This document shows, one piece after another, positions 1 to 64,000 of a stretch of 64,000 nucleotides of DNA. The stretch spans positions 2,106-66,105 of the forward strand of contig JBBQHZ010000003.1 in assembly GCA_038324445.1 (NCBI GenBank), in the 5' to 3' direction. The stretch comes from Rhodobacterales bacterium (GTDB lineage Bacteria; Pseudomonadota; Alphaproteobacteria; Rhodobacterales; Rhodobacteraceae). Both the position numbers and the translations under genes were made by a program. The first letter of the stretch is position 1, and each line of letters begins with the position of its first letter. The notes beneath the pieces are model-generated. The model searched no databases, was not told where the DNA came from, and saw nothing but the letters and a program-made list of their open reading frames with translations.

Positions 1-146
1 CAGTGCAGGGTCAGGCCTTGTGGCGGGAACGCGAGGAAGGTGGTGTCGGAGACCGAGGCACCGAAGATGATGATCAGGGGGCCCAACAGGAAGATATAGA
101 CCAGAATGGTCATCACGATCAGCAGGGGGTTGATGCGATTTGTCAT
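1..146 (-). CDS. ABC permease (PotC-like), 5' part; runs off the window edge
   Basis: Manual translation MTNRINPLLIVMTILVYIFLLGPLIIIFGASVSDTTFLAFPPQGLTLH; typical PotC N-terminus; starts 2 nt after the upstream permease stop. Confidence 0.85.
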   Translation of the reverse strand, partial: MTNRINPLLIVMTILVYIFLLGPLIIIFGASVSDTTFLAFPPQGLTLH

Positions 147-147
147 C

Positions 148-972
148 TCAGGTCGCCATCGGATTGAGGCGGCGCGCAAGGCGCGTCATGACCAGAACCG
201 TCGTCACGATCACCACCACCATGATCGCCGCAACGGTCGACGCGCTGACCCAGTCGAAGGACACCATGGCGCGCTGGTGCAGGAAGGTGCCCATCATCAT
301 CTGCCGGTTGCCGCCCAGCAGATGGGGCGTCGCGTAGGACGTGAAACTGGCGGTAAATACCAGCACGGCACCCACGATAAGGCCCGGCGTGGCCAGCGGC
401 AGGACCACCTGAAGGAAGGTCGCCGTTGGCGTGGCACCGAGCGAGGATGAGGCCTGGATCAGATCGTCGGGGATGTTCTCCAGCACACCGACCAGCACCA
501 GCACCATCAGGGGCACGAAGATATAGACCAGCGCGACGATCACCGCGCCTTGACTGTAGAGCAGACCCAGTGGCCGCTCGATGACGCCTGCCCATTCCAG
601 AAAACTGTTCAGGATGCCGTTGCGACCCAGGATGATGAGCCAAGCAAAGGACCGCACGACCACGCCGGTAAGCAAGGGAAACACCGCCAGAACGATCAGG
701 AGGGATTTCATCCAGGGCGGGCATCTCGACACGACATAGGCTGTCAGGAGGCCGAAGATCAGAGAGATGACGGTGGTGATCGCCGCAACCTCGAAGGTGC
801 GCCACAGAACCGATCGCTGGAAACCGGACGCGAAGAATTCGGCATAGGGCGCCGTGATCCCGCCAGGTGCGGTAAAGGTCACGCTGATCGTGGCTGCCAC
901 CGGGATGATCAGGAACAGGGTAATCGCCAAGGTCGCCGGCGACGACAAGATCCAGCCGGCAAGACGTTTCAT
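148..972 (-). CDS. ABC permease (PotB-like)
   Basis: 274 aa, multiple TM segments, EAA-like loop (LIQASSSLGATP). Confidence 0.9.
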   Translation of the reverse strand: MKRLAGWILSSPATLAITLFLIIPVAATISVTFTAPGGITAPYAEFFASGFQRSVLWRTFEVAAITTVISLIFGLLTAYVVSRCPPWMKSLLIVLAVFPLLTGVVVRSFAWLIILGRNGILNSFLEWAGVIERPLGLLYSQGAVIVALVYIFVPLMVLVLVGVLENIPDDLIQASSSLGATPTATFLQVVLPLATPGLIVGAVLVFTASFTSYATPHLLGGNRQMMMGTFLHQRAMVSFDWVSASTVAAIMVVVIVTTVLVMTRLARRLNPMAT

Positions 973-999
973 GGCACCTCCTGCGGCGCGTAAATAAGT

Positions 1000-1039
1000 C
1001 TCCGGGGCGCGCGCATATCGACTTACGCGCGCCCCGGAG
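1000..1039. repeat. 14-bp perfect inverted repeat just after the SBP gene; probable mRNA-stabilising hairpin or attenuating terminator
   Basis: ctccggggcgcgcg-N12-cgcgcgccccggag. Confidence 0.7.
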
Positions 1040-1047
1040 CTTCGGGT

Positions 1048-2085
1048 TCACATGCCGAAGATTTCGTTCCAGCGGTTGATCCAGCCGTCCAGCGCCGCGT
1101 TCATCGGCGCGTAGTCGACTCGCTGCAGACCGGCGATCATCTCATCGCCATAGGTCCAGATCGCAGCCTGCTCTTCCGTCAGCTGCACGCCGGTATTGAC
1201 CGGCGCATCGACGCCACGCTCGGCCAACTGCTGCTGAATTTCCGCCGATAGCACGAAGTTCAGGAACTGGTGCGCCAGTTCCGGTTCTGCCGCGCCGACA
1301 GGGATGTTGATGGTGTTCAGGGTCGCAATGGAACCTTCCTCAAGCTCGGCCCAGACAACCGAAGGGACGGCTTCCCGAATGCTGCCCAAGGTGAAGTCCT
1401 GCGCCATGGAGACGGTGATTTCGCCCGTGGAAAACAGGTTTATCATCTCGGAGCCGGTATTGTAGTTGGTCACCACGTTGGGCACCAACTCGGCCACCCG
1501 AGCGAAGGCCGCTTCCTCGTCGGCGTAAGCATCGACGCCGGCAAGCGATGCCGCCCGCAGCACGACCATCGGGCCTGCCGTTGTGGTGATGCCCGGCAGC
1601 GAGATGGACGAGGCGAGGTCTTCCCGCCACAGATCGCTCCACGATGTGATCGGTTCGGCGACTTCGTCCGCGTTGTAGACGATGCCCACGCGCCCGATGG
1701 TGTAGGCCGGGCCGTATTCGCCCTGCGGCGACTGCGCCAGATCGTAGATCTGGTCGATATTGGGCACTTGCGCGCGGTCGATGGGCTGGAACATGCCCAG
1801 CTCGATCCCGAGCTGCGAGAAACGGTCGGTCAGGTAGATCACGTCCACCCCTTCGCCGTTGCGCAACTGCAAGCGGCTCAGACGGTCAGCATTGTTGCCC
1901 GTCTCGAACACGACCTCGCAGCCGCACATCTCCTGAAACGGATTGATGATGATTTCCTGCAGCTGATCGCCGTTGAAACCCCACCACGAGACGGTGAAGG
2001 TCCGCGATTGTGCCATGGCCGGTGCGGCCGCCAGAAGTGCTGCCACCGAAACCGTCGCAGCGCCCAGAATTCCAATCTTCTTCAT
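1048..2085 (-). CDS. ABC substrate-binding protein (PotD/polyamine-thiamine family)
   Basis: Start re-picked at MKKIGILG; Sec signal ending PAMA; SWWG motif; neighbours are PotB/C-like permeases. Confidence 0.85.
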   Translation of the reverse strand: MKKIGILGAATVSVAALLAAAPAMAQSRTFTVSWWGFNGDQLQEIIINPFQEMCGCEVVFETGNNADRLSRLQLRNGEGVDVIYLTDRFSQLGIELGMFQPIDRAQVPNIDQIYDLAQSPQGEYGPAYTIGRVGIVYNADEVAEPITSWSDLWREDLASSISLPGITTTAGPMVVLRAASLAGVDAYADEEAAFARVAELVPNVVTNYNTGSEMINLFSTGEITVSMAQDFTLGSIREAVPSVVWAELEEGSIATLNTINIPVGAAEPELAHQFLNFVLSAEIQQQLAERGVDAPVNTGVQLTEEQAAIWTYGDEMIAGLQRVDYAPMNAALDGWINRWNEIFGM

Positions 2086-2233
2086 GATATCCCCCAGATG
2101 TCCGGAAGCCCAGTTGAACAAAGGTGCGGGTCCTCCATTGGTATTGTCGACAGTATGAAGAGAAGGCGACGGACGCAAGGTCAACGGCTCTGATACTGGC
2201 CCCAAAACCTGCGGCTGGCGAAGTTCTGGGCAG

Positions 2234-4102
2234 TTACCAGACGATCGGGTGGGTTTCGCCCGTCGCGACGTTGACGAAGCCATGGGGCGCAAGATCTGAC
2301 GGCGCCACCAGCACCCAGCGCCATGGCGCGCAGGTCAGCGTGGCGAAGGCCAGCCGTTCGGGAAAGCCGGGGAACCAGCGGGGGCTGAAGGTGGGCTCGT
2401 ACATCCAGTCGATCCTGGCACCCTCGGCGTAAAGCGCCTGCATCTCGGCGTCGAGGTCTTGAGGCGCGCGGCAGGTCATCAGGCCGCCCACTTCATACCG
2501 GACCGTTGCGACCAGTTGGCCCTCGCGCACCAATGCCCAGCCACCTTGCGTTTCCCGCAACGCATTGACCGCCTGCGCCATCGCGGCGTCGGACGATCCG
2601 ACCGCCCAGATGTTGTGCTTGTCGTGGCCCATCGAACAGGCAAGTGCCGTGTCGGGCGTTCTGGGGCCGGTGCCAAGCCAGAACATCGCCGAGGTTTTCC
2701 CCTCGCCCGAGAACCGGTCGACGATGGCGAACTTGGTGACATTGCGGTCCGGGTCGCGCTGCACCTGACCATCCGCTACTGGCAGGTCCATTTCGATGAA
2801 ATCATCGTGCCAGTGGAACGGGCGCAGCAGCGCTGCTGTCATCGTCTCGCGTCCGGGCAATGCGGCGATGGCGAAGTCCTCGGCCGTCATTTCGTGCGTG
2901 ATGTTGACGGTTCGCGTCGCCCAGTCGGGCCAATCGATTCTTGGCACGGGTTTGAGGTATCTGCCCGCCTCGGCCACCAGATCGCCATCGGCCCAGACCT
3001 TGGCGACCGACACGGCCTCGAGGTTATCAAGCAAGACGATATCCGCAAAGCGCCCCGGCGCGATGGACCCGACCCATGGCGTCAGGCGCATGTGGCGGGC
3101 AGGATTGATCGTGACCATCTGGATCGCAACCTCGGGCGCCAGCCCCGCTGCGATGGCAAGCCGCACGTTATGATCCGTCGCCCCCAGCTTCAGCGTATCG
3201 GAACAGGAGCGGTCGTCGGTTGTCAGGGCAAACTGGCTCCAGTCCGACAGACCAGCCGCCAGAAGGCCCGCGACCATCTCGGTCAGCGAATGCGGGCGCA
3301 GTTCCATGAAGAGACCGCGCCGCAGTTTGTCGAGCACTTCCTCGGTCGTCCATGCCTCGTGATCCGAGGCCAGACCAGCGGCGGCGAAGGCGTTGATCGT
3401 CGGCAGGTCCCTGATTCCGGCGGCGTGGCCTTCGACGACACCGCGCTTTTCGAATGTCGCCTCGATCATCCCCCAGAGCCGGTCGTAGGAGGGATTTTCC
3501 GGGTTCCAGACAGCGGGCCAATCCATCACCTCATCGAGCCCCGCCACCATCAGGTGATCGGCCAGAAACCCAAGCTGCTCGTCATAGCCGAAATGACCGC
3601 CGCCCCATTCATAGGCCGTCGGCGGCACTGCCGATCCGGGCAGCGGGAATATCTTCTGCGGGCTGCCCGCCAACCGCGCGGCGAACCAGAACTCAAGGTT
3701 CCGCGCCCCGTTGACGTTGGAGAATTCATGGCTCGCCTCGCAGGTCCAGGTATTGCCATGGGGCAGAACAAGCGCCGCCTCCCACTCCGGGGTGACGTGC
3801 GAGCTTTCGATGTGTTTGTGCACCTCGCCAAAGCCGGGCACTGCCATCAGTTCGGGTTCGTGCACCTCTCTGCCGACCGTGCCAGGCCAGGTGCCCGACG
3901 GCCCGACATAGGCGATGCGACGGCCCGCGATGATGATCTCCTGATCCGTCAGCCACATCCGCGAATGCACGTCGAGAAGCCGGCCCACGCGCAGCCTTGT
4001 ATCTGCAGGCGCGTGCCCCAGCGCGATCCGAACCAGCCGCTGACGAATCCTGACCTCGTCGGCGGCAGAAATCAGGTGATCCGGCAGGGAGCCCTCGATC
4101 AT
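2234..4102 (-). CDS. ade: Adenine deaminase-family amidohydrolase (COG1001-like)
   Basis: HKHIESS, EVMD, EGH, DHE, TDD, GHDKHN motifs; ATGA overlap with the nucleoside hydrolase. Confidence 0.8.
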   Translation of the reverse strand: MIEGSLPDHLISAADEVRIRQRLVRIALGHAPADTRLRVGRLLDVHSRMWLTDQEIIIAGRRIAYVGPSGTWPGTVGREVHEPELMAVPGFGEVHKHIESSHVTPEWEAALVLPHGNTWTCEASHEFSNVNGARNLEFWFAARLAGSPQKIFPLPGSAVPPTAYEWGGGHFGYDEQLGFLADHLMVAGLDEVMDWPAVWNPENPSYDRLWGMIEATFEKRGVVEGHAAGIRDLPTINAFAAAGLASDHEAWTTEEVLDKLRRGLFMELRPHSLTEMVAGLLAAGLSDWSQFALTTDDRSCSDTLKLGATDHNVRLAIAAGLAPEVAIQMVTINPARHMRLTPWVGSIAPGRFADIVLLDNLEAVSVAKVWADGDLVAEAGRYLKPVPRIDWPDWATRTVNITHEMTAEDFAIAALPGRETMTAALLRPFHWHDDFIEMDLPVADGQVQRDPDRNVTKFAIVDRFSGEGKTSAMFWLGTGPRTPDTALACSMGHDKHNIWAVGSSDAAMAQAVNALRETQGGWALVREGQLVATVRYEVGGLMTCRAPQDLDAEMQALYAEGARIDWMYEPTFSPRWFPGFPERLAFATLTCAPWRWVLVAPSDLAPHGFVNVATGETHPIVW

Positions 4103-5064
4103 GCCGGGGCACCGTCGACGGCGCTGTAGCCGATCGAGGCGCTGTAGCACGCCACCAACCGGTCCAGATCGACGGTTTCCACGATCGTGACCATGGCCGT
4201 GCCCAATCGCCCCGACGGGTCCACCAGCGTCATGCCGCGTGTCAGACCGAGGGCGAGGGCCACATCCACCGAGGCGCTCAGCGATCCCGTCACGATGCCG
4301 GGCGCGACCACGACGGCGGCGGCGAGCGGATCGACGAAGCGGAAATGATCGTCGCCGCCGAACCCCACATTGATCTTGCGCGCATGGGACGAGAGCGCGC
4401 GAGAAAAGGCCTTGGCCTGCCCCTCGGGCACCGCATCAAAAAGCGCGTCGACCTTGGCGCCGGATATCCGGTGGGCCGTGCACGTCTCCCACGGGACCAT
4501 GACGATCTCGATCCCGGCACCAAACACGATGGCGGCCGCTTCGGGGTCGGCGAAGATGTTGAACTCGGCCGCGGGCGTCACATTTCCCCTACCATGGATC
4601 GTGCCGCCCATGAGGGTCAGTTGCCCGATGCCCGGCAAACAATCAGGGGCAAGGCGCAGGGCAAGGGCTAGGTTCGTCAGCGGCCCGATCATCAGCAAAT
4701 CGACCTTGTCGCCGCGCCGCGCCGCGCCCCGAAAGCTGGCTCCAAGGACGCCGACAGCTTCTGCACTTGCTGCCTGCGGGATCGCGCCGGGACGCGGGGC
4801 ACCGCCCAATCCGTCCCTGCCATGGATGCTGGTCGCGTCGATCACGGGCTGGGTGAGCGGACGATCCGCGCCCATGTGCACAGGCACGTCCGGGCGTCCG
4901 GCAACCGCCAGAACCGTCAGAATATTGCGGGTCGCGCCATCCAGTCCGACATTCCCGAACACCGTGGTGATGGCATCAGGCGTCCGGCCCGCAGCGATCA
5001 ACATCAGCAGCGCCTGCGCGTCGTCGACGCCCCCGTCGGTATCGAGGATAAGCTGTCGTTTCAT
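4099..5064 (-). CDS. Nucleoside hydrolase (IU-NH family)
   Basis: DTDGGVDD Ca-binding motif, VFGN, HGRDGLG, GPLTNLA, GNVTPAAEFN. Confidence 0.9.
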   Translation of the reverse strand: MKRQLILDTDGGVDDAQALLMLIAAGRTPDAITTVFGNVGLDGATRNILTVLAVAGRPDVPVHMGADRPLTQPVIDATSIHGRDGLGGAPRPGAIPQAASAEAVGVLGASFRGAARRGDKVDLLMIGPLTNLALALRLAPDCLPGIGQLTLMGGTIHGRGNVTPAAEFNIFADPEAAAIVFGAGIEIVMVPWETCTAHRISGAKVDALFDAVPEGQAKAFSRALSSHARKINVGFGGDDHFRFVDPLAAAVVVAPGIVTGSLSASVDVALALGLTRGMTLVDPSGRLGTAMVTIVETVDLDRLVACYSASIGYSAVDGAPA

Positions 5065-5274
5065 CTGCAGGAACGCCTTCGATTGACCGCCGGATTTGGG
5101 TCAAGAAAGCAGACCCAAGTCGGACAAGTCCAGAGCCTTTCGCAACGACCAAGGAGGCTCTTCGGCACGATGCGTTGATGGGGAATTCCGTCGCGGGATT
5201 TCGGATGTCTTTCGACCACGAACCCGAGACCGGGCAATCCGCGTCTGCGATGGAGACTCGGGCTTCACGCCCGC

Positions 5275-5322
5275 TTACCTGTCCTGGCCCATGCTTCCAA
5301 GGTGGGGGCGCTTGAAAAGCAT
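5275..5322 (-). CDS. Candidate 15-aa leader peptide MLFKRPHLGSMGQDR
   Basis: ATG..TAA preceded by AGGAGGGGGTGG; stop abuts a hairpin arm; not in the ORF track (too short). Confidence 0.25.
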   Translation of the reverse strand: MLFKRPHLGSMGQDR

Positions 5323-5354
5323 ACCAAACCACCCCCTCCTCGCGCCGTTTGCGC

Positions 5355-5371
5355 AGCAGTGCTTGCGCCAA
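5355..5371 (-). promoter_or_regulatory. Candidate sigma54 (-24/-12) promoter for the nucleoside hydrolase operon
   Basis: TTGGCGCAAGCACTGCT: GG-N10-GC spacing, close to TGGCAC-N5-TTGC. Confidence 0.45.
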
Positions 5372-5451
5372 TTGCCACTTTTTTAGTCAGACGGCGCTAA
5401 TGTTCGCATCCGCAGCGTTTCCCCCGATGACTCGACAAATTTTTCGCCTAG

Positions 5452-5464
5452 GATTGGGCCAATC
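5452..5464. promoter_or_regulatory. Palindrome just upstream of the deaminase start, possible operator
   Basis: GATTGG-G-CCAATC, 9 nt before ATG 5474. Confidence 0.3.
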
Positions 5465-5473
5465 GGGGGCGAC

Positions 5474-6766
5474 ATGCTGGATCTCATCTTACGACAGGCT
5501 CGGTTGCCCGATGGGCAGGGGCCACTGGACATTGGGATCAACGGCGACAGGATCGCCACGATCGAGCATCGCATCGACGCGGACGCCGTCGAAGAAATCG
5601 ACGTGAGCGGGCGTCTGGTTGCGCCACCGTTCACCGACCCGCATTTTCACATGGACGCGACACTGAGCCTTGGCTTGCCGAGGTTGAACGTGTCGGGAAC
5701 CCTGCTGGAGGGGATCGCCCTCTGGGGCGAGTTGAAGCCGTTACTGACCCCTGAGGCGGTGATGGAACGCGCCTTGCGGTATTGCGATCTAGCCGTGTCG
5801 CAGGGCCTGTTGGCGATCCGCACCCATGTCGATATCTGCGATGACCGGTTGACCGCCGTCGAGGCGCTGATCGAGGTGCGCAGAATCGTGGCGCCCTATA
5901 TCGATCTGCAACTGGTGGCCTTCCCGCAAGACGGGCTCTACCGCTCGGCCACGGCGGAAGCGAACCTGTTGCGCGCGCTGGATATGGGTGTCGACGCGGT
6001 GGGCGGCATCCCGCATTTCGAGCGGACGATGGCAGACGGCGCACGCTCGGTTACGCGGTTATGCGAGATCGCGGCGGAACGGGACCTGATGCTTGATCTG
6101 CATTGCGATGAAAGCGACGACCCCCTGTCGCGGCATGTGGAAACGCTTGCCTCCGAAACGACCCGGTTGAGGCTGGGCGGCAGAGTGGTCGCAAGCCATG
6201 TCACCGCGATGCATTCCTATGACAATTACTACGCCAGCAAGCTTATCCCGCTGATCGCCGAAAGCGGGATGCATGTGGTCCCGAACCCGCTGATCAACAT
6301 CACCCTGCAGGGCCGGTCCGACACCTACCCCCGCCGCCGCGGGTTGACCCGCGTGACGGAGTTGCGTGCCGCGGGCGTGAACGTGGCGTTTGGTCAGGAT
6401 TGCACCATGGACCCGTGGTATTCGCTGGGCTCGGCCGACATGCTGGACGTGGCCCATATGGGGGTTCATGCCGTGCCGATGACATCGCGCGAAGCGATGG
6501 CCTGGGCCTTCACCTCGGTCACGGTCAACGGGGCGCGTGCCATGGGGCTGCCCGATCCCACGATCCGCAAAGGCGGCCCGGCCAACATGGTAGTCCTGCA
6601 GGCCCGCGACCCGATCGAGGCTGTCCGGCTCCGGGCCACACGGCTTGCCGTCATCAAGCACGGCAGGGTTCTGGCACGCACCGGCCCGCGTCTTGCCCAT
6701 CTCGACCTTCCCGGCCGCCCGGGCATGCTTGACCCGGCAGACTACGCCCCGGCGGCAGAAGACTGA
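5474..6766 (+). CDS. codA: Cytosine deaminase (CodA)-family amidohydrolase
   Basis: PHFHMD, HCDESDD, SHVTAM, GQDCTMDPWY correspond to E. coli CodA metal/catalytic motifs. Confidence 0.85.
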   Translation: MLDLILRQARLPDGQGPLDIGINGDRIATIEHRIDADAVEEIDVSGRLVAPPFTDPHFHMDATLSLGLPRLNVSGTLLEGIALWGELKPLLTPEAVMERALRYCDLAVSQGLLAIRTHVDICDDRLTAVEALIEVRRIVAPYIDLQLVAFPQDGLYRSATAEANLLRALDMGVDAVGGIPHFERTMADGARSVTRLCEIAAERDLMLDLHCDESDDPLSRHVETLASETTRLRLGGRVVASHVTAMHSYDNYYASKLIPLIAESGMHVVPNPLINITLQGRSDTYPRRRGLTRVTELRAAGVNVAFGQDCTMDPWYSLGSADMLDVAHMGVHAVPMTSREAMAWAFTSVTVNGARAMGLPDPTIRKGGPANMVVLQARDPIEAVRLRATRLAVIKHGRVLARTGPRLAHLDLPGRPGMLDPADYAPAAED

Positions 6767-6805
6767 ACACCCCGACAAACCGACACCAACAAGCGAGGAA
6801 TCCCA

Positions 6806-7789
6806 ATGATGCTGATATCCAATCGCCGACAGCTTCTGATCGGCGCGGCCGCCACGCTGGCCCTGCCCGCCTATATACGCCGGGCCAACGCCCAAACCGC
6901 GATCCGCATCGCCGGCGTCCACAACTCACCCGTCGAGAACGCCTGGAACAGCCGCATCCACCTGGCGTTTCAGGAAGCCGCGGCATCGGGCCTGATCGAG
7001 TATGAATTCTCCGAAGCCGTCGATGCCACCGACTATCCCCGCGCCATGCGCGAATATGCCGAAGGCGGCGCCCAGCTGGTCTGGGGCGAGTGCTATGCCG
7101 TCGAACGCGAGGCGCGCGAAGTGGCAGTCGATTACCCGGACACCTCGTTCCTGATGGGATCGTCCGGCGGACCGGAGGGCGACAATTTTGGCGTCTTCGG
7201 CACGCGCAACCACGAGGCGGCCTACCTTGCGGGCATGCTGGCGGGGCAGATGTCGGAAACCAACGTGTTCGGCTCGGTCGGCGGCTTCCCGATCCCCGAG
7301 GTGAACCTGTTGATCAACGCGTTCCGCATGGGCGTGACCGAGGTGAACCCCGATGCCACCTTCCTCAACGCCTTCCTTGGCGCATGGTTCGACCCGGCCC
7401 GCGCGAAAGAGGCCGGATTGGCGCAGATCGATGCGGGCGCCGACATCCTGTTCGGCGAGCGGATCGGCACGGCAGACGCCGCGCAGGAACGCAGCGTGCG
7501 GGCCATCGGTTCGTTGATCGATTATACACCGCGGTATCCGGGGACCGTATTCGCCAACGCGATCTGGAACTATGGCCCGACCATCGCCGCCATCGTGGCC
7601 GATATTCAGGCAGGCACCCCGGTGGGGCGCGATTACACTGAATATTCGTTCATGGCCTACGGCGGCAACGAACTGATCTATGTTGCGGACGAGGTGCCGG
7701 CAGAAGCCATCGCCGCGATGGAAGAACGCCAGGCTTTGATCCGGGCGGGCGAATGGGATGTGCCGATCGACAACGAAGAACCGGCCTGA
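6806..7789 (+). CDS. BMP-family (nucleoside-type) ABC substrate-binding protein with Tat signal
   Basis: NRRQLL twin-arginine signal; HEAAYLAGMLA, FGSVGG, GAWFDPA BMP motifs. Confidence 0.9.
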   Translation: MMLISNRRQLLIGAAATLALPAYIRRANAQTAIRIAGVHNSPVENAWNSRIHLAFQEAAASGLIEYEFSEAVDATDYPRAMREYAEGGAQLVWGECYAVEREAREVAVDYPDTSFLMGSSGGPEGDNFGVFGTRNHEAAYLAGMLAGQMSETNVFGSVGGFPIPEVNLLINAFRMGVTEVNPDATFLNAFLGAWFDPARAKEAGLAQIDAGADILFGERIGTADAAQERSVRAIGSLIDYTPRYPGTVFANAIWNYGPTIAAIVADIQAGTPVGRDYTEYSFMAYGGNELIYVADEVPAEAIAAMEERQALIRAGEWDVPIDNEEPA

Positions 7790-7800
7790 GCGCCTGTCTG

Positions 7801-9159
7801 GTGCACGACGCCACGGCCCTTGCCGCGGCCATTGCCGATGGGCACACCTCCGCCCGTGACGTGATGGACGCGTGCCTGGCCGCCTGTGAAGTGCAGGCGG
7901 CCCTTGGGGCCGTGGTTCGCCTTAACCCGACGATGGCCCGCGAGGCGGCGCTGCGTGCCGATGGGCAAGCCGTGCGACCGCGCGGGCCGTTTCACGGTGT
8001 TCCTTTTCTGATGAAGGACCTCGGAGCTTCGGCCAAGGGACTGCCCGCCTCGGCGGGGGCGGCGGCCTTGCGCGCGATTGCCGTTGAACCGGCGAAGGAC
8101 AGCGACCTTGCCGCAGCGTTTCGGAACGCAGGTCTGATCCCCTTTGGCCTGAGCGCCACGCCGCCCTTCGGCCTTGCCCTCAGCACCGAGCCGGAGGGGC
8201 AAGGCCCCGCGCGCAACCCTTGGGACCACACAAGGACGCCCGGCGGATCATCCGGCGGGGCGGCGGCTGCCGTGGCCGCCGGGATTGTGGCCATCGCCCA
8301 TGCCACCGATGCGGCCGGATCGATCCGGGTGCCTGCTGCATGCTGCGGGTTGGTAGGGCTCAAACCCTCGCGGGGGGCGGTACCGGGGGGGCCGGATTTC
8401 TCCAATCATCTGATGGGCATCGCCTCGGAACTTGTGCTCGCTCGGTCGGTCCGCGACGTCGGGGCGATTTTTGCCCATGTTCATGGCAGGCAGCCGTCGG
8501 GCGTTTGGCCCGCCGCCGTCAGGATTGGATTGGCCTTGCCGGAGCGATGCGATGTTGCCCAGACCGCCGCCACCCGCGCGGCGGGGCACGCTCTGGCAGA
8601 TGCGGGATGCGATGTGGTCGAGATCGCGGCGCCGGACCGGTTGGGCGCTGAGGCCCATGGTCTGGCCCGAAAGATCCTGTCGGTGTCCTTGGCGGACTGG
8701 CTGACGTCACTGGGTATCGCAGACGACGCCGTGCCGCCCCTTGCGGGCCGCATTGCCGCAGAAGGCCGCGCCCTGACCGGCATGGCGGTTTTTGGCCTCT
8801 CCCGAGAAATCGCGCGCCTATCCGCTATGGCACGGGCCCTGTTCGATGGCTTGGACGCCATGCTGACCCCGGTGCTGGCCAACCATCCCCCGCTGGTTGG
8901 CGCGTTCGATCTGTCCAAAACCGATACGGATGCGCATTTCGCGCAGATGGAGGCGTTTGCGCCCAACGCCGCCCTTGCCAATGTGGCGGGGCTGCCTGCC
9001 CTTGCCGTGCCCTTCGGGATGGCCGACGGCTTGCCGGTCGGCGTCCAGCTGATGGCCGCGAAAGGGCGCGATTTCCTCCTCTGCCACCTCGCGTCCCTGA
9101 TCGAAGCGCGCGCGCCGACGCTGCGCTATCCCGGTCCGATTGCGGGACTGCCGACATGA
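7801..9159 (+). CDS. Amidase signature family enzyme; start may be CTG 7786
   Basis: GVPFLMKD (Lys), GGSSGG, DAAGSIRVPA (Ser) triad motifs. Confidence 0.85.
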   Translation: MHDATALAAAIADGHTSARDVMDACLAACEVQAALGAVVRLNPTMAREAALRADGQAVRPRGPFHGVPFLMKDLGASAKGLPASAGAAALRAIAVEPAKDSDLAAAFRNAGLIPFGLSATPPFGLALSTEPEGQGPARNPWDHTRTPGGSSGGAAAAVAAGIVAIAHATDAAGSIRVPAACCGLVGLKPSRGAVPGGPDFSNHLMGIASELVLARSVRDVGAIFAHVHGRQPSGVWPAAVRIGLALPERCDVAQTAATRAAGHALADAGCDVVEIAAPDRLGAEAHGLARKILSVSLADWLTSLGIADDAVPPLAGRIAAEGRALTGMAVFGLSREIARLSAMARALFDGLDAMLTPVLANHPPLVGAFDLSKTDTDAHFAQMEAFAPNAALANVAGLPALAVPFGMADGLPVGVQLMAAKGRDFLLCHLASLIEARAPTLRYPGPIAGLPT

Positions 9160-10676
9160 CGGCGGTGCTGGAGCTTGACGGCATCACCAAGCGGTTCGGG
9201 GCGCTGACGGCCAACGACTCCGTCTCGCTGACCCTTGGTCAGGGTGAAATACTCGCCCTTCTGGGCGAGAACGGCGCCGGCAAGACGACGCTTATGAACA
9301 TTCTGTTTGGCCATTACGCGGCGGATGCGGGCAGCGTCCGGGTGTTCGGGCAGGAATTGCCTTCGGGCAAACCGCGCGCTGCCATCGAGGCGGGCGTCGG
9401 CATGGTGCACCAGCATTTCACGCTCGCGGGCAACCTGACGGTTCTGGACAACATCATGCTGGGGTCGGAATCGCTTTTGCGGGCGACGTCGTCGCGTGCC
9501 TCGGCGCGCCGCAAACTGATGCAGATCGCCGAGCGCTTTGGTCTGCCCGTGTCTCCTGATGAGAAGGTCAGTCGGCTGTCCGTGGGAGAGCGACAGCGGG
9601 TCGAAATCCTCAAGGCGCTCTACCGCGATGCGCGCATCCTGATCCTTGACGAGCCGACGGCGGTGCTGGCCCGGCCCGAAGCGCAACGCCTGTTCGAGAC
9701 GCTGAAGGAGATGACGAAGGAGGGGCTTTCCCTGATTTTCATCAGCCACAAGCTGCACGAGGTGATGGCTGCATCTGATCGGGTGGCAGTGCTGCGCGGC
9801 GGGCGCATGGTGGCCGAGCGCGTGACGGCTGAGACAACCCCGGAAGAGCTGGCCGAGCTGATGGTGGGCCGCAGGGTCGAACGTCCGGTCCGTCAGGATC
9901 ACCGGATCGGGGCACCGGTGCTTGTGGCAAACAGAATGCGGGTCGACGTCGGGAGCGAGACGAAACTGCAGGACGTGTCCTTCACCATCGGGGCCGGCGA
10001 AATTCTTGGGATCGTGGGCGTATCCGGCAACGGGCAGGCCAGCCTTGGCGCGCTTGTGTCCGGGTTGACGCGCCTGTCTGCCGGAACCCTCACGCTCGAC
10101 GGGCAGGATGTCGGGCTGATGGGGCCGCGTGGGATGATCCGAGCGGGCGTGGGCCGGGTGCCGGAGGATCGCCACAGCGAAGGCGTTGTGGGGGAATTGG
10201 CGGTTTGGGAAAACGCCGTGCTGGAACGATTGCGCTCGCCGGAGTTTTCAAAGCGCGGCTTTGTGCGGCGGGCGGCCTGCAAGGCCCACGCCGCCGGGTT
10301 GATCGACCGCTTCGATATTCGCGGCGCAACCCCCGACACGCGGACGCGCCTTCTGTCGGGAGGCAATATGCAAAAGCTGATCCTTGGCCGCTGTCTGTCG
10401 ATCGGCCCCCGGTTCGTGCTGGCGACCCAGCCGACCCGTGGCCTTGACGAAGGGGCGATTGCGGCGGTGCATTCCGAATTGCTGGCAGCGCGCGCGGCCG
10501 GGGCCGCGATCTTGTTGATCTCCGAGGAACTGGAAGAGGCCGTCGCCTTGTCGGACCGGATTCAGGCGATGGTAAAGGGACGCCTCTCGGATCCGATATC
10601 GGCCAGCGAGGCCGACGCGCAACGCCTTGGCCTGATGATGACGGGCGTCTGGAAGGAGGGGTCTGATGCGGCTTGA
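9156..10676 (+). CDS. CUT2/nucleoside ABC ATPase (two NBDs)
   Basis: GENGAGKTT, LSVGERQ, LSGGNMQK. Confidence 0.92.
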   Translation: MTAVLELDGITKRFGALTANDSVSLTLGQGEILALLGENGAGKTTLMNILFGHYAADAGSVRVFGQELPSGKPRAAIEAGVGMVHQHFTLAGNLTVLDNIMLGSESLLRATSSRASARRKLMQIAERFGLPVSPDEKVSRLSVGERQRVEILKALYRDARILILDEPTAVLARPEAQRLFETLKEMTKEGLSLIFISHKLHEVMAASDRVAVLRGGRMVAERVTAETTPEELAELMVGRRVERPVRQDHRIGAPVLVANRMRVDVGSETKLQDVSFTIGAGEILGIVGVSGNGQASLGALVSGLTRLSAGTLTLDGQDVGLMGPRGMIRAGVGRVPEDRHSEGVVGELAVWENAVLERLRSPEFSKRGFVRRAACKAHAAGLIDRFDIRGATPDTRTRLLSGGNMQKLILGRCLSIGPRFVLATQPTRGLDEGAIAAVHSELLAARAAGAAILLISEELEEAVALSDRIQAMVKGRLSDPISASEADAQRLGLMMTGVWKEGSDAA

Positions 10677-11709
10677 ACGACGGCCACAGGTTCCGCCTTA
10701 TCTTGTCATCGTGGCGCCCCTTGCGGCCGTGGCCGTGTCCCTGACCCTTGCGGCGGGCCTGATCGCTGCTGCGGGTGTGAACCCGCTGACAGCCTATGCC
10801 GAGATGGTGCGCGGCGCCATGGGCTCCCGCCTGTCGCTGACGGAAATGCTGACCCGCGCGACGCCACTGATCCTGACCGGGCTGGCGGCAGCCGTCGCGT
10901 TCCGTGCGCGGCTCTGGAACATCGGGGGCGAGGGACAATTCTTGATGGGCGCCTTGGTGACGGCGTGGGTCGGTCATTCGCTTGACCTGCCGCCCGTTCC
11001 CGGCATCGCTGTCCTGCTTGTCCTCGGCATGGCCTCTGGCGCGATCCTTCTGGCGGGGCCAGCCTATCTGCGCTTGCGGTTCGGGGTCGATGAGGTGGTC
11101 ACGACGCTGCTGCTCAACTTCATCGTGATCCTATTCGTCGGTCTGATGGTCGAGGGGCCGCTGCGCGATCCGCTGGCGTTCGGGTGGCCGTCTTCGGTGC
11201 CGGTGGACGGCGACTTCCGCCTGCCGGACCTGATCGCGCGGACCCGGCTTCATGTCGGCTTCCTGATCGCCCTTGTCGCGGCTGGCATCGTCTGGCTTGT
11301 CCTGTCACGAACGGTTTTTGGCGCCGAGACGCGCGCCGTGGGGCTGAACGCGGCGGCGGCGAAATTTGCCGGGATCTCGCTCCCCGTGAACCTGATGGCC
11401 GTTGCGCTGTTTTCAGGAGCTTTGGCGGGGCTGGCGGGATCGATCGAGGTTCTCGGCGTGACGGCCAACGTCACTACCACGATCTCGCCGGGCTTTGGCT
11501 ATGCGGGGATTGTCGTGGCGATGCTGGCGGCGCTCCATCCCGCGGGCGTCGTGGTGGCTGCCGTCTTTGTCGCCACGGTCTTCGTCGGGGCAGACGCCAT
11601 GAGCCGCGCCACCGGGGTGCCGAGTTTCATCGCCGACGTGATCGTGGCCTTGTGCCTTCTGAGCATGCTGGTGGCCCTCTTGTTCACGACCTACCGGGTG
11701 CGAAGATGA
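10666..11709 (+). CDS. Nucleoside-type ABC permease 1
   Basis: LWNIGGEGQ motif, many TM segments. Confidence 0.9.
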   Translation: MRLERRPQVPPYLVIVAPLAAVAVSLTLAAGLIAAAGVNPLTAYAEMVRGAMGSRLSLTEMLTRATPLILTGLAAAVAFRARLWNIGGEGQFLMGALVTAWVGHSLDLPPVPGIAVLLVLGMASGAILLAGPAYLRLRFGVDEVVTTLLLNFIVILFVGLMVEGPLRDPLAFGWPSSVPVDGDFRLPDLIARTRLHVGFLIALVAAGIVWLVLSRTVFGAETRAVGLNAAAAKFAGISLPVNLMAVALFSGALAGLAGSIEVLGVTANVTTTISPGFGYAGIVVAMLAALHPAGVVVAAVFVATVFVGADAMSRATGVPSFIADVIVALCLLSMLVALLFTTYRVRR

Positions 11710-12647
11710 TCGAAGCGTTGGACATTCTCGCGAATACCAGCCTTTGGGCGGCTGTCCTGCGTATCGCCACACCCCTGATCTTCGGGGTTCTGGGCGCGCT
11801 CTTGTGCGAAAGGGCGGGCGTTCTGAACCTCGGGATCGAGGGGATCATGACGATGGGGGCCATGACCGGATGGCTGACCGTCTATTTGGGCGGGGACCTA
11901 TGGACCGGGCTGCTGGTGGCCGCGATGTCGGGGGCGGTGATCGGGCTGCTGCATGCGATCCTGACCGTCCCGCTGGGCCTGTCGCAGCATGTTTCGGGGC
12001 TTGGCATCACGCTTTTCGCGTCGTCGTTGGCCTATTACCTCTACCGTTTGCTGGTGGAAGTCGGCGACCTGCCGCCCACGATCGAGCCGTTCCGCCCGCT
12101 TGATGTGCCGATCCTGTCAGACATTCCCATCCTCGGGCCGATCCTGTTCGCACAAACCCTGCCGACCTATCTGGCGCTGCTGTCAGTGGCGGTGATGGCC
12201 TATGTTCTTGCCCGCACGCCGTTGGGGCTGGCCATCCGGATGACCGGCGAGAACCCCCATGCCGTCGAGGCGCAGGGATTGAGCCCCATCCTCATCCGTA
12301 TTGGCGCGGTCGTGGCCGGATCGGCGTTGATGGCCATTGGCGGGGCGTTCCTGACGATGGCGGCCTTCAACAGCTTTTTCCCCGAAATGGTGCAAGGACG
12401 CGGCTGGATATGCATAGCGCTTGTCGTTTTCGCCTCGTGGCGGCCCGGCAAGGCACTGTTGGGCGCGCTGTTGTTTGCGTTTTTCGACGCCTACCAACTT
12501 CGCCTGCAAACGGTGGTCGAGGGGGTGCCCTATCAGTTGTTCCTGATGGCGCCGTACGTTCTGTCGATCGTGGCCCTCATCCTTGTTGCCCGGCGCGCCG
12601 AGGTGCCGGAAGCCCTGATGGCACCCTATCGACGCGGGGAGCGGTAG
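11706..12647 (+). CDS. Nucleoside-type ABC permease 2
   Basis: Start MIEALDIL (ATGA overlap); ERAGVLNLGIEG; GRGWICIALV. Confidence 0.9.
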   Translation: MIEALDILANTSLWAAVLRIATPLIFGVLGALLCERAGVLNLGIEGIMTMGAMTGWLTVYLGGDLWTGLLVAAMSGAVIGLLHAILTVPLGLSQHVSGLGITLFASSLAYYLYRLLVEVGDLPPTIEPFRPLDVPILSDIPILGPILFAQTLPTYLALLSVAVMAYVLARTPLGLAIRMTGENPHAVEAQGLSPILIRIGAVVAGSALMAIGGAFLTMAAFNSFFPEMVQGRGWICIALVVFASWRPGKALLGALLFAFFDAYQLRLQTVVEGVPYQLFLMAPYVLSIVALILVARRAEVPEALMAPYRRGER

Positions 12648-12693
12648 GGTCGCAGCCTGCGCAAAACGACCCCACCCCTCAGTGCATCCACCC

Positions 12694-13218
12694 TCACCCC
12701 GCAGGCGACCAGAGCGCGTCGGGGTTGGCGCGAGTCACGGCCATGCCGGTCGGATAGCTGACCAGCTCCAGCTGCATGCCCCACGGTGCGCGGAAGTAGA
12801 CCCAGGTCAGGCCTTCGGTAGGCCCTCCCGCCATGGTGGTCGGCTCCCCCTGAACCTCGACGCCATGTGCCTTGAGGTGCGAAACAGCTGCGTCCATGTT
12901 GTCGACCACGAAGCCCAGATGGGCCGCGCCGACGTCGCTGTTTGGCGGCGGAACCTGCGCGGCCCCGTCGAGGGAATATTCGAACAGCTCGAAGGCCGGG
13001 CCGTTCTTGCAGCGCAGCATGCGAAGCGTCTTTATGACCGCGCGCGGATGCACGCCCAGATGCACCGCCATCCAGTCGTCATCCGCCACGAAAGGCCCGA
13101 TCTCGAACACCAGGGTGCAGCCGATCACATCGACAAAGAAGCGTGTCGCGGCCTCCATGTCCGGAACGGTGAAGCCGACGTGATCGGTGCCGCTGAGGCC
13201 CGGCAGCCCGCCGCTCAT
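12694..13218 (-). CDS. VOC/glyoxalase-family metalloenzyme
   Basis: DHVGFTV..FELFEY..AHLGFVV..QLELV (H/E/H/E ligands); start MSGGLPG overlaps upstream stop. Confidence 0.85.
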   Translation of the reverse strand: MSGGLPGLSGTDHVGFTVPDMEAATRFFVDVIGCTLVFEIGPFVADDDWMAVHLGVHPRAVIKTLRMLRCKNGPAFELFEYSLDGAAQVPPPNSDVGAAHLGFVVDNMDAAVSHLKAHGVEVQGEPTTMAGGPTEGLTWVYFRAPWGMQLELVSYPTGMAVTRANPDALWSPAG

Positions 13219-13526
13219 CTGGTCGAGACCGGGTCGCAGACCATCGTCATCAGGCGCAGCTTCTGCAACTCGAACACCTTGTCCTTCACCTCGGCAAAGG
13301 CGGCCAGATGCGGTAGTTCTATGTGCTTGTCCCACTCGGCCCGGTCCGTCCAGTTCTCGTAGAAGGTGAACTCGGCCGGATCGTCATTGTCCTGATGCAG
13401 CCAGTATTCGACGCAGCCGGGTTCGGCCCGCGTCGGGTCGATCAGGCCGGTCAGGAAGGCGCGGGTTTCCTCGATCTGCCCATCTATGGCGCGCAGATGG
13501 GCGATGACGGTCAGTTGCTTGCTCAT
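13215..13526 (-). CDS. ABM-family putative quinol monooxygenase
   Basis: TRAEPGCVEY..FTFYENW..HIELPHL. Confidence 0.85.
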   Translation of the reverse strand: MSKQLTVIAHLRAIDGQIEETRAFLTGLIDPTRAEPGCVEYWLHQDNDDPAEFTFYENWTDRAEWDKHIELPHLAAFAEVKDKVFELQKLRLMTMVCDPVSTR

Positions 13527-13549
13527 GTCTCTGGTCTCCTCCGTTGAAC

Positions 13550-14611
13550 TCAGGTGTCGGCGCGGGCCTCGGCCATCACGGCCACAAGGCGGGCCTCGTT
13601 TTGCAGGCCGGGGGGCACCAGCCCGGCCTCGATATCGCGGGCGATCTCGACCACGCGGCGGTTCACCGGGGCGTCGCGGCCCACGGCGGCCAGCCCGTCG
13701 ATGACGATGCCGTGGACCTCGTCCACCTCGGCACGGCGGCCCTTGCGCCAATCCTGAAGCGAGCAGGTCAGCGTGTCGGCCATGGAATAGGTCGTCAGCA
13801 CCATGTCGAGGATTTCGTCAACGTAGCGGTCGGGGTGGGTGCTGATCCCGTCGGGCATCCCGATGATCGGCATGATGGTGGCCCCGTCGGCCAGCGCGGC
13901 CTGCATCGCTTCGTATCCGGCGGCGCGCATCACCTGCAACATGTCCGGGCGGCGCGCGGCGTCGTTGAGGGCGGCGTTGATGATCGCCGAGGGCACAAGT
14001 TCGGCGGCATTCACCACCAGTTTCATCCACTTGGCCGAGCGGATGTCGTCCACCACCTCCACATGGCCCGACACCCGCAAAAGGTCGGCCACCGCCTCCA
14101 CCCTGCCCTGCTGTTCGGGATCAAGCGCTCCCATGGCGAACCACGAACTGTCGTGGTCGTTCTGGCGGTTGGTGAAGCCGGGCTCCCACATGTTCGAGGC
14201 GATCTCGATCACCGCGCCGATGGTCCGTTCGCGGCCGACGATGGCGGCGATATCTTCGTGGGTCATGCCGTTTTGCAGACCCACGACAAAGCCATCCTTG
14301 GCCAATACCGGCCTTATCATCTCGACAGCCCAGCGGGTGTCATAGGCCTTGACCACTAGAAAGACCAAATCGAAGGCCTGCTTGATCTCGGCAATCTCGC
14401 ACAGGTGTAGGGCCTTGACCGGCGTATGCAGAACGCGGGTCGGCATGTTCACTGTCAGGCCATGGGTGCGCATCGCCTCTACATGGGCGGGCCATTGGTC
14501 GATGAAGGTCACGTCATGCCCCGCCAGCGCGAAATCCGCGGCGATGGACGCGCCCTGCGCCCCGGTTCCGAGGAAGGCGATGCGCGGATTGGTGTGGGTG
14601 CGAGGGGTCAA
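13550..14611 (-). CDS. Ketopantoate reductase (PanE/ApbA)-like oxidoreductase
   Basis: GTGAQG, VKAYD, LQNG, KWMKLVVN, SLQD..RRAEVD; TTG start with GGAG SD. Confidence 0.8.
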   Translation of the reverse strand: MTPRTHTNPRIAFLGTGAQGASIAADFALAGHDVTFIDQWPAHVEAMRTHGLTVNMPTRVLHTPVKALHLCEIAEIKQAFDLVFLVVKAYDTRWAVEMIRPVLAKDGFVVGLQNGMTHEDIAAIVGRERTIGAVIEIASNMWEPGFTNRQNDHDSSWFAMGALDPEQQGRVEAVADLLRVSGHVEVVDDIRSAKWMKLVVNAAELVPSAIINAALNDAARRPDMLQVMRAAGYEAMQAALADGATIMPIIGMPDGISTHPDRYVDEILDMVLTTYSMADTLTCSLQDWRKGRRAEVDEVHGIVIDGLAAVGRDAPVNRRVVEIARDIEAGLVPPGLQNEARLVAVMAEARADT

Positions 14612-14644
14612 GTCAGTGCTCCGATAGGGGGATTGGGCCGCGTG

Positions 14645-15430
14645 TCATTGCATGATCATCCCGCCGTCGATCATCAGGCATTGGCCCGTCATGTAAGCCG
14701 AGGCAGGCGACAGCAGGAAATCGACGGTGCCGGCGACATCCTCGGGCAGCGAGACGCGGCCAAGCGGGATGCCGGCGGCATAATCCTTGATCGCCTGTCC
14801 CGGCTCGGAAATGGCGCCCATCTCCAGCAGGTCACGATCCAGCCCGATCCACAGTTCGGTATCGACGATGCCAGGGCCAAAGGCGTTGACGGTGATACCA
14901 TGGGGCGCCAGTGTCTTGGCCGCCGCCTGCGTCAGGCTGATGACCGATGCCTTGCTGGCGCAATAGGGCGCAAAATCCCCGAACCCCGCGCGCCCGGCCA
15001 TGGAGGCGGTGCTGATGATCCGGCCCTTGTGGCCAGAAGCGATCATGGCTTTGCCCGCCTCCTGCATGCCGATCAGGACGCCGAGGCCGTTGACGGCCAT
15101 GATCTGGGTCCAGTTATCCTCGGTCGCTTCCAGAAACGGCATCGGGCGGTTGAACCCCGCGTTGTTGACCATACCGTGCAGGAAGCCGTAGGCACCTTCG
15201 CAGGCAGCAATGGCGGCCTTGACGCTGGCACGGTCGGTGACGTTGACGCGGCAGAACATCGCCCGCCCACCCGACGCCTCGATGGCTGTGGCGGCCTTTT
15301 GGCCCTCAGTCGCGTCGATATCGGCGATCACCACGCCATAGCCGGTGCGCGCCGCGTGCTGCGCGATGGCAAGGCCGATGCCGCGCGCGGCACCCGTGAC
15401 GATCACGCCACCCATGTTGTCATTCGTCAT
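14645..15430 (-). CDS. Classical SDR oxidoreductase (polyol/acetoin dehydrogenase-like)
   Basis: TGAARGIG, NNAG, YCASK, PGIVDT. Confidence 0.9.
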   Translation of the reverse strand: MTNDNMGGVIVTGAARGIGLAIAQHAARTGYGVVIADIDATEGQKAATAIEASGGRAMFCRVNVTDRASVKAAIAACEGAYGFLHGMVNNAGFNRPMPFLEATEDNWTQIMAVNGLGVLIGMQEAGKAMIASGHKGRIISTASMAGRAGFGDFAPYCASKASVISLTQAAAKTLAPHGITVNAFGPGIVDTELWIGLDRDLLEMGAISEPGQAIKDYAAGIPLGRVSLPEDVAGTVDFLLSPASAYMTGQCLMIDGGMIMQ

Positions 15431-15457
15431 CTGTTGGCTCCTCCCTCTGGATGCAGA

Positions 15458-16315
15458 TCAATCCACCTTGTGCAGGATGAAATCATAAGCCGAGCGCCAC
15501 TTGGTCCGGCCCGCCTCGACCGGATCAAACCGGGCGATCAGCGAGGCCTTCACACCGAAGACCGCGTCGGATGTCAGATAGGCATCGCCCGCCACAAAGG
15601 TGTGTGTGGTGACCGTGTTGTAGCCAGCGGCGCTGACGATGAAGTGCATGTGCGCGGGGCGATACGGATGCCGCCCCAGATGCCGCAGAAACTGGCCTAC
15701 CGGGCCATCGTCGGGGATCGGATAGGACACCGGTTTGATCCCCTCGAACCAGTAGCGGCCATCGGCGCCGGTGGTGAAGATGCCCCGGTTGTTGTGGCGC
15801 GGCTGCACATCGGGCTGCTGCACGTCGTAAAAGCCATCCTCGTTGTCGGACCAGACATCGATGGTCGCGCCCGCTATAGATGCGCCGTCCAGATCGCGGA
15901 CGATGCCCTCGAACAGGCAGGTCTCGACCCCGCCCTGCAACGTTATGTTGGTCCCCATCGGATAATGCGGCACGCCCGCCACATGGAACGGCCCCATCAC
16001 GGTGTTCTCCGTCGCACCCGAGGGGCGGCGGTTGTTGATCGCATCGACCAGCATCGATGCGCCCAGAACATCCGACAGCAAGATGAACTCTTGCCGGTTA
16101 TCGTCGCATATCTGTCCGGTGCGGGTCAGGAAACCGATGGCAAGCGCCCACTCCGCCTGCGTCAGTTCCACGTCCTTGATGAAGGCATGCAGGTGCCGAA
16201 CGAGGCTGGCCGCGACATCGGACAGACGCCCGTCGACGCCCGTGCCCATGCGCGCGTTGACCGCCTCGACCGAGCCGGTTTCGGTGAAATAATCGATGCT
16301 CGTGGGATCGGTCAT
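15458..16315 (-). CDS. Intradiol ring-cleavage dioxygenase (hydroxyquinol 1,2-dioxygenase-like)
   Basis: QEFILLSDVLG, GPFH, Fe ligands GFYD / SYPIP / RPAHMH. Confidence 0.88.
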   Translation of the reverse strand: MTDPTSIDYFTETGSVEAVNARMGTGVDGRLSDVAASLVRHLHAFIKDVELTQAEWALAIGFLTRTGQICDDNRQEFILLSDVLGASMLVDAINNRRPSGATENTVMGPFHVAGVPHYPMGTNITLQGGVETCLFEGIVRDLDGASIAGATIDVWSDNEDGFYDVQQPDVQPRHNNRGIFTTGADGRYWFEGIKPVSYPIPDDGPVGQFLRHLGRHPYRPAHMHFIVSAAGYNTVTTHTFVAGDAYLTSDAVFGVKASLIARFDPVEAGRTKWRSAYDFILHKVD

Positions 16316-16440
16316 GGGCACTTCTTTCCTGTCATCGGTTGCTTGGCCGCATCCCGCCAATGGATCGGCGTGGCCTGCGGCGAGGTGTCGAGCCGAAGGC
16401 TCGCCCGGATCTGCGTGGCGGCACCAACGGATGTGGTCAT
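16312..16440 (-). CDS. Candidate 42-aa small ORF or gene remnant
   Basis: GAGGGGGGAGAG immediately before ATG; stop overlaps the dioxygenase start (ATGA). Confidence 0.25.
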   Translation of the reverse strand: MTTSVGAATQIRASLRLDTSPQATPIHWRDAAKQPMTGKKCP

Positions 16441-16485
16441 CTCTCCCCCCTCACTCTCTTCGCCTTTCGTGCGGCGCATGCCACC

Positions 16486-19017
16486 TCAGTCCCCGGTCCG
16501 ACGGCGGGCGGTCGAATAGATCAGCGCCGCCGCAAGGATCAGGAGCCCTTGGAATCCGTATTGGAACGTCTGGGACAGGCCGAGGAACGACACCGCATTC
16601 AGCACCTCGGTCAATAAAAGCGCCCCCAGAACCGTGCCGATGAAGGTGCCTCGCCCGCCGCGCAGGCTGGTGCCGCCCAAGACCACCGCCGTGATGCTGG
16701 ACAGCGTGTAGTTCACCCCCTGCGCCGGATCGCCCACGCCGATCTGCGCCATCAGCATGATCGCCCCGAGCGCAGTCAGCAGCGACACGGTCACGTAACC
16801 GGCGATGAAAGTCCGATTAAGCCGAACGCCGATCCGACGGGCGGATTCCTCGTTCGAGCCGACCGCGCGCACCTGCCAGCCGGGCCGCAACCGGCGCAGG
16901 CCGATCTCGCCCGCGATTGCCAGTGCCACCAGAACGACGAAGGCGATCGGAACAGGACCCACGCGATAAGTGAGCGTGTCGATGACACTAAAGGCGATGT
17001 AGCCGCCCGGTCCGTCGCGCAGCACGAAGCTGAGGCCCTGAAGGCCGATGAACATGGCAAGTGTCGCCGCGATGGGCGTGAAATTGGCAAAGCGGATCAG
17101 GCAGCCATTGATCAGCCCGACGAGGATTGCCGCCACGAACATCAGCGCAAAGCCGGCCGCCATGGTCGCGGTCGAGCTGCCGTCGATCACGAAGAACGAC
17201 CCGATCACCACCAGAAACCCTGCCAACGGGCCAACCGACAGATCGATCCCGCCCATCAGCAGCGCCACGGTCTGGCCCAGCGCGATGAATCCCAGCGCAG
17301 TGGCGAGGATCAGGATATTCGAGACATTGAAGGCCGACAGGTAGTTGTCGTTCTGGCCAAAGACATATAGCGCCAGCGCCACGATCACGAGGGTCAGGGG
17401 CACCACGGTTGCATTGTCGGACTGGACGAAATGCCGGATCCGGTCGCCGAGCCGCCTCGGCGCATCCGCCCGTTCGCCTGCATGGTGGGCGTGGGTTTCC
17501 GCCTCGACCGCCGCGCCGACGATCCGCGCCTCGGTAATGGCGTCCCCGCGCAGGGCTTCAACGACCCGCCCGCGCGACAGGACGATGACCACATCGCACA
17601 GGCCCTGCAACTCGGCCGCATCGGAAGAGTTGACGATGACCGGCGTGCCGTTGCCCGAGACTTCGCGCAGGATGCGATAGATCTCGAACCTCGCACCCAC
17701 GTCGACGCCCTGCGTCGGCTCGTCAGCGACGATGAAGCCGGGCTCGGACAGGAGCGCGCGGGACATCACCACTTTTTGCTGGTTGCCGCCCGATAGCGAT
17801 AGGATCTTCGCATCGAGGCTGGCGGCCTTCACGGCAAGCGCGCCGAATACCTCCTGCACCTGTGCCACTTCGCGGCGGCGGTTAAGGATCCCCGCCGTGG
17901 CGAATTTCTCCAGCGCGGCGAAGGTCGCGTTCTCGCGGATAGTCAGATCGGCAGCAAGGCCTTCGGAGTGCCGGTCCGAGGGCATGAAGGCGCCTTCGGC
18001 CTTCAATTCTTTGGGGGCAAGCGTGCGCCCGCCCAGCGTGACGGCGCCCGTGGCCGGCAACAGCCCGGCCAGCGCCCGCATCAATTCGGCCTGTCCGTTA
18101 CCCTCCACACCCGCGACGCCAAGGATCTGGCCGCGCCCGACCTCGAACCCGACATCGGTGAATTTGGCCCCCGTCAGGCCCGTTACCGTGAAGTTCACAG
18201 GCGGCGCGGCATCGGGGCATTTCGGTGGGAAGGCGGACGCCAGCGTGCGCCCGACAATCATGTTGAGAAGATCCTGATTGCTCACATCCGCCACCATGGC
18301 CGTGCCACGGTGGCGCCCGTCGCGGAGCACGGTAACGCGGTCCGCGATCCGGCGTAGTTCGGCCAGGCGATGGGTGATGTAGATGACGGCCGTGCCCTTG
18401 GCCTTGAGGGCGCGAATGCGGAGGAACAGCATTTCCGTGGCGTCTTGATCCAACGAGGCTGTCGGCTCGTCCAGGATCAGCACCTTGGGGTTGGTCGCCA
18501 ACGCCTTGGCCAGTTCCAGCAGGTGCTTTTGCGCAACCGTCAACGTATCGCCGCGCGCACCCAGCGACACGTTCAGCCCGACATTGTCCAGCAGCGCGCG
18601 ACCGATGCCTTGCACCGACCCGCCCTCGAAGATCGCTTTCGGGACGGCAACGCGCAGGTTCTCCAGCACCGTCATGTCGGGCAGGATCGCGGGGTGCTGA
18701 TAGGAAATCGAAATCCCTAGCGCCGAGGTGATCTTGGGGCTGAGCCCGCGAACCGGTTGCCCGTCGACCTCGATCTGGCCCGTATTCGGCTGCAACACCC
18801 CGGTGATGATGTTCATCAATGTCGATTTGCCGGCGCCGTTCTCGCCCAGGATGGCATGAACCTCGCCGGGATAGAATTCGGCGCTGACATGGGAAAGCGC
18901 GTGGACCGCCCCGAAAGACTTGGACACATCGGTCAACCGGATCACCGCCTTGCCGGGAGCCGGGGCGTGGGTGGGTTCCGCGTTCGTCGCGGTGGAATGG
19001 AGCTGGACCACTTGCAT
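16486..19017 (-). CDS. Fused CUT2 sugar ABC ATPase + permease
   Basis: GENGAGKST, LILDEPT, LSGGNQQK, then an RbsC-like TM domain (GIDLSVG) in one 843-aa frame. Confidence 0.88.
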   Translation of the reverse strand: MQVVQLHSTATNAEPTHAPAPGKAVIRLTDVSKSFGAVHALSHVSAEFYPGEVHAILGENGAGKSTLMNIITGVLQPNTGQIEVDGQPVRGLSPKITSALGISISYQHPAILPDMTVLENLRVAVPKAIFEGGSVQGIGRALLDNVGLNVSLGARGDTLTVAQKHLLELAKALATNPKVLILDEPTASLDQDATEMLFLRIRALKAKGTAVIYITHRLAELRRIADRVTVLRDGRHRGTAMVADVSNQDLLNMIVGRTLASAFPPKCPDAAPPVNFTVTGLTGAKFTDVGFEVGRGQILGVAGVEGNGQAELMRALAGLLPATGAVTLGGRTLAPKELKAEGAFMPSDRHSEGLAADLTIRENATFAALEKFATAGILNRRREVAQVQEVFGALAVKAASLDAKILSLSGGNQQKVVMSRALLSEPGFIVADEPTQGVDVGARFEIYRILREVSGNGTPVIVNSSDAAELQGLCDVVIVLSRGRVVEALRGDAITEARIVGAAVEAETHAHHAGERADAPRRLGDRIRHFVQSDNATVVPLTLVIVALALYVFGQNDNYLSAFNVSNILILATALGFIALGQTVALLMGGIDLSVGPLAGFLVVIGSFFVIDGSSTATMAAGFALMFVAAILVGLINGCLIRFANFTPIAATLAMFIGLQGLSFVLRDGPGGYIAFSVIDTLTYRVGPVPIAFVVLVALAIAGEIGLRRLRPGWQVRAVGSNEESARRIGVRLNRTFIAGYVTVSLLTALGAIMLMAQIGVGDPAQGVNYTLSSITAVVLGGTSLRGGRGTFIGTVLGALLLTEVLNAVSFLGLSQTFQYGFQGLLILAAALIYSTARRRTGD

Positions 19018-19119
19018 CTTTCCGTCTCGGTCAGTGGGGCGGCAGTGCGTGTCGCGCGGTTCGAGTTATATGGCCCCGGGCAGGGTGTTCCCGCCCGGAG
19101 CCACGATGTTCCGGCAGGA

Positions 19120-20187
19120 TCAGTTGCCTACAAGCTCGCCCTGACGGTCGCCCGGAACACCCGAGGACAGGTAGGTGGCGCCAGGCAGATCAGCACGGCA
19201 CTGCACCGCATTGGGCTCGCCCGTGATCGAGTTCTCGAACGGACCCGAGACGAAGATCTCGGCCTCGGGGCCTTGGCCGCCGGTGGCTTCGGCAATCGCC
19301 CACTGGACCGCCAGACGCACGTTGTCGGTGCCGGTCTCGATGGTGAACAGCTCGAAATCCGGATTGGCTTCTTGGTTCTCGGTCCAGAAGCAGCCCAGCG
19401 AGTTACCATCGGAGGTCACCAGCATCGGGATCGAACGGTTGAAGTTCTGAAACACCGGCAGGGCGCCAACCAGCGACGGGCCGAAGTCCGACACGATCAC
19501 GTCGATATCCTCGTGCTGGGCGATCGCCGCGGACAGCACCTGCTGGGTCAGCGAGGGGTCCCAGTTGGTTACGGCGAAGGGCTCGGGGTTCAGGAAGACA
19601 TATTCCTCACCCAGCACCTGACGCATGCCTTCCAGTTCTTCCAGGCCCTGGCTGTTGCCGGCGGGGCCGGACAGGAACAGCAGGTTGGCACCCTCGGGGA
19701 ACGCCTCGGCGATCACGTTGCCCCAGGTGATGCCGTCATCCACGAAAGACGCACCAATGAAGCGGGTGTAGTTGGTTCCGGCCTCGCCGCCGACCAGCAC
19801 GCGGTAGGGCACCACGACCGCGCCCGAGCGATAGGCGTTGGTCAGGGCCGGCAGAACCGCCGGGCCCGCATCGCCGAAGACGACGATGGCATTGACGCCA
19901 CGGGCGGCCATCGAGTTGATGTCTGAAATCGCGCGCTGGGTGTCGCCCTGACCGTCGGCATAGATGTATTCGGTGATCTGCGGGCAACGCTCGGCTTCCT
20001 GGCGACCGGCCTCGGCCGTCACGATGCGCCAGCTGTTGCCACCGAACCCGTCGAGCAGCGCCAGCGACGCCTCGTTCGGGCCGCACCAGGACGGGACGTC
20101 CTGCGCGTTGACGGCAGTTCCGGCCACGGTGATGGCCATGGTTGCGGCGGCGATGGCCGCACCTCCCTTAAGATACGACAGTGTCAT
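19120..20187 (-). CDS. RbsB-like sugar/polyol ABC substrate-binding protein
   Basis: Sec signal MTLSYLKGG..AVNA; GGNSWR; periplasmic binding type I pattern. Confidence 0.85.
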   Translation of the reverse strand: MTLSYLKGGAAIAAATMAITVAGTAVNAQDVPSWCGPNEASLALLDGFGGNSWRIVTAEAGRQEAERCPQITEYIYADGQGDTQRAISDINSMAARGVNAIVVFGDAGPAVLPALTNAYRSGAVVVPYRVLVGGEAGTNYTRFIGASFVDDGITWGNVIAEAFPEGANLLFLSGPAGNSQGLEELEGMRQVLGEEYVFLNPEPFAVTNWDPSLTQQVLSAAIAQHEDIDVIVSDFGPSLVGALPVFQNFNRSIPMLVTSDGNSLGCFWTENQEANPDFELFTIETGTDNVRLAVQWAIAEATGGQGPEAEIFVSGPFENSITGEPNAVQCRADLPGATYLSSGVPGDRQGELVGN

Positions 20188-21205
20188 GGTCTTCCTCCTC
20201 CATTGGTTTTTGGTTGGTCTTTGAGAAACGCCCAGTCCAGTTGATCGAATACACACCGATCCCGAAGACGAGGGCGAGGGCTTGAACGATGGTCTGAGCC
20301 GAGTAGGGCACGCCGATGGACAGCGCGAACTGGCTGAGTTGATTGAGAAAAAAGGCGGCGATCATCACCGAGATCGGAAAGCCGCGCCCGCCCAGCAGGG
20401 ACACACCCGCCAACACGACCACCGCCACCGAGGGCAGCAGCAGGCTGTTGCCCTGAAATGCCGTGGGCTCGCGCGTGATTCCTGCAAGCAGGAACCCCGC
20501 GACGCAGTAATGCAGTTGCGCCAGCACGTAGGCCGCGCCTTCATAAAGCCGGACCCTAAGCCCCGCCGCGTGCGCAGCCAGCGGGTTGGCACCAATGGCC
20601 TCGAACCGGCGGCCCACGACGGTTTTTTTCAACACGAAGCTGACCAGCGCCAGAATTGCCACGGCGAAGAACACCGAATGCGGGATGCCAAGGCTGCGCC
20701 CACCTGCAATCTCCGCCAGAAGGTCGGTGGTGATGCGCGGCACACCGCCCGAAACGGCAAACACCGCCCCGAACAGCAACGCATTCATCCCGATGGTGGC
20801 GACGATCGCGTTGAGCCGGAAAAGCGCCACCATGACGCCGTTCAGAACGCCCGCAACCAACGCGCAGCCCAAAGCCACCAGTGCCGCCTGAAACAGCAAC
20901 GCGTCGTTGCCGTTGGCGGTGTGGGAGGCCACGACAACAGCGAGCGACACACCGCCCGGCACCGAAAGGTCAAACCCGCCCTGCTGGACCACCAGCATCT
21001 GGCCAAGACCGACGATCCCCAGCACCGCCGCGAAGGGCAGGCTTCCCATCAGTGAACCGGGGGTGACGGCAGAGGGTGCATAGATCACGCACAGCACGAT
21101 CAGCGCGATTGTCGAGACCACAATCGTCACAAACCCCTTCGCCACCGGCAGTGAGGACGCGGCAAGCGGGGTCTGGGTTCGGACTGTGGTGCCGGTCTGG
21201 GCCAT
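20168..21205 (-). CDS. CUT2 ABC permease
   Basis: QQGGFDLSV, GRRFEAIGANP. Confidence 0.88.
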   Translation of the reverse strand: MAQTGTTVRTQTPLAASSLPVAKGFVTIVVSTIALIVLCVIYAPSAVTPGSLMGSLPFAAVLGIVGLGQMLVVQQGGFDLSVPGGVSLAVVVASHTANGNDALLFQAALVALGCALVAGVLNGVMVALFRLNAIVATIGMNALLFGAVFAVSGGVPRITTDLLAEIAGGRSLGIPHSVFFAVAILALVSFVLKKTVVGRRFEAIGANPLAAHAAGLRVRLYEGAAYVLAQLHYCVAGFLLAGITREPTAFQGNSLLLPSVAVVVLAGVSLLGGRGFPISVMIAAFFLNQLSQFALSIGVPYSAQTIVQALALVFGIGVYSINWTGRFSKTNQKPMEEEDHDTVVS

Positions 21206-21264
21206 CTGGGCGGACGCTCTCGGGGTTGCAGGGTCGGGTTAACGGGCTCGGGATGAAGGGGAGA

Positions 21265-22245
21265 TCAGGCGATTTCGAGGGTGACCTTCACGGCCTTGGT
21301 CGGGTCCTTGCCGAGGGCGAGCGCTGTCAGCGCATCGTCGAGGCCGTAAGTGTGGGTCTGGATCGGTGACAGATCGAGGCCTGTGCGCTCCAGAAACCGG
21401 ATCGCGGCGGGCCAGACGCCGGGCGAGCCGATGCAGCCCCGAACGGTGAGGTTCTTGATCTGGATCTTGCCCAGATCGAGCGTGATCTTGTTGCCGATGC
21501 TGATGCCTACCATGGATACGCAGCCATCATCGCGGGTGTAATCGAACACATTGGCAAGGGACGCGGGATGCCCGGCGCATTCCACCGTCAGATCGGCGCC
21601 GCCCTTCGTCATCTCCCGCACTGCTTCCACGGGATCACCGGCGTTGGGGTCGATGGTTGCGTCGGCCCCCAGTCGCATGGCGATATCGCGGCGCAGTGGA
21701 ACGGGATCTACCACGATCACCCGCGCGCCCATGCCGATGGCGGCGGCCGCCGTGACCAGCCCGATGGTGCCACCGCCCGAGACGACCACGGTCTGCGAGG
21801 CATCAACGCCGCCATGGCGCAGCACCGCGTAATAACCACAGGTAAACGGCTCGATCAGGGCGCCTTTGGCGTCGTCGACCGCATCGGGCAGCGTGTGCAG
21901 CCATTCCGGCCGCGCAGCGAAGAATTCGCGATCCGCGCCATCCATGGAAAATCCGAAATGGTGGATGCGCTCGGGCGTATTGATGACGCATTCGCCCACC
22001 ACGCGGTCGCCTTCCTTCAGGCCCTTCACATGGCGGCCCACCTGTACCACCTCGCCCACCCATTCGTGGCCGGGGGTGACGGGATAGGAGATCGGGATGA
22101 TGTATTGGCCAGCCAGAAGCTCGTAATCGGAATGACAGATGCCGACCCGGCGCGAGCGGATAAGCACTTCGCCATCGCCCATCGACGGCGTCTGAACCTG
22201 CGCCACGACGGGTTTGTTCGGTTCGTCGAAGATCAGTGCTTTCAT
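21265..22245 (-). CDS. Zn-dependent MDR alcohol/polyol dehydrogenase
   Basis: GICHSD, PGHE, GGGTIG; start MKALIFDE. Confidence 0.88.
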   Translation of the reverse strand: MKALIFDEPNKPVVAQVQTPSMGDGEVLIRSRRVGICHSDYELLAGQYIIPISYPVTPGHEWVGEVVQVGRHVKGLKEGDRVVGECVINTPERIHHFGFSMDGADREFFAARPEWLHTLPDAVDDAKGALIEPFTCGYYAVLRHGGVDASQTVVVSGGGTIGLVTAAAAIGMGARVIVVDPVPLRRDIAMRLGADATIDPNAGDPVEAVREMTKGGADLTVECAGHPASLANVFDYTRDDGCVSMVGISIGNKITLDLGKIQIKNLTVRGCIGSPGVWPAAIRFLERTGLDLSPIQTHTYGLDDALTALALGKDPTKAVKVTLEIA

Positions 22246-23282
22246 GACGCTTTCTCCAGATTGTCCATGGCCGGTCGGGCCACCGTTTCGATCTGCCCGC
22301 TGAGCGCAGATTTGAAGACGGCTTCCAGCAGGGCGATGTTGTTGATCAGATGCTCGCCGGTGACGGCATAGGCCTCCTTGCCGCGCACGGCGCGCGCGAA
22401 GGACACGAGGTTGTCCTTGACCGGTTCGGCCTTGCCGATCTCTTGCGTCTGGATCGGGCCGCCCGCCATGGCCGAGGTGACGATCCAGCCATCGGGCGCC
22501 TCCACATGGGCCTTGTCGCGGATGTCGATCCAGCCCTTCGATCCGAACACGGCGAAGCGCGAGATGAACGGGTTGGCCAGCGAGGCCGAAACATAGGACG
22601 TGCCGCCGCCCGCGAATTTCACAAAAGCCGCCACCGTGTCGCCCTGCGGCAGATCGGTGGACAGTTGCTCGCTGATGCACAGCACGCTTTCGGCCCGGCC
22701 CAGCAGGCGGACGGACAGGTCCAGCAGATGAATGCCTGTGGCCGTCATGCCCCCCGCAGGTGCCTGATCCGCCTTCAACCGCCAGTTGCTCCGGTCGAGC
22801 GAGACGAATTTGTCGTGGCTGAAATTGGCCTCGATCTGGTGGATGCGACCCAACTCGCCCGCATCGGCACGGGCCAGCATGTCGGCAATCGGTGGTTCCC
22901 ACCGGCGCTCGTGGCCCATGCCAAGGATCAGCCTGGCATCGGCGCAGAGCGCTACGGAGCGCGCGGCCTCCGCCGCCGTCAGGGCAAGGGGCTTTTCGCA
23001 GAAGATGTGCTTGCCCGCCGCCACGGCCTGCGCGATCTGGGCGGTGTGCAGGGAATGGGGCGTGGCCAGAACAACGGCTTCCACCTCCGGATCGGCCAGC
23101 GCATCGGCGTAATTGGCGCTGAGCTGGATGCCCTTGTCCGCGCAAAGGTCGCGCACGGAATCAAGGTTCGGCTCTACCGCGCGCACCACGGTGATGTCAT
23201 TCGGGGCGGCCTGCAACACTGCCAGCATCTTCTGGCCCCACCAACCCAGGCCGACCAAGGCGATTTTCACCGGACCCGACAT
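22242..23282 (-). CDS. Gfo/Idh/MocA oxidoreductase
   Basis: GLGWWG, ATPHSLH, CEKP, GIHLLD. Confidence 0.9.
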   Translation of the reverse strand: MSGPVKIALVGLGWWGQKMLAVLQAAPNDITVVRAVEPNLDSVRDLCADKGIQLSANYADALADPEVEAVVLATPHSLHTAQIAQAVAAGKHIFCEKPLALTAAEAARSVALCADARLILGMGHERRWEPPIADMLARADAGELGRIHQIEANFSHDKFVSLDRSNWRLKADQAPAGGMTATGIHLLDLSVRLLGRAESVLCISEQLSTDLPQGDTVAAFVKFAGGGTSYVSASLANPFISRFAVFGSKGWIDIRDKAHVEAPDGWIVTSAMAGGPIQTQEIGKAEPVKDNLVSFARAVRGKEAYAVTGEHLINNIALLEAVFKSALSGQIETVARPAMDNLEKAS

Positions 23283-23566
23283 CAGCGATTGTCCACGCGT
23301 TTGGAGAAGGGCCGGATCGACACGGTCTTCCAGAGTTCGGCCTTGGCAAAGGGATCGTTGCGGTTGAACGCCTCGACCTCGGCGAGGCTGTCGGCCTCCA
23401 GCACAAAGCAACTGCCGATCATCGTCGCGTTGTCATCGGCCAGAAGCGGGCCCGAGATCAGCGTCTTCACGCTTGCGGCTGCGAGGTAGGCCTTGTGCGC
23501 ATCGTAATGGGCCAGCCGCTTGTCGACGGCACCGTCATGGTCGAGGCAATGGATCACATAGTGCAT
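23282..23566 (-). CDS. YciI-family protein
   Basis: 95 aa; R..H..H, SGPLL, GSCFVL, DPF motifs. Confidence 0.85.
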   Translation of the reverse strand: MHYVIHCLDHDGAVDKRLAHYDAHKAYLAAASVKTLISGPLLADDNATMIGSCFVLEADSLAEVEAFNRNDPFAKAELWKTVSIRPFSKRVDNR

Positions 23567-23576
23567 GGGTCTGTCC

Positions 23577-24647
23577 TCAGGCCGGGATGATCTTGCGGGC
23601 ACGGAGTTCGTCGAACACGTCCGTGAAGCTTTCGCGGGTCGACTGATAGGCGGCGAAGCCCAGCTTGCGGCTGTTGGTCATGTCGGTGAAGCATTCCAGG
23701 TCTCGGCCCAGATCGGCGTCGCTGTGCCACCACGACGCCAGTTTGCCCACGGGAATGTCCTGCAACCCGTGTTTGGCGACGATGTCCTTCCAGATCGCGT
23801 CGGCCCCTGCCATCTGCCCTTCAAGGGGCGTCGGGTGACCGGGATATTCCGCGGCCGCGATCCCGAAGTAATCGGCAATCTGCTGCCACAGCCATGTCCA
23901 GCGGAAGATATCGCCGTTGGCGGTGTTGAAGGGAGTGTTCGCCGCTTCGGGCGTGGTAGCGGCCCAGTGCAACTGCTCTGCCAACAAGCGCGCATCGGTG
24001 ACATCCGTCGCAGCGTTGTATTGCTGGGGAGAGCCGGGATAGACGAATGGCATCCCCGTGTGCTTGCAGATCGAGGCATAGACGGCCAGCGTCACCGCCA
24101 TGTTCATGTAGTTGCCGATGACAAAGCCGATCATCGAATGGGGCCTATGGACGGACCAGGTGAAGCCGCGCTTCGCTGCCATCTCGAACAGCACGTCCTC
24201 CTGCGCGTAGTAGAAATTCGGCCCCGGCAAGCGTGGGCTGCTTTCCAGGAACGGCGTGTAGGGCTTCACCTTGGCGTAGTCGTCGAACGAGCCGAGGTAG
24301 TGCTTGAGGCCCGTCACCAGTGCGGCGTGTTTCACCGGCGCGTGCGCGATCCCGTCAAAGAGGTTGCGCACCATCAGGGCGTTGACGCGGACATTCTCGT
24401 CCTCGCTCGCCTGCCGTGCCCAGAGGCAGAAGAACACATGGGTGACGTCCCCTGCCGCTGCCAGCGCGGCTTTGCTACTGGCGGCATCGGTCAGATCAGC
24501 GGCGATGTGGCGATCGGACCAGTCGAGGTCGGCATCGCTGCGCGACACGGTCACAACCGTCCAGCCAAGGCTCTTGAGGTGGCGTCCGGCATAGCTGCCT
24601 GACAATCCCGTGGCCCCGACGATCAAGGCGATGTTCTGGTCCGTCAT
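23577..24647 (-). CDS. PRISE-like (progesterone 5-beta-reductase/iridoid synthase-type) extended SDR
   Basis: GATGLSG, TGLKHY, NFYYAQED, WSVHRP, FNTANGD. Confidence 0.85.
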   Translation of the reverse strand: MTDQNIALIVGATGLSGSYAGRHLKSLGWTVVTVSRSDADLDWSDRHIAADLTDAASSKAALAAAGDVTHVFFCLWARQASEDENVRVNALMVRNLFDGIAHAPVKHAALVTGLKHYLGSFDDYAKVKPYTPFLESSPRLPGPNFYYAQEDVLFEMAAKRGFTWSVHRPHSMIGFVIGNYMNMAVTLAVYASICKHTGMPFVYPGSPQQYNAATDVTDARLLAEQLHWAATTPEAANTPFNTANGDIFRWTWLWQQIADYFGIAAAEYPGHPTPLEGQMAGADAIWKDIVAKHGLQDIPVGKLASWWHSDADLGRDLECFTDMTNSRKLGFAAYQSTRESFTDVFDELRARKIIPA

Positions 24648-24684
24648 TGGGTGAGGTGTCCGTTCATTTCTTCAGGAAAGGGAA

Positions 24685-25752
24685 TCAGGTGGTTACGAGG
24701 ATCTTCAGGTGTTCCCCTGCGGGGTCGAGAAGCGCCTCGAACCCTTTGGCGACCACATCCTCGGCGGCGATGCGGGCGGTGATGACCTTCTCGACCGGGA
24801 AAATCCCGGCCTCGATCATCCGGGCGATGCGAGGCCAGATCTGCGTCGGATAGCACCATGTCGCTTCGACCGTGATGTCCTTGAGCGCCCAGAGCATCGC
24901 GTCGACGCTTGCGGGTTTCATGTGCAGGCCCACCTGAACGACCTTGCCCTGTCGGCGCACGGCCTCAGCGCAGGCATTGAGCGACCGTTCGAGGCCGACA
25001 CATTCAAGCGCCACGTCCACACCCACGCCCTCTTCGGTCAGATCACCGACCATGGTCTGCAACTGCCCGGTGGCGGGGTCGACGACATGGGCGTAGGGCG
25101 CAATCTCGGCGATGATGCGGCGGCGGTTCGGGTTGGGTTCCGACACGATGATCGTGGTTGCACCGGCTGCTTTCGCTGCCAGAACCGTCAGGGCCCCGAT
25201 GGGCCCCGCGCCCGATACCAGCACGGTCGATCCCGCCTCCACCCGGCCCCGGTCCACGCCATAGAGCGCGACGGCGGCAGGCTCGATCATCGCCGCCTGC
25301 TCGTCGGTGATCCCGTCCGGCACCGGCTGCGCGTTGTAATCCTTGATGACTGCCTTCTCGCCCATGCCGCCCCAGGCCCAGCTGAGGCCGACACATCCCA
25401 GAGAGGGCGACAGGTGATAGAGCCCGCGCTTGCCGTAATAGTCGTTGCGTGGTGCAACCAGCGGCTGGATCGAGATCCGGTCGCCCGCCTTGAGGGTGCC
25501 GACGGCGTCCCCCACCGCCAGCACACGGGCAGAGAACTCGTGTCCGAGGATCTGCGGATTGCTCGCGCCGGTATAGGCATGCGGTGCGCTTGGCGTGACG
25601 ATGGGGCCGGCGATGTATTCATGGAGGTCAGTGCCGCAAATGCCGGTGACGATCGGCGCGATCAGCACGTCATCGGGCAGCAGCGAGCCCGAGGGTTCTG
25701 CCACTTCTTCTACACGAATATCCTTGGCCCCGTGAAAACGTACCGCTTTCAA
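24685..25752 (-). CDS. MDR dehydrogenase, 2,3-butanediol/polyol dehydrogenase-like
   Basis: GICGTDLHEY, GHEFS, GAGPIG; TTG start behind GGGAGGGA. Confidence 0.85.
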   Translation of the reverse strand: MKAVRFHGAKDIRVEEVAEPSGSLLPDDVLIAPIVTGICGTDLHEYIAGPIVTPSAPHAYTGASNPQILGHEFSARVLAVGDAVGTLKAGDRISIQPLVAPRNDYYGKRGLYHLSPSLGCVGLSWAWGGMGEKAVIKDYNAQPVPDGITDEQAAMIEPAAVALYGVDRGRVEAGSTVLVSGAGPIGALTVLAAKAAGATTIIVSEPNPNRRRIIAEIAPYAHVVDPATGQLQTMVGDLTEEGVGVDVALECVGLERSLNACAEAVRRQGKVVQVGLHMKPASVDAMLWALKDITVEATWCYPTQIWPRIARMIEAGIFPVEKVITARIAAEDVVAKGFEALLDPAGEHLKILVTT

Positions 25753-25878
25753 TGGATCGTCCCTCCCCATTGCCCGGCGCGCAAAGGACGCGCCGCACCG
25801 TCGATCCTGACGCGCGGTCGAACCGCGTCTCCCCGTCTGGATAGACTCGATTCGTAGCAAACCCGCAGCGCCTTGGGT

Positions 25879-25930
25879 TGCCAAATTTCTCCGCTTCGGA
25901 AAAATTTGGCAGAACGCCTCCGAAGTGGAA
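25879..25930. promoter_or_regulatory. Palindromic operator region between divergent promoters
   Basis: TGCCAAATTT-c-TCCG-ctt-CGGA-a-AAATTTGGCA, plus a second inverted copy of the core (TTCCACTTCGGAG on the minus strand, 25918-25930). Confidence 0.6.
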
Positions 25931-25966
25931 ACATAATATGGCGCAAGGCCACAGGGAGGCAGGGCG

Positions 25967-26902
25967 ATGATCCGGACCGAGGATTCGATGACGGATGCGA
26001 GTGTTGCAGCGGGGGCAGGAAGCGCTCGGGTCGGCTGGATCGGGGCTGGAAAAATGGGCTTTCCCATGGCCTTGAACCTACTGGCCAAAGGAGTTCCCGT
26101 GACCGTCAGCGACCCGGTGGCCGAGCAGGTGGCGGCGCTGGTTGCGGCTGGGGCGACTCAGGCTGCTGCGCTATCGGACCAAGCTGCGTCGGACATCGTT
26201 TTCGCCACCCTGCCGCACGACGCGGCCCTTCTTGCCGTGGTCGAGGGCGACGGGAAAGCGCCGGGCCTGGCCGAAGTCCTGCGTCCCGGCGCGATCTTCG
26301 TGGAAATGAGCACGGTTTCGCCGACCTGTTCCGTCATGGTGGCCGAACGATTGGAAAAGACAGGCATTTCCTACATCCGCGCGCCGCTTTCTGGCAGCAC
26401 GACGATGGCCGAGACGGCATCCCTGACCGTGCTGGCATCGGGCGACGCTGCGGCCTGGGCGCGGGCGTTGCCGCATATCAAGCTGATGTCCGCGAGACAA
26501 TTCCTGGTCGGCGCAGGGGACGAAGCGCGATACATGAAACTGGTGCTCAACACGCTGGTCGGCGCTTCGTCCGCGATTTTGGCAGAGGCTCTGGCTCTTG
26601 GCGCAAGCGGTGGTCTCACGCGCGACACGATGATGGAGGTGATCGGCGCCAGCGCCGTCGCCTCGCCCCTGTTTGGCTACAAGGCCAAGGCGGTGGTCGA
26701 GGCGGACTATACCGCCGCCTTCACGGTTACGCAGATGATCAAGGATTTCACCCTGATCCTTGACGCCGCCCGCCGGAACGGGGTGACGCTGCCAACCACG
26801 GACTTGATCCTTGGCCTTTATCATGCTGCATCTGAGTCAGGCCTCGACAACGAAGATTTCTTCTCTTTGGTGAAATGGCAGCAAGACTTGTCCAACAGGT
26901 AG
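25967..26902 (+). CDS. 3-hydroxyisobutyrate/6-phosphogluconate dehydrogenase-family oxidoreductase
   Basis: GAGKMG, EMSTVSP, APLSGS, YMKLVLN. Confidence 0.88.
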   Translation: MIRTEDSMTDASVAAGAGSARVGWIGAGKMGFPMALNLLAKGVPVTVSDPVAEQVAALVAAGATQAAALSDQAASDIVFATLPHDAALLAVVEGDGKAPGLAEVLRPGAIFVEMSTVSPTCSVMVAERLEKTGISYIRAPLSGSTTMAETASLTVLASGDAAAWARALPHIKLMSARQFLVGAGDEARYMKLVLNTLVGASSAILAEALALGASGGLTRDTMMEVIGASAVASPLFGYKAKAVVEADYTAAFTVTQMIKDFTLILDAARRNGVTLPTTDLILGLYHAASESGLDNEDFFSLVKWQQDLSNR

Positions 26903-26908
26903 AATGCC

Positions 26909-28636
26909 GTGAACCATCAAGAACCGGTGCAACCGCAACAGGCCGAACTGACCAGCCACGAGTTGTCGCGGATCGTGGATTTTCTGCGCCGCCTCCGGGA
27001 CCCCTTTGACGCCCGGATGCCCGGCGCAAAACCGGATGTGTTCTTCAACATCCTCCTCGAGTTGATCGATGCGCGGCTGCACCTGAACCCGATCGACAAA
27101 TCTGGCCTGATCACGCTGGCCAAAGTGCCCTACAGCACCGGCAACCGGATGATCACCAAGATGATCGAGGATGGTCAGATCCAGCAGGTTCCGCGCGGCA
27201 AGGGGCTAAAGACCCACTTTCTGGAGCCGACCGAGGCGACGCTGAGTGCCTTCATGGCCTATGCGGGCCATGTGAAGGGCCACATGGCCAAGACCTTCGG
27301 CCTTCGCAAGGGCAGCGAGACCAACGAGTATTACTTCGGCGGCAGCTACTTCGCCTCGCAGATCATCTCGCCCATCCGGGGCGAGGATATCGCCGAGATG
27401 GGACTGGGCGATATCAAGTTCCTGCTCAACGATGACAATTACTTCATCGCGATGCGGAACATGTGGGCCGATTTCCGCAACGATTTCGGCCGTCGCAGCA
27501 GTTTTGATCTGCACCAGTTGCCCGACCTCTACGCCAAGGCCCGCAAGACCTTTGCTGGGGATGCGCCCCTATATGACGTTGTTGCCATCAACTTTCCCTG
27601 GCTGGGCGAATTCGCAGAACGCGGCGATCTGGCCCCCCTCGACGCGCTGATGACAGATGCCGCGATCAATCCGCTGGATTTCCATCCCTCAGTCTGGGGC
27701 ACGGGCAACTGGAAGGGCACGCAATACGGCATCCCGCTCTATTGCACGATCGAGATCCTCGCCGCGCGGCAAGACCTGTTCGAGGCCGCGGACATCGCCT
27801 ATCCCAAGACCTTCGACGAAACCATCGCCGCCGCCCGCGCCTTCCACGATCCGGCCAAGGAATTTTACGGCATCGCCTGGAACGGCCAGCGCGGCATGCC
27901 GATTGCCAATTCGTTCATGTTCTTTCTGGCTGCCTGCCGCCAGACTGTCATCGACATGCCCCTGCGCAATCAGGAAAGCTGGAGCTTCGACACCTTCGAG
28001 ACTCTCAAGCTGCGGATCAATACCGAGGATGCGCTGGAGGTGATCGACTACATGAAGCAACTGGCCGAGGTGGCCCCGCCCGACATCTCAACCATGGATT
28101 GGGAACGGCGCATCCACTACTTCATGTCCGGTCAGGTCTCGATGACCTATTGCTGGACCATGCGCGCGGCGAGGTTCGAGCATGAACTGAGCTCGCGCGT
28201 TGCCCGGCGCGTCGCCTATCTGCCGCCGCCGTCCCGCAGGATCCGGCGCGTTTCTGCCCCGGTGGGGGGCTTCTTGCTGACCATCCCGTCCTGTGTCGAT
28301 CCGGCGCGCCAGAAGCAGATCATCAACGCCATCGCGTGGATGGTGTCGCCCGAGGCGATGAAGGCGCATGTGAAGAACGGCTTCCCGGTCGCACCCCGCT
28401 TTTCGGTCTGCGCCGACCCCGAGGCTTTGGCCTCTTCGCCGATCGTCAGCATGGTCGACAGGATGGCGCGCAAGAACGAGTTGGTGACATGGGCCCGCCC
28501 CCCTGTGCCGCACTTCAACCTGATCGAACGGACGCTGGGCATCGAGATTCACGAGGCCGTCTTCAACGGCAAACCCGCGCAGCAGGCGCTTGTGGACGCC
28601 GAAAACAGCATACTTAGCCAAGTTCGATCCGGTTGA
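26909..28636 (+). CDS. N-terminal winged-helix domain fused to a family-1 (CUT1) solute-binding domain; probable cytoplasmic one-component regulator
   Basis: No signal peptide; KVPYSTGNRMITKMIEDGQIQQVP helix/wing pattern; C-terminal YDVVAINFPWLGEFA, QYGIPLY, FYGIAW SBP motifs. Confidence 0.75.
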   Translation: MNHQEPVQPQQAELTSHELSRIVDFLRRLRDPFDARMPGAKPDVFFNILLELIDARLHLNPIDKSGLITLAKVPYSTGNRMITKMIEDGQIQQVPRGKGLKTHFLEPTEATLSAFMAYAGHVKGHMAKTFGLRKGSETNEYYFGGSYFASQIISPIRGEDIAEMGLGDIKFLLNDDNYFIAMRNMWADFRNDFGRRSSFDLHQLPDLYAKARKTFAGDAPLYDVVAINFPWLGEFAERGDLAPLDALMTDAAINPLDFHPSVWGTGNWKGTQYGIPLYCTIEILAARQDLFEAADIAYPKTFDETIAAARAFHDPAKEFYGIAWNGQRGMPIANSFMFFLAACRQTVIDMPLRNQESWSFDTFETLKLRINTEDALEVIDYMKQLAEVAPPDISTMDWERRIHYFMSGQVSMTYCWTMRAARFEHELSSRVARRVAYLPPPSRRIRRVSAPVGGFLLTIPSCVDPARQKQIINAIAWMVSPEAMKAHVKNGFPVAPRFSVCADPEALASSPIVSMVDRMARKNELVTWARPPVPHFNLIERTLGIEIHEAVFNGKPAQQALVDAENSILSQVRSG

Positions 28637-28696
28637 AACGGCGGGCGACGGCGTCGGCACCGGGGAAAGATGCTTTCGGATCACGCCAGCGGCGCG

Positions 28697-29740
28697 TCAG
28701 GCCGCCGTCCAGTCCAGAACCACCTTTCCGGATTTTCCCGACAGCATCGCCTCGAACCCGGTCTTGAAATCCTGCACGCCAAACCGATGGGTGATCACCT
28801 TGCGCACGTCCAGGCCATTTTCCAGCATCGCGATCATCTTGTACCAGGTCTCGAAGATCTCTCGACCATAGATGCCCTTGAGGGTGATCGCCTTGAACAC
28901 GATGCGCGACCAATCCACCGGGCTTTTGCCGGGCGGAATGCCCAGAAGCGCGATCTTGCCGCCCATCACAAGGCAGTCGACCATCTGGTCCAGCGCCTGC
29001 TGATTGCCCGACATCTCCAGCCCGACATCGAAGCCCTGCTTCATCTTCAGGGCGGTGATGACATCGCGCAACTCTTCCTGCGCCACGTTCACCGGCCTGC
29101 AATCCACCACGCGGGCGGCGAGCGCCAGACGGTCGGCATTGACGTCCGTGATCACCACGTTGCGCGCGCCGACATGTCGGGCAACCGCAGCGGCCATGAT
29201 CCCGATAGGTCCGGCGCCGGTGATCAGCACATCCTCTCCGATCAGATCGAAGGACAGGGCCGTGTGGACGGCATTGCCGAGCGGATCGAGGATGGCGCCG
29301 ATTTCGTCGTCGATCGCATCCGGCAGCGGGATGACGTTGAACGCGGGCAGGCGCAGATATTGCGCGAAGGCGCCCTGTTCATTCACCCCGATTCCGCGTG
29401 TGCCCGGATCAAGGTGAAATTTACCTGCCCGGCTTTGCCGGCTGACATGCCCGATCAGATGCCCCTCGCCCGAACATCTCTGCCCCACGCTCAGATCCCG
29501 GACATTGCGACCAAGCTCGACGATCTCACCGGCGAATTCATGGCCCGTGATCATCGGGACCGGCACCGTGTGCGCGGCCCATGCGTCCCAGTTCCAGATA
29601 TGAATATCCGTGCCGCAGATCCCGGTCTTGTTGACGCGGATCAGCACGTCGTCGGGGCCGATCTCGGGCACCGGGGCGGTGACCATCCAGAGGCCCGGCT
29701 CCGGCTTCGACTTTTCCAGCGCGGTCATCATGTTGGTCAT
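28697..29740 (-). CDS. tdh: L-threonine 3-dehydrogenase
   Basis: [34 protein letters not shown]. Confidence 0.95.
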
Positions 29741-30924
29741 TGCAGCACTCCCGTTTCGCGTCCGGCCTGTTCAAAAGCGGCGATCGCTGTGTCAAGATCG
29801 GCCCGCGTCAGGGCGGCGTTCATCTGGGTGCGGATGCGCGCCTGGCCTTGGGGAACTACCGGGAACACGAAGCCTTTCACGTAGATGCCAAGGTCCAGCA
29901 AGCGGCGCGCCATATCCTGCGCGCGACCCGCGTCATGGATCATCACGGGGATGATCGCATGCTCGCCCGGTGGCAGCGTGAAGCCAAGCCGCGCCAGACC
30001 CGCGCGCCAGTGCGCGGCATTATCGGTGAGGCGCGCGCGCAGGGTGTCGCCCTGTTCGGCCAGATCAATCGCCACAAGAGATGCCGCCGCCACCGCAGGC
30101 GGGAGAGAGTTGGAGAAGAGGTAGGGCCGAGCCCGCTGGCGAAGCAGGTCCACCACCAGTTTGGGTCCGGCGATATACCCACCGATCCCGCCGCCGAGGG
30201 CCTTGCCCAAGGTGCCGGTCATCACATCGGCCCGAACCCCCGCATGGGCGGGCGTGCCTGCCCCTTTGGGTCCTACAAACCCCGTCGCGTGGCAATCATC
30301 GACCATCACCAGGGCGTCATAGCGATCCGCCAGCGCCCGGATATCGCGCAGGTTCGCCAGCGTGCCGTCCATCGAGAAGACGCCATCGGTGGCGATCATG
30401 ATATGCCGCGCGCCGCCCTCTCGCGCCTCCTTCAGCGCGGCCTCCAGCGCGTTCATGTCCGAATTCGGAAACCGGAACCGACGCGCCTTGCACAGGCGGA
30501 TGCCGTCGATGATCGAGGCATGGTTGAGCGCGTCGGAGATAACCGCATCCTCCGGCCCCAACAGGGGTTCGAACAGGGCGCCGTTGGCATCGAAACACGC
30601 GGCAAAAAGGATGGCATCATCGTGGCCCAAATAGCGCGCGATCCGCGCCTCCAGCGCGCGGTGCAGGTCCTGCGTCCCGCAGATGAACCGCACCGAAGCC
30701 ATGCCGTATCCGTGGCTGTCCATCGCCGCTTTTGCGGCCGCGATGATGGCGGGATGATCGGCCAGCCCCAGGTAATTGTTGGCGCAGAGGTTCAACACCT
30801 GCGACCCGTTCTCCAGACGCATATGGGCAGATTGCGGCGATACGATCACCTCTTCCACCTTCCAGAGGTTCGCAGCCTCGATTTCCTCCAGGCGGGCGCG
30901 GATATCGTCCAGAAACAGCGTCAT
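29737..30924 (-). CDS. kbl: 2-amino-3-ketobutyrate CoA ligase (glycine C-acetyltransferase)
   Basis: [36 protein letters not shown]. Confidence 0.95.
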
Positions 30925-31178
30925 GGGTGTCCTCAATTCTTGTGTCTGGCCGGAAGGGTCGGCGCAGGGTGTCCTGCCCCGATCCCGTCAGACCTTTGCA
31001 ATGGCCTGGATCATGGTGACGATCCTATCAGCGTCTCTCACAACGACAGCTTCTTTCTTGCCGATGCGCAAGGGTCGGGGCGAAAGTGGTCCCTGCATCG
31101 GGAAGGGTCACCCCGCCCCAAAGTTGCGCAGTCGCAAACTGGTTGATTGCGACAGGAATGCTCGGTAGAGGCCGAAAC

Positions 31179-31541
31179 ATGTCCTCCCGCCCCGATAGCG
31201 CCGCCCCGACCGACGTCGTCTTGACGCTTTGCCGCCAATGCGACCCGACGCGTTTTCACGGTCAGGCATCTGCATTGCGCGAGGCCTGCCTTGCCGCCGG
31301 GTTAAGCGTGGTGATCCGAGGGCAGGACTGCCTGAATTGCTGCGACAAGCCACAGGCGCTGGCGATCCACAGCGATGGCGGGGCGGTCTGCGTGTTTCAC
31401 GGCGTGGATGCAACGACGGACCTCGGCGATATCGTGAAAACGATCAGCGCCTATCTCAACGCCGATCGCGGCTGGATCGAGGATGCGATGGCCTGTGGCA
31501 GGCTTCGCACCTGCCTGCGAGCGCGCATCGCGGCGCTTTAG
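31179..31541 (+). CDS. DUF1636-like Cys-rich metal-binding protein
   Basis: CRQC ... CLNCCDKP; start MSSRPD. Confidence 0.7.
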   Translation: MSSRPDSAAPTDVVLTLCRQCDPTRFHGQASALREACLAAGLSVVIRGQDCLNCCDKPQALAIHSDGGAVCVFHGVDATTDLGDIVKTISAYLNADRGWIEDAMACGRLRTCLRARIAAL

Positions 31542-32035
31542 TCGACGTTGACCACGACCTCCTGCCCGACTGGCGCACCGTCCACGGCAATCGGGCGATG
31601 ATCGTTGGAATAGAGCGCGGCGCGAACCGTGACCTCGCCCTGCGGCAAAGTCTCGAGGTGGATCCAATCGCCGTAAGCGCGCATGACCTTGACGCCATTG
31701 ACGTAGATATGCGCGTGGCCCTCGCCCGAGGCATCGGGGGCGCCGGCATTTTCAGGGGCGAAGCGGAAGTTGACCAGCTCCATATGAATGTTCCAGCCGG
31801 TCACGGGGTCCGGCATGACCGACAGGCTCAGGGCAGGCACATCGGCACCGGCAGGATATGCCACAGGCTCGGAGGTTGCATAGGCGGCGTCATGGCCGCC
31901 TGCGCCGTGCTGCGCAGGATTGGCGTGGTCGTGCGTGTGGCCGTCCAGCGTTACGCCGTTTGCCGCCGCAACGAAAAAGCCGATGCCGCCGCCGAATACC
32001 AATCCGATAAGCAGCAGGGGGATAGATCTATCCAT
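31538..32035 (-). CDS. Membrane-anchored His-rich hypothetical protein downstream of cbtA
   Basis: N-terminal TM helix, GHTHDH..QH..GH linker, GEGHAH and NDH motifs. Confidence 0.75.
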   Translation of the reverse strand: MDRSIPLLLIGLVFGGGIGFFVAAANGVTLDGHTHDHANPAQHGAGGHDAAYATSEPVAYPAGADVPALSLSVMPDPVTGWNIHMELVNFRFAPENAGAPDASGEGHAHIYVNGVKVMRAYGDWIHLETLPQGEVTVRAALYSNDHRPIAVDGAPVGQEVVVNVD

Positions 32036-32104
32036 GTCGGAGGTATCCTTGCTTGTACCTTGATTTCACGCAGGCCGGCACCGGCCTGACATTTGCCCGA
32101 TCGC

Positions 32105-32806
32105 TCAGGCGGTGCGCGAGGCCGTCTCGGGTTCGCCCTGGAGGTTCCAGAAATATCCGGCGAAACACCCGAGCAGAACCCACGCCGCCATGCCAACACC
32201 AAAGGCGCGCGCCGCGAAGAGCGCCCCAAGTTCGGTCGGCACCGGCCCGGTGAACGCCTCGGGTTGGGGCGCACCGATGACATGGGGGGCCAGCAACAGC
32301 AGGGCCGCGACGCCCCATGCGATCCAGCTGCCGCCAAAGGCGACCAGCCACAGACCCAGCGCCGCCGTGGCAACGGTGGCAACCCACCAGATCTGCCGCG
32401 AAACAAGATCAGCCGCCGCAACCCCAGGCACCTCGGGGGCCAAAGACAGGCCCGGTGCGAAGTGGAACGCGACAAAACCCGCAAGGCCCCAAAGGATCCC
32501 CATGCGTCCCGAAATCACCGCCCCCCGGTTTTCGGCCAGAGACATCAGGGCGACAAGCAGCAGCGCGTAACCGGTATAGGTGAGCATGGTGAACAGGATG
32601 CTCAACCCGTCCCGCATTACATCGATGCCACCGACATCTTGAGCGGCGGGAACAGAGGAGGCATTGCCAAAATGGACAAGAACGCCGGACTCATAGAGCT
32701 CGGCATGGAGCAACACGGGTTGCACGAATGCAAGCTGCAACAGGGCGGCAATCAGCCCCGCAGCTGCCCCAGCGAATACCGCGCTGGTCAGAAGTCGGGT
32801 GAACAT
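32105..32806 (-). CDS. cbtA: Cobalt transporter CbtA
   Basis: AELYESG, APELPG-like APEVPG, RQIWW, APHVIGAP. Confidence 0.9.
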   Translation of the reverse strand: MFTRLLTSAVFAGAAAGLIAALLQLAFVQPVLLHAELYESGVLVHFGNASSVPAAQDVGGIDVMRDGLSILFTMLTYTGYALLLVALMSLAENRGAVISGRMGILWGLAGFVAFHFAPGLSLAPEVPGVAAADLVSRQIWWVATVATAALGLWLVAFGGSWIAWGVAALLLLAPHVIGAPQPEAFTGPVPTELGALFAARAFGVGMAAWVLLGCFAGYFWNLQGEPETASRTA

Positions 32807-32809
32807 GGC

Positions 32810-32992
32810 TTAGTGGCAGGGAAAGCCAGTGGCGTGGCGCACGTCGTGGGCGGCGTCATGCAGGGCTGCTGCCTGAACATGGCCGGTGACTGCGATGATG
32901 CCAAATCCCAGCACCGCGGCGAAGATCGTGGCGATCATCGGGGTGGTGGAGGTGGTGGCCGACTTCGTAGTCGCATGCGTAAGGGTCGTCAT
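32810..32992 (-). CDS. cbtB: Cobalt transporter CbtB
   Basis: Single TM then HDAAHDVRHATGFPCH. Confidence 0.92.
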   Translation of the reverse strand: MTTLTHATTKSATTSTTPMIATIFAAVLGFGIIAVTGHVQAAALHDAAHDVRHATGFPCH

Positions 32993-33045
32993 GGGTCGTC
33001 TCCTTTTGCTGTCTCACCCGACAGCATCGGCGGGTTTCTGTCTCA

Positions 33046-33235
33046 GGCAGGTCTCCTGGCTCGTGGATCGACACTGTCCGCCTCCTTCCCCATGCCCTGG
33101 CATGAGTGGATATTGACGGCAGCTTCCCACTTACAGTCGCGGGGGCGGCTTCGGCTTTTGTCCCCTGCACGTCAGGGCACGCTACCGAATTCCCATTTTA
33201 AGCCTGGCCTGCTTGCGCGGACGTCGGCACCTGCA
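33046..33235 (-). ncRNA. Cobalamin riboswitch upstream of cbtB
   Basis: GGTGC..AAATGGGAATTCGGT..GCCCCCGCGACTGTAAG..CCACT..GGGAAGG..GAGCCAGGAGACCTGCC; hairpin next to the cbtB SD. Confidence 0.95.
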
Positions 33236-33335
33236 GCGAACCTAACAGCTTTTTGACAGCGCCAGATAGCCCCAAAAGCGACGCTGGCGGTCAAAATGCG
33301 TCCGCCGACGGAGGCAGGGCTCCCGAAGGCGCTGC

Positions 33336-34085
33336 TCAGGCGGCGAACGCCGCCAAGGCAAGCCATCCCGCAACATCCGCCGATAGCTGGGCGGCACCCA
33401 GAACATCGCCAGTCTGGCCGCCGATCTTGCGCTGCGCAAGGAGGGCGACAACCAGTGCCGCGATTGCCATCGCCGCGACCGCGACCACCGCCTGCAAACC
33501 GAGGAGCGGCGCGAGGGCCACCAGCGCGATGGCCCCCGGCAAGACGCTGTTCCACGCGCCGCCCGCCGCCAAAGATCCCATTCCGTCCGGTCTGGCAGGC
33601 GGCATCCAGTCGATCAAGACAACCATGGCAAGGCGGCTGCCGATGGCAATGAAGGTGAACGCCACCAGGGGCGCGCCGCCGTCAAATCCCAGCAGGCTTG
33701 CCATCTGCAAGGCAATCGCGAAGATCAGGGCCAGCACACCATAACTGCCGATGCGGCTGTCGCGCATGATCTCCAGCCTGCGCGCCCGATCACGCCCACC
33801 GCCAATGCCATCGGCAAAATCCGCCAACCCGTCATGGTGCAGCGCGCCGGTGGCCAGCACCATCGCGCCCAAGGCCAAAATCGCCGCCGCCAACGGTGGC
33901 AGACCCATCGACGCGCCGCCTGCCTGAACGCCCCAGCCGATGATCGCCACGGGAATGCCGACAAGTGGAAACGCCCACCGCGCCTGCGCAAGGCTTGGCG
34001 CGGGGTCGTCCAACTGCCCGGCAGGCAGGCGCGTCAGCAGCATCAGGGCCAGCCGCGCCTCGTCAAGGAGGCGGCGCGGTGTCAT
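33336..34085 (-). CDS. cobS: Adenosylcobinamide-GDP ribazoletransferase
   Basis: TGALHHDGLADFADG, IMRDSRIGSYG, GQTGDVLGA (CobV in P. denitrificans naming). Confidence 0.95.
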   Translation of the reverse strand: MTPRRLLDEARLALMLLTRLPAGQLDDPAPSLAQARWAFPLVGIPVAIIGWGVQAGGASMGLPPLAAAILALGAMVLATGALHHDGLADFADGIGGGRDRARRLEIMRDSRIGSYGVLALIFAIALQMASLLGFDGGAPLVAFTFIAIGSRLAMVVLIDWMPPARPDGMGSLAAGGAWNSVLPGAIALVALAPLLGLQAVVAVAAMAIAALVVALLAQRKIGGQTGDVLGAAQLSADVAGWLALAAFAA

Positions 34086-35098
34086 CCGCCCGAAACGCCC
34101 GCTTCCGCGAACGTCGACATGCCGTTGTGGCAGGCCAAGGCCGCGCGCACGACCATGAGCGCAAGGGCCGCGCCCGAGCCTTCGCCCAGCGCCATGCCGA
34201 AGGACAGAACCGGCTCCTTGCCCATCGCCTTGCACAAAAGTGCGTGGCCCGGCTCGGCGCTGGCATGACCGATCAGACAATGCGCCAACAGGGCCGGGTC
34301 TGCGGCGAAAAGCGGGGCCGTGGCCGCCGAGCAGATGAACCCGTCCAGCAGCACCGGGATGCCCGCATGGCGCGCAGCCAAAACCGCGCCGCAGATCGCT
34401 GCCTGCTCTCGCCCGCCCAAAGCGGCCAGCTTGCCCATGGGCGACAGCGCGCCGTGACGCGCCGCCCCTGCCGCGACCACCCGCGCTTTCAGCGCAATCC
34501 CTGCCGGGTCCGACCCGGTGCCGCGCCCGACCCATTGATCCGCTGTTCCCCCGAAAGCGCCATGGGCCAGCGCCGCCGCAACCGTCGAATTGCCGATCCC
34601 CATTTCGCCGAGGATCAGGATATCCGCGTCTGGATCAACCGCTGCCGCCCCTTGGTTGAGCGCCTCGAGGCACTCTGCCTCGCTCATCGCGGGGCCAAAG
34701 GTGAAGTCCTGTGTCGGGCGATCCAACTCCAGCGCTATCACCGTCAAGTCGGCCTGCGCCATGGCGCAAAGCTGGTTGATCGCCGCCCCGCCCGCGCGGA
34801 AGTTGGCGACCATCTGCGCCGTCACCTCTTGCGGGAACGGATTCACGCCCTGCGCGCAGATGCCATGGTTGCCCGCAAAGACCAGCGCCTGCGCCTTGGT
34901 GATCGCCGGGTGCGCCGTCTTGCGCCATCCGGCCATGAAACACGCGATCTCCTCCAGCCGTCCAAGCGATCCCGGTGGCTTGGTCAGCTGCGCCTGCCGA
35001 TCCCGCGCCGCTTGCGCCGCGCCGTCATCGAAAGCGGGCAGGGTCGCGGCCATGTCCGCGATTGCGTCAAGGGAATTGAGGATCAGAGCAGATTTCAT
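34082..35098 (-). CDS. cobT: Nicotinate-nucleotide-dimethylbenzimidazole phosphoribosyltransferase
   Basis: TKPPGSLGRLE, GEMGIGNST, GEGSGA (CobU in P. denitrificans naming). Confidence 0.95.
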   Translation of the reverse strand: MKSALILNSLDAIADMAATLPAFDDGAAQAARDRQAQLTKPPGSLGRLEEIACFMAGWRKTAHPAITKAQALVFAGNHGICAQGVNPFPQEVTAQMVANFRAGGAAINQLCAMAQADLTVIALELDRPTQDFTFGPAMSEAECLEALNQGAAAVDPDADILILGEMGIGNSTVAAALAHGAFGGTADQWVGRGTGSDPAGIALKARVVAAGAARHGALSPMGKLAALGGREQAAICGAVLAARHAGIPVLLDGFICSAATAPLFAADPALLAHCLIGHASAEPGHALLCKAMGKEPVLSFGMALGEGSGAALALMVVRAALACHNGMSTFAEAGVSGG

Positions 35099-35607
35099 TG
35101 AGGTTTGACCTTGATCGGATAGCCCGCGACACACAGGAAAACCTCGTCGCAAGCCAGCGCCACACGTTGATTGAGAAGGCCCGCCGCGTCACGGAAGTCG
35201 CGGGCCAGCTTGTTTTCGGGGACGATCCCTGCGCCGACCTCGTTGGTGACGAACACGACCGGCGCGGTCAGAGTGGGCAAGGCCTCGACCAGTGCATCGG
35301 TTGCGGCGGCCCAATCGTGACCGCCCAGCATCAGGTTGGACAGCCACAGGGTCAGGCAATCGACAAGGCGCGGTGTGCCTCCATCGGTGCTGACAAGGGC
35401 GTGCAACAGCGCCATTGGCTCGGCCACCGTCTGCCACTCTGCTCCGCGCCGGGCGCGGTGTTGCGCGATCCGCGCCTCCATCTCGGCGTCGAAGGCCTGA
35501 GCGGTGGCGATGTAGATCGCAGATGGCCCAAGATCGAGCGTCAGGCGTTCTGCCAGCCCGCTCTTGCCCGAGCGGGCACCTCCGGTAATCAGGATCGACT
35601 TTGCCAT
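35095..35607 (-). CDS. cobU: Adenosylcobinamide kinase/guanylyltransferase
   Basis: GGARSGKS, LVDCLTLW, VTNEVGAG (CobP in P. denitrificans naming). Confidence 0.95.
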   Translation of the reverse strand: MAKSILITGGARSGKSGLAERLTLDLGPSAIYIATAQAFDAEMEARIAQHRARRGAEWQTVAEPMALLHALVSTDGGTPRLVDCLTLWLSNLMLGGHDWAAATDALVEALPTLTAPVVFVTNEVGAGIVPENKLARDFRDAAGLLNQRVALACDEVFLCVAGYPIKVKPQ

Positions 35608-35633
35608 GGCGCCGTGACAAATCAGAAATCCGA

Positions 35634-36233
35634 ATGGGAAGGAAGCTGAAAATGGCCGCCATCGGTCGCGACGAACTGGTGTTGATCCGGCATGCGCCCG
35701 CAGACCATGGCGGGCGGATGTGCGGGCGAACGGACGTGGCGGCGCTGGTGCCCCCGAGCGAGGATCTGGCGGGACTGCGCGCGCGACTTGAAGGATGCGA
35801 CGTCGTCACAAGTCCCGCGCGCCGCTGCCGGGAAACCGCTGCTGCGCTCTTCCCACACCGCCCCTTGCCGCAAGACGACCGCCTGTGGGAGCAGGATTTC
35901 GGCCAACATGAAGGCCTGTCCTTCGCGGAAATTCCCGATCTGGGCCCGCTTGCCTTGCCCGAACTGGCGCAGCATCGCCCGCCCGGCGGCGAAAGTTTCG
36001 CCGACATGGCCGCCCGCGTGACACCGGCGCTGATGGCACTGGCAGAGCGCGTCCGTTCCAACGGCCCGGTGGCTGTGATTGCCCATGCCGGAACCGTCCG
36101 GACGGGGCTTGGACTGGCGCTGGGACAGGCCGCCATGGGGTTGGCATTCGAGGTTGCCCCGCTGTCGATGACCCGGCTCAGGTGCTTTCCGGGCGGCGTG
36201 TCGATCATTTCTACCAATCTCATCGACGCCTGA
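35634..36233 (+). CDS. bluF: Histidine phosphatase, probable alpha-ribazole/adenosylcobalamin phosphatase; start 35634 or 35652
   Basis: LIRHAP, WEQDFG, IAHAG; position ahead of bluE-cobD-cobC. Confidence 0.75.
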   Translation: MGRKLKMAAIGRDELVLIRHAPADHGGRMCGRTDVAALVPPSEDLAGLRARLEGCDVVTSPARRCRETAAALFPHRPLPQDDRLWEQDFGQHEGLSFAEIPDLGPLALPELAQHRPPGGESFADMAARVTPALMALAERVRSNGPVAVIAHAGTVRTGLGLALGQAAMGLAFEVAPLSMTRLRCFPGGVSIISTNLIDA

Positions 36234-36235
36234 GG

Positions 36236-37024
36236 ATGGCAGTCGTCACTGGGCATTTCGGGGAGTGGGTGCAGGGCCGTCTTGGCCCGGACGGGCCGCT
36301 TGTGCTGGTGACAGTCGCATGTGATGCGCTGCATGTCCGGGCCGATCGGATGGGCGACGGGCCTCTAGCGCTGGAGCAGGCACCCGCGATCTTGCCGCTG
36401 GAACGTGCCGCGCGGTTTCTGGAGCTGATCGGCGCCGCACCGGGGCGGTTCCGGCTTGTCGCCAACATGCCGCCGGGCGGCGGTGCTGGGGCGTCGACCG
36501 CCGCCCTTCTCGCCTTGGCGGAAGCAGCGGGGTGCCATGTGGCCGATCTGGCGCAAAGCTGCGTCGCGGTTGAGGGCGCCAGCGATCCGCTGATGCTGCC
36601 CCGTCCGGACGCAGTCCTGTGGGCCCCCCGCGAGGGGCGAGTGGTGGCGCCCTTACGCCCCCTTCCCTGCGCCGAGATCGTGGCAGGCTTCTGGGGGCCG
36701 CCGATCGCCACCGATCCGGCAGACATGCGGTTTCCCGACGTGGCCGATCTGATCGAGGCTTTGGAGGGCATGACCACGCTCAAGGACCTGGCGGAGATTG
36801 CCACAGCCTCTGCCACCCGCTGCACCGCCTTGCGCGGGCCGCAGGATGATCCGACGGAAGCCTTGGCGATGGACCTCGGCGCTTTGGGGCATCTGCGCGC
36901 CCATACAGGATCGGCGCGGGGGTTGATCTTTATCCCCGGCACTGCCCCGAGCCGGGCCGAGGAAACCCTGCGCGATGCCGGTTTCGCCCAGATCCTGCGG
37001 TTCCGGACCGGAGGCCCGGGGTGA
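36236..37024 (+). CDS. bluE: GHMP kinase, L-threonine kinase
   Basis: GHFGEWVQG, PPGGGAGASTA, AHTGSARG. Confidence 0.8.
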   Translation: MAVVTGHFGEWVQGRLGPDGPLVLVTVACDALHVRADRMGDGPLALEQAPAILPLERAARFLELIGAAPGRFRLVANMPPGGGAGASTAALLALAEAAGCHVADLAQSCVAVEGASDPLMLPRPDAVLWAPREGRVVAPLRPLPCAEIVAGFWGPPIATDPADMRFPDVADLIEALEGMTTLKDLAEIATASATRCTALRGPQDDPTEALAMDLGALGHLRAHTGSARGLIFIPGTAPSRAEETLRDAGFAQILRFRTGGPG

Positions 37025-37971
37025 ATTTTGCCGCGATGATATTGGTGGCTTGCCTGATCGACGCCGCCATCGGCTGGCCAGACGCGCTCTATCGCCGGAT
37101 CGGCCACCCGGTGACATGGATCGGCGCGGTGATAAACGCACTGGAGAGGCGCTGGAACCGGGGCGGCAAAGGGCAGCGACTGGGCCTTGGAGCGGCGACG
37201 GTTGTCGTCACCCTTGCCATCGCTGTTGTCCCCGCGCTGGTGGTTCAACGCGCCTTGCCCGAGACGTGGATCGGCATTCTTTCGGGGGGCGTCATGTGCT
37301 GGCCGCTGATGGCCCTGCGCTCGATGCATGTCCATGTTGCGGCGGTGGCCAAGCCTTTGGCACAGCGCGACGTGCCGGCGGCCAGGCTGGCCGTCTCGAT
37401 GATCGTCGGGCGCGATCCGGCCTTGCTGGATGAGGCGGGCATTGCGCGGGCGGCGCTTGAGAGTCTGGCCGAGAATACCTCGGACGGGATCATTGCGCCG
37501 GTGTTCTGGGGAGCGGTGGCCGGGTTGCCGGGATTGCTGGCCTACAAGGTCATCAACACCCTCGATTCCATGATCGGCCATCGCAACAGCCGATATGAGT
37601 ATTTCGGCAAGGTCGCCGCCCGGATCGATGATCTTGTGAACCTGATCCCCGCCCGCCTGACGGGTCTGTTGTTCGGGCTGGCCTCCGGGCGACTTCGCGC
37701 GGCGGTGCGCGTGATGTTGCGCGATGCGCGCCACCACCGCTCGCTTAATGCGGGCTGGCCCGAGGCGGCGATGGCGGCGGCGCTTGGCGTGCGCCTTTCC
37801 GGTCCGCGCGTCTATGGCGACCGGGTGGCGAACGAGCCATGGTTGAACGCAGGCGCCCCCGATCCGGATGCCACGGCCCTTACGCGCGGCCTTGCGCTCT
37901 ACCGCCGCGCGATGGTTGGTAAGGGCGCGGTTCTGGCGGGCATTGCGGCCATCGTCTGGGCGGCTTTCTGA
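37021..37971 (+). CDS. cobD: Adenosylcobinamide-phosphate synthase (CbiB)
   Basis: ESLAENTSDG, NTLDSMIGH, PARLTG, NAGWPEAA. Confidence 0.95.
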   Translation: MNFAAMILVACLIDAAIGWPDALYRRIGHPVTWIGAVINALERRWNRGGKGQRLGLGAATVVVTLAIAVVPALVVQRALPETWIGILSGGVMCWPLMALRSMHVHVAAVAKPLAQRDVPAARLAVSMIVGRDPALLDEAGIARAALESLAENTSDGIIAPVFWGAVAGLPGLLAYKVINTLDSMIGHRNSRYEYFGKVAARIDDLVNLIPARLTGLLFGLASGRLRAAVRVMLRDARHHRSLNAGWPEAAMAAALGVRLSGPRVYGDRVANEPWLNAGAPDPDATALTRGLALYRRAMVGKGAVLAGIAAIVWAAF

Positions 37972-37983
37972 AGGATCTGCACG

Positions 37984-38949
37984 ATGCGCGATCATGGCGG
38001 CGATCTGGACCGGGCGAAGGTGCGCTTCGGTGGGGACGGCTGGCTTGACCTGTCGACCGGGATCAATCCCGTGCCCTTTCCGCTGCCGCCAATGCCCGCT
38101 GCTGCGTGGAACACCCTGCCCACGGGCGCGGACATGGCCGCGTTGGAGATGGCGGCGCAGTCGGCCTATGGCACCCGCGCCGCCATCGTCGCGACAGCCG
38201 GCGCGCAGGCGGCGATCCAGGTGGTGCCGCGCCTGAGCGTGCCGGGGCGGGCTTGCGTGGTTGGCCCAACCTATAACGAGCACGCGGCTGCGCTGGCGGC
38301 GCAGGGATGGTCGGTGGCGCAGGTGCAGACAATCGAGGACGCGGAAGGCGCCGATCTGGCCGTCGTGGTGAACCCCAACAACCCGGACGGTCGGCAATGG
38401 CATCCCGAGGCGCTGCTTGCTGTGCGCGACCGGGTGGGGCTTTTGATTGTAGACGAGAGTTTTGCCGATCCTGAACAGCACCTGTCACTTTGCCCGATGG
38501 TCCATCGGGAGGAGGATCGCCTGATCATTCTGCGATCCTTCGGAAAGTTCTACGGGTTGGCAGGTTTGCGGCTTGGCTTCATCGTCTCTGGCGAGGCGAT
38601 TGCGGATCATGTGAGGGCGTTGGTGGGGCCATGGGCCGTCAGCGGCCCGGCGATCGTGGCGGGCACGGCCGCGCTGACCGATAGGGAATGGCATGCGCAG
38701 ACCTGCCATCGGCTGATCCAGGATGCGGCGCGATTGGATAAGTTGGCGCAAGCGACGGGGTGGCGGATTGTGGGTGGGACGACCCTGTTTCGGACCTATG
38801 ACACCGGCGATGCCGGAAGGGCGCAGGAGCAGCTGGCGAGGGGGCGCGTCTGGTCGCGGATATTCCCCTATTCCGACAGCTGGCTGCGCCTTGGTCTGCC
38901 GGGAACCGAGGCAGACTGGGCGCAGCTATCCTCGGCGTTGGCGGGCTGA
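37984..38949 (+). CDS. cobC: Threonine-phosphate decarboxylase
   Basis: HGGDL, DLSTGINP, NPNNPDG, RSFGKFYGLAG (P. denitrificans naming). Confidence 0.92.
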   Translation: MRDHGGDLDRAKVRFGGDGWLDLSTGINPVPFPLPPMPAAAWNTLPTGADMAALEMAAQSAYGTRAAIVATAGAQAAIQVVPRLSVPGRACVVGPTYNEHAAALAAQGWSVAQVQTIEDAEGADLAVVVNPNNPDGRQWHPEALLAVRDRVGLLIVDESFADPEQHLSLCPMVHREEDRLIILRSFGKFYGLAGLRLGFIVSGEAIADHVRALVGPWAVSGPAIVAGTAALTDREWHAQTCHRLIQDAARLDKLAQATGWRIVGGTTLFRTYDTGDAGRAQEQLARGRVWSRIFPYSDSWLRLGLPGTEADWAQLSSALAG

Positions 38950-38959
38950 GCCGCGGCCC

Positions 38960-40405
38960 TTAGCGCGCCACCGCCAGCAGGCCGTCGACGTCCACATGCG
39001 CTTCCAGATGATCGGCGAGTGCGTCGAGCGTCGCCTCGACCCCGGCGTCATACCCGCCGTGGGAGACCACACCAAACCCTGCCAGCCAAGCGGCGCGGAA
39101 GGCATCGTCGCGGAACATGCCGTGCAGATAGCTTCCCTGCACGCGGCCATCGACGCTGATCGCACCTTCGGCCTCGCCGCCGAGATGGGCAAAGGGCCGA
39201 GCCCGGTCGGGACCGTCACTTTGGCCGATATGAATCTCGTAGCCGCGAAACGGCACTTGGGTCGCGGCATGGGTGGCGGCAACCTCGGTCAATCGCTTGT
39301 CGGGCGTCATCACGGTGTCGATGTCCAGCATCCCAAGCCCGGCATCCGTCCCCGCCGCCCCTTCGATCCCCAGCGGATCGGCGACCGAGCGGCCCAGCAT
39401 CTGAAAGCCTCCGCAAATCCCCAAGACATGCCCGCCGCGCCGCCGATGGGCGGCAAGGTCGATATCCCAGCCCTGCGCGCGCAGGAACGCCAGATCGCCC
39501 CGTGTCGATTTGCTGCCCGGCAGGATCACCAGATCGGCGTCGCCGGGAATCGGCTGGCCCGCCGCCAGCATCGTCAGCCGCACACCGGGTTCCTGCGCCA
39601 GCGGGTCGAGATCGTCGAAATTCGCGATCCGGGACAGGCGCAGGCAGACGATGTGCAGGCCGTCTTCGCGACGCGTCGTTGAAATATCCAGCGCATCTTC
39701 TGCCGGCAATCGCCACGCCTCACCGAACCACGGAACCACGCCGAACCCGCGCCATCCGGTATGCTGTTCGATTAACTTGTAGCCATCTTCGAAAAGGCTT
39801 GGATCGCCCCGAAACTTGTTGATCAGGAAACCTTGGATCAGCGCGGCATCCTCAGGGGCGATCACCGCTTGGGTCCCCACGATCTGCGCGATCACCCCGC
39901 CCCGGTCGATGTCGCCGCACAAGATCACCGGCACGTCCGCCGCGCGGGCAAAGCCCATATTGGCGATGTCGCCCGGGCGCAGGTTGACCTCTGCCGGACT
40001 GCCCGCGCCTTCGACAATCACCAGATCATGGATCGCGCGCAGGCGGTGGAAGCTTTCCAGCACCTTCTCGAGCAACTGCGGCTTGAGCTTGATGTAGTCC
40101 CGCGCCCGGGCCGTCGCAAAGCGCTTGCCCTGCACGATCACCTGCGAGCCGGTATCGGATTCCGGCTTGAGCAGCACCGGGTTCATGTCGGTATGCGGCG
40201 CCAGCCCGCAGGCAAGGGCCTGCAACGCTTGCGCGCGCCCGATCTCGCCGCCGTCGGACGTGACGGCGGCATTGTTGGACATGTTCTGCGGCTTGAACGG
40301 TGCGACGGATAGCCCGCGCCGCGTCATCGCGCGGGCGAGGCCCGCGACCAGAACCGACTTGCCCACGTTCGAGCCGGTGCCCTGAATCATGATCGCTCGC
40401 GCCAC
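38960..40405 (-). CDS. cobQ: Cobyric acid synthase
   Basis: [33 protein letters not shown]. Confidence 0.96.
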
Positions 40406-40416
40406 GGGATGGGTCC

Positions 40417-41028
40417 TCAGAACTCGATACCCTTCTGCGCCTTCACCCCGTCGCGAAAGGGATGCTTCAACAGCGTCATCTCGGTCACCAGATCCGCCGC
40501 CTCGATCAATTCGGGCTTGGCGTTGCGCCCGGTGAGGCAGACATGGGTCATGACGGGCTTCTGGTTCAGCAGGAAATCGACCACCTCGTCGATATCCAGA
40601 TAATCATAGCGCAACGCGATGTTGATCTCGTCTAGCAGCACGAACTGGATCTGCGGATCAAGAATTTGTTCCTTGGCAATCCGCCACCCGTTCTGCGCCG
40701 CTGCGATATCGCGTTCACGGTCCTGGGTTTCCCAGGTAAACCCCTCTCCAGACACGAAGAACCGGCATTCCTCGGCAAAACGGTCGCGCAGGAACGTCTT
40801 TTCGCCCGTCTCCCAATTGCCCTTGATGAACTGCACCACGGCACAGGGCATCTGGTGCGCGATGCAGCGCATGATCATCCCGAACCCAGACGAGGACTTG
40901 CCCTTGCCCGCCCCGGTATGGACCATGATCAGGCCCTTTTCCTCGGTCTTGGTCTCCATCATCTTGTCGCGCGCGACCTTGATCTTGCGCATCTTGTCGG
41001 TGTGGCGGGTGTTGATGTCGTCGCTCAT
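40417..41028 (-). CDS. cobO: Cob(I)yrinic acid a,c-diamide adenosyltransferase
   Basis: [29 protein letters not shown]. Confidence 0.96.
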
Positions 41029-41043
41029 GCGGCGCTCCTCATG

Positions 41044-41073
41044 CTTGACAAGGTGGGAAATAGCGGCGCATCT
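41044..41073 (+). promoter_or_regulatory. Candidate sigma70 promoter for the riboswitch-led cob operon
   Basis: CTTGACA then GCATCT; predicted start about 41080, where the riboswitch begins. Confidence 0.5.
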
Positions 41074-41081
41074 GGCCGCGT

Positions 41082-41275
41082 GTTGGTGCCTGTGTAAACA
41101 GGTGAAAAGGGAATGTGCAGCCTCTGATTACAGGAGGCCAAGCGCAGCCGCCCCCGCGACCGTGACCGGAAAGGTCGCCCCGATCGCCACTGGCCAATGC
41201 CGGGAAGGCGGGGTGCCCGCAGGCTGATCCGCTTGGGTTCATGCCGATATCCGCAAGCCGGGAGACCTGCCAGCA
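41082..41275 (+). ncRNA. Cobalamin riboswitch upstream of the DUF1636-cobW-cobN operon
   Basis: GGTGCC..AAAAGGGAATGTG..GCCCCCGCGACCGTGA..GCCACTG..CCGGGAAGGC..AAGCCGGGAGACCTGCC. Confidence 0.95.
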
Positions 41276-41407
41276 CGGCGCGTTCCGCACGGAATGCGCC
41301 TGAACGAATGACGAAACCGGACGGGGTGTTCTGGTGTCGGGAAAGCGGCCCTTGCAACGGGCAGCGCCCCGTATCCGCCCGTCTCCCTGCCGATGGGACC
41401 ACGACAG

Positions 41408-41824
41408 ATGACGCTTGCAGAGGCCCCCATGGTGCCGGAAACGACCGAGCTTCTTGTCTGCGTCAAGTGCAAGCGTGGGCAGGAAATCCCCGATGACGAC
41501 CGCCGCCCCGGCCAGCGCCTTTACGATGACCTCAGCGCGCGCGACCTGCCGCCGGGCATCCGCCTGCGGGCTGTGGAGTGCCTGCAGAATTGCGACCACG
41601 GCTGCACCGTGGCCCTGCGCGGTGGCAATCGTTGGACCTATGTTTACGGAAACGTCGACGAAGCGTCGCATCCGGACGTGATCCTTGACGGCCTGATCCG
41701 CTATCACGCCACAGTTGATGGACTGATCCCGTGGCGCGAACGCCCGGAGCACTTCAAACGCAACTGCATCGCCCGCATTCCCCCCAAAACCTTCGCAGAC
41801 CCCCTTGAGGAGGCCGCAAAATGA
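41408..41824 (+). CDS. DUF1636-like metal-binding protein
   Basis: CVKC ... VECLQNC, WTYVYG, IARIPP. Confidence 0.85.
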   Translation: MTLAEAPMVPETTELLVCVKCKRGQEIPDDDRRPGQRLYDDLSARDLPPGIRLRAVECLQNCDHGCTVALRGGNRWTYVYGNVDEASHPDVILDGLIRYHATVDGLIPWRERPEHFKRNCIARIPPKTFADPLEEAAK

Positions 41825-42879
41825 CCGATCTGACCAAACTTCCCGTGACCGTTATCACCGGCTTTCTGGGTTCTGGCAAAACCACGCTGATCCGGCACCT
41901 GATGCAGAACCCCGGCGGCAGGCGGCTGGCGGTTGTGGTCAACGAGTTCGGCGATGTCGGGGTGGATGGAGAGATCCTGAAGGGCTGCGCGATCCCCGAA
42001 TGCCCGATCGAAAACATCGTCGAGCTGGCCAATGGCTGCATCTGCTGCACCGTGGCCGATGATTTCATTCCGACGATCGAGGCGCTGATGGCGCTGAACC
42101 CGCGCCCCGATCACATCCTGATCGAAACCTCCGGGCTGGCATTGCCCAAGCCCCTGCTGAAGGCCTTCGAATGGCCTGCAATCCGCTCGAAAATCACCGT
42201 CGATGGGGTGATCGCGCTTGCCGATGCCGAAGCAGTTGCCGCAGGCCGCTTTGCCCCCGATCTGGCGCGGGTCGAGGCGCAGCGGCTGGCCGATGACAGC
42301 ATCGACCACGAAACGCCCCTGTCCGAGGTGTTCGAGGATCAGATCGCCTGCGCCGACATCATCCTGCTGACCAAGACCGATCTGGCCGGTCCCGAGGGCG
42401 TCGCCAAAGCCCGCGCCGTCATCGCCGCCGAAACGCCCCGTCCGCTGCCTGTCGTCGTGGTCTGCGAAGGCGTCATCGACCCACGCATCATTCTGGGCCT
42501 TCAGGCCGCCGCCGAGGATGACCTCGACGCACGCCCCAGCCACCATGACGGCCATGATGATCACGACCACGAGGATTTCGACAGCATCGTGGTGGATATC
42601 CCCGAACTGACCGACCCCGAGCATCTGGTGCGCGCCATCGAGGCGCTTGCCCGCGACCACAACATCCTGCGGATCAAGGGCTATGCCTCGGTCGCGGGCA
42701 AGCCGATGCGCCTGCTGGTGCAGGCCGTCGGCGCGCGGGTCCGGCATCAGTTCGACCGTCCGTGGCAGGCGGGCGAGACGCGTCAGGGCAGGCTGGTGGT
42801 GATCGCCGAGCATGACGATATCCAGCCCGCCCTGATCCACGCGGCGCTTGGTGTGACGCAGGCGGCAGCCGCCGAATAG
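41821..42879 (+). CDS. cobW: Cobalamin biosynthesis GTPase CobW
   Basis: GFLGSGKTT, NGCICC, ETSG, His-rich HHDGHDDHDH. Confidence 0.95.
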   Translation: MTDLTKLPVTVITGFLGSGKTTLIRHLMQNPGGRRLAVVVNEFGDVGVDGEILKGCAIPECPIENIVELANGCICCTVADDFIPTIEALMALNPRPDHILIETSGLALPKPLLKAFEWPAIRSKITVDGVIALADAEAVAAGRFAPDLARVEAQRLADDSIDHETPLSEVFEDQIACADIILLTKTDLAGPEGVAKARAVIAAETPRPLPVVVVCEGVIDPRIILGLQAAAEDDLDARPSHHDGHDDHDHEDFDSIVVDIPELTDPEHLVRAIEALARDHNILRIKGYASVAGKPMRLLVQAVGARVRHQFDRPWQAGETRQGRLVVIAEHDDIQPALIHAALGVTQAAAAE

Positions 42880-42901
42880 CGCAAGGGCGGGGCGCCTCGA
42901 C

Positions 42902-45900
42902 ATGCACGTCATCTTTCGCGAAAGCCACGGGCTGGAGGAAAGCGAGACCCCGACCGATCTGGGCCAAAGCCCGGCGGATCTGGTGGTTCTGTCGTTCTCC
43001 GACAGCGACCTCGGGGCCTTTGCGGAAGGCTGGCATCGGGGCGGCGGCACGGCAGGCGGTTTGCCGACGCTGCGGCTTGCGAACCTTGTGGCGCTGAAGC
43101 ATCCGCTGTCGGTCGACACCTATGTCGAACAGACGCTCGCTGGTGCCAAGGGCATCGTGATACGCCTGATCGGCGGGGTGCCCTACTGGGCCTACGGCTT
43201 GCAGCAGGTGAAGGCGTTGGCTCAGCGCAATCAGATTGCCTTGGCCGTCCTGCCGGCCGATGGCCGTCCCGATCCGCGTCTCGACGCGTTTTCCACGCTA
43301 CCCGTCTCCACTCTGCGCCGGTTGCAGCATCTGTGCGACAATGGCGGGGCCGTGGCGGCCCATGCGGCACTTGCGCAACTGGCATTGGCTGCGGGGCTTT
43401 ACGCACGCCCTGTGGCTGGCTCGAAGGTGCTGCCGATGGTGGGCGCGTGGACGCCCGAGAATGGCGTGACCTGTCCGGTCTTTGCCCTGACGCCCAGCGA
43501 CAGGCCACGCGTCCTCATCACGTTCTACCGGTCCTATCTGGTCGCTGCCGACCTTGACCCGATCAGGGCGTTGATCCACGCGTTCGAGGCGCGGGGATAC
43601 GACACGTTGGCGCTGTTCGCGCCGTCGCTCAAAGCGCCGGACGCGGCAGGCTGGTTGCGGCGGCAGGTGGCGCATTACGCGCCGCAAGCGGTGGTGAACG
43701 CCACGGCGTTCAGCGGCAAGGGCGACGATGGCACCTCGCCGCTCGATGCCGCCAATGTCCCGGTATTCCAGGTGGCGCTTGCCACCTCTACCCGCGCTGC
43801 ATGGGCCGAGGCGGATCGCGGCCTCTCCCCCACCGATCTGGCGATGCATGTGGTGTTGCCCGAGGTCGATGGCCGGATCATGGGCGGGGTCGCGTCGTTC
43901 AAGGAAGCGGGCGTGAGCGACCCGGATCTGCAGTTCGCCCGCTACGGCCACCGGGCCGATGGCCCCCGGATCGAGGCCATTGCCGCGCGGGTGCATGGCT
44001 GGCTTCGCATGGCCGCCTCCCCTGTCGCCGAGCGCCGCCCGGCGCTGGTGCTGTCGACTTATCCCGGCAAGGACTGGAACATCGGCCACGCCGTGGGCCT
44101 TGATGCGCCCGCCTCGGCCCGCGCCATCCTCGACGATCTGCGCGGCGCGGACTATGCGATCCCGGAAGCTGCCCGACCGTTGGAACACGCCCTTCTGGCG
44201 CGCGACGTCACGTGGCCCCTGGACGCCTACAAGGCCGCCCTCGCCACCCTGCCGCAATCCCTGCGCGATGACCTGACCGCCGCATGGGGCGCGCCCGAGG
44301 ATGACGCGGACGCCAAGGATGGCCATCTCCATTTCGCCGCGCTCCGGCTTGGCCAAGCCACGATCGCCCTGCAACCCGAACGCGGCACGCCCAGAACCCG
44401 CGACGACGACTATCACGACCTGTCCCGCACGCCGCGCCACGGCTACGTTGCCTTCTATCTCTGGCTGCAGACCCATGCCGACGCGCTGATCCATATCGGC
44501 GCGCATGGCACCCTCGAATGGCTGCCGGGCAAATCCGTCGCGCTGTCGGGCGCTTGCTGGCCGGAAGTGCTGACCGGTGCCCTGCCCGTCATCTACCCGT
44601 TCATTGTCAACGATCCCGGCGAAGCGGCGCAGGCCAAGCGCCGTATCGGTGCGGTCACGCTGGGTCACATTCCGCCCCCCCTGCGCACCAGCGGCACGCC
44701 CGAGCGTCTGACCCGGCTGGAGGCGTTGCTCGACGAATTCTCCAACGCCGATGGCCTCGACCCACGCCGTCGCGACCGCCTGCAGGCCGACATCCGCGCC
44801 GAGGCGCAGGCGCTGGGGGTGGAGGGCGATCTGGGCCTCGATCTTGCCAGCAGCAGTGCCGAGGCGATCACCCGGATCGATCGCTTTGTGTGCGACGTGA
44901 AGGAAAGCCAGTTCGGCGAGGGGCTTCATATCTGGGGCCGCCCGGCGCGCGCCGGTGCCGGTTTCGACACAAAACCCTCGACCGACGCCGAGAGGCTGTC
45001 GCTACTCGATGCGCTGGACGGACGCCGGATCGCCGCCGGCCCGTCGGGGTCGCCCTATCGCGGCAGGACCGACGTGATGCCGACCGGGCGCAACATGTTC
45101 ACCACTGATCCGAGGTCCGTCCCCACCCGCGCGGCTTACGCGCAGGGGGCGGTTCTGGCGCGGGAACTTGTGCGCCGCCATCTGCAGGACGAAGGCGATT
45201 GGCCGCGCGGATTGATCGTTGACCTGTGGGGCTCGGCGACGATGCGCACGGCGGGCGAGGAATTTGCCATGGCGCTGTCTTTGCTAGGCGTGCGTCCAAC
45301 GTGGGACGCCGGATCGGAGCGGGTTTCGGGCATCGAAGTGGTGCCGATAGCCGAGCTGGATCGCCCCCGCATCGACGTGACGCTGCGTGTCTCGGGCCTG
45401 TTCCGCGACGTGTTCCCGACGCTGTCGACGCTTTTTGGTCAGGCGATCCGGGCGCTTGCCGCCCGCGACGAGGCACCTGACTGGAACCCCTATGCGGGCC
45501 GGTCCGACCTTGCGCGCGTCTACGGCCCCGCTCCGGGCAGCTTCGGCCTCGGCATGGGGGCCGCGTTGGAGGACTTCTCCGAGGAAGGCCGTCGCGCGGC
45601 AGGTGCTGCGTGGCTGACGGCGTCTGCATGGGCGCTTGATGGTGACGCGGCAGTTCGGGACGATCAAGGCATCAAGGCCCGCGTGGCCGAGGCCGACAGT
45701 TTCGTTCACCTGCAGGATCTGCCGGAAACCGACCTGCTGCTGGCCTCTGACTATGCCGCACACGAGGCGGGATTTGCCGCGGCCCAGGCCCTGACGGGGG
45801 GTAAGGCCGCGCTCTACCACCTTGACAATACCGATCCCGCGCGCCCCCGCGCCCGCGCCCTTCCCGAGGAAATCGCGCGCGTTGTGCAAGCGCGCGCCGC

Positions 45901-46195
45901 CAACCCCGCCTGGATCGCGGGCATGCGCGACCATGGCTTTCGCGGGGCGGCCGAGATTGCCCTGACGCTTGATCACATGGCGTCCTTTGCGCATCTGGCC
46001 GGCGCCGTGGCGCCGCATCTTTTCGACCTCTACCACGACGCGACCCTTGGCGATCCTGTAACCGAGGCCTTCATGCAGGACGTCAACCCGGAGGCGCTTG
46101 CCGCCATGCGGGCCCGGTTCGCCGCCCTTCTGGACGCTGGCCTGTGGCAGACCCGCCGGAACTCGGTTCTGGCCGGGCTGGAGGCGCGGGTATGA
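42902..46195 (+). CDS. cobN: Cobaltochelatase subunit CobN
   Basis: HIGAHGTLEWLPGK, NDPGEAAQAKRR, PTGRN, RIDVTLRVSGLFRD. Confidence 0.96.
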   Translation: MHVIFRESHGLEESETPTDLGQSPADLVVLSFSDSDLGAFAEGWHRGGGTAGGLPTLRLANLVALKHPLSVDTYVEQTLAGAKGIVIRLIGGVPYWAYGLQQVKALAQRNQIALAVLPADGRPDPRLDAFSTLPVSTLRRLQHLCDNGGAVAAHAALAQLALAAGLYARPVAGSKVLPMVGAWTPENGVTCPVFALTPSDRPRVLITFYRSYLVAADLDPIRALIHAFEARGYDTLALFAPSLKAPDAAGWLRRQVAHYAPQAVVNATAFSGKGDDGTSPLDAANVPVFQVALATSTRAAWAEADRGLSPTDLAMHVVLPEVDGRIMGGVASFKEAGVSDPDLQFARYGHRADGPRIEAIAARVHGWLRMAASPVAERRPALVLSTYPGKDWNIGHAVGLDAPASARAILDDLRGADYAIPEAARPLEHALLARDVTWPLDAYKAALATLPQSLRDDLTAAWGAPEDDADAKDGHLHFAALRLGQATIALQPERGTPRTRDDDYHDLSRTPRHGYVAFYLWLQTHADALIHIGAHGTLEWLPGKSVALSGACWPEVLTGALPVIYPFIVNDPGEAAQAKRRIGAVTLGHIPPPLRTSGTPERLTRLEALLDEFSNADGLDPRRRDRLQADIRAEAQALGVEGDLGLDLASSSAEAITRIDRFVCDVKESQFGEGLHIWGRPARAGAGFDTKPSTDAERLSLLDALDGRRIAAGPSGSPYRGRTDVMPTGRNMFTTDPRSVPTRAAYAQGAVLARELVRRHLQDEGDWPRGLIVDLWGSATMRTAGEEFAMALSLLGVRPTWDAGSERVSGIEVVPIAELDRPRIDVTLRVSGLFRDVFPTLSTLFGQAIRALAARDEAPDWNPYAGRSDLARVYGPAPGSFGLGMGAALEDFSEEGRRAAGAAWLTASAWALDGDAAVRDDQGIKARVAEADSFVHLQDLPETDLLLASDYAAHEAGFAAAQALTGGKAALYHLDNTDPARPRARALPEEIARVVQARAANPAWIAGMRDHGFRGAAEIALTLDHMASFAHLAGAVAPHLFDLYHDATLGDPVTEAFMQDVNPEALAAMRARFAALLDAGLWQTRRNSVLAGLEARV

Positions 46196-47316
46196 AGGCC
46201 GCCGCCTCCGTCAAGGGCTGGTGCCCGGGCGCCTATCGCCCGATGATGTCCGCCGATGGGTTGGTGGTGCGCGTGCGCCCCGTTCGCGCCCGGCTGACGG
46301 CAGAGCAGGCCTTGGGCTTGTGTTCCCTGTCGCAAGACCATGGCAGCGGATCTCTGGACCTGACCAACCGTGCCAATCTGCAACTGCGCAGCGTGAGGCC
46401 CGACGCCCATGAGGACGTCCTGCAAGCGCTGGCCGCGCTGGATCTGCTGGACGCCGACCCGAAACTGGAGAGCCGCCGGAATATCCTGACCACGCTGTTC
46501 TGGACGGCGGGCGATCTGACGGATCGCCTGAATGGGGCGGTGCTGGCGTCGCTGGTGCGCCTGCAGCCACTTCCGGCAAAGGTCGGGATTGCGGTTGATA
46601 CCGGTTCCGTGCCGATGCTTGCTACGGCATCTGCGGATTTCCGGTTCGAGCGGTCTGCCGAGGGCCTGATCCTCCGCGCTGATGGCGCGCCTGCCGGTCG
46701 GCAGATCACCGAGGCGGGCGCCATCACCGCCCTGATCGAGATGGCGGACTGGTTTGCCGCGCACAGAACCGACGACCTGAGACGCATGGCGCAGGTGGTG
46801 GCCACCGCACCGCTGCCACCCGACTGGACCCAGACAAAGCCGTTGCCGTCAAACATGCCGCCCGAACCCGGCCTGCATGACATGGGCGCCCTGCTTGGCG
46901 CGCCCTTCGGCCAGATCGACGCGGGTGCCTTGGCACGAACTATGCACCAAAGCGGCGCAACCGGGCTGCGCCTGACGCCGTGGCGGTTGTTCTTGCTGGA
47001 AGGCGCTCAGGTGCCGGTTGCATCCCCCTTTGTCACTTCCCCCGGCGATCCGCTGCTGAACGCCGATGCATGCCCGGGCGCGCCTTATTGCCCCTCGGCG
47101 ACGGTGGAAACCCGCACCCTCGCCCGCGCGCTGGCCCCCAATATCGAGGGAAGCCTTCACGTGTCGGGCTGCGCCAAGGGCTGTGCGCGGTCGCGCCCGG
47201 CGACCACCACCCTTGTCGGGCGGGACGGGCGTTTTGACCTTGTCGAACAGGGCTGTGCGTGGGATGCCCCGGCGCGAACGGGCGTCTCGCCGCACGACAT
47301 TCTGGACGGAGCATAG
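46192..47316 (+). CDS. cobG: Precorrin-3B synthase
   Basis: VKGWCPG, TNRANLQLR, ACPGAPYC, HVSGCAKGCA. Confidence 0.9.
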   Translation: MKAAASVKGWCPGAYRPMMSADGLVVRVRPVRARLTAEQALGLCSLSQDHGSGSLDLTNRANLQLRSVRPDAHEDVLQALAALDLLDADPKLESRRNILTTLFWTAGDLTDRLNGAVLASLVRLQPLPAKVGIAVDTGSVPMLATASADFRFERSAEGLILRADGAPAGRQITEAGAITALIEMADWFAAHRTDDLRRMAQVVATAPLPPDWTQTKPLPSNMPPEPGLHDMGALLGAPFGQIDAGALARTMHQSGATGLRLTPWRLFLLEGAQVPVASPFVTSPGDPLLNADACPGAPYCPSATVETRTLARALAPNIEGSLHVSGCAKGCARSRPATTTLVGRDGRFDLVEQGCAWDAPARTGVSPHDILDGA

Positions 47317-47323
47317 CGCCGCG

Positions 47324-47953
47324 ATGACCTACAGCTACCAGACCGACGGCGCGGCGATCTACCTGCAATCATTCGCGATGATCCGGGCCGAGGCCGACCT
47401 GTCCCGCTTCGTCCCCGATGAGGAACAGGTTGCCGTTCGGATGATCCATGCGGCGGGTATGGTGGGGCTGGCGCCGTTCCTGCGATTCTCGCCCGGGTTC
47501 GCCGGCGTCGCCCGAACGGCGCTGGAACAGGGCGCGCCGATCCTGTGCGATGCCCGCATGGTGTCCGAAGGTGTGACGCGCACGCGACTGCCTGCCGACA
47601 ACCGGGTGATCTGCACGCTGCACGATGACGGCGTCCGCGAGTTGGCCGCCAAGATGGGCAACACCCGTTCCGCTGCTGCGCTGGAACTGTGGCGGCCGCA
47701 TCTGGCCGGTGCCGTGGTGGCCATCGGCAACGCGCCGACGGCGCTCTTTCATCTGCTCAACATGCTGCAATATCCGCAATGCCCGCGCCCTGCCGCGATC
47801 ATCGGCTGCCCGGTGGGCTTTGTCGGCGCGGTCGAGTCCAAAGACGCGCTTTGGGCAGACCAACCGGTGCCCTGCTGCATCGTGCAGGGCCGCCTTGGCG
47901 GCAGCGCCATCACCGTCGCCGCGATCAACGCGCTGGCAAGTCGCACCGAATGA
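47324..47953 (+). CDS. cobH: Precorrin-8X methylmutase
   Basis: IYLQSFAMIR, RMIHAAG, GNAPTAL, GRLGGS. Confidence 0.95.
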   Translation: MTYSYQTDGAAIYLQSFAMIRAEADLSRFVPDEEQVAVRMIHAAGMVGLAPFLRFSPGFAGVARTALEQGAPILCDARMVSEGVTRTRLPADNRVICTLHDDGVRELAAKMGNTRSAAALELWRPHLAGAVVAIGNAPTALFHLLNMLQYPQCPRPAAIIGCPVGFVGAVESKDALWADQPVPCCIVQGRLGGSAITVAAINALASRTE

Positions 47954-48690
47954 CCGACGCGCGCAAGATTGGCACGGTCTATGGCCTGGGCCTCGGCCCC
48001 GGCGACCCGGACCTGATGTCGGTGCGCACCGATCGGTTGCTGCGCACTGCCCGCCACGTCGCCTATTTCCGCAAGATGGGCCGCCCCGGTCAGGCCCGCA
48101 GCATTGTCGAGGGGATGCTGCGCGACGCTGCCGTGGAATTCCCGATGGAATACCCCGTCACGACGGAAATTCCCTTGACCGATCCGCGCTACAACGCCAG
48201 CCTCTCGGGCTTCTACGCCGATTGCACCGCCCATCTGCGCACCCTCTGCGAAGGGGGCGAAGATGTGGTTGTCCTGTGCGAGGGCGACCCGTTCTTTTAC
48301 GGCTCGTTCATGCATCTCTACACCCGACTGCAGGGCATCGCCCCAGTGCAGGTGGTGCCCGCAATCACCGGCATGTCGGCGGCCTGGACCGCGACGGGGC
48401 AGCCGATCACCTGGGGCGACGATATCTTGTCGGTGCTGATGGGCACCCTTCCCGAGGATACGCTGGCCGAGCACATGGCGCGCAGCGACGCGCTGGTGGT
48501 AATGAAGATCGGGCGCAACATGGACAAGATCCGCGCGGCGCTGAGGCGCGCGGGAAAGTATGACGCGGCGTGGCTTGTCGAATACGCCTCCATGCCCGGC
48601 CAGACCGTGCAAAAGCTGTCGGAGGCCGAGGATAAGGTGACGCCCTATTTCTCGATCGTCGTGGTCCATGGTCAGGGGCGGCGACCGTGA
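47950..48690 (+). CDS. cobI: Precorrin-2 C20-methyltransferase
   Basis: GLGPGDPDLM, EYPVTTE, EGDPFFYGSFM. Confidence 0.95.
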   Translation: MTDARKIGTVYGLGLGPGDPDLMSVRTDRLLRTARHVAYFRKMGRPGQARSIVEGMLRDAAVEFPMEYPVTTEIPLTDPRYNASLSGFYADCTAHLRTLCEGGEDVVVLCEGDPFFYGSFMHLYTRLQGIAPVQVVPAITGMSAAWTATGQPITWGDDILSVLMGTLPEDTLAEHMARSDALVVMKIGRNMDKIRAALRRAGKYDAAWLVEYASMPGQTVQKLSEAEDKVTPYFSIVVVHGQGRRP

Positions 48691-49439
48691 GCGGTTGGGT
48701 CGTGATCGCGGGCCTTGGGCCGGGTGCCGATGCGATGGTCACGCCCGAGGTTCAGGCGGCATTGGCCGAGGCCACCGACGTTGTTGGCTACATTCCCTAT
48801 GTCGCGCGTGTCGCGGAACGGCCCGGATTGACGCTCCACCCGTCGGACAATCGGGTCGAACTCGACCGCTCGCGCCACGCGCTGGAGATGGCAAGCCAAG
48901 GGCGCCGCGTCGTCGTGGTCTCCTCCGGCGATCCCGGTGTCTTCGCCATGGCCTCGGCGGTATTCGAAGCGGTGGAGGCCGGCCCCGACACCTGGCGCGA
49001 TCTCGACATTCGCGTATTGCCCGGCATCACCGCCATGCTTGCCGCCGCCGCCCGCACCGGCGCGCCCTTGGGCCACGATTTCTGCGCCATCAATCTCAGC
49101 GACAACCTCAAGCCCTGGTTCGTGATCGAAAAACGCCTGCGCCTTGCGGTCGAGGCGGATTTCGCAATGGCCTTCTACAACCCCCGCTCGAAATCCCGGC
49201 CCGAAGGGTTTGCCAAAGCGCTCGATATCCTGAAACAGGCTTGCGCCGATACCCGCCCGGTGATCTTCGCCCGCGCCGTTTCCACACCGGACGAGCACAT
49301 CCGAGTTGTGCCATTGCCCGACTGCACCCCCGACATGGCCGACATGCGCACCATGGTGATCGTCGGCAATTCGATGACGCGCGTCATCACGAGGTGCGGT
49401 CCGCCGATTGTCTACACACCCAGATCGGTCGGGACATGA
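48687..49439 (+). CDS. cobJ: Precorrin-3B C17-methyltransferase
   Basis: GLGPG, SSGDPGVFAMA, GHDFCAINLSD, YNPRSKSR. Confidence 0.95.
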   Translation: MSGWVVIAGLGPGADAMVTPEVQAALAEATDVVGYIPYVARVAERPGLTLHPSDNRVELDRSRHALEMASQGRRVVVVSSGDPGVFAMASAVFEAVEAGPDTWRDLDIRVLPGITAMLAAAARTGAPLGHDFCAINLSDNLKPWFVIEKRLRLAVEADFAMAFYNPRSKSRPEGFAKALDILKQACADTRPVIFARAVSTPDEHIRVVPLPDCTPDMADMRTMVIVGNSMTRVITRCGPPIVYTPRSVGT

Positions 49440-50167
49440 GAGAGCCAGTCCAGCACCTCTGCCACGGAATGCGCTTCTTGCCGGGGCGCAATCGCAGGGC
49501 GGTCGATCATCACGACCGGCAGGCGCAACTGCCGCGCGGCTGCCAGCTTGGCCGAGGCACCCGAGCCGCCGGCATTCTTGGACACGACCAGTTCGATGCG
49601 ATGCTCGCGCATCAGTGCCAGATCCCCCGCCTCGGAAAACGGTCCGCGATCGACGACCACGTGATGGTCGGGGAAGGGCAGCGGCGTTTGCGGCGGGTCC
49701 ACCAGTCGCAGCAGGTAGAAATGCTGCGGATTGGGCGCGAACTCGGCCAGATGCATGCGACCGACGGCCAGCATGACGCGTGTCGGATCGCGGTCCAATG
49801 CAGCCACGGCCCCCGCGATGTCGGTCACATTGCACCAGTGATCGCCGGCTTGCATGACCCACGGCGCGCGGGTCAGGGCGATGTGCGGGACGCCCGCCTT
49901 CGCGCAGGCGGCGAGGGCATTGCCGCTCATCTGCGCCGCGAAGGGGTGCGTGGCGTCGATCAGATGGGTGATTTTCTCGGCCTTCAGGTAAGCCACAAGC
50001 CCGTCCACACCGCCGAACCCGCCGACCCGCTGTGGCAGGGGTTGGCGCACCGGACGCTCGACCCTTCCGGCAAACGAGATTGTGCCGTGAACACCTTTTT
50101 CGGCCAGCGCCCGGCAGAGCGCCGTCGCCTCGGTCGTGCCGCCAAGGATCAGAAGGTTGGGGCTCAT
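49412..50167 (-). CDS. cobK: Precorrin-6A reductase
   Basis: LILGGTTEA, GGFGGVDG, DATHPFA, RGPF, SKNAGG. Confidence 0.95.
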   Translation of the reverse strand: MSPNLLILGGTTEATALCRALAEKGVHGTISFAGRVERPVRQPLPQRVGGFGGVDGLVAYLKAEKITHLIDATHPFAAQMSGNALAACAKAGVPHIALTRAPWVMQAGDHWCNVTDIAGAVAALDRDPTRVMLAVGRMHLAEFAPNPQHFYLLRLVDPPQTPLPFPDHHVVVDRGPFSEAGDLALMREHRIELVVSKNAGGSGASAKLAAARQLRLPVVMIDRPAIAPRQEAHSVAEVLDWLSHVPTDLGV

Positions 50168-51365
50168 GTCTGACGCTCCTTGGGTGACGATCATCGGTAT
50201 GGGGGAGGATGGCCCGGACGGCTTGTCGCCCGCAAGCAGGTCTGCGCTGGCGGCGGCGGAAATCGTCATGGGACCACCCCGGCATCTGGCATTGTTGCCT
50301 GATCTCCCCGCCGAGCGGATCGATTGGCCGGTGCCATTCGCCGATGGAATGGCGCTGCTCTTGGCGCAAAAGCCGCGGCGCACTGTGGTCCTGGCGTCTG
50401 GCGATCCGTTCTGGTTCGGCGCGGGGACAAGCATCGGCCAGCATCTGTCCCGCGATGAATGGCAGGCGTTTCCCGGTGTCTCCACCTTCTCGCTGGCGGC
50501 GGCGGAGATGGGCTGGCCTCTGGAGACAACGCTGTGCGCAGGCGTCCACGCGGCACCGCTGACGCGTCTGCGCCCCTCGCTGGCCGACGGCGCCCGGATG
50601 ATCGTGCTGCTCCGCGATGGCAATTCGGTGCAGGCCCTTGCCGATTACCTGATTGCCGAGGGCTTCGCCGCGTCTGACCTGACGGTGATGGAGGCGCTTG
50701 GTGGGCCGCGCCAGCGGGTCACGAAAGCCACCGCGACGTCGCTGCAAGACATAGCCTTCGCCCATCCCGTCTGCGCTGCGATCCAGATCTCAGGTGATAG
50801 CGCGACGATGCCGCTTGCCTCGGGCCGCCCCGACGACTGGTTCGACAATGACGGCCAGATCACGAAACGCCCTGTCCGCGCCTTGACGCTTTCCGCACTG
50901 ACCCCGCGCCCGTTCGAGCATCTGTGGGACATCGGTGGCGGATCAGGCTCCATCGCCGTAGAGTGGTTGCTGTCGCACCCCTCGCTGACTGCCACGAGCA
51001 TCGAGCCGCGCCCCGACCGCGCCGCGCGTATCCGCGCCAATGCCGACCGTCTGGGCGTGGACCGGCTTGCCGTTGTGACTGGGGCGGCGCCAGCGGCGCT
51101 TGCAGGGCTGACGCAGCCCGATGCCGTTTTCGTTGGCGGTGGGTTGAGCCGCGTTCTGCTGGACTGGCTGGCGCAGAATCTCGCCCGCGGAACGCGTATA
51201 GTGGCCAATGCCGTGACGCTCGAAACCGAGGCGCTGCTGATCGAGGCCCATGGAAGGCATGGCGGCGATCTGCTCAGGGTGGAATTGTCGCAAGCCGGTG
51301 CGCTGGGACCGCGCAGGGGCTGGAAAGCCGCCTATCCGATTGTGCAATGGAGCGGGGTGTTATGA
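50166..51365 (+). CDS. cobL: Precorrin-6B C5,C15-methyltransferase (CbiE/CbiT fusion)
   Basis: IIGMGEDG, ASGDPFWFG, DGQITK, WDIGGGSGS. Confidence 0.95.
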   Translation: MSDAPWVTIIGMGEDGPDGLSPASRSALAAAEIVMGPPRHLALLPDLPAERIDWPVPFADGMALLLAQKPRRTVVLASGDPFWFGAGTSIGQHLSRDEWQAFPGVSTFSLAAAEMGWPLETTLCAGVHAAPLTRLRPSLADGARMIVLLRDGNSVQALADYLIAEGFAASDLTVMEALGGPRQRVTKATATSLQDIAFAHPVCAAIQISGDSATMPLASGRPDDWFDNDGQITKRPVRALTLSALTPRPFEHLWDIGGGSGSIAVEWLLSHPSLTATSIEPRPDRAARIRANADRLGVDRLAVVTGAAPAALAGLTQPDAVFVGGGLSRVLLDWLAQNLARGTRIVANAVTLETEALLIEAHGRHGGDLLRVELSQAGALGPRRGWKAAYPIVQWSGVL

Positions 51366-51730
51366 TCGTGGCAGGCTTCGGATTTCGCGCGGGCGTGACG
51401 GTGGACAGCCTGAGCGACGCCTATCAACGCGCCAGTGCCGGGCAGGTCGTGGACAAGATCGCCACCGCCGATGACAAGGCACAGAGCGATGCTTTCCGGC
51501 AGTTTGCCGATACCCTCGGTCTGCCTGTCGCTGCCATCCCGCCCTTGGCACTTGCCGCGCAATCCATCCTCACCCGATCGCAAGCCTCGAGCGACGCGCG
51601 CAATACCGGCAGCGTGGCCGAAGCCGCCGCCCTTGCCGCCGCTGGCCCGACAGCGCGCTTGGTTGCCGCGCGCGTCATTTCCACCGATCGCATGGCGACC
51701 TGCGCCTTGGCCCTGGGGGATATCCAATGA
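51362..51730 (+). CDS. cobE: CobE / CbiG C-terminal-like protein
   Basis: [25 protein letters not shown]. Confidence 0.85.
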
Positions 51731-52533
51731 CGGTTCATTTCATCGGCGCAGGCCCCGGTGCACCAGACCTTCTTACCCTACGCGGGCGCGATATCATCGC
51801 ATCCTGCCCGGTCTGCCTCTATGCCGGATCGCTGGTGCCCGAGGCGATTCTGGCCCATTGCCCGCCGGGCGCGAAGATCGTGAACACGGCGTCGATGGAC
51901 CTCGACCAGATCATGGCCGAGATCACGGCGGCAGATGAGGCGGGCCTCGATGTCGCTCGCCTGCATTCGGGCGACCTGTCGGTATGGTCCGCCATGGGCG
52001 AGCAGATGCGGCGCCTGCGCGCCCTGAACATCCCGGTTTCCGTCACGCCCGGTGTGCCGTCCTTCGCCGCCGCCGCCGCCGCCCTTGGGGCCGAGCTGAC
52101 GCTGCCGGGGCTGGCGCAATCCGTGGTTCTGACCCGCACGCCGGGGCGGGCTTCCTCCATGCCGGAAGGCGAAAGCCTGACCAATTTCGCCGCAACCGGC
52201 GCGACACTTGCGATCCACCTCTCGATCCAGAACATCGAAACGGTCGTCGCCGATCTTGCCCCCTCCTACGGGCCCGATTGCCCGGTTGCTGTCGTCTACC
52301 GCGCCAGTTGGCCGGATCAGCAGATCATTCGCGGCACGTTGGGCGACATCGCCGCACGTCTGGGCGAAGGAATTTCGCGCACCGCCCTGATCCTTGTCGG
52401 TCGCGCCCTGTCCGGGGAAGGATTCGACGAAAGCTGTCTTTACGCAGCCAACTACGACCGCCGCTATCGCCCGCAGACCGCCGACAGCCCTTGGGCAGGC
52501 TGGACGCCGGAAGCAGAGAAGCCAAATGACTGA
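51727..52533 (+). CDS. cobM: Precorrin-4 C11-methyltransferase
   Basis: [26 protein letters not shown]. Confidence 0.96.
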
Positions 52534-53842
52534 CATGGCCGGTATCCTCGTTTCGGCACCGTCATCGGGCACCGGCAAGACCACGGTCATGCTGGGGCTG
52601 TTGCGCGCGCTGGTCGAGGATGGGTTGCACGTTCAGCCGTTCAAATCCGGCCCCGATTACATCGATCCGGCCTTCCACCGGGCTGCGTCGGGAAGGGCGT
52701 CCTACAACCTCGACACCTGGGCGATGGATGGGGCGTTGCTGGACGCCATTTCGGCGCAGGCACAGGGCGCGGATATCTGTGTCGCGGAAGGGTCCATGGG
52801 GCTTTACGATGGCGTCGCCACGCGCGGCATGTCGGGCTTCGGCTCCACCGCCGAGACGGCGTTGCGGATGGGCTGGCCGGTGGTGCTGGTTATCGATGTG
52901 GGCGGGCAGGCGCAGTCGGCGGCGGCAACCGCGCTGGGGTTTCAGGCCTACAACCCCGACCTCCGTTTTGCGGGTGTGATCCTGAACCGCGTCGCCTCGC
53001 CGCGCCACGAACGCCTGACGCGCCTTGGGATGGACAAGGCCGGCATCCGCGTTCTGGGGTCGCTGCCCCGACGCGGCGATCTGGCCCTGCCCGAGCGGCA
53101 TCTGGGCCTTGTGCAGGCACGCGAACATCCCGATCTGGAGGTCGCCATCAGGGGCTATGCCGCGTTCCTGCGCGAGCATGTTGACCTTGCCGCGATCAGG
53201 GCGGCGGCACACGGCAAGGCACAAGCCCGCGCGGGCCACCTTCCCACCCCCCCGGCGCAGCGGATCGCCTTGGCGCAGGATGCCGCGTTCTCCTTCACCT
53301 ATCCGCATCTGCTGGAAGGCTGGCGGGTCGCGGGCGCGGAAATCCTTCCCTTCTCGCCCTTGGCAGACGAGGCCCCCGCGCCCCACGCCGATCTTGTCTG
53401 GCTGCCGGGCGGCTACCCCGAACTCCACGCGGGCGCTCTGGCCGCAGCCGAGACCTTTCGCACCGGTCTGCGTGCCCATGCCATCACGCGCCCCGTCCAT
53501 GGCGAGTGTGGCGGCTACATGGCACTGGGCGAAGGGCTGATCGACAAGGATGGCCAACGTCACCGGATGGCTGGCCTGCTGGGGCTTGTCACCAGCTACG
53601 AGAAGCGCCAGTTCCGGCTTGGCTATCGCCGCGCGGTGCTTAACGCGCCCCTGCCCGGCCATACCCCCGGATCGGCCTTGCGGGGACATGAATTCCACTA
53701 TTCCACGATCCTCGAGCAGCCCGACGCCCCGCTTGCGCAGGTCAGTGACGCCGACGGCAACCCGGTGGCTGAAACCGGCTCCCATCGCGGGAAAGTCAGC
53801 GGCACCTTCTTTCACCTCATCGCCTCCGAGGGTCCCCAATGA
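52526..53842 (+). CDS. cobB: Hydrogenobyrinic acid a,c-diamide synthase
   Basis: [34 protein letters not shown]. Confidence 0.95.
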
Positions 53843-54573
53843 GCGGTTTTGTCAGCTTTGTAGGCTCTGGCCCCGGCGACCCGGAACTGTTGACGCTGAA
53901 GGCCGTCGACCGGCTGAAACGGGCGGATGCGGTGCTGTTCGACGATCTGTCCGCTGGCCCGATTCTGACCCACGCGCGGGCAGGCGCGGATCTGGTGGGG
54001 GTCGGCAAGCGGGCGGGACGCGCCTCGCCGCGTCAGAACCATGTGAGCCAGTTGCTCGTCGATTACGCCCTGATGGGACAGCGGGTTGTTCGCCTGAAAT
54101 CCGGCGATTCCGGCCTGTTCGGCAGGCTGGAAGAAGAACTTGTCGCCCTGCGTAAGGCCGGGATCGATTACGAAATCATTCCCGGCGTGCCCTCGGCCTT
54201 TGCGGCGGCGGCGGCCTGCGGCATCCCGCTGACCCGCCGCTTCACTGCGCGCCGGGTGCAATTCGTCACCGGCCACGATGCCAACGGCGTGCTGCCGGAC
54301 GATATCGACCTGAACGCGCTGGCCGACCCGAATGCCTGCACGGTGATTTTCATGGGCAAGCGGACCTTCCCGAAACTGGCGGCGACCCTGATCGCCCTTG
54401 GTCTGCCACGCGACACACCGGCGGTGCTGGCCGAGGCGGTCTCGACGCCCGAGCAGCACTTACACCGGTCTACCATCTCCGAACTTGCCAGACGCCTTGA
54501 GGCCGAGATCGGGGACAAACCTGCGCTGATCCTTTACGGCCCCCTGGCCGAGATGGGGGTCGGGATTGACTGA
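53839..54573 (+). CDS. cobA: Uroporphyrinogen-III C-methyltransferase
   Basis: GSGPGDPELLT, VRLKSGD, FVTGH. Confidence 0.9.
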   Translation: MSGFVSFVGSGPGDPELLTLKAVDRLKRADAVLFDDLSAGPILTHARAGADLVGVGKRAGRASPRQNHVSQLLVDYALMGQRVVRLKSGDSGLFGRLEEELVALRKAGIDYEIIPGVPSAFAAAAACGIPLTRRFTARRVQFVTGHDANGVLPDDIDLNALADPNACTVIFMGKRTFPKLAATLIALGLPRDTPAVLAEAVSTPEQHLHRSTISELARRLEAEIGDKPALILYGPLAEMGVGID

Positions 54574-55309
54574 TCTGTGGCTGATCGGCATTGGCACCGG
54601 CAACCCGCTGCACGTCACGCTGGAAGGCCAGCGCGCGATCCGTGACGCCGCCACAGTGCTGATCCCGCGCAAGGGGCACGGCAAAGAGGACCTTGCCCAT
54701 CTGCGCCACGCCATCCTTGCCGAGGCGGGCGCCACCGGCCGCGTGATCGAATTCGACATGCCCGTGCGCGATGACGGCCTGCCCTATCAGGACCGCGTCG
54801 CGGATTGGCACGACACCATCGCCGCGCGCTGGACCGAGGCACTGGCCGATGCGCCCGATGGCCCGGTGGTGCTGCTGGTCTGGGGCGATCCGGGCCTCTA
54901 TGACAGCACGCTTCGCATTGCCGAACGTCTGCGCCCGCGCCTTTCGGTGCGGGTCATTCCCGGCATCACCGCGCTTCAGGCGCTGACGGCGGCCCATGCC
55001 ATTCCATTCAACACCGTCAACGGGGCTGTCACCGTGACCACGGGGCGCCGCCTGCGCGACCATGGCTGGCCCGACGGGGCGGAAACTGTTGTCGTGATGC
55101 TGGACGGCGAGTGCAGTTTTCTGGAACTGGACCCGACGGGCATCCACATCTGGTGGGGCGGGTTTCTGGGGATGCCCGAGCAATGTCTGGAACATGGCCC
55201 CTTGGCCGAGGCGGGACCGCGCATTGTTGCCACGCGGGACGAGGCACGCGCGCGGCATGGCTGGATCATGGATACGTATCTGCTGCGACGAATGCCAAGC
55301 GGTTTCTGA
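54566..55309 (+). CDS. cobF: Precorrin-6A synthase (deacetylating)
   Basis: IGIGTGNP, WGDPGLYDST, TTGRRL, GWIMDTYLL. Confidence 0.93.
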   Translation: MTDLWLIGIGTGNPLHVTLEGQRAIRDAATVLIPRKGHGKEDLAHLRHAILAEAGATGRVIEFDMPVRDDGLPYQDRVADWHDTIAARWTEALADAPDGPVVLLVWGDPGLYDSTLRIAERLRPRLSVRVIPGITALQALTAAHAIPFNTVNGAVTVTTGRRLRDHGWPDGAETVVVMLDGECSFLELDPTGIHIWWGGFLGMPEQCLEHGPLAEAGPRIVATRDEARARHGWIMDTYLLRRMPSGF

Positions 55310-55477
55310 CCCGATCTGTATCACCCGCGATGCGATGCCGGTTTTCGGGCCGGAGATTTCCGGATGCCAAGGAGTGCGCGGGGTGCGGCCGTCACGAGGC
55401 TGCAAGGACAACCCGAACGGTCTGAAGAGGGCCGCGAGGAACCGGAATCTGCCAGGATCGATCGCGGCCCGAGCGGG

Positions 55478-56902
55478 TCAGTGGGCGATCATCACGTGCC
55501 GGACGGCGGTGTAGTCTTCCAGCGCATACATCGACATGTCCTTGCCGTAGCCCGACTGTTTGAGGCCGCCATGGGGCATCTCGTTCACCAGCATGAAATG
55601 CGTGTTCACCCAAGTGCAGCCATAGCGCATGCGGGCGGACACCTCCATCGCGCGGCCGACATCCCGGGTCCAGATCGAGGAGGCGAGGCCATAGTCGCTG
55701 TCATTGGCCCAGGCTACGGCCTCGTCCGCGTCGGTGAAGCGGGTGACGGAGACGACAGGGCCGAACACCTCGCGCCGGACAATCTCATCCGATTGCAGGG
55801 CGCCCGCAACGACGGTCGGCTGGTAATAGAACCCGCTGCCGCCATGCTGATGGCCGCCGGTCGTGATCTCCATATGCTTGTGCTCGCGCGTCCGCTCGAC
55901 AAAGCTCGAGACGCGGTCGCGCTGGCGCAGCGAGATCAGCGGCGGGATTTCGTTCAGGGTGTCATCGGCGTTGTCGTAGACGATGGTGGAAACGGCAGAG
56001 GACAGGTCGGCCACGAGGTTCTCGTAGATCTTCGGTCCAGCATAGATCCGGCACGCAGCCGTGCAGTCCTGACCGGCATTGTAGTAGCCGAACGCCTTCA
56101 GCCCATTCACGACACGATCAAGATCCGCGTCATCGAAGATGATGACGGGCGCCTTGCCGCCAAGCTCCAGATGGGTGCGCTTGACGGTCTTGGACGCGGC
56201 TTGCAGCACCTTCTTTCCGGTTGCCACATCGCCGGTGATCGAGACCATATCAACGCCCGGATGGCTGATAAGCGCGTTGCCGACGCTGGCACCCTGCCCC
56301 ACCACCACGTTAACCACGCCCTCGGGCAGGATTTCGGACATCAGTCGCGCCAGCCGCAGGGCCGTCAGCGGGGTCTGCTCGGACGGCTTCAGAACAACGG
56401 TATTGCCCCCGGCCAGGGCAGGCGCCAATTTCCAGGCCATCATCATCATCGGGTAGTTCCAGGGCGCAATCGACGCCACAACGCCGATCGGATCGCGCCG
56501 CACCATGGAGGTGTGACCAGCCAGATACTCTCCGGCCGCCGAGGTATGCATGTTGCGCACGGCCCCCGCGAAGTAGCGGAAGCAATCGGCCACGGCGGGC
56601 ACCTCGTCGGCGCGAACGCCGTTGATCGGCTTGCCGCAGTTGAGCGCTTCCAGTTGCGCCAACTCCTCCAGATTTGCCTCGATGGCATCGGCGATCGCCA
56701 GCAACTTGGCCGACCGCTCGGACGGCGTGGTGCGCGACCAGCCTTCGAACGCGGCGCGGGCGGCAGCCACGGCGCGGTCGATCTGGCCGGTATTGGCTTC
56801 GGGCAGGGTCAGGATCACTTCCCCGGTGCGGGGGTTCAGAACATTCTCCTCGGTGTCGGTCCCGGCCTCGAAGGAGGCGCCGATCAGCATGTTGGTGTCC
56901 AT
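55478..56902 (-). CDS. patD: Gamma-aminobutyraldehyde dehydrogenase
   Basis: [35 protein letters not shown]; follows a ydcSTUV-like ABC. Confidence 0.88.
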
Positions 56903-56920
56903 AAGCATTCTCCCTTTAAG

Positions 56921-57727
56921 TCATTTGCCCTGACCGGCGACCGTGTCGGTGCCCCGCGTCAGGTAGTAGGCGCCGAGGATGGGCAGAAAGGTGACCAGCA
57001 CGACGACCATGGCGACCACATTGGTCACCGGGCGTTCGCGGGGGCGCACGAGTTCCTCGTACATCCAGATCGGCAGAGTCTGTTGTTGGCCGGCGGTGAA
57101 GGTCGTCACGATGACCTCGTCGAAGCTGAGCGCGAAGGCGAGCATGCCGCCCGCCAGAAGGGCGGTGGAAATGTTGGGCAGGATCACATAGCGGAAGGTC
57201 TGGAAGCTGTTGGCCCCCAGATCCATCGATGCCTCTACCAGACTGCCCGAAACACGCCGAAACCGCGCCACTGCGTTGTTGTAGACGATCACGACGCAAA
57301 ACGTCGCGTGGCCCAAAACGATGGTCCAGAAGCTGAACGGGATATCTGCCAGGTTGAACGCCGACCGCAGGGAGATGCCGGTGATGATCCCAGGAAGCGC
57401 GATGGGCAGGATTACCAGAAGCGACACCGCCTCGCGCCCAAAGAAATGCGTGCGGCTGACGGCGGCGGCGCAGAGCGTGCCAAGGATCAGGGCGATGACG
57501 GTCGATATGCTGGCGACACGCACCGACAGGCCAAGCGCTGCCCAGACATCGGGGCGCTCCCACGTGACGGCGAACCAGTGCAGGGTGAAGCCGGGGGGCG
57601 GCCATTGGTAGGATGTATCCTCGGTGGTGAAGGCGTAGACGAAGATCAGCAGGATCGGCAGGTGCATGAAGGCAAGGCCAAGCCCTGCCGCGATCTTCAG
57701 GCCCAGAGGTGCGCGGTCAGAGTGCAT
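56921..57727 (-). CDS. Polyamine-type ABC permease (YdcV/PotC-like)
   Basis: [17 protein letters not shown]. Confidence 0.9.
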
Positions 57728-58654
57728 TGAACGCCCCTTGCCGCTTTGCCACCCACAGGTAGACCGCCATCAAAACGATCGGCACCACGGCAAAGGCAGC
57801 CGCCAGGGGGATGTTCCCGGCGGTGCCCTGATAGGCATAGACCGCCTGCCCGATGAAGCGGCGCGACGAGCCGATGATCTGCGGAATGATGTAGTCGCCC
57901 AAGGTCAGCGAGAAGGTGAAGATCGACCCGGCGATCACCCCCGGCAGCGACAGAGGTAACAGCACGTGGCGGAAGGTCTGCATCGGACGCGCCCCCAGAT
58001 CGCCCGATGCCTCCAGCATCGAATGCGGCACCCGTTCAAGCGAGGCCTGAATTGGCAGGATCATGAACGGCAGCCAGACATAGAGGAACACCAGAAACGT
58101 CCCGGTATAGCTGACCGACAGGGAATTGCCGCCCACCACCGGCAGCGACAGGTAGGCGTCCAAGAGCCAGCCAAGGTGCAGGACCTCGAACAGCCAGTTC
58201 AGGATCCCCTCATGGGCTAGGATCAGTTTCCATGAATAGACCTTGACCAGATAGCTCGACCACAGGGGCAGCATCACGCCCAGATAGAACACCGCCTTCC
58301 ACTTTCCGCGGGCATATCTGGCGGCGTAATACGCCACCGGAAAGCCGATGATCGCCGATCCGATGGTGACAAGCGCGGCCATCACCACGGTGCGGATGAT
58401 GATGTCGAAATTCGAGGGGCGGAAGAGTTCGAGATAGGTCTTGAGGGTCCATTCGTACTGGATGACGCCCGAGAACTCGTCGATGGAGAAAAAGCTTTGC
58501 GCCAGAAGCGCGAACAACGATCCCAGATAGATCACGCCAAGCCATAAAGCGGGCGGCAATATCAGAAGGAAGATCAACAGCTTGGGGTGGCGCCATAGCG
58601 CATCCGATAACCGCACCAGCGGGCTGTTGGAGCGCTCGGTGGCGGCCTGATTGC

Positions 58655-58658
<4 letters not shown>
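57717..58658 (-). CDS. Polyamine-type ABC permease (YdcU/PotB-like)
   Basis: [25 protein letters not shown]. Confidence 0.9.
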
Positions 58659-59638
<980 letters not shown>

Positions 59639-59700
59639 GGGGTTTCCAGGTTGAGGCCCGCCGCCCCTAAACCGGGGCAGCGGGATTGGCTCGGGCGAGG

Positions 59701-60861
59701 TTACCGGCCGCCAATGACACCGATATAGTCGGACACCCAGCGATAGTAGGGCACGCACTGTCCCTGGCTTTCGCAGTCCGATGTCGGCGTGGTCCAGAAG
59801 CGGATCCGCTCGAAATCATCCAGACCGTTGAGGGTGCATCCCTCGGCGGTCTGCATGCCGCGGCCATCGGTGCAGGCGGCGGGAACGGCGGGGTTGGCGC
59901 CAAACCAGACCGAGAGGTCGGATTGCAGGTTGGAGGCCAGTGAATGCTCCATCCACATGTAGCTGCAATTGGGGTTTTCGGCATCGACATGCATCATCGT
60001 GCTGTCGGCCCAACCCGTCGCGCCTTCTTGCGGGATGGTGGAGGCCACCGGCACGCCCGCAGCCTGCAACAGGTTCACCTGGAATGGCCAGGTGCCCGAG
60101 GCCGCCATGCCTTCGTTGGTGAAATCATCGATCTGGATGAAGGCATCGTGCCAGTAGCGGCTGACGATCGTCCGCTGCTCACGCAACAGGTCCAGTGCTG
60201 CAGCATATTGCTCGTCGTTCAACTCGAAGGGCGAGGTGATGCCCAGTTCCGGTTGGTGGAACATCAGGAAGTTGGCGGCATCCGCGATGTGGATCGGGCC
60301 GTCATAGGCCTGAACCCGGCCTTGGTTCGGCTGCCCGTCCGGCAGGTCCATGGCGCGGAACACGACGTCCCAGCTGGTCGGCGGCTCGGGGAAGACTTCC
60401 GTCGAATACACCAACACGTTCGGCCCCCACATGTAGGGAACGCCGTAATGGACGCCATCGACATAGTGCCAGGGCGCTTCCTGCAGGCGCGGATCGACGG
60501 TGGACCAGCTTGGGATCAGGTCGATGTTGATCGGCTGCACCCGCTCGCCCGCGACCATGCGAAGTGATGCGTCTCCCGATGCGGTCACGAGATCGAAACC
60601 GCCTTCGTTCATCAGCGCGACCATTTCGTCGCTGGTGTTGGCGGTCTGCACGTTAACCATGCAGCCGGTGGCTTCCTCGAACCCGGTGATCCAGTCGAAT
60701 TCAGGTGCGGTTTCGCCGCGCTCCAGATAGCCCGGCCAGGCGAGGATATTCACCTGCCCCTCAGCCGCACCGATTTCGGTCACCATGGTCTGCGCCACAG
60801 CCTGACCCGCAATCATACAGCCCAGCAGCAGGCTCGTGCTTGATTTCAAGACACTCTTCAT
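59701..60861 (-). CDS. Polyamine-type ABC substrate-binding protein (YdcS-like)
   Basis: AWPGY, TASGDASLR, RYWHD, GATGWAD. Confidence 0.9.
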   Translation of the reverse strand: MKSVLKSSTSLLLGCMIAGQAVAQTMVTEIGAAEGQVNILAWPGYLERGETAPEFDWITGFEEATGCMVNVQTANTSDEMVALMNEGGFDLVTASGDASLRMVAGERVQPINIDLIPSWSTVDPRLQEAPWHYVDGVHYGVPYMWGPNVLVYSTEVFPEPPTSWDVVFRAMDLPDGQPNQGRVQAYDGPIHIADAANFLMFHQPELGITSPFELNDEQYAAALDLLREQRTIVSRYWHDAFIQIDDFTNEGMAASGTWPFQVNLLQAAGVPVASTIPQEGATGWADSTMMHVDAENPNCSYMWMEHSLASNLQSDLSVWFGANPAVPAACTDGRGMQTAEGCTLNGLDDFERIRFWTTPTSDCESQGQCVPYYRWVSDYIGVIGGR

Positions 60862-60941
60862 TGGCAGTCTCCCCATTGAACAAGATTTGACGTGACATGT
60901 TCTTGCGCAAAATCCTGCGGCAGGCCTGCTGCGTTCGCAAA

Positions 60942-60977
60942 TTCAATTATCAGAATTGAAGTATCAGCTTTTCCGAT
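60942..60977. promoter_or_regulatory. Candidate operators for the ABC-patD operon
   Basis: TTCAATT-atcag-AATTGAA (60942-60960) adjacent to an LTTR-type ATC-N9-GAT box (60963-60977). Confidence 0.5.
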
Positions 60978-60987
60978 ACCCGATCGC

Positions 60988-61896
60988 TCAGGTCTGAGAA
61001 ATCATCGTGTGCGCCTGCGCCACCGCCACGAATTCCCGCGCTGCACGCGATAGCTGCGAGCCTTTGCGCCACACCAACCCTACCTGCACAACGGGCAGCG
61101 AGCCGGAAACATCGCGCGCCTCGATCCGGTCGCCTTCCAGCGACCATGGCCGATAGACCAGATCCGGCAGCAAGGCGACGCCCGCCCCCGTCGCCACCAG
61201 CGAGCGCACGGCCTCGACCGAACGGGTGCGGAACGCCACCTTCGGCCTTGTGCCCAGAACAGACAAAAGCTTGACCGTCTCCTGCTCCATTTCGTCGATG
61301 TTCAGGATGATCAGCGGCTCATCCTTCAGGTCCGACAGGCTGATGCTGTCCTGACTGGCCAGAGGGTGCCCGATGGGCATCCACAATCGGTAAGGCGAAA
61401 CCTCCAGCGTCTCGGCATGCAGCGCGTGGCGTTCGGGCATGCGCGAGGTGATCATGACGGCCACGTCCATCTCCCCCCCGATCAGCAGATGTTCCAGATA
61501 TTCACCCGTCTCCTCGATGGCGGTGATCTGCACCTTGGGGTTGGCGCGGCGATACTTGGCCAGAAGGTCCGAAATGACATAACCCGCGACGAGCGAGGTC
61601 AGCCCCAGATGCAGCGTGCCTTCGGTATCGCGCCCATCCTCGTCAAAGGCGCGGCGCGCGCCGGACACTTCCATCAGGATGGTTGTCGCATGGCGCAGAA
61701 ATTGATGGCCCTGATGCGTGATTCGCACTCCCCGCGAGTAGCGCTCGAAGAGCCTTACCCCAAGGTCAGCTTCCAGATCCTTGAGGGCTTCGGTGACGGA
61801 ACTTTGCGAAATCGACAGCGACTGCGCGGCAGCGCTGACCGATCCATGCTCGGCCGCCGCAACGAAATAGGTCAACTGGCGAATGGTGAATGCCAC
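60988..61896 (-). CDS. LysR-family transcriptional regulator
   Basis: N-terminal HTH (RQLTYF..SVSAAA..ISQSSVT..LGVRLFER), LysR substrate domain; GTG start. Confidence 0.93.
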   Translation of the reverse strand: MAFTIRQLTYFVAAAEHGSVSAAAQSLSISQSSVTEALKDLEADLGVRLFERYSRGVRITHQGHQFLRHATTILMEVSGARRAFDEDGRDTEGTLHLGLTSLVAGYVISDLLAKYRRANPKVQITAIEETGEYLEHLLIGGEMDVAVMITSRMPERHALHAETLEVSPYRLWMPIGHPLASQDSISLSDLKDEPLIILNIDEMEQETVKLLSVLGTRPKVAFRTRSVEAVRSLVATGAGVALLPDLVYRPWSLEGDRIEARDVSGSLPVVQVGLVWRKGSQLSRAAREFVAVAQAHTMISQT

Positions 61897-62163
61897 GTAT
61901 CCGGCCTTGCAGGTTGGGGCTTTGGGGAAGCCTAGGGATCAACCTGCGCATTCTCAAGCCGTCACGGATCGGACCGCGATGGATCAGGTGCAAAGTCGGC
62001 ACTGGTCAAGATCGGCAAACACCACCGCACAGAATCGGTTGTTTGGCCCACGCGAGTTCCTTGCGTCCGTCCCCTCAGACAAGCCCTTGCCTGACCACCC
62101 AGCCCTGACTAACATGCTAGCATTAACGCTGGTGTGAAACTGGCGTCTTCAGCGGGGGTCAAC

Positions 62164-63462
62164 ATGTCGGCGCGCATCACCCATGTCACAACCCATGACG
62201 TCCGTTTCCCCACCAGCCGTACGCTGGACGGCTCGGACGCGATGAACCAGGCCCCTGATTATTCAGCCGCCTATGTGGTCTTGCACGTCGATCATGGCCC
62301 CGACGGCCATGGCATGACCTTCACTATCGGTCGCGGGACCGAAATCTGTTGCGTGGCCATCGAGGCGTTGGGGGCACTTTTGGTGGGGCGGGAGGTCGAA
62401 GGGCTTTTCGCCGATATGGGCGCGACTTGGAAATTGGTCACAGGCGACAGCCAATTGCGTTGGACCGGTCCCGAAAAAGGTGTGATCCATCTGGCCACGG
62501 CAGCGGTCATGAACGCGGTCTGGGACATGTATGGCAAACATGTGGGCCGCCCCGTCTGGCGGGTGCTGGCCGACATGTCGCCTGCCGAGATGGTGGCGCT
62601 GGTCAATTGGCGCTACCTGGCCGACGCCTTGCCGCCCGCCGAGGCGCTGGAACGGTTGCAGGAAAAGGCACCGGGCCGCGCCGCGCGCATGGCCGAGATG
62701 GAGGCCAAAGGGTATCCGGCCTATACGACGTCGGCGGGGTGGCTGGGCTATTCCGACGACAAGATTAAGGCGTTGATGCGGGCCGCGATGGCAGATGGCT
62801 GGACCCATTTCAAGATGAAGGTCGGATCGAATATCGACGACGACATCCGCCGCGCCGCGATCATCCGGGGCGAAATCGGGCCGGATCGGTTCTTGATGAT
62901 GGACGCCAATCAGGTCTGGGGCGTGGAAGAGGCCATTGCCAACATGGCCCGGCTGGCCATGTTCAACCCGTGGTGGATCGAAGAGCCGACCAGCCCCGAC
63001 GACATTCTGGGCCATGCCCGCATCGCGCGCGAAGTGGCCCCCATCAAAGTCGCCACCGGCGAGCATTGCCACAACGCGGTGATGTTCAAGCAACTGCTGC
63101 AGGCGAACGCGATCAGCTTTTGTCAGGTGGACAGCTGTCGCCTGGCGGGACCGAACGAGATTCTCGCGGTGATGCTGATGGCCGACAAATTCGGCGTGCC
63201 GGTCTGCCCCCATGCGGGCGGCGTGGGCTTGTGCGAGTTGATCCAGCACATGAGTTTCGTCGATTACATCGCCGTGTCGGGCAGCCTTGAAAACCGAGTG
63301 CTCGAATTCGTCGATCACCTGCATGAGCATTTCGTCGACCCGGTCCGCACCCTCAACGGTCGCTACCTGCCGCCCGAAATGCCGGGCTTTTCGGTGGAGA
63401 TGAAGCCCGACAGCATCGCGCGCCACACCTTCCCCGGCGGCGCGGAGTGGCAAGCGAGGTAG
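62164..63462 (+). CDS. fucD: L-fuconate dehydratase (enolase superfamily)
   Basis: DGSDAMN, FTIGRG, FKMKVG, MDAN, IEEP, TGEH, PHAGG. Confidence 0.85.
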   Translation: MSARITHVTTHDVRFPTSRTLDGSDAMNQAPDYSAAYVVLHVDHGPDGHGMTFTIGRGTEICCVAIEALGALLVGREVEGLFADMGATWKLVTGDSQLRWTGPEKGVIHLATAAVMNAVWDMYGKHVGRPVWRVLADMSPAEMVALVNWRYLADALPPAEALERLQEKAPGRAARMAEMEAKGYPAYTTSAGWLGYSDDKIKALMRAAMADGWTHFKMKVGSNIDDDIRRAAIIRGEIGPDRFLMMDANQVWGVEEAIANMARLAMFNPWWIEEPTSPDDILGHARIAREVAPIKVATGEHCHNAVMFKQLLQANAISFCQVDSCRLAGPNEILAVMLMADKFGVPVCPHAGGVGLCELIQHMSFVDYIAVSGSLENRVLEFVDHLHEHFVDPVRTLNGRYLPPEMPGFSVEMKPDSIARHTFPGGAEWQAR

Positions 63463-63527
63463 TCACCCCGCCCCACCCGTCCGTCCGCCCATCCGACCGG
63501 GACGGGCGGAGGATTTCTGCCAGTCCC

Positions 63528-64000
63528 TCAGGCGTTCCACGCCACCGTGCGCTGCCGCTGTGTTCCAAGCCCCTCGATGGCCAGTTCCATCACCTGCCCT
63601 TCGTGCAGGTAGACCTGCGGCTTTTGCCCCATCCCAACCCCCGGCGGCGTTCCTGTCGAGATGATGTCGCCGGGCTGCAGGCTCATGAACTGGCTGATGT
63701 AATGCACCAGATGCTGCACCCCGTAGACCATCGTTCGGGTGGAGCCGTCCTGATAGCGGTGTCCATCGACTTCCAGCCACATCGCCAGATCCTGCGGGTC
63801 GGGCACCTCGTCCCTTGTCACCAGCCACGGGCCGGTGGGGCCGAAGGTGTCAGCGGATTTTCCCTTCACCCACTGCCCCGATCGTTCAATCTGAAAGGCG
63901 CGCTCTGACATGTCGTTGATGATGCAATACCCCGCCACGTGGTCCATGGCGTCCGCCTCGTCCACGTAGCGCGCCTCGCGTCCGATCACGACGCCCAACT
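63528..64000 (-). CDS. Fumarylacetoacetate-hydrolase family protein, 3' part
   Basis: INDMSER, QWVKGKS, PGDIISTGTPPGVG. Confidence 0.9.
   Translation of the reverse strand, partial: LGVVIGREARYVDEADAMDHVAGYCIINDMSERAFQIERSGQWVKGKSADTFGPTGPWLVTRDEVPDPQDLAMWLEVDGHRYQDGSTRTMVYGVQHLVHYISQFMSLQPGDIISTGTPPGVGMGQKPQVYLHEGQVMELAIEGLGTQRQRTVAWNA

Follow-up and report, generated by a model that had tools for sequence, protein, structure and literature searches.

Organization of the divergent locus

In a 64,000-nucleotide stretch of a Rhodobacterales bacterium genome (the window), two operons diverge from a single intergenic region. The question they raise is whether they form one functional locus that salvages modified nucleosides, as a preliminary description proposed, or two systems with separate histories. 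Profile searches with Pfam and NCBIfam recovered all of the genes named for the two operons: an ABC importer for each, a nucleoside hydrolase (NH1), an adenine-deaminase-family enzyme (AdeL), a CodA homolog, and an amidase. The locus had been placed at positions 2234 to 12647; the named genes do lie there, but the minus-strand importer mentioned along with them falls outside. The features in the window are as follows.

1 to 146, minus strand: 5' part of ABC importer permease 2, whose first 146 nt are in the window (translation of contig C3)
148 to 972, minus strand: ABC importer permease 1, 274 aa (open reading frame and translation)
1048 to 2085, minus strand: PotD-fold periplasmic binding protein, 4EDP type (Pfam SBP_bac_8/6/1/11)
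2234 to 4102, minus strand: AdeL, a divergent cog1001 (adenine-deaminase family) amidohydrolase, 622 aa (Adenine_deam_C and Amidohydro_1)
4099 to 5064, minus strand: NH1, an IU-NH-family nucleoside hydrolase (PF01156, 256 bits)
5065 to 5473, no strand: divergent intergenic region common to both operons, 409 bp
5441 to 5457, plus strand: degenerate remnant of a RutR-type palindrome, TTTTCGCCTAGGATTGG; relatives keep the palindrome upstream of the CodA gene
5474 to 6766, plus strand: CodA-type cytosine deaminase of the alphaproteobacterial Cys-314 lineage, 430 aa (NF005748/PRK07572)
6806 to 7789, plus strand: Bmp/PnrA-family periplasmic binding protein with a Tat-like signal (PF02608)
7753 to 9159, plus strand: amidase-signature amidase (PF01425, 227 bits); likely start GTG at 7801 (452 aa)
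9156 to 10676, plus strand: tandem ABC ATPase of the Bmp-type importer (Pfam/NCBIfam), in ATGA overlap with the amidase stop
10666 to 11709, plus strand: Bmp-type importer permease 1 (PF02653)
11706 to 12647, plus strand: Bmp-type importer permease 2 (PF02653), in ATGA overlap with permease 1

The AdeL start likewise overlaps the NH1 stop (ATGA). The minus operon leaves both the window and contig C3: its permease 2 extends upstream, outside the window (contig C3:1463-2251), and the operon continues on contig C208, which overlaps C3 by 141 identical bases. On C208 it encodes a permease, an ATPase, an MTA-deaminase-like cog0402 enzyme (445 aa), an M20 peptidase of the dipeptidase type (PRK09104/PRK08201) rather than the hydantase type, and a second nucleoside hydrolase (NH2), which is canonical.

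The two operons are inherited independently

We assessed phyletic co-occurrence across 301 genera of the host's family. AdeL was present in 10 genera and the CodA type in 93; both occurred in 3 genera, where chance predicts 3.1 (P = 0.64). As a control we took AdeL with the binding protein of its operon; these occurred together in 8 genera against 0.4 expected (P = 1.4e-11), with the two genes no more than 10 kb apart in 7 of the 8. In other genomes with both operons, 2 Mb (G017) or 159 kb (G234) separates them, or they lie on separate contigs (G014 and G165); only in the genome studied here are they adjacent. Neither CodA nor the amidase was found at any of 80 AdeL loci. Upstream of the CodA gene's nearest metagenomic relatives, which are 93% and 90% identical to it, lie different genes, and synteny maps agree with independence of the two operons. 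Thus, the operons are rarely found together in relatives and are inherited independently; since their adjacency is private to this genome, they do not make up one modified-nucleoside salvage locus. We hold with moderate confidence that they are two independent nitrogen- and base-scavenging operons set back to back by a rearrangement private to this genome, the plus operon serving cytosine and the minus operon adenine-type compounds. Gene content, the independence and conservation of the operons, and the retained catalytic residues are shown by the analysis, whereas all substrate identities are ones that we infer. The more general proposal, that both operons carry out uptake and hydrolytic deamination of nucleobase-type compounds, is borne out.

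The plus operon is a probable cytosine operon of the standard type

The CodA homolog scores 736.6 bits on NF005748/PRK07572 (cut-off, 438), and its structure matches include E. coli CodA (E ~ 1e-104) and the Klebsiella 5-methylcytosine deaminase 4R7W (E = 2e-99). It aligns over its full length with E. coli CodA, with which it shares about 50% identity, the fold, and the metal and catalytic residues; HxH, Gln156, His214/Glu217, His246, and Asp313 are kept, as are all of the cytosine-contacting residues. Where E. coli has GHDD, however, the homolog has GQDC, which places Cys at the position of E. coli Asp314. This Cys occurs in 119 of the 120 closest homologs (FGQDCT in 115) and in all 31 loci for which the motif was read, among 41 family loci. 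The genome has no second CodA. Because the Cys variant is both the family norm and the sole CodA present, it would be the organism's ordinary cytosine deaminase.

PMC6186785, citing Hitchcock 2014, reports that replacing Asp314/315 lets CodA accept 5-methylcytosine, and published work on Asp-less enzymes points to cytosine, 5-methylcytosine, and 5-fluorocytosine as predicted substrates. The discriminating Asp is absent here, as it is from the 5-methylcytosine-active enzymes Klebsiella Kpn00632 (4R7W/4R85/4R88) and Rhodobacter sphaeroides Rsp0341 (Hitchcock et al. 2014); Kpn00632 has Ser at the position occupied here by Cys (PMC6186785). Since Cys replaces the excluding Asp314, the homolog probably also turns 5-methylcytosine into thymine and 5-fluorocytosine into 5-fluorouracil.

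Taken as a whole, the plus operon represents the "type 1" version of the cytosine operon that is standard in Alphaproteobacteria. A Bmp ABC importer adjoins the CodA gene in 35 of the 41 family loci, and a Ruegeria plasmid has the identical six-gene order. Like E. coli codBA, the operon joins a transporter and a deaminase, but codBA uses the NCS1 permease CodB, whereas here there is a Bmp-type ABC system and an inserted amidase. The importer has the composition of PnrA/Bmp importers and AtzT (a Bmp binding protein, a tandem ATPase, and two BPD_transp_2 permeases), and the nearest structures to its binding protein are AtzT 6PI5 (6e-29) and Brucella 3S99. Unlike PnrA/Bmp nucleoside importers, it is linked to a nucleobase deaminase and to no nucleoside-cleaving enzyme, which suggests that its ligand is a base rather than a nucleoside. 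The amidase, nearest in structure to NylA 3A2P, is fixed in the type-1 operon (12 loci) with its catalytic triad intact (Lys88, GGSSGG164-169, and Ser190 are invariant across 12 orthologs), and it diverges much faster than its neighbors (43 to 67% versus 60 to 91% identity). Between type-1 binding proteins and those of the type-2 operon, which has no amidase, identity is only ~50%, and type-1 CodA homologs differ also at 312 (Gln) and 315 (Thr).

Within the divergent intergenic region, only ~130 nt beside the CodA gene align with the CodA promoters of relatives, and an Rfam search of the region matched no family. Relatives carry a RutR-type box upstream of the CodA operon, of which a degenerate remnant is left here; the box in relatives places the operon in the ordinary pyrimidine regulon. 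Perfect RutR-type boxes are present elsewhere in this genome. A literature search found no publications on either operon type.

The minus operon has a widely conserved core

The complete minus operon occurs in seven species of the same genus and in Pararhodobacter, Pelagibacterium, a record titled Ahrensia marina, and Devosia. In syntenic relatives, permease 1 is 86 to 87% identical and permease 2 is 92 to 94% identical. The conserved core of importer, cog1001 deaminase, and cog0402 deaminase extends to Clostridia; the importer-cog1001-cog0402 order is an operon in Clostridium and Faecalimicrobium too, and permease 1 is 46% identical to the Clostridium operon permease. Most constant is the importer-cog0402 pair, which persists without AdeL (loci L167 to L169) and in Clostridia. 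Rhizobium-type loci have the importer and AdeL only, without a hydrolase. The minus binding protein (likely start MKKIGIL, followed by a signal peptide) is 40 to 47% identical over its full length to the structural-genomics entry PDB 4EDP from Clostridium perfringens (E = 1.9e-74), for which we found no ligand assignment. Other Clostridia have close homologs of 4EDP (identity, 85% and 84%) within the importer-cog1001-cog0402 operon, which differs from the minus operon in having a near-canonical adenine deaminase (436 bits on TIGR01178) and no nucleoside hydrolases. A role of the minus binding protein in polyamine binding was rejected: it scores 64 bits on the PotD equivalog (cut-off, 582) and does not conserve the carboxylate positions of PotD.

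AdeL, named "adenine deaminase C-terminal domain-containing protein" by PGAP, scores 264.7 bits on TIGR01178, below the adenine deaminase equivalog cut-off of 472.5. It matches PDB 3NQB (E = 7e-51) and no other PDB chain at E ≤ 1e-5. It has the two-domain architecture of Agrobacterium Atu4426 (3NQB) and E. coli Ade (cog1001 subgroups 1 and 4), keeps all metal ligands of the binuclear and third sites and all catalytic residues, and retains the adenine-contacting Arg, Asp, and His of Atu4426 (PMC12133300). Identity to these enzymes is nevertheless ~30%, and AdeL shows 85 fixed differences from canonical adenine deaminases, many beside ligand residues (including K96, H102, D190/D194/W195, R231, S246, W251, P270/H271, and K495/N497). 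That cog1001 members can act on N6-substituted substrates and on nucleosides is shown by Bh0637 and YerA/Bsu06560 (subgroup 2), which belong to AdeL's branch of the superfamily. The third metal site is missing from YerA, where Gly also replaces Atu4426 Asp290, whereas AdeL keeps both the site and the Asp (PMC12133300, PMC8643624). This genome carries a canonical Ade besides AdeL. At 7 of 80 loci a canonical-type adenine deaminase lies in AdeL's own cluster, which argues against AdeL being a plain duplicate of adenine deaminase. Relatives of AdeL adjoin an NCS2 nucleobase permease, an arrangement comparable to the pairing of E. coli ade with adeQ; other neighbors are Bmp nucleoside-type importers, an adenine-PRT-like phosphoribosyltransferase, and RbsR/CytR/PurR-like LacI regulators, and carbamoylase- or acylase-type hydrolases (CN-hydrolase, M20D, and M20) recur nearby.

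In NH1, Val244 (conserved in 27 of 32 orthologs) falls at the HDP-motif His of RihA structures, the general-acid position. NH1 thus lacks the general acid that ordinary purine leaving groups require, which counts against a plain adenine-type role, and to judge from their residues a noncanonical substrate is possible for both AdeL and NH1. The reported deviations of CodA, NH1, and AdeL at specificity positions are real, although each is the norm of its family and not a local oddity. The cog0402 enzyme is nearest to the MTA/SAH deaminases PA3170 (4GBD) and Cv1032 (4F0R), with E ~ 1e-72 to 1e-75 over its full length, and keeps HxH, His/Glu, Asp, and an LPLE motif at the ribose-binding position of Tm0936. 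It falls under every NCBIfam equivalog cut-off (218 versus 779 for MTA/SAH deaminase and 265 versus 522 for 5'-deoxyadenosine deaminase), and the ABC importer, cog1001, and nucleoside hydrolase partners seen here are not described for Tm0936-type deaminases. The minus operon most likely imports and deaminates adenine-type compounds.

Proposed pathways and alternative substrates

In the pathways that we propose, cytosine or a close pyrimidine analogue would enter via the Bmp-type importer and be converted to uracil by the CodA-type enzyme, with the amidase-signature enzyme riding along in the operon. An adenine-containing base or nucleoside would enter via the PotD-fold (4EDP-type) importer; His-less NH1 would free the base, and the translationally coupled AdeL would deaminate it hydrolytically at C6. 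Adenosine-type nucleosides would be deaminated by the cog0402 enzyme, and NH2 would split the products into hypoxanthine and sugar.

We consider it very improbable that the locus is a single island harvesting modified (methylated) nucleosides (m5C and m6A, for example) instead of standard ones from RNA and DNA breakdown. The absence from CodA of the 5-methylcytosine-excluding Asp (PMC6186785), the departures of AdeL and NH1 from canonical family members, and the promoter region common to both operons in this genome would fit such an island, but co-occurrence at chance level and an adjacency unique to this genome do not. The emphasis on modified substrates fails on the plus side, where the Cys variant is the family norm in the genome's only CodA and relatives carry the RutR-type box, and on the minus side, where AdeL is without the published features of the N6-methyladenine/adenosine deaminases YerA and Bh0637 (PMC12133300, PMC8643624) and the Clostridial counterpart has a near-canonical adenine deaminase. 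For the plus operon by itself, the fixed amidase with its intact triad, the divergence of type-1 from type-2 binding proteins, the changes at 312 and 315, and the proximity of the binding protein to the atrazine/purine binder AtzT could instead indicate import of an amide-bearing pyrimidine (for instance N4-acylcytosine) or another amino-heterocycle (for instance creatinine or ammelide), on which the amidase and CodA would act in sequence. We regard this as unlikely: CodA keeps all of its cytosine contacts and has no other copy in the genome, the RutR-type box in relatives points to ordinary pyrimidines, and the amidase evolves fast, as an accessory gene would.

Two alternatives concern the minus operon. 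It may handle a noncanonical adenine nucleoside, either N6-substituted (cytokinin ribosides, m6A, or t6A-type) or oxidized (2-oxo- or 8-oxoadenine); NH1 would free a base needing no N7 protonation, and AdeL would either remove the N6 substituent by displacement or, on a damaged base, act as a deaminase. The conserved His-to-Val change in NH1, the clustering of AdeL's fixed differences around ligand motifs, the canonical-type Ade in AdeL's own cluster at 7 loci, and the recurrence of CN-hydrolase, M20D, and M20 near AdeL argue for this, and Hitchcock et al. in JACS in 2013 are said to have found 2-oxo- and 8-oxoadenine enzymes among the cog0402 relatives of Tm0936, which we count in its favor. 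It is tentative and rather unlikely, however: a plain purine base fits the NCS2 permease context, the operon's M20 is not of the hydantase type, and no particular modified substrate is directly indicated; moreover, AdeL retains the Asp lost in YerA and the third metal site (PMC8643624, PMC12133300). Recycling of environmental SAM by-products (5'-methylthioadenosine, 5'-deoxyadenosine, and S-adenosylhomocysteine) is slightly more doubtful. There the cog0402 enzyme would yield an inosine analogue, the hydrolases would free hypoxanthine or adenine, and AdeL would deaminate adenine, in keeping with the enzyme's best structural relatives and with the constancy of the importer-cog0402 pair; yet that enzyme scores far under the MTA/SAH and 5'-deoxyadenosine deaminase cut-offs, and the operon is without methylthioribose or deoxyribose salvage genes. 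We therefore retain two independent operons, for cytosine and for adenine-type compounds, as the preferred interpretation. The minus operon is a widely conserved, uncharacterized system that is worth testing.

Two divergent operons lie side by side in the region

Pfam and NCBIfam scans of the window (C3:2106-66105; GC content of 61 to 69%; source genome, a member of the Rhodobacteraceae, of 4.28 Mb in 296 contigs) recovered two divergent operons with the genes that the preliminary description had named. The span that it had drawn for the locus holds these genes but left out the importer on the minus strand and the half of the minus operon that lies off the window.

Genes of the two operons (window coordinates, strand, product)
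Start only in window, minus strand: second permease of the minus importer; the rest is upstream of the window in contig C3
148-972, minus strand: permease of the minus importer
1048-2085, minus strand: PotD-fold binding protein (Pfam/NCBIfam)
2234-4102, minus strand: AdeL, divergent adenine-deaminase-family (cog1001) protein; its start codon and the stop codon of NH1 overlap (ATGA)
4099-5064, minus strand: NH1, nucleoside hydrolase (Pfam/NCBIfam)
5474-6766, plus strand: CodA-type deaminase (Pfam/NCBIfam)
6806-7789, plus strand: Bmp binding protein (Pfam/NCBIfam)
7753-9159 (probable start GTG at 7801), plus strand: amidase-signature amidase
From there to the operon end at 12647, plus strand: tandem ATPase, then two permeases

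ATGA overlaps are also found at two junctions of the plus operon. Beyond the window, contig C3 carries the second permease, an ATPase, and then a cog0402 amidohydrolase gene as far as codon 129 (C3:1-387). Because the ends of C3 and of another contig of this genome, C208, have 141 identical bases in common inside the cog0402 gene, the minus operon runs on into C208, where positions 1 to 3400 complete the cog0402 gene (445 aa) and go on with an M20 peptidase of the PRK09104 family and NH2, the second nucleoside hydrolase of the operon, which is canonical. NH2 is followed in C208 by a divergent M20D acylase-type gene and a phosphoribosyltransferase-like open reading frame (ORF). On the opposite strand after the last permease of the plus operon, a glyoxalase/dioxygenase-superfamily ORF (12694-13335, minus strand) forms part of the next gene cluster. 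A riboswitch search of positions 1 to 13000, which include the 409-bp intergenic region, gave no Rfam match at an E value of ≤1.

The adjacency of the two operons is private to this genome

The preliminary description had taken both operons for one divergent locus that may salvage modified nucleosides rather than standard ones, and it had named rare co-occurrence in relatives as evidence against this. We ran that check across the family, using one genome per genus (301 genera), and found co-occurrence at the level of chance. AdeL was present in 10 genera and the CodA type in 93; the two were found together in 3, compared to 3.1 expected under independence (P = 0.64). As a positive control, we took AdeL with the binding protein of its own operon; they were found together in 8 genomes, compared to 0.4 expected (P = 1.4e-11), and 7 of these 8 pairs lay within 10 kb. 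Besides the genome studied here, the two other genomes in which AdeL and CodA co-occurred had them on separate contigs (G165) or 159 kb apart (G234). Within the same genus (19 species), AdeL orthologues (86 to 89% identity) were present in seven other species and CodA orthologues (81 to 87%) in three; where a genome had both, they were 2 Mb apart (G017) or on separate contigs (G014). No orthologue of CodA or the amidase was found within 10 kb of AdeL in any of 80 loci from other species. Upstream of CodA, its closest metagenomic relatives have a response regulator (the 93%-identical one) or a TRAP transporter (the 90%-identical one), and promoter homology to them ends ~130 nt upstream of the CodA start. 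Misassembly at the NH1/CodA junction is unlikely, since the 73.9-kb contig extends ~7 kb beyond the junction before it ends. No other genome places the two operons next to each other, and the idea of a single co-inherited island is not supported.

The plus operon couples a Bmp-type importer to a CodA that lacks Asp314

The CodA homologue passed the cytosine deaminase model NF005748/PRK07572 (736.6 bits; cutoff, 438) and did not reach the E. coli-type model PRK09230 (412 bits; cutoff, 483). Its alignment with E. coli CodA structures (E of ~1e-104) covers the full length, as does that with 4R7W, the 5-methylcytosine deaminase of Klebsiella (E = 2e-99). The motifs HFH57-59, AFPQDG, HCDE, SHVTAMHS, and GQD match E. 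coli CodA column for column, and the homologue keeps (E. coli numbering) the metal ligands HxH, His214, and Asp313, the catalytic residues Glu217 and His246, and the substrate-binding Gln156. At the discriminator position, where E. coli CodA reads GHDD, the homologue reads GQDC, such that Asp314 is replaced by Cys. An E. coli-like CodA that excludes 5-methylcytosine is thereby rejected, as there is no Asp at position 314. The 5-methylcytosine-active homologues of the Kpn00632/Rsp0341 type are marked by a non-Asp residue there together with measured 5-methylcytosine deamination; the Cys fits the first of these marks, and the protein is a candidate member. As related in PMC6186785, citing Hitchcock 2014, Asp314/315 bars 5-methylcytosine from E. 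coli CodA, and 5-methylcytosine is accepted when this residue is replaced or is naturally Ser, as in Kpn00632; the content of Hitchcock 2014 and of Kamat 2011 is given here as conveyed by PMC6186785, PMC13296781, and PMC12133300. On the account in PMC6186785, the absence of Asp314 leads us to expect activity on cytosine, 5-methylcytosine, and 5-fluorocytosine.

The preliminary description was right that this specificity position departs from the Asp of E. coli, but Cys is normal among the homologues. It is found at position 314 in 119 of the best 120 database homologues (as FGQDCT in 115) and, among the 41 family loci, in each of the 31 whose motif was read, including homologues with as little as 54% identity. 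No other CodA gene is present genome-wide. The Cys-314 CodA is the ordinary cytosine deaminase of its alphaproteobacterial lineage. Because it is the normal form, the deviation from the E. coli residue is by itself no evidence of a special role.

A Bmp-type ABC importer adjoins the CodA gene in 35 of 41 loci, in two arrangements. The type 1 order (12 loci and a Ruegeria plasmid) is deaminase, Bmp, amidase, ATPase, permease, permease; the type 2 order lacks the amidase and runs Bmp, ATPase, permease, permease, deaminase. The Lys, cis-Ser, Ser triad of the amidase is intact (K88, GGSSGG164-169, and S190, invariant in 12 orthologues), and the closest structure is NylA. The amidase has diverged much faster than the other genes of the operon, with 43 to 67% identity between operons (relatives' loci L010-L012, L116, and L118-L126) compared to 60 to 91% for the neighboring genes.

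Just upstream of the type 1 operon, relatives have a RutR-like palindrome, TTTACCATATGGTCAAA. Here, the palindrome is degenerate (window 5441-5457, TTTTCGCCTAGGATTGG), and no match to the RutR-type box TTGACCnnnnGGTCAA within 2 mismatches was found in 5065-5473. A RutR-like gene and three perfect TTGACCnnnnGGTCAA boxes are present elsewhere in the genome (on contigs C6, C12, and C128, at C6:14300, C12:42569, and C128:10268). Because its own box is degenerate while the RutR-like gene and perfect boxes persist, the plus operon in this genome appears to be no longer under RutR control. The plus operon adds one more example to a known type, in which a transporter accompanies CodA; its CodA is of the lineage that lacks Asp314.

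AdeL keeps the catalytic residues of adenine deaminases and differs from the canonical enzyme

AdeL scored 264.7 bits on the adenine deaminase equivalog TIGR01178 and did not reach its cutoff of 472.5; the other paralog in this genome, the canonical Ade on contig C114, scored 460.3 bits. Across 81 AdeL and 18 canonical sequences, the binuclear metal ligands (H95, H97, E191, H226, H248, and D296), the third metal site (H125, E126, H493, and D494), and R269 and D297 of the adenine contacts are conserved. Also retained in AdeL is the set of Arg, Asp, and His with which Atu4426 contacts adenine; the roles of these residues in cog1001 are described in PMC12133300. At the same time, 85 fixed positions differ between AdeL and the canonical sequences, many of them flanking ligand residues. 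The canonical Ade coexists with AdeL in this genome, and in seven AdeL loci (L017, L031, L032, L039, L048, L056, and L060) a canonical-type Ade, 29 to 34% identical to AdeL, lies in the same cluster. This co-residence argues that the two are nonredundant. The low equivalog score, the fixed differences, and the coexistence with canonical Ade are signs of a different specificity.

NH1 has the calcium motif DxDxxxDD of inosine-uridine nucleoside hydrolases (IU-NH) as DTDGGVDD (PF01156, 256 bits). It was rejected as a group I IU-NH because Val244 stands at the general-acid His of the xHDP motif; Val is found there in 27 of 32 NH1 orthologues. NH2, on C208, retains the His (LHDP). The nearest structures to the cog0402 enzyme are MTA/SAH deaminases. 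Its membership in the MTA/SAH or 5'-deoxyadenosine deaminase equivalogs was rejected, as the curated cutoffs were not reached: the orthologue in a relative's genome (G018) scored 218 bits versus 779 on PRK15493 and 265 versus 522 on PRK07228.

Relatives of AdeL were found at 470 places in species-representative genomes, mostly in Devosia, Rhizobium/Agrobacterium, Pararhodobacter, and relatives, and PGAP gives them a domain name only. Among 80 AdeL loci, 59 have a PotD-fold importer next to AdeL, 42 contain NH-type hydrolases, and 40 contain a cog0402 enzyme; an adenine-PRT-like phosphoribosyltransferase occurs in 17 loci. The importer-cog0402 pair persists in family members without AdeL. In an alternative context, AdeL is accompanied by a Bmp-type importer, NH1, another cog0402 enzyme, a creatininase-family protein, and a LacI regulator of the RbsR/CytR/PurR-like type. 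Loci L170 and L171 (genomes G071 and G159) have an AdeL module without the 4EDP-type importer; it holds the LacI regulator, the creatininase-family protein, a different cog0402 enzyme, a His-less hydrolase, and the Bmp importer. Two AdeL copies (75% and 63%) flank the Bmp-type module in G159. On Agrobacterium plasmids, an AdeL relative is found with an NCS2 nucleobase permease and an AraC regulator, and on an A. vitis plasmid (L117) with an XRE-cupin regulator and a CN-hydrolase. In that plasmid cluster (L117, 6598-20693), the 4EDP-type importer, the CN-hydrolase (annotated as N-carbamoyl-D-amino-acid hydrolase), and the regulator lie to one side of AdeL; a D-threonine-aldolase-like PLP enzyme, a Bmp importer, and a TatD hydrolase lie to the other, and IS elements bound the cluster.

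The PotD-fold binding protein belongs with 4EDP

A close structural relative of the binding protein is PDB 4EDP from Clostridium perfringens (E = 1.9e-74), a structural-genomics protein to which some records give a polyamine-binding annotation. Homologues of 4EDP (85% and 84% identity) are found in Clostridium sp. and Faecalimicrobium (loci L158-L161), in operons of the order permease, permease, ATPase, binding protein, cog1001 enzyme, cog0402 enzyme. The Clostridial cog1001 enzyme is a near-canonical adenine deaminase (436 bits), and the cog0402 enzyme is 36% identical to that of the minus operon. That these homologues are encoded together with an adenine deaminase and a cog0402 enzyme suggests a purine-type ligand for the 4EDP-like protein. 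A class-level survey found the binding protein in 2 of 301 genomes, too sparse for use.

Candidate substrates of the minus operon

Several known specificities were weighed for the minus operon. Some records label the binding-protein family polyamine/spermidine-putrescine; polyamine import was rejected on a PotD curated score of 64 bits versus 582 and on missing polyamine carboxylates. The positions aligned to TDDARE and WMDS of PotD, which we take to be its polyamine-binding residues, read ITTTAGP and TLNT. An N6-methyl deaminase of the YerA/Bh0637 type would have lost the third-metal ligands and would have Gly at the position of Atu4426 Asp290 (PMC12133300, PMC8643624), a swap that in YerA makes room for ribose (PMC8643624); AdeL retains HE and HD and has Asp297. 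Carbamoylase-like neighbors brought up a t6A/N-carbamoyl-amino-acid route, which was set aside because the M20 peptidase of the minus operon is dipeptidase-type, not hydantase-type, and the CN-hydrolase was seen at one examined locus, that on the A. vitis plasmid. Judged by sequence, the minus operon is outside the TIGR01178 equivalog, the YerA/Bh0637 group, and the PotD polyamine binders. The retained metal and adenine-contact residues (among them the Asp that YerA replaces), the overlap of the AdeL start with NH1, which couples their translation, and the association with an NCS2 permease point to a free 6-aminopurine-type base as the probable substrate of AdeL.

Each operon is a conserved unit that couples an ABC importer to hydrolytic deaminases with intact catalytic residues, and we infer the substrates of both. 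The plus operon would import cytosine or close analogues and release ammonia and uracil (or thymine). The minus operon would import an adenine-containing compound, to be processed by NH1 and then AdeL at the base level and by the cog0402 enzyme and then NH2 at the nucleoside level; the hypoxanthine produced would enter salvage or catabolism. A more specific proposal, which we think rather unlikely, is that AdeL, the His-less NH1, and the 4EDP-type importer are together dedicated to a noncanonical adenine nucleoside, one with an N6 substituent (of the cytokinin, m6A, or t6A type) or with an oxidized adenine; the t6A-type idea survives only within this proposal. If it is true, AdeL would be a new specificity class within cog1001, and the 4EDP-type protein would be the first PotD-fold binding protein known for a purine compound; to our knowledge, there is no earlier one.

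The minus operon is built of known enzyme families. Our literature search found nothing on either operon or on 4EDP, and neither this conserved combination of genes nor the AdeL subfamily was found described. More interesting than the locus as first framed is the narrower matter of which compounds the 4EDP-type importer and AdeL handle. The core of importer, cog1001 enzyme, and cog0402 enzyme occurs in both Alphaproteobacteria and Clostridia, and for its binding protein a structure, 4EDP, has been solved; the ligand of 4EDP, if found, would give a function to the approximately 470 AdeL loci and to many gut and soil Clostridia.

Follow-up and report, generated by a model that had tools for sequence, protein, structure and literature searches.

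Gene content of the locus

The locus described here raises the question of what joins a sugar-type uptake system and a set of polyol-dehydrogenase-like enzymes to an enzyme that cleaves an aromatic ring. The window, i.e., the whole stretch of 64,000 nucleotides of Rhodobacterales DNA that was analysed, contains a run of 13 co-oriented genes on the minus strand (12694-25770), spaced by -20 to +170 nt, and a divergent pair on the plus strand, formed by a HIBADH-like gene and a gene coding for a 575-aa fusion protein. The families and the order of these genes, as given in the original prediction, were borne out by Pfam scans. The features are listed below; gene coordinates are those of open reading frames trimmed to plausible starts.

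26909-28636, plus strand: one-component regulator candidate, MarR-like winged helix and family-1 solute-binding domain, 575 aa
25967-26902, plus strand: HIBADH-like oxidoreductase of the beta-hydroxyacid dehydrogenase family (NAD_binding_2 and NAD_binding_11), first of the divergent pair
25883-25907: palindromic operator candidate AAATTTCTCCGCTTCGGAAAAATTT in the divergent promoter region
24685-25770, minus strand: MDR1, Zn-dependent polyol/vicinal-diol dehydrogenase (ADH_N and ADH_zinc_N), first operon gene
23577-24647, minus strand: PRISE (PF22917, 77 bits against a cut-off of 27)
23282-23566, minus strand: YciI-family protein, TftG-like (PF03795, 61 bits)
22242-23282, minus strand: Gfo/Idh/MocA oxidoreductase (GFO_IDH_MocA N and C domains)
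21265-22245, minus strand: MDR2, Zn-dependent, sorbitol-dehydrogenase-like (ADH_N, ADH_zinc_N and Glu_dehyd_C)
20168-21205, minus strand: ABC permease 1 (BPD_transp_2)
19120-20187, minus strand: periplasmic binding protein with signal peptide (Peripla_BP_4, 84 bits)
16486-19017, minus strand: tandem ABC ATPase fused to permease 2, 843 aa (two ABC_tran, and BPD_transp_2 at residues 565-830)
16316-16485: 170-nt spacer, the maleylacetate reductase slot of relatives
15458-16315, minus strand: intradiol dioxygenase of the hydroxyquinol 1,2-dioxygenase type (Dioxygenase_N and Dioxygenase_C)
14645-15430, minus strand: classical SDR, acetoin-reductase-like, accessory (adh_short, 181 bits)
13550-14611, minus strand: PanE/ApbA-like protein, 2-oxoacid reductase family (ApbA and ApbA_C)
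13215-13526, minus strand: ABM, dimeric alpha+beta barrel of the 'quinol monooxygenase' type, accessory (PF03992, 61.5 bits)
12694-13218, minus strand: VOC, glyoxalase/dioxygenase fold, last gene (Glyoxalase, 54 bits)

From MDR1 to VOC, the intergenic distances are 37, 10, -1, -4, 59, -20, 102, 170, 27, 33, 23 and -4 nt; the start of the Gfo/Idh/MocA gene and the YciI stop share 1 nt, and the MDR2/Gfo and VOC/ABM pairs overlap by 4 nt each. Promoter and terminator scans gave scores at chance level. As originally predicted, Pfam scans detected no kinase, aldolase, glycosidase, Rieske or flavin hydroxylase, or Fe-ADH maleylacetate reductase among the 13-gene run; the same scans revealed no hydrolase, aldolase or ThDP enzyme at the locus, the dioxygenase being its sole C-C-cleaving enzyme, and no IolE- or QuiC-type dehydratase was recognised there. 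We lean towards the view that this is an inducible catabolic locus, which imports a ring-shaped polyol, aromatises it to hydroxyquinol and then cleaves the ring; in agreement with the original prediction, no described pathway leading from polyol import to hydroxyquinol cleavage was found in the searchable literature.

Conservation and gene order

The cluster had been called an orphan, a term that holds just in the sense of uncharacterised. Indeed, a 10-gene core was found again in 33 species-level genomes, and cultured Loktanella and Rhizobium carry it on plasmids, with a range comprising Rhodobacterales, Rhizobiaceae, Mesorhizobium and Acetobacteraceae. Presence of the single core genes among these 33 loci goes from 24/24 to 32/32, with denominators that vary by gene: MDR1 is found in 24/24 relatives, PRISE, YciI, Gfo/Idh/MocA and MDR2 each in 26/26, permease 1 in 27/28, the PanE-like gene in 29/29 and the ATPase-permease fusion in 32/32 (843 aa in Mesorhizobium, 841 aa in Acidibrevibacterium). 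The SDR, the ABM and the window-type VOC are variable accessories. The first occurs in 8/30 relatives; the ABM is at its position in 4/29, the slot being filled elsewhere by a Dabb-family protein or by a Met-Pro protein of about 110 aa without known family; the window-type VOC is present in 4/28, and a second VOC type, 39% identical, closes the cluster in 15/25 of the others.

The same gene set occurs in three orders: that of the window, that of Rhizobium sp. WL3, in which dioxygenase and reductase sit between the upper enzymes and the transporter, and that of Acidibrevibacterium, in which the dioxygenase adjoins MDR1. Cluster membership is kept in Loktanella too, and the PanE-like gene is always 3′ of the dioxygenase, either directly or with the SDR in between. 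With the same genes grouped in 33 further loci, a chance arrangement can be dismissed. The 170-nt gap between transporter and dioxygenase, and the presence of separate classical aromatic loci in the same genome (a hydroxylase and dioxygenase locus lies on contig C2), might suggest two unrelated modules side by side, one for sugar uptake and oxidation and one for aromatic ring cleavage; this explanation is hardly credible and already contradicted, as both halves are co-conserved in the 33 loci, their association outlives the reshuffling in Rhizobium WL3 and Acidibrevibacterium, and the cluster-linked dioxygenases form a single clade in the phylogenetic tree (support 99/84). Thus, co-conservation, the three gene orders, the single clade and the hydroxyquinol type of the dioxygenase make the proposed link between import and redox chemistry, on the one hand, and hydroxyquinol cleavage, on the other, well supported.

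The ring-opening end

The dioxygenase matched the PDB entry 8r2x, a '6-chlorohydroxyquinol-1,2-dioxygenase', with an E-value of 2e-123 (414 bits), and the hydroxyquinol dioxygenases PnpC and 1tmx with values of about 1e-71; matches to catechol dioxygenases were far poorer (1e-34 or weaker, at most 120 bits). By sequence comparison, therefore, the enzyme is of the hydroxyquinol and not of the catechol type, as had been anticipated. Its orthologues outside the cluster (64-70% identity) adjoin a maleylacetate reductase in Rhizobium, Pannonibacter and Novosphingobium. Within the cluster, an Fe-ADH-family maleylacetate reductase gene lies between transporter and dioxygenase in 22/33 relatives, and downstream PcaI (3-oxoadipate CoA-transferase) is found in 13/29 and PcaF (thiolase) in 14/26. 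The original prediction was right that the reductase is lacking from the window's cluster, where no remnant is detectable in the 170-nt spacer; however, this is a local loss, the source genome having kept a 59% identical copy on another contig (C45), and a thiolase, 79% identical, on contig C69. Co-conservation of a hydroxyquinol-type dioxygenase with maleylacetate reductase, CoA-transferase and thiolase points to a route from hydroxyquinol through maleylacetate and 3-oxoadipate to central metabolism.

This predicted end corresponds to the hydroxyquinol branch of the beta-ketoadipate pathway, known from the degradation of resorcinol, gamma-resorcylate, p-nitrophenol and chlorophenols, which has in common with the operon the hydroxyquinol-type intradiol dioxygenase and, with most relatives, the Fe-ADH maleylacetate reductase; 3-oxoadipate CoA-transferase and thiolase are shared by about half of them. 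To our knowledge, every entry into the hydroxyquinol branch that has been described depends on a hydroxylase, of the flavin or two-component type, which makes hydroxyquinol from an aromatic compound; in contrast, the operon contains no hydroxylase, its place being taken by ABC-type import and five or six oxidoreductases that use NAD(P).

Inososes aromatise readily, a double dehydration yielding tetrahydroxybenzenes, and so do deoxy-inososes (PMC11467972). The dioxygenase, the ABM and the VOC could then serve just to clear toxic hydroxyquinol, formed spontaneously from labile keto-intermediates, with the main carbon of the polyol or sugar going elsewhere, and the lack of a maleylacetate reductase in the source genome's cluster would fit; such a disposal role is nevertheless improbable, because the locus has no second C-C-cleaving enzyme to take that carbon, and because the reductase gene is part of the locus in most relatives, and CoA-transferase and thiolase genes in about half, all read in the same direction, as in a full assimilatory route.

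The upper pathway and its substrate

As regards the steps preceding hydroxyquinol, we infer both the substrate and every reaction; the original prediction had likewise put forward a cyclitol or carbasugar, which would be oxidised and dehydrated. MDR1 has (R,R)-butanediol dehydrogenase as its top PDB match (5e-61) and reached no NCBIfam equivalog; MDR2 is closest to sorbitol dehydrogenase in the PDB (2e-34), and its best NCBIfam model is IolM, the scyllo-inosose 3-dehydrogenase (165 bits, cut-off 450). For the Gfo/Idh/MocA protein the best named model is IolG (110 bits, cut-off 355), and its PDB neighbours include scyllo-inositol dehydrogenase, 1,5-anhydrofructose reductase and dihydrodiol dehydrogenases. 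The SDR, with 248 bits, stays below the cut-off of 304 of the acetoin reductase subfamily. The PanE-like protein just passes the TIGR00745 subfamily cut-off (142.1 against 141.35 bits; top PDB match 1e-23), and 2-hydroxymethylglutarate dehydrogenase is the top PDB match of the HIBADH-like one (5e-44). The HIBADH-like gene adjoins the regulator in 10/10 relatives and is conserved also in Mesorhizobium, Rhizobium WL3 and Loktanella; it and the PanE-like reductase are conserved proteins without an assigned step. The ABM is annotated as 'putative quinol monooxygenase' in RefSeq relatives.

Since the locus has neither a hydroxylase nor another C-C-cleaving enzyme, and every enzyme of its upper part is a dehydrogenase or reductase dependent on NAD(P), what is imported would most likely be an alicyclic C6 polyol or ketol without substituents. 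Candidates are cyclitols other than myo-inositol, for instance a deoxy-inositol (quercitol), a cyclohexanetetrol, a conduritol or an inosose. The Gfo/Idh/MocA protein and the two Zn-dependent dehydrogenases would convert ring carbinols to ketones, and the ring would be aromatised by beta-eliminations of water, either spontaneous or aided by YciI, VOC and the small alpha+beta-barrel proteins. Reductases that interconvert 2-deoxy-scyllo-inosose and quercitols have been described (PMC7348060).

Compared with inositol catabolism (IolG/IolE/IolD, or IolG/IolM/IolN/IolO in Thermotoga), the likeness of Gfo to IolG and of MDR2 to IolM stays far below the equivalog cut-offs, and the importer belongs to the same broad CUT2 class as the inositol importers; however, the operon lacks IolE, IolD, IolB, IolC and IolN, and its ring would be opened by an oxygen-dependent aromatic dioxygenase instead of a ThDP hydrolase. 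Myo-inositol itself is an unlikely substrate: of 11 carrier genomes, 10 have canonical iolD and iolE at another place and therefore do not need the operon for a common inositol.

The closest analogue of the proposed mode of action is the quinate/shikimate pathway, in which a dehydrogenase, dehydroquinase and dehydroshikimate dehydratase lead to protocatechuate, followed by intradiol cleavage. There, as in the route proposed here, an alicyclic polyol becomes aromatic through dehydrogenation and dehydration, no oxygenase being needed; an intradiol enzyme then opens the ring, and the product is channelled to 3-oxoadipate. In Loktanella, and apparently also in Thioclava, the cluster adjoins quinate/shikimate hydroaromatic genes and pcaF, the latter being common to both loci in Loktanella. 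The upper enzymes, however, are not homologous, and the operon has no AroQ- or QuiC-type dehydratase; its proposed product is hydroxyquinol and not protocatechuate, its proposed substrate has no carboxyl group, and its uptake system is of the ABC type instead of TRAP or MFS.

PRISE and the TftG-like YciI protein

PRISE resembles plant P5betaR over its full length (2v6f, 8e-77), with the catalytic Lys and Tyr motifs intact (VTGLKHY and GPNFYYAQED); unlike the plant enzyme, it is bacterial and encoded in a catabolic operon, and it is found also alone (82% identity). TftG, the 5-chloro-2-hydroxyhydroquinone dehydrochlorinase (4lbh), is the top PDB match of YciI (1.5e-11), as the original prediction had proposed; the generic YciI protein HI0828 ranks lower, and the His of YDAH and the Asp of NDPF are aligned with TftG. 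The tft operon of Burkholderia cepacia AC1100 codes for the maleylacetate reductase TftE, the YciI-type dehydrochlorinase TftG and the hydroxyquinol dioxygenase TftH, so that a YciI-family eliminase is linked to the same lower pathway as here. TftG eliminates HCl from a substituted hydroxyquinol, whereas the leaving group of the window YciI is presumably OH; moreover, the operon lacks chlorophenol monooxygenase genes, and YciI has polyol dehydrogenases and a PRISE reductase as partners.

In a route towards an aromatic ring, an enone reductase such as PRISE is not what one would expect, except where the substrate carries too much oxygen. PRISE and YciI may be a reduce-then-eliminate pair, which would strip surplus ring oxygen or convert an intermediate at the hydroxybenzoquinone level to hydroxyquinol. 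There is a different, although unlikely, explanation: an aromatic or quinonoid compound, i.e., a polyhydroxybenzene or hydroxybenzoquinone such as tetrahydroxybenzene or 2,5-dihydroxybenzoquinone, would be imported and dehydroxylated stepwise to hydroxyquinol by the reductases and YciI, as in tft with OH in place of Cl. This would agree with the closeness of YciI to TftG, with PRISE as a C=C reductase for enone or quinone-like systems, with the annotation of the ABM, with the lack of a dehydratase, and with a transporter subfamily not limited to sugars; a Bradyrhizobium variant, furthermore, keeps YciI (54% identity), HIBADH (36%, directly upstream of the dioxygenase), dioxygenase, reductase and a CUT2-type importer together with a quite different set of upper enzymes. 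However, MDR1, MDR2 and Gfo show polyol-dehydrogenase features and their nearest relatives use sp3 carbinols, the sensor domain of the regulator is similar to sugar- and sorbitol-binding proteins, and quinones of the 2,5-dihydroxybenzoquinone type are reactive, none being known to us as an abundant free nutrient.

The operon suggests a possible native role for the PRISE enzymes of alpha-proteobacteria; the plant VEP1 genes are thought to be alpha-proteobacterial in origin, while the role in alpha-proteobacteria themselves is unknown (PMC8778713).

The importer

The binding protein is very divergent: the XylF, RbsB and RhaS equivalogs gave 24-34 bits against cut-offs of at least 337, the top PDB sequence match was just 6.5e-08, and the AF2 model has the fold of ribose-binding protein with 13-20% identity to all neighbours. 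It is thus too divergent for its ligand to be read; among 401 sampled genomes of the phylum, it was found only in the source genome. The original prediction took the CUT2 class as an indication for a sugar or cyclitol, an argument that is weaker than claimed, because paralogues from this transporter subfamily, with binding proteins 37-46% identical to the one here, are encoded in clusters without the appearance of a sugar or polyol pathway.

A CUT2-type importer with three polyol/sugar dehydrogenases could also serve a non-carbocyclic sugar or deoxy-sugar, oxidised to a dicarbonyl that undergoes intramolecular aldol condensation to a deoxy-inosose and is then aromatised; the Gfo/Idh/MocA fold can keep its cofactor tightly bound, which allows redox-neutral chemistry. 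This proposal is very improbable. It requires a larger number of steps without precedent than a cyclitol substrate does; a catabolic carbocyclisation that is independent of phosphate was not found described, and profile scans detected no sugar-phosphate cyclase homologue at the locus.

Regulator and operator candidate

In the fusion protein, SBP_bac_1/SBP_bac_8 domains cover residues 205-511 and the N-terminus has no Pfam match. The AF2 model of residues 1-179 shows a confident H-H-H-H-E-E-H topology, whose top Foldseek PDB matches are all MarR-family regulators, the winged helix spanning approximately residues 11-132; the sensor domain is closest to 5iai, a 'Sugar ABC transporter' protein (4e-33), and to 4rya, a 'Sorbitol' binding protein. 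On the basis of the model, the protein is a candidate one-component regulator with a cytoplasmic solute-binding domain; it is 75-85% identical and adjoins the cluster in the 10/10 relatives tested.

The palindrome AAATTTCTCCGCTTCGGAAAAATTT is unique in the window and was matched in 0/100 shuffles; it overlaps a sigma-70-like match (25878-25905) that, taken alone, is at chance level. The regulator may sense a polyol-like inducer and act through this palindrome on both divergent promoters. In 10 relatives, the region upstream of the HIBADH gene contains equivalent palindromes, of the form AATTT-n-TCCG-nnn-CGGA-n-AAATT, at the corresponding position.

Gene content and layout of the locus

A GC3-guided survey of open reading frames, together with Pfam, NCBIfam and PDB comparisons, bore out the gene list and gene order of the original prediction: thirteen co-oriented genes occupy the minus strand between 25770 and 12694, and a pair of genes diverges from them.

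Genes of the locus, with presence in relatives where counted; each count takes in only the loci long enough to show the position concerned
24685-25770, minus strand, first gene of the run: MDR1, Zn-dependent, best PDB match (R,R)-butanediol dehydrogenase; 24/24 relatives
23577-24647, minus strand, second: PRISE-type extended SDR; 26/26
23282-23566, minus strand, third: YciI protein; 26/26
22242-23282, minus strand, fourth: Gfo/Idh/MocA oxidoreductase; 26/26
21265-22245, minus strand, fifth: MDR2, sorbitol-dehydrogenase-like; 26/26
minus strand, sixth: permease
minus strand, seventh: Peripla_BP_4 binding protein with signal peptide; 28/30
16486-19017, minus strand, eighth: tandem ABC ATPase fused to a second permease, 843 aa; 32/32
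15458-16315, minus strand, ninth: intradiol dioxygenase
minus strand, tenth: classical SDR; 8/30
minus strand, eleventh: PanE/ApbA-like reductase; 29/29
minus strand, twelfth: ABM protein; 4/29
minus strand, thirteenth and last, run ending at 12694: VOC protein; this type in 4/28, a second type (39% identical) in 15/25
25967-26902, divergent from the run: HIBADH-like gene
26909-28636, divergent from the run: 575-aa protein with a C-terminal family-1 solute-binding domain

Spacings along the run are 37, 10, -1, -4, 59, -20, 102, 170, 27, 33, 23 and -4 nt. Promoter and terminator scans of window 12000-29000 gave counts at chance level. The same Pfam, NCBIfam and PDB comparisons confirmed that kinase, aldolase, glycosidase and hydroxylase genes are missing from the locus, and none of its enzymes reached an NCBIfam equivalog cut-off.

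Distribution of the cluster

The locus had been described as an orphan, which is contradicted by its recurrence: a search with the dioxygenase, covering one genome per prokaryote species, returned 80 loci, 33 of which contain the cluster. The divergent pair of HIBADH-like gene and regulator adjoins it in all ten relatives examined. Most carriers belong to the Rhodobacterales (Cypionkella, Tabrizicola, Thioclava, Rhodobacter ruber, Paragemmobacter, Roseivivax, Yoonia, Loktanella, Puniceibacterium); outside this order the cluster occurs in Mesorhizobium xinjiangense and in an Acidibrevibacterium MAG, and cultured Loktanella salsilacus, several Rhizobium species and one Sinorhizobium have it on a plasmid or chromid. 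In metagenomes, protein searches recovered over 120 distinct clusters of PRISE sequences with an identity of at least 78%. Exact-sequence look-ups of genomic context gave no entries. The distribution is patchy, and in an even phylum sample of 401 genomes, including two congeneric ones and 17 from the same family, the binding protein was found in the window genome alone. The high identity across orders, as for the Mesorhizobium PRISE, which is 85% identical to that of the window, suggests that the cluster spread horizontally. Plant surfaces, nodules and tumours, lakes and coastal water are the habitats represented among the carriers.

Linkage of import and redox genes to ring cleavage

The proposal that sugar-type import and redox genes are tied to ring cleavage is upheld by three lines of evidence, namely gene orders that are reshuffled among relatives, a single clade of dioxygenases and the attachment of lower-pathway genes, and we regard this link as strong. 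In Rhizobium sp. WL3 the upper enzymes (MDR1, YciI, Gfo, MDR2 and PRISE, in this order) come first, next the dioxygenase, maleylacetate reductase, Dabb protein and PanE, and last the transporter and VOC; in Acidibrevibacterium the dioxygenase stands beside MDR1, on the far side of the regulator pair, and in Loktanella the ABM and VOC genes are relocated behind the regulator. A maximum-likelihood tree built from 77 dioxygenases places the 32 sequences linked to the cluster in a single clade (support 99/84; shuffles never gave a value as low), nested among the classical hydroxyquinol dioxygenases that adjoin a maleylacetate reductase, and this topology indicates that the enzyme was probably recruited to the cluster once.

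A maleylacetate reductase of the Fe-ADH family lies between transporter and dioxygenase in 22 of the 33 loci, and 3-oxoadipate CoA-transferase and thiolase genes then follow in about half of the relatives. The absence of this reductase, which had been noted earlier, thus holds for the window cluster itself but not for most of its relatives, nor for the genome, which has a copy on another contig (C45). The closest relative of the window version, in Rhodobacterales bacterium HKCCE3408 (locus L003), has the identical order including SDR, ABM and VOC, plus the reductase, so the window genome has lost the gene from its cluster; a remnant was sought in the 170-nt spacer and none was found. The reductase on C45 is 59% identical, and a 79%-identical thiolase is encoded on a further contig (C69). 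The C45 gene (C45:22434-25125, L094) adjoins a LysR regulator, a two-domain VOC dioxygenase and a Peripla_BP_6 binding protein, while on contig C2 (C2:67114-69731, L095) a second hydroxyquinol-type dioxygenase, 59% identical, adjoins a flavin aromatic-ring hydroxylase. Both are classical aromatic loci, which could supply the reductase in trans. PRISE was also considered as a stand-in for the reductase, and this was ruled out, as all 26 relatives with a visible position have PRISE, and 22 of the 33 loci carry the reductase as well.

Identity of the dioxygenase

The dioxygenase contains the N-terminal helical domain PF04444 (108 bits) and the C-terminal intradiol domain PF00775 (119 bits). It scores 414 bits (E 2e-123) against 6-chlorohydroxyquinol-1,2-dioxygenase (PDB 8r2x), 244 bits against PnpC and 242 bits against the Nocardioides hydroxyquinol dioxygenase (1tmx), but at most 120 bits against catechol 1,2-dioxygenases; likewise, the NCBIfam equivalogs for catechol and chlorocatechol enzymes gave 142-163 bits against cut-offs of 359-404. 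In the alignment with 8r2x the SYPIP and RPAHMHF stretches, which we take to hold the Tyr/Tyr/His/His iron ligands, are identical. Orthologues of 64-70% identity in Rhizobium, Pannonibacter and Novosphingobium lie directly 3′ of a maleylacetate reductase. The PDB scores and these reductase-adjacent orthologues make hydroxyquinol the predicted ring-cleavage substrate, which is the best-supported single inference on the pathway; the enzyme may instead act on a more hydroxylated benzene.

Regulator, transporter and limits on the substrate

The 575-aa regulator lacks a signal peptide. A MarR sequence profile was looked for in residues 1-230, to which no Pfam family matched at E <= 0.01; in the AF2 model, residues 11-132 (mostly pLDDT 75-97) are arranged as helix-helix-helix-helix-wing-helix, and the top 50 Foldseek matches of the N-terminus in the PDB are almost all MarR-family proteins (E about 1e-4, TM-score about 0.45-0.55, target-normalised). 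A 25-bp palindrome at 25883-25907 occurs once in the window and is kept in form and position in ten relatives. The modelled MarR fold and the conserved palindrome make it plausible that this fusion of a MarR-like and a cytoplasmic solute-binding domain would be a dedicated one-component sensor for both divergent promoters. Its sensor domain is nearest to PDB entries named "Sugar ABC transporter" (5iai, 4e-33) and "Sorbitol" (4rya) binding proteins.

The transporter has CUT2 architecture, with a Peripla_BP_4 binding protein, BPD_transp_2 permeases and a tandem-ABC ATPase, and the ATPase-permease fusion is conserved among relatives. The architecture predicted from the sequence was found; its use as a pointer to a sugar or cyclitol is weaker than assumed, because paralogous three-gene systems (37-46% binding-protein identity) serve quite unlike, not sugar-type, catabolic clusters in Mesorhizobium ciceri, Aminobacter sp. 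MSH1 and Rhodococcus ruber, on plasmids (L099, L100, L101), which look like acid-sugar, amide or CoA-dependent pathways. The binding-protein model has the ribose-binding-protein fold (AF2 and Foldseek, TM-scores of 0.7-0.8 normalised to the targets). Orthology to proteins of known ligand was not found among the XylF, RbsB and RhaS equivalogs (24-34 bits against cut-offs of at least 337); the best PDB sequence match was 6.5e-08 and the structural neighbours are 13-20% identical. A readout of the ligand from the binding protein was attempted with PDB, NCBIfam, AF2 and Foldseek, and gave only generic, distant CUT2 neighbours.

myo-Inositol itself is an unlikely substrate, because canonical IolD and IolE, above curated cut-offs, are held elsewhere by 10 of 11 carrier genomes, including the window genome, whose genuine copies lie on other contigs. 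A test of the locus as a canonical iol operon gave 110 bits against 355 with the IolG model and no member of the IolE or IolD family. A polyol is favoured by the match of the regulator sensor, by hydroaromatic neighbours and by the habitats of the carriers, which fit a plant or algal cyclitol. On the Loktanella salsilacus plasmid (L102, 19609-26981) the cluster is directly followed by quinate/shikimate genes (shikimate dehydrogenase, a dehydroshikimate-dehydratase-like fusion, a TRAP transporter and type II dehydroquinase) and pcaF, an arrangement which suggests a supra-operonic island devoted to hydroaromatic nutrients. The Thioclava cluster (L009, 12891-17138) is followed by a GntR-like gene, a TRAP system and a type II dehydroquinase-like ORF, all three assigned by eye.

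Upper enzymes and proposed route

The genes upstream of ring cleavage code for NAD(P)-dependent redox enzymes and small eliminase/isomerase-type proteins: MDR1 resembles vicinal-diol dehydrogenases, MDR2 sorbitol dehydrogenase and IolM, and the Gfo protein inositol and dihydrodiol dehydrogenases. PRISE matches PF22917 with 77.2 bits (cut-off 27) and PDB 2v6f with 8.4e-77 over residues 5-355; its translation holds VTGLKHYLG and GPNFYYAQEDVL, with the xGxKHY and NFYY motifs that carry the catalytic Lys and Tyr of plant 1,4-enone reductases. The enzyme is not confined to the cluster pathway, as a lone, 82%-identical PRISE lies without the rest of the cluster in a complete genome (GCA_016865015.1; L092, 10001-11071).

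TftG (PDB 4lbh) is a YciI-type dehydrochlorinase that converts 5-chlorohydroxyquinol into hydroxybenzoquinone with elimination of HCl. The YciI protein (PF03795, 60.9 bits) resembles TftG more than it does generic YciI, and the His of its YDAH and the Asp of its NDPF motif align with the same residues of TftG. The context of a dehydrochlorinase, namely genes for a flavin monooxygenase or chlorophenol monooxygenase, was sought in the locus and not found; for want of a flavin monooxygenase we class the protein, by analogy, as one that may work like TftG and not as a dechlorinase.

Since the relatives have a CoA-transferase and a thiolase, the route has to deliver the carbon skeleton as 3-oxoadipate without substituents. 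This end point, and the lack of decarboxylase, demethylase and glycosidase genes in the locus, make a C6 carbocycle with no carboxyl group and with many hydroxyl or keto groups the simplest candidate substrate. Known chemistry is in favour of such a substrate. 2-Deoxy-scyllo-inosose, the oxidation product of quercitols, turns into the aromatic hydroxyquinol. Reductases are documented to interconvert this inosose and quercitols (PMC7348060), and inososes give tetrahydroxybenzenes by loss of two waters (PMC11467972).

In the proposed route, dehydrogenases would first produce a ring ketone, which beta-eliminations would turn into an aromatic ring; PRISE and YciI, as a reduce-then-eliminate pair, would strip surplus oxygen to leave hydroxyquinol, or alternatively reach it through an intermediate at the hydroxybenzoquinone level, and intradiol cleavage of hydroxyquinol would follow. 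We lean slightly towards this overall explanation, in which a ring polyol is aromatised and hydroxyquinol is then cleaved. Tentatively, the locus might further represent a second oxygenase-free hydroaromatic pathway, in which a C6 cyclitol that has no carboxyl group, such as a quercitol or cyclohexanetetrol of plants or algae, would be carried to hydroxyquinol by NAD(P)-dependent dehydrogenation, elimination of water and the PRISE/YciI deoxygenation pair.

A distant variant in Bradyrhizobium betae (L059) and Tardiphaga (L056), whose HIBADH and YciI proteins are 36% and 54% identical to those of the window, has the late module in common, with an amidohydrolase and a FAD-linked oxidase as upper enzymes; it is possibly directed to a nitrogen-containing ring compound. 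The order in B. betae (6311-17145) is LysR, maleylacetate reductase, amidohydrolase, HIBADH-like, hydroxyquinol-type dioxygenase, FAD-linked oxidase, CUT2 importer and YciI. The recurrence of YciI and HIBADH with the dioxygenase in this variant suggests that both act late, near the aromatic.

Relation to known pathways

Hydroxyquinol is a hub for aromatics that are first hydroxylated by oxygenases, and the lower pathway from it is textbook knowledge; what would be new is the oxygenase-free approach to hydroxyquinol with its set of enzymes, which is not known to have been described. Papers tying cyclitol or sugar-type uptake to hydroxyquinol cleavage were not found in the open-access and bioRxiv literature, a scope in which subscription reports could be missed. 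The locus shares with quinate catabolism the logic of leading a hydroaromatic compound to beta-ketoadipate, but differs in the ring and in ending at hydroxyquinol. If the reading is correct, conversion of a polyol into hydroxyquinol by redox and elimination steps alone would be a new entry to the beta-ketoadipate network, and it would explain the use of an as yet unnamed, apparently common nutrient by plant- or alga-associated Rhodobacterales and rhizobia.

A bacterial physiological role for PRISE was not found in the open-access literature; the plant VEP1/PRISE genes are thought to derive from alpha-proteobacteria (PMC8778713). The pathway would provide the first native physiological roles for an alpha-proteobacterial PRISE and for a YciI protein and would define the MarR/solute-binding fusion as its sensor; these proteins, the PanE-like reductase and the small alpha+beta barrels, all from families whose physiology in bacteria is little known or not known at all, would gain testable roles. 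Enzymes that aromatise and deoxygenate cyclitols would be of interest for making benzenoid chemicals from sugars. As the locus is found on plasmids of harmless strains in culture, the question is directly testable.

Flanking genes and variable positions

To the left (window 2234-12647) lies an unrelated locus for nucleosides or nucleobases, which has an ABC importer of its own and includes a nucleoside hydrolase, an amidohydrolase, a Bmp-type binding protein and an amidase; the gene at its end and the VOC gene are convergent, their stops lying 46 nt apart. Beyond the regulator, window 28697-30936 contains on the minus strand a third MDR, which shares about 30% identity with MDR1, and a class I/II aminotransferase, followed by cobalamin/cobalt genes (CbtA, CobS); none of these is kept with the cluster in relatives.

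Dioxygenase loci of actinobacteria also occur (L060, L066, L075). In the Acidibrevibacterium MAG (L097, 5889-7593) the dioxygenase is split into an N-domain of 76 aa and a C-domain of 193 aa, called separately and with small ORFs in between; the copy is either decaying or misassembled. The slot held by the ABM gene in the window is occupied in 21 of 29 relatives by a protein of about 110 aa starting with Met-Pro, which follows the PanE-like gene (for example L033, 11948-12280); it matched no Pfam family and is perhaps, as a guess, tautomerase-like. In Rhizobium WL3 the same slot is filled by an alpha+beta barrel of the Dabb family.

Follow-up and report, generated by a model that had tools for sequence, protein, structure and literature searches.

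The window, a 64,000-nucleotide stretch of DNA from a Rhodobacterales bacterium, holds a gene for a PRISE-family enzyme within an operon that also encodes a sugar-type importer and a ring-cleavage dioxygenase. This arrangement raises the question of which compound such an enzyme reduces in a bacterium. An earlier note on the sequence proposed that the protein takes the place of the Fe-ADH-type maleylacetate reductase (MAR) and acts on the product of hydroxyquinol cleavage, or else reduces a cyclic enone intermediate. Our literature searches found no physiological role for any bacterial PRISE/VEP1 homologue, and returned nothing relevant on a cyclitol-to-hydroxyquinol pathway, on a characterised bacterial PRISE or on the source of the structure 8r2x. 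The spread of PRISE/VEP1 genes among bacteria by lateral transfer has been described (Tarrío et al. 2011, PMC3144213).

Family membership and pocket residues of the PRISE protein

The protein matches the Pfam profile of the PRISE family (PF22917) with 77.2 bits against a cut-off of 27, and the profile of NAD-dependent epimerases/dehydratases (PF01370) is also matched, with 41 bits. Residues 5-355 align to the progesterone 5β-reductase of Digitalis (2v6f; 262 bits, E 8e-77). Plant progesterone 5β-reductases and iridoid synthases account for all ten of the best-matching solved structures, and these full-length matches have E values from 8e-77 to 2.5e-67. The TGxKHY and NFYYxxED motifs named in the earlier note are confirmed, and the protein carries GATGLSG (the Rossmann motif, GxxGxxG), THVFFCLW, TGLKHY with Lys115, NFYYAQED with Tyr146, WSVHRP and ICKH. 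Membership in the family is beyond chance by far, and the catalytic lysine and tyrosine are invariant in an alignment of 81 bacterial PRISE homologues. The Rossmann motif, the lysine of TGxKHY, the tyrosine of NFYYxxED and the WSVHRP motif are the same as in the plant enzymes (progesterone 5β-reductase of Digitalis, 2v6f/2v6g; VEP1; iridoid synthase, 5dbf and 5coa). Equivalents of Phe153, Tyr156 and Trp106 are present, and of the two arginines that bind the NADPH phosphate one is conserved. The enzyme is predicted from these features to be an NAD(P)H-dependent reductase of α,β-unsaturated carbonyls.

A plant-like hydrophobic pocket was not found. The window enzyme has His308, Asp312, His170 and Ser171 in the positions of Phe343, Ile347, Gly204 and Asn205 of the Digitalis enzyme, which we take to be pocket residues and for which the chain numbering of the alignment agrees. 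The substitutions are common to all bacterial sequences compared: 81 of 81 PRISEs, the window enzyme counted, have His170, His308, Asp312 and Arg315 in place of the Gly204, the Phe343, the Ile347 and the gap of the plant enzymes. Plant Asn205 is replaced by serine or threonine, and the invariant Arg315 lies within a two-residue insertion in the 81 sequences. These polar positions define a bacterial subtype of PRISE and leave the family membership unaffected. The description of the enzyme as plant-type therefore holds for the motifs and the full-length homology, but not for the pocket positions, which differ in every bacterial PRISE. Stand-alone bacterial PRISEs outside any catabolic cluster share His170, His308, Asp312 and Arg315, and so these residues carry no information on this pathway specifically; the pocket would argue for a polar substrate in general and for none in particular.

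The stand-alone PRISE/VEP1 proteins, found in Pseudomonas, Erwinia, Pantoea, Chryseobacterium and Massilia, are 51-57% identical to the window enzyme, have identical catalytic and pocket residues and form a separate clade (SH-aLRT 89 and 99). Their conserved neighbours are only LysR- or Crp-type regulators and generic reductases, in contrast to the importer, dehydrogenase module and dioxygenase of the window. Aldo-keto reductases also occur among these neighbours. The plant enzymes, for their part, belong to specialised metabolism, whereas the window gene sits in a catabolic operon. What is new here is a context-defined member of a known enzyme family.

Composition of the operon

PRISE is encoded by the second gene of a minus-strand operon, after the first of two zinc-dependent dehydrogenases (MDR1 and MDR2; Table 1). 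The four genes from PRISE through YciI and Gfo/Idh/MocA to MDR2 are packed with one 10-nt gap and two start/stop overlaps. A scan for promoters and terminators gave a signal no better than that of shuffled sequences.

Table 1. Predicted features of the PRISE operon and its surroundings, in window coordinates
Feature	Position	Strand	Remarks
Divergent pair	25967..28636	+	3-hydroxyacid dehydrogenase-like protein, 25967-26902; family-1 solute-binding-domain protein, 26909-28636; kept beside the cluster
Zinc polyol-type MDR dehydrogenase 1 (MDR1)	24685..25770	-	361 aa; operon gene 1, 37 nt upstream of PRISE; Pfam ADH_N and ADH_zinc_N
PRISE-family atypical SDR	23577..24647	-	356 aa; catalytic Lys115 and Tyr146
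YciI/YCII-family protein	23282..23566	-	94 aa; start 10 nt past the PRISE stop; Pfam YCII PF03795, 60.9 bits
Gfo/Idh/MocA oxidoreductase	22242..23282	-	346 aa; Pfam; ATG overlaps the YciI stop
Zinc polyol-type MDR dehydrogenase 2 (MDR2)	21265..22245	-	326 aa; Pfam; ATGA overlap with the Gfo/Idh/MocA gene
Sugar-type (CUT2) ABC importer	16486..21205	-	Permease, 20168-21205; Peripla_BP_4 binding protein, 19120-20256; ATPase-permease fusion, 16486-19017
Hydroxyquinol-type intradiol dioxygenase	15458..16360	-	PDB matches; upstream gap of ~125-170 nt, depending on the start codon
Variable operon tail	12694..15430	-	Classical SDR, 14645-15430; PanE/ApbA-like reductase, 13550-14611; ABM-domain protein, within 13215-13751; VOC/glyoxalase-fold protein, 12694-13335

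Several products of the operon bear a distant likeness to enzymes of inositol metabolism. MDR2 has as its top NCBIfam match the scyllo-inosose 3-dehydrogenase IolM, with 165 bits against a cut-off of 450. MDR1 is weakly Tdh- and IolM-like, under the cut-offs of both families, and the Gfo/Idh/MocA protein weakly resembles the inositol 2-dehydrogenase IolG (110 bits, the cut-off being 355), its PDB neighbours including scyllo-inositol dehydrogenase and 1,5-anhydrofructose reductase. Every one of these inositol-enzyme similarities falls well under the family cut-off. The binding protein of the importer belongs to the ribose/xylose/inositol class. The top PDB match of the YciI protein is TftG, a 5-chloro-2-hydroxyhydroquinone dehydrochlorinase (4lbh, E 1.9e-11).

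Both MDRs retain their catalytic zinc ligands (GIC..D and GHE; GICGTD and GHE in MDR1), and are therefore taken to be alcohol dehydrogenases and not enoyl reductases. This leaves PRISE as the sole enzyme of the conserved core with a predicted C=C reductase function. The possibility that either MDR is a zinc-less enoyl or quinone reductase competing with PRISE is ruled out by the same ligands.

The same operon encodes an intradiol ring-cleavage enzyme. Among solved structures this dioxygenase matches 8r2x best, with 415 bits, and reaches ~243 bits with the hydroxyquinol dioxygenases 3n9t and 1tmx, whereas its scores to catechol dioxygenases stay at or below 120 bits; by these matches it is of the hydroxyquinol rather than the catechol type. 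The operon contains no kinase, aldolase or ring hydroxylase. The whole operon is a more interesting object than the PRISE gene: it appears to couple sugar-type uptake to aromatic ring cleavage without any hydroxylase.

Conservation of the cluster

We compared 17 genomic loci and a few metagenomic ones, onto which the proteins of the window cluster and the MAR of the same genome were mapped by tblastn. The metagenome scan contributed only four informative loci, and the loci compared are interrelated, many of them being MAG contigs. The orthologues of PRISE form a tight family of 77-92% identity, found mostly in Rhodobacterales and in some Hyphomicrobiales and Acetobacteraceae. PRISE, Gfo/Idh/MocA and MDR2 are retained together in every orthologous locus long enough to show the trio. 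The importer comes next in nearly all of these loci, and MDR1, the divergent dehydrogenase and the binding-domain protein usually accompany the cluster. YciI accompanies PRISE in most loci and is missing from four (L024, L029, L103 and L104), so PRISE does not strictly depend on it. The genes of the operon tail are found in some orthologous clusters only. All-against-all clustering of the loci revealed no further conserved gene and no dedicated dehydratase.

The dioxygenase is less constant. Of the 15 clusters whose sequence reaches far enough past the importer, 10 have it within the cluster or next to it, and for four more it is encoded in another part of the genome; in L024, L026 and L029 no dioxygenase is present in the fetched sequence, which extends over 10 kb flanks. 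The linkage of PRISE does not track the ring-cleavage dioxygenase: PRISE is linked instead to YciI-Gfo-MDR2 and the importer, and both dioxygenase and MAR vary between loci.

The PRISEs associated with the cluster form one clade (SH-aLRT 99), a grouping that is partly circular, as its members were preselected by identity. In one further locus, from an Acetobacteraceae MAG (L056), the PRISE gene comes after the genes MDR1-YciI-Gfo-MDR2. The identity of this PRISE is only 54%, and a tree with distant paralogues as its root places it within the other bacterial clade. It comes from a different subclade, and the module has therefore joined PRISE enzymes at least twice, independently.

Neither PRISE nor MDR2 nor this lineage of dioxygenase turned up in 18 genomes of the same genus, and a class-level sample of 400 genomes yielded no more orthologues of MDR2. 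The whole cluster is accessory and was probably acquired horizontally. The genes flanking the cluster are partly conserved in same-genus genomes, where they are not adjacent to each other, and no clean insertion site is definable from them. The PRISE clade has a defined and conserved context of polyol importer, dehydrogenase module and hydroxyquinol cleavage, which makes the role of a bacterial PRISE directly testable.

Co-occurrence of PRISE and maleylacetate reductase

PRISE and MAR would both reduce the C=C bond of an enone with NAD(P)H, although their folds are unrelated, the former being an SDR and the latter an Fe-ADH (GraC, 3w5s; Agrobacterium tumefaciens MAR, 3hl0). If one replaced the other, homologous clusters should hold either PRISE or MAR, and this mutual exclusion, named as a check in the earlier note, is refuted. 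In nine orthologous clusters, with PRISEs 79-86% identical to that of the window, the hydroxyquinol dioxygenase has a canonical Fe-ADH-type MAR as its neighbour, and the genes are arranged in at least three ways. Six of the clusters (L013-L017 and L105) place MAR within the PRISE operon itself, in the order MDR1-PRISE-YciI-Gfo-MDR2-importer-MAR-dioxygenase on one strand and with short gaps. A dioxygenase-MAR pair lies on the opposite strand directly past the importer in L019 and L022; in L020 such a pair lies ~1.4 kb beyond a putative regulator gene, and a further cluster, L028, has MAR ~6 kb downstream of PRISE. The cluster MARs are genuine: that of L013 matches the characterised GraC (3w5s) with 454 bits, and Fe-ADH domains are present in each of the four tested. 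The dioxygenases of the clusters stand at 54-78% identity and the MARs at 49-60%. Since both the arrangements and the lineages of dioxygenase and MAR differ, the co-location of PRISE and MAR is not one inherited accident.

The genome of the window also has a canonical MAR, at positions 24073-25122 of contig C45 (412 bits to 3hl0). This MAR belongs to a cluster of its own under LysR control, together with a two-domain VOC dioxygenase and an esterase resembling dienelactone hydrolases. The only other Fe-ADH match genome-wide is a methanol/propanediol-type enzyme on contig C185. The statement that an Fe-ADH-type MAR is absent is thus correct for the window, where none occurs in 64 kb, but not for the genome. 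A dioxygenase without an adjacent MAR is found only in the window and in L027, and the genome of L027 has a MAR elsewhere. Dioxygenase and MAR both lie elsewhere in the genomes of L024 and L029. Among the genomes with MAR-less clusters that we checked, the 3.1-Mb MAG of L026 is the sole one in which no MAR was found. No MAR remnant was found in the stretch that separates the ABC gene of the window from its dioxygenase, the position at which relatives have their MAR. The SDR and PanE-like genes of the operon tail were considered as MAR substitutes and ruled out, as both also co-occur with MAR. The replacement of MAR by PRISE is not supported by these occurrences: orthologous clusters hold both enzymes, and the window's own genome has the canonical one. 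We set aside the reading of PRISE as a non-homologous maleylacetate reductase.

A possible role upstream of ring cleavage

We consider it rather likely that PRISE acts before ring cleavage, on an enone or quinone intermediate of a route from a polyol to hydroxyquinol. Such a route is suggested by the TftG-like YciI protein, the weak likeness to inositol enzymes, the class of the importer and the lack of a kinase, aldolase or hydroxylase. The sugar-type ABC system would import a cyclitol-like polyol, to be oxidised by the Gfo/Idh/MocA protein and the two zinc MDRs, up to three dehydrogenases in all. Loss of water from the oxidised polyol would give a cyclohexenone or hydroxybenzoquinone. The YciI protein probably assists in this step, because TftG, its closest relative of solved structure, forms hydroxybenzoquinone from 5-chlorohydroxyquinol by elimination of HCl. 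PRISE would then place a hydride on the enone or quinone and bring the ring to the oxidation level of hydroxyquinol, which the intradiol dioxygenase would convert to maleylacetate. Reduction of maleylacetate would be left not to PRISE but to the canonical Fe-ADH-type MAR, encoded in the cluster in relatives and on C45 in this genome.

We infer the class of substrate, the exact substrate of PRISE and the direction of its reaction. By gene context, a cyclic enone, the second candidate of the earlier note, is a plausible substrate, and a cyclohexenone or hydroxybenzoquinone intermediate appears to be the most likely one. Two mass balances are compatible with the route. An inosose less three H2O equals hydroxybenzoquinone, from which a two-electron reduction gives hydroxyquinol. 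Alternatively, cyclohexane-1,2,4,5-tetrol would yield tetrahydroxybenzene by three dehydrogenations, and a single dehydration and a single reduction would give hydroxyquinol. There are also simple routes from a deoxy-inositol or cyclohexanetetrol to hydroxyquinol that need no C=C reduction. We know of no PRISE that reduces quinones.

Other roles have to be weighed against an action upstream of ring cleavage. Reduction of the maleylacetate C=C bond to 3-oxoadipate in place of the Fe-ADH-type MAR would suit an enzyme of this family, maleylacetate being an enone, as well as the window and L027 operons with their dioxygenase and no MAR, and the invariant Arg315 is a possible carboxylate-binding residue near the pocket. 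This role is nevertheless very improbable. Canonical MARs share the operon or neighbourhood of orthologous PRISEs in the nine clusters and in their several arrangements, and are present in the window's own genome and in that of L027; PRISE is tied to the dehydrogenase module and importer even where the 10 kb flanks hold no dioxygenase (L024, L026 and L029); and Arg315 is equally invariant in PRISEs that have no dioxygenase nearby. A protective role seems unlikely as well, PRISE then re-reducing auto-oxidised hydroxyquinol (2-hydroxy-1,4-benzoquinone) or clearing reactive enone by-products, as stand-alone PRISEs might. Hydroxyquinol auto-oxidises readily, and the second-tier PRISEs of 51-57% identity, which adjoin only regulators and generic reductases, have the same pocket residues. 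However, translational coupling to the dehydrogenase module, and a synteny with it that hardly varies, are more typical of an obligatory step, and PRISE is retained in clusters without a nearby dioxygenase.

The position of PRISE as the second gene of the operon, conserved with the importer, would also agree with an enzyme that takes the imported compound itself, an α,β-unsaturated ketone such as a hydroxylated cyclohexenone or a sugar-derived enone, and opens the pathway before the dehydrogenases act; plant enzymes of the family accept small enones, both cyclic and acyclic. We give this order of steps only a slim chance, as the binding protein is of the monosaccharide/polyol type, three polyol dehydrogenases point to a saturated polyol as the substrate, and we know of no candidate compound. 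The match to PF01370 and the polar pocket positions, unlike those of the plant enzymes, leave some room for a protein that is not a C=C reductase at all, but acts on a keto-cyclitol in the manner of a carbonyl reductase, an epimerase or another extended-SDR enzyme of this kind. This appears quite improbable: the reversed order of lysine and tyrosine specific to PRISEs and all signature motifs are intact, every characterised family member that we found is a 1,4-enone reductase by its structure title, and the operon already has four or five carbonyl or alcohol oxidoreductases.

Comparison with known hydroxyquinol pathways

A close parallel is the tft pathway of Burkholderia cepacia AC1100, which comprises the dehydrochlorinase TftG, a hydroxybenzoquinone reductase, the dioxygenase TftH and the MAR TftE. 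TftG eliminates HCl to give 2-hydroxy-1,4-benzoquinone, which the reductase then converts to hydroxyquinol. The window shares with this pathway a TftG-like YCII protein beside a reductase and, downstream, a hydroxyquinol dioxygenase and (in relatives) a MAR. The same logic of elimination followed by reduction could apply, the reductase partner here being PRISE. The window operon differs in that it has no chlorinated substrate and no monooxygenase, and its input would be of the sugar or polyol type.

A more specific version of the upstream role, which we put forward tentatively and regard as possible but doubtful, is that PRISE works together with the TftG-like YciI protein as an elimination-reduction pair. 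The pair would strip one hydroxyl from an oxidised cyclitol, converting tetrahydroxybenzene or a keto-cyclitol tautomer through hydroxybenzoquinone or an enone to hydroxyquinol, and would thereby complete an oxygenase-free aromatisation of the imported cyclitol for intradiol cleavage. If true, this would be the first physiological role for a bacterial PRISE.

Inositol-type uptake is linked to hydroxyquinol dioxygenase and MAR in the iolT2-rhcM2D2 operon of Corynebacterium glutamicum, part of the IhtR regulon, with 1,2,4-trihydroxybenzene as the inducer (PMC7764795). This operon is a published precedent for tying uptake of the inositol type to hydroxyquinol cleavage. The transporter there is of the MFS type, whereas the window has a CUT2 ABC system accompanied by PRISE, YciI and MDR genes that the C. 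glutamicum operon lacks.

Maleylacetate reductase and dioxygenases in the genome

The only canonical maleylacetate reductase (MAR) of the genome to which the window belongs is encoded within a LysR-controlled cluster on another contig, C45. Beside it are genes for a Peripla_BP_6 binding protein, an esterase resembling dienelactone hydrolases and a VOC-fold dioxygenase with two domains; the 12.6 kb of C45 examined contain no intradiol dioxygenase. A second hydroxyquinol-type dioxygenase, sharing 58% identity with that of the window, is located on contig C2, where it adjoins genes for an ABC importer of the branched-chain type and an FAD aromatic-ring hydroxylase of 597 aa. None of the genes adjacent to this dioxygenase encodes a MAR, and therefore the C45 enzyme may serve several pathways of the genome.

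Coordinates of the features discussed (L031, L035 and L056, loci with PRISE homologues; L093 and L094, stretches of C45 and C2)
Feature	Location	Strand	Remarks
MAR cluster	C45 about 22450-26440 = L093 8450-12438		LysR-controlled
Second hydroxyquinol-type dioxygenase region	C2 about 67030-70800 = L094 10031-13800
MDR1-YciI-Gfo-MDR2, then PRISE	L056 828-5434		Acetobacteraceae MAG
Example from the stand-alone PRISE loci	L035 9300-9908
Example from the stand-alone PRISE loci	L031 13725-14615
Double ATPase-permease fusion, 843 aa	window 16486-19017	-	two ABC_tran domains, BPD_transp_2 permease domain
ORF with family-1 solute-binding domain, 575 aa	window 26909-28636	+	domain starts only at residue 206

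Diversity of bacterial PRISEs and their neighbourhoods

Every one of the 81 bacterial PRISEs compared has His170, His308, Asp312 and Arg315, whereas plant PRISEs display Gly204, Phe343, Ile347 and a gap at the respective positions (Digitalis progesterone 5β-reductase numbering). These four residues are possibly the hallmark of a bacterial subtype whose pocket is polar.

Stand-alone bacterial PRISEs (L031-L092) share 51-57% identity with the PRISE of the window. A Crp-like cNMP-binding regulator lies immediately upstream in 13 Bacteroidota loci, and a LysR regulator is found nearby in 11 loci, chiefly from Enterobacterales and Acetobacteraceae. Other frequent neighbours include aldo-keto reductases, SDRs and 3-hydroxyacid dehydrogenases, and these neighbourhoods resemble a regulon for stress by carbonyls or electrophiles.

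The cluster itself is variable. The YciI gene is missing from four variants (L024, L029, L103 and L104), with the Gfo/Idh/MocA dehydrogenase directly following PRISE, and in L029 and L103 a divergent SDR occupies the upstream place of the zinc dehydrogenase MDR1. The PRISE of L056 belongs to a different bacterial subclade from that of the window, and the MDR1-YciI-Gfo-MDR2 module was joined to a PRISE independently in this locus. The ABC fusion of the window is recovered by tblastn at full length in 14 related loci, with 63-76% identity. The divergent solute-binding-domain gene has no partner permeases among its adjacent genes in the window, and is kept beside the PRISE cluster in 13 loci.
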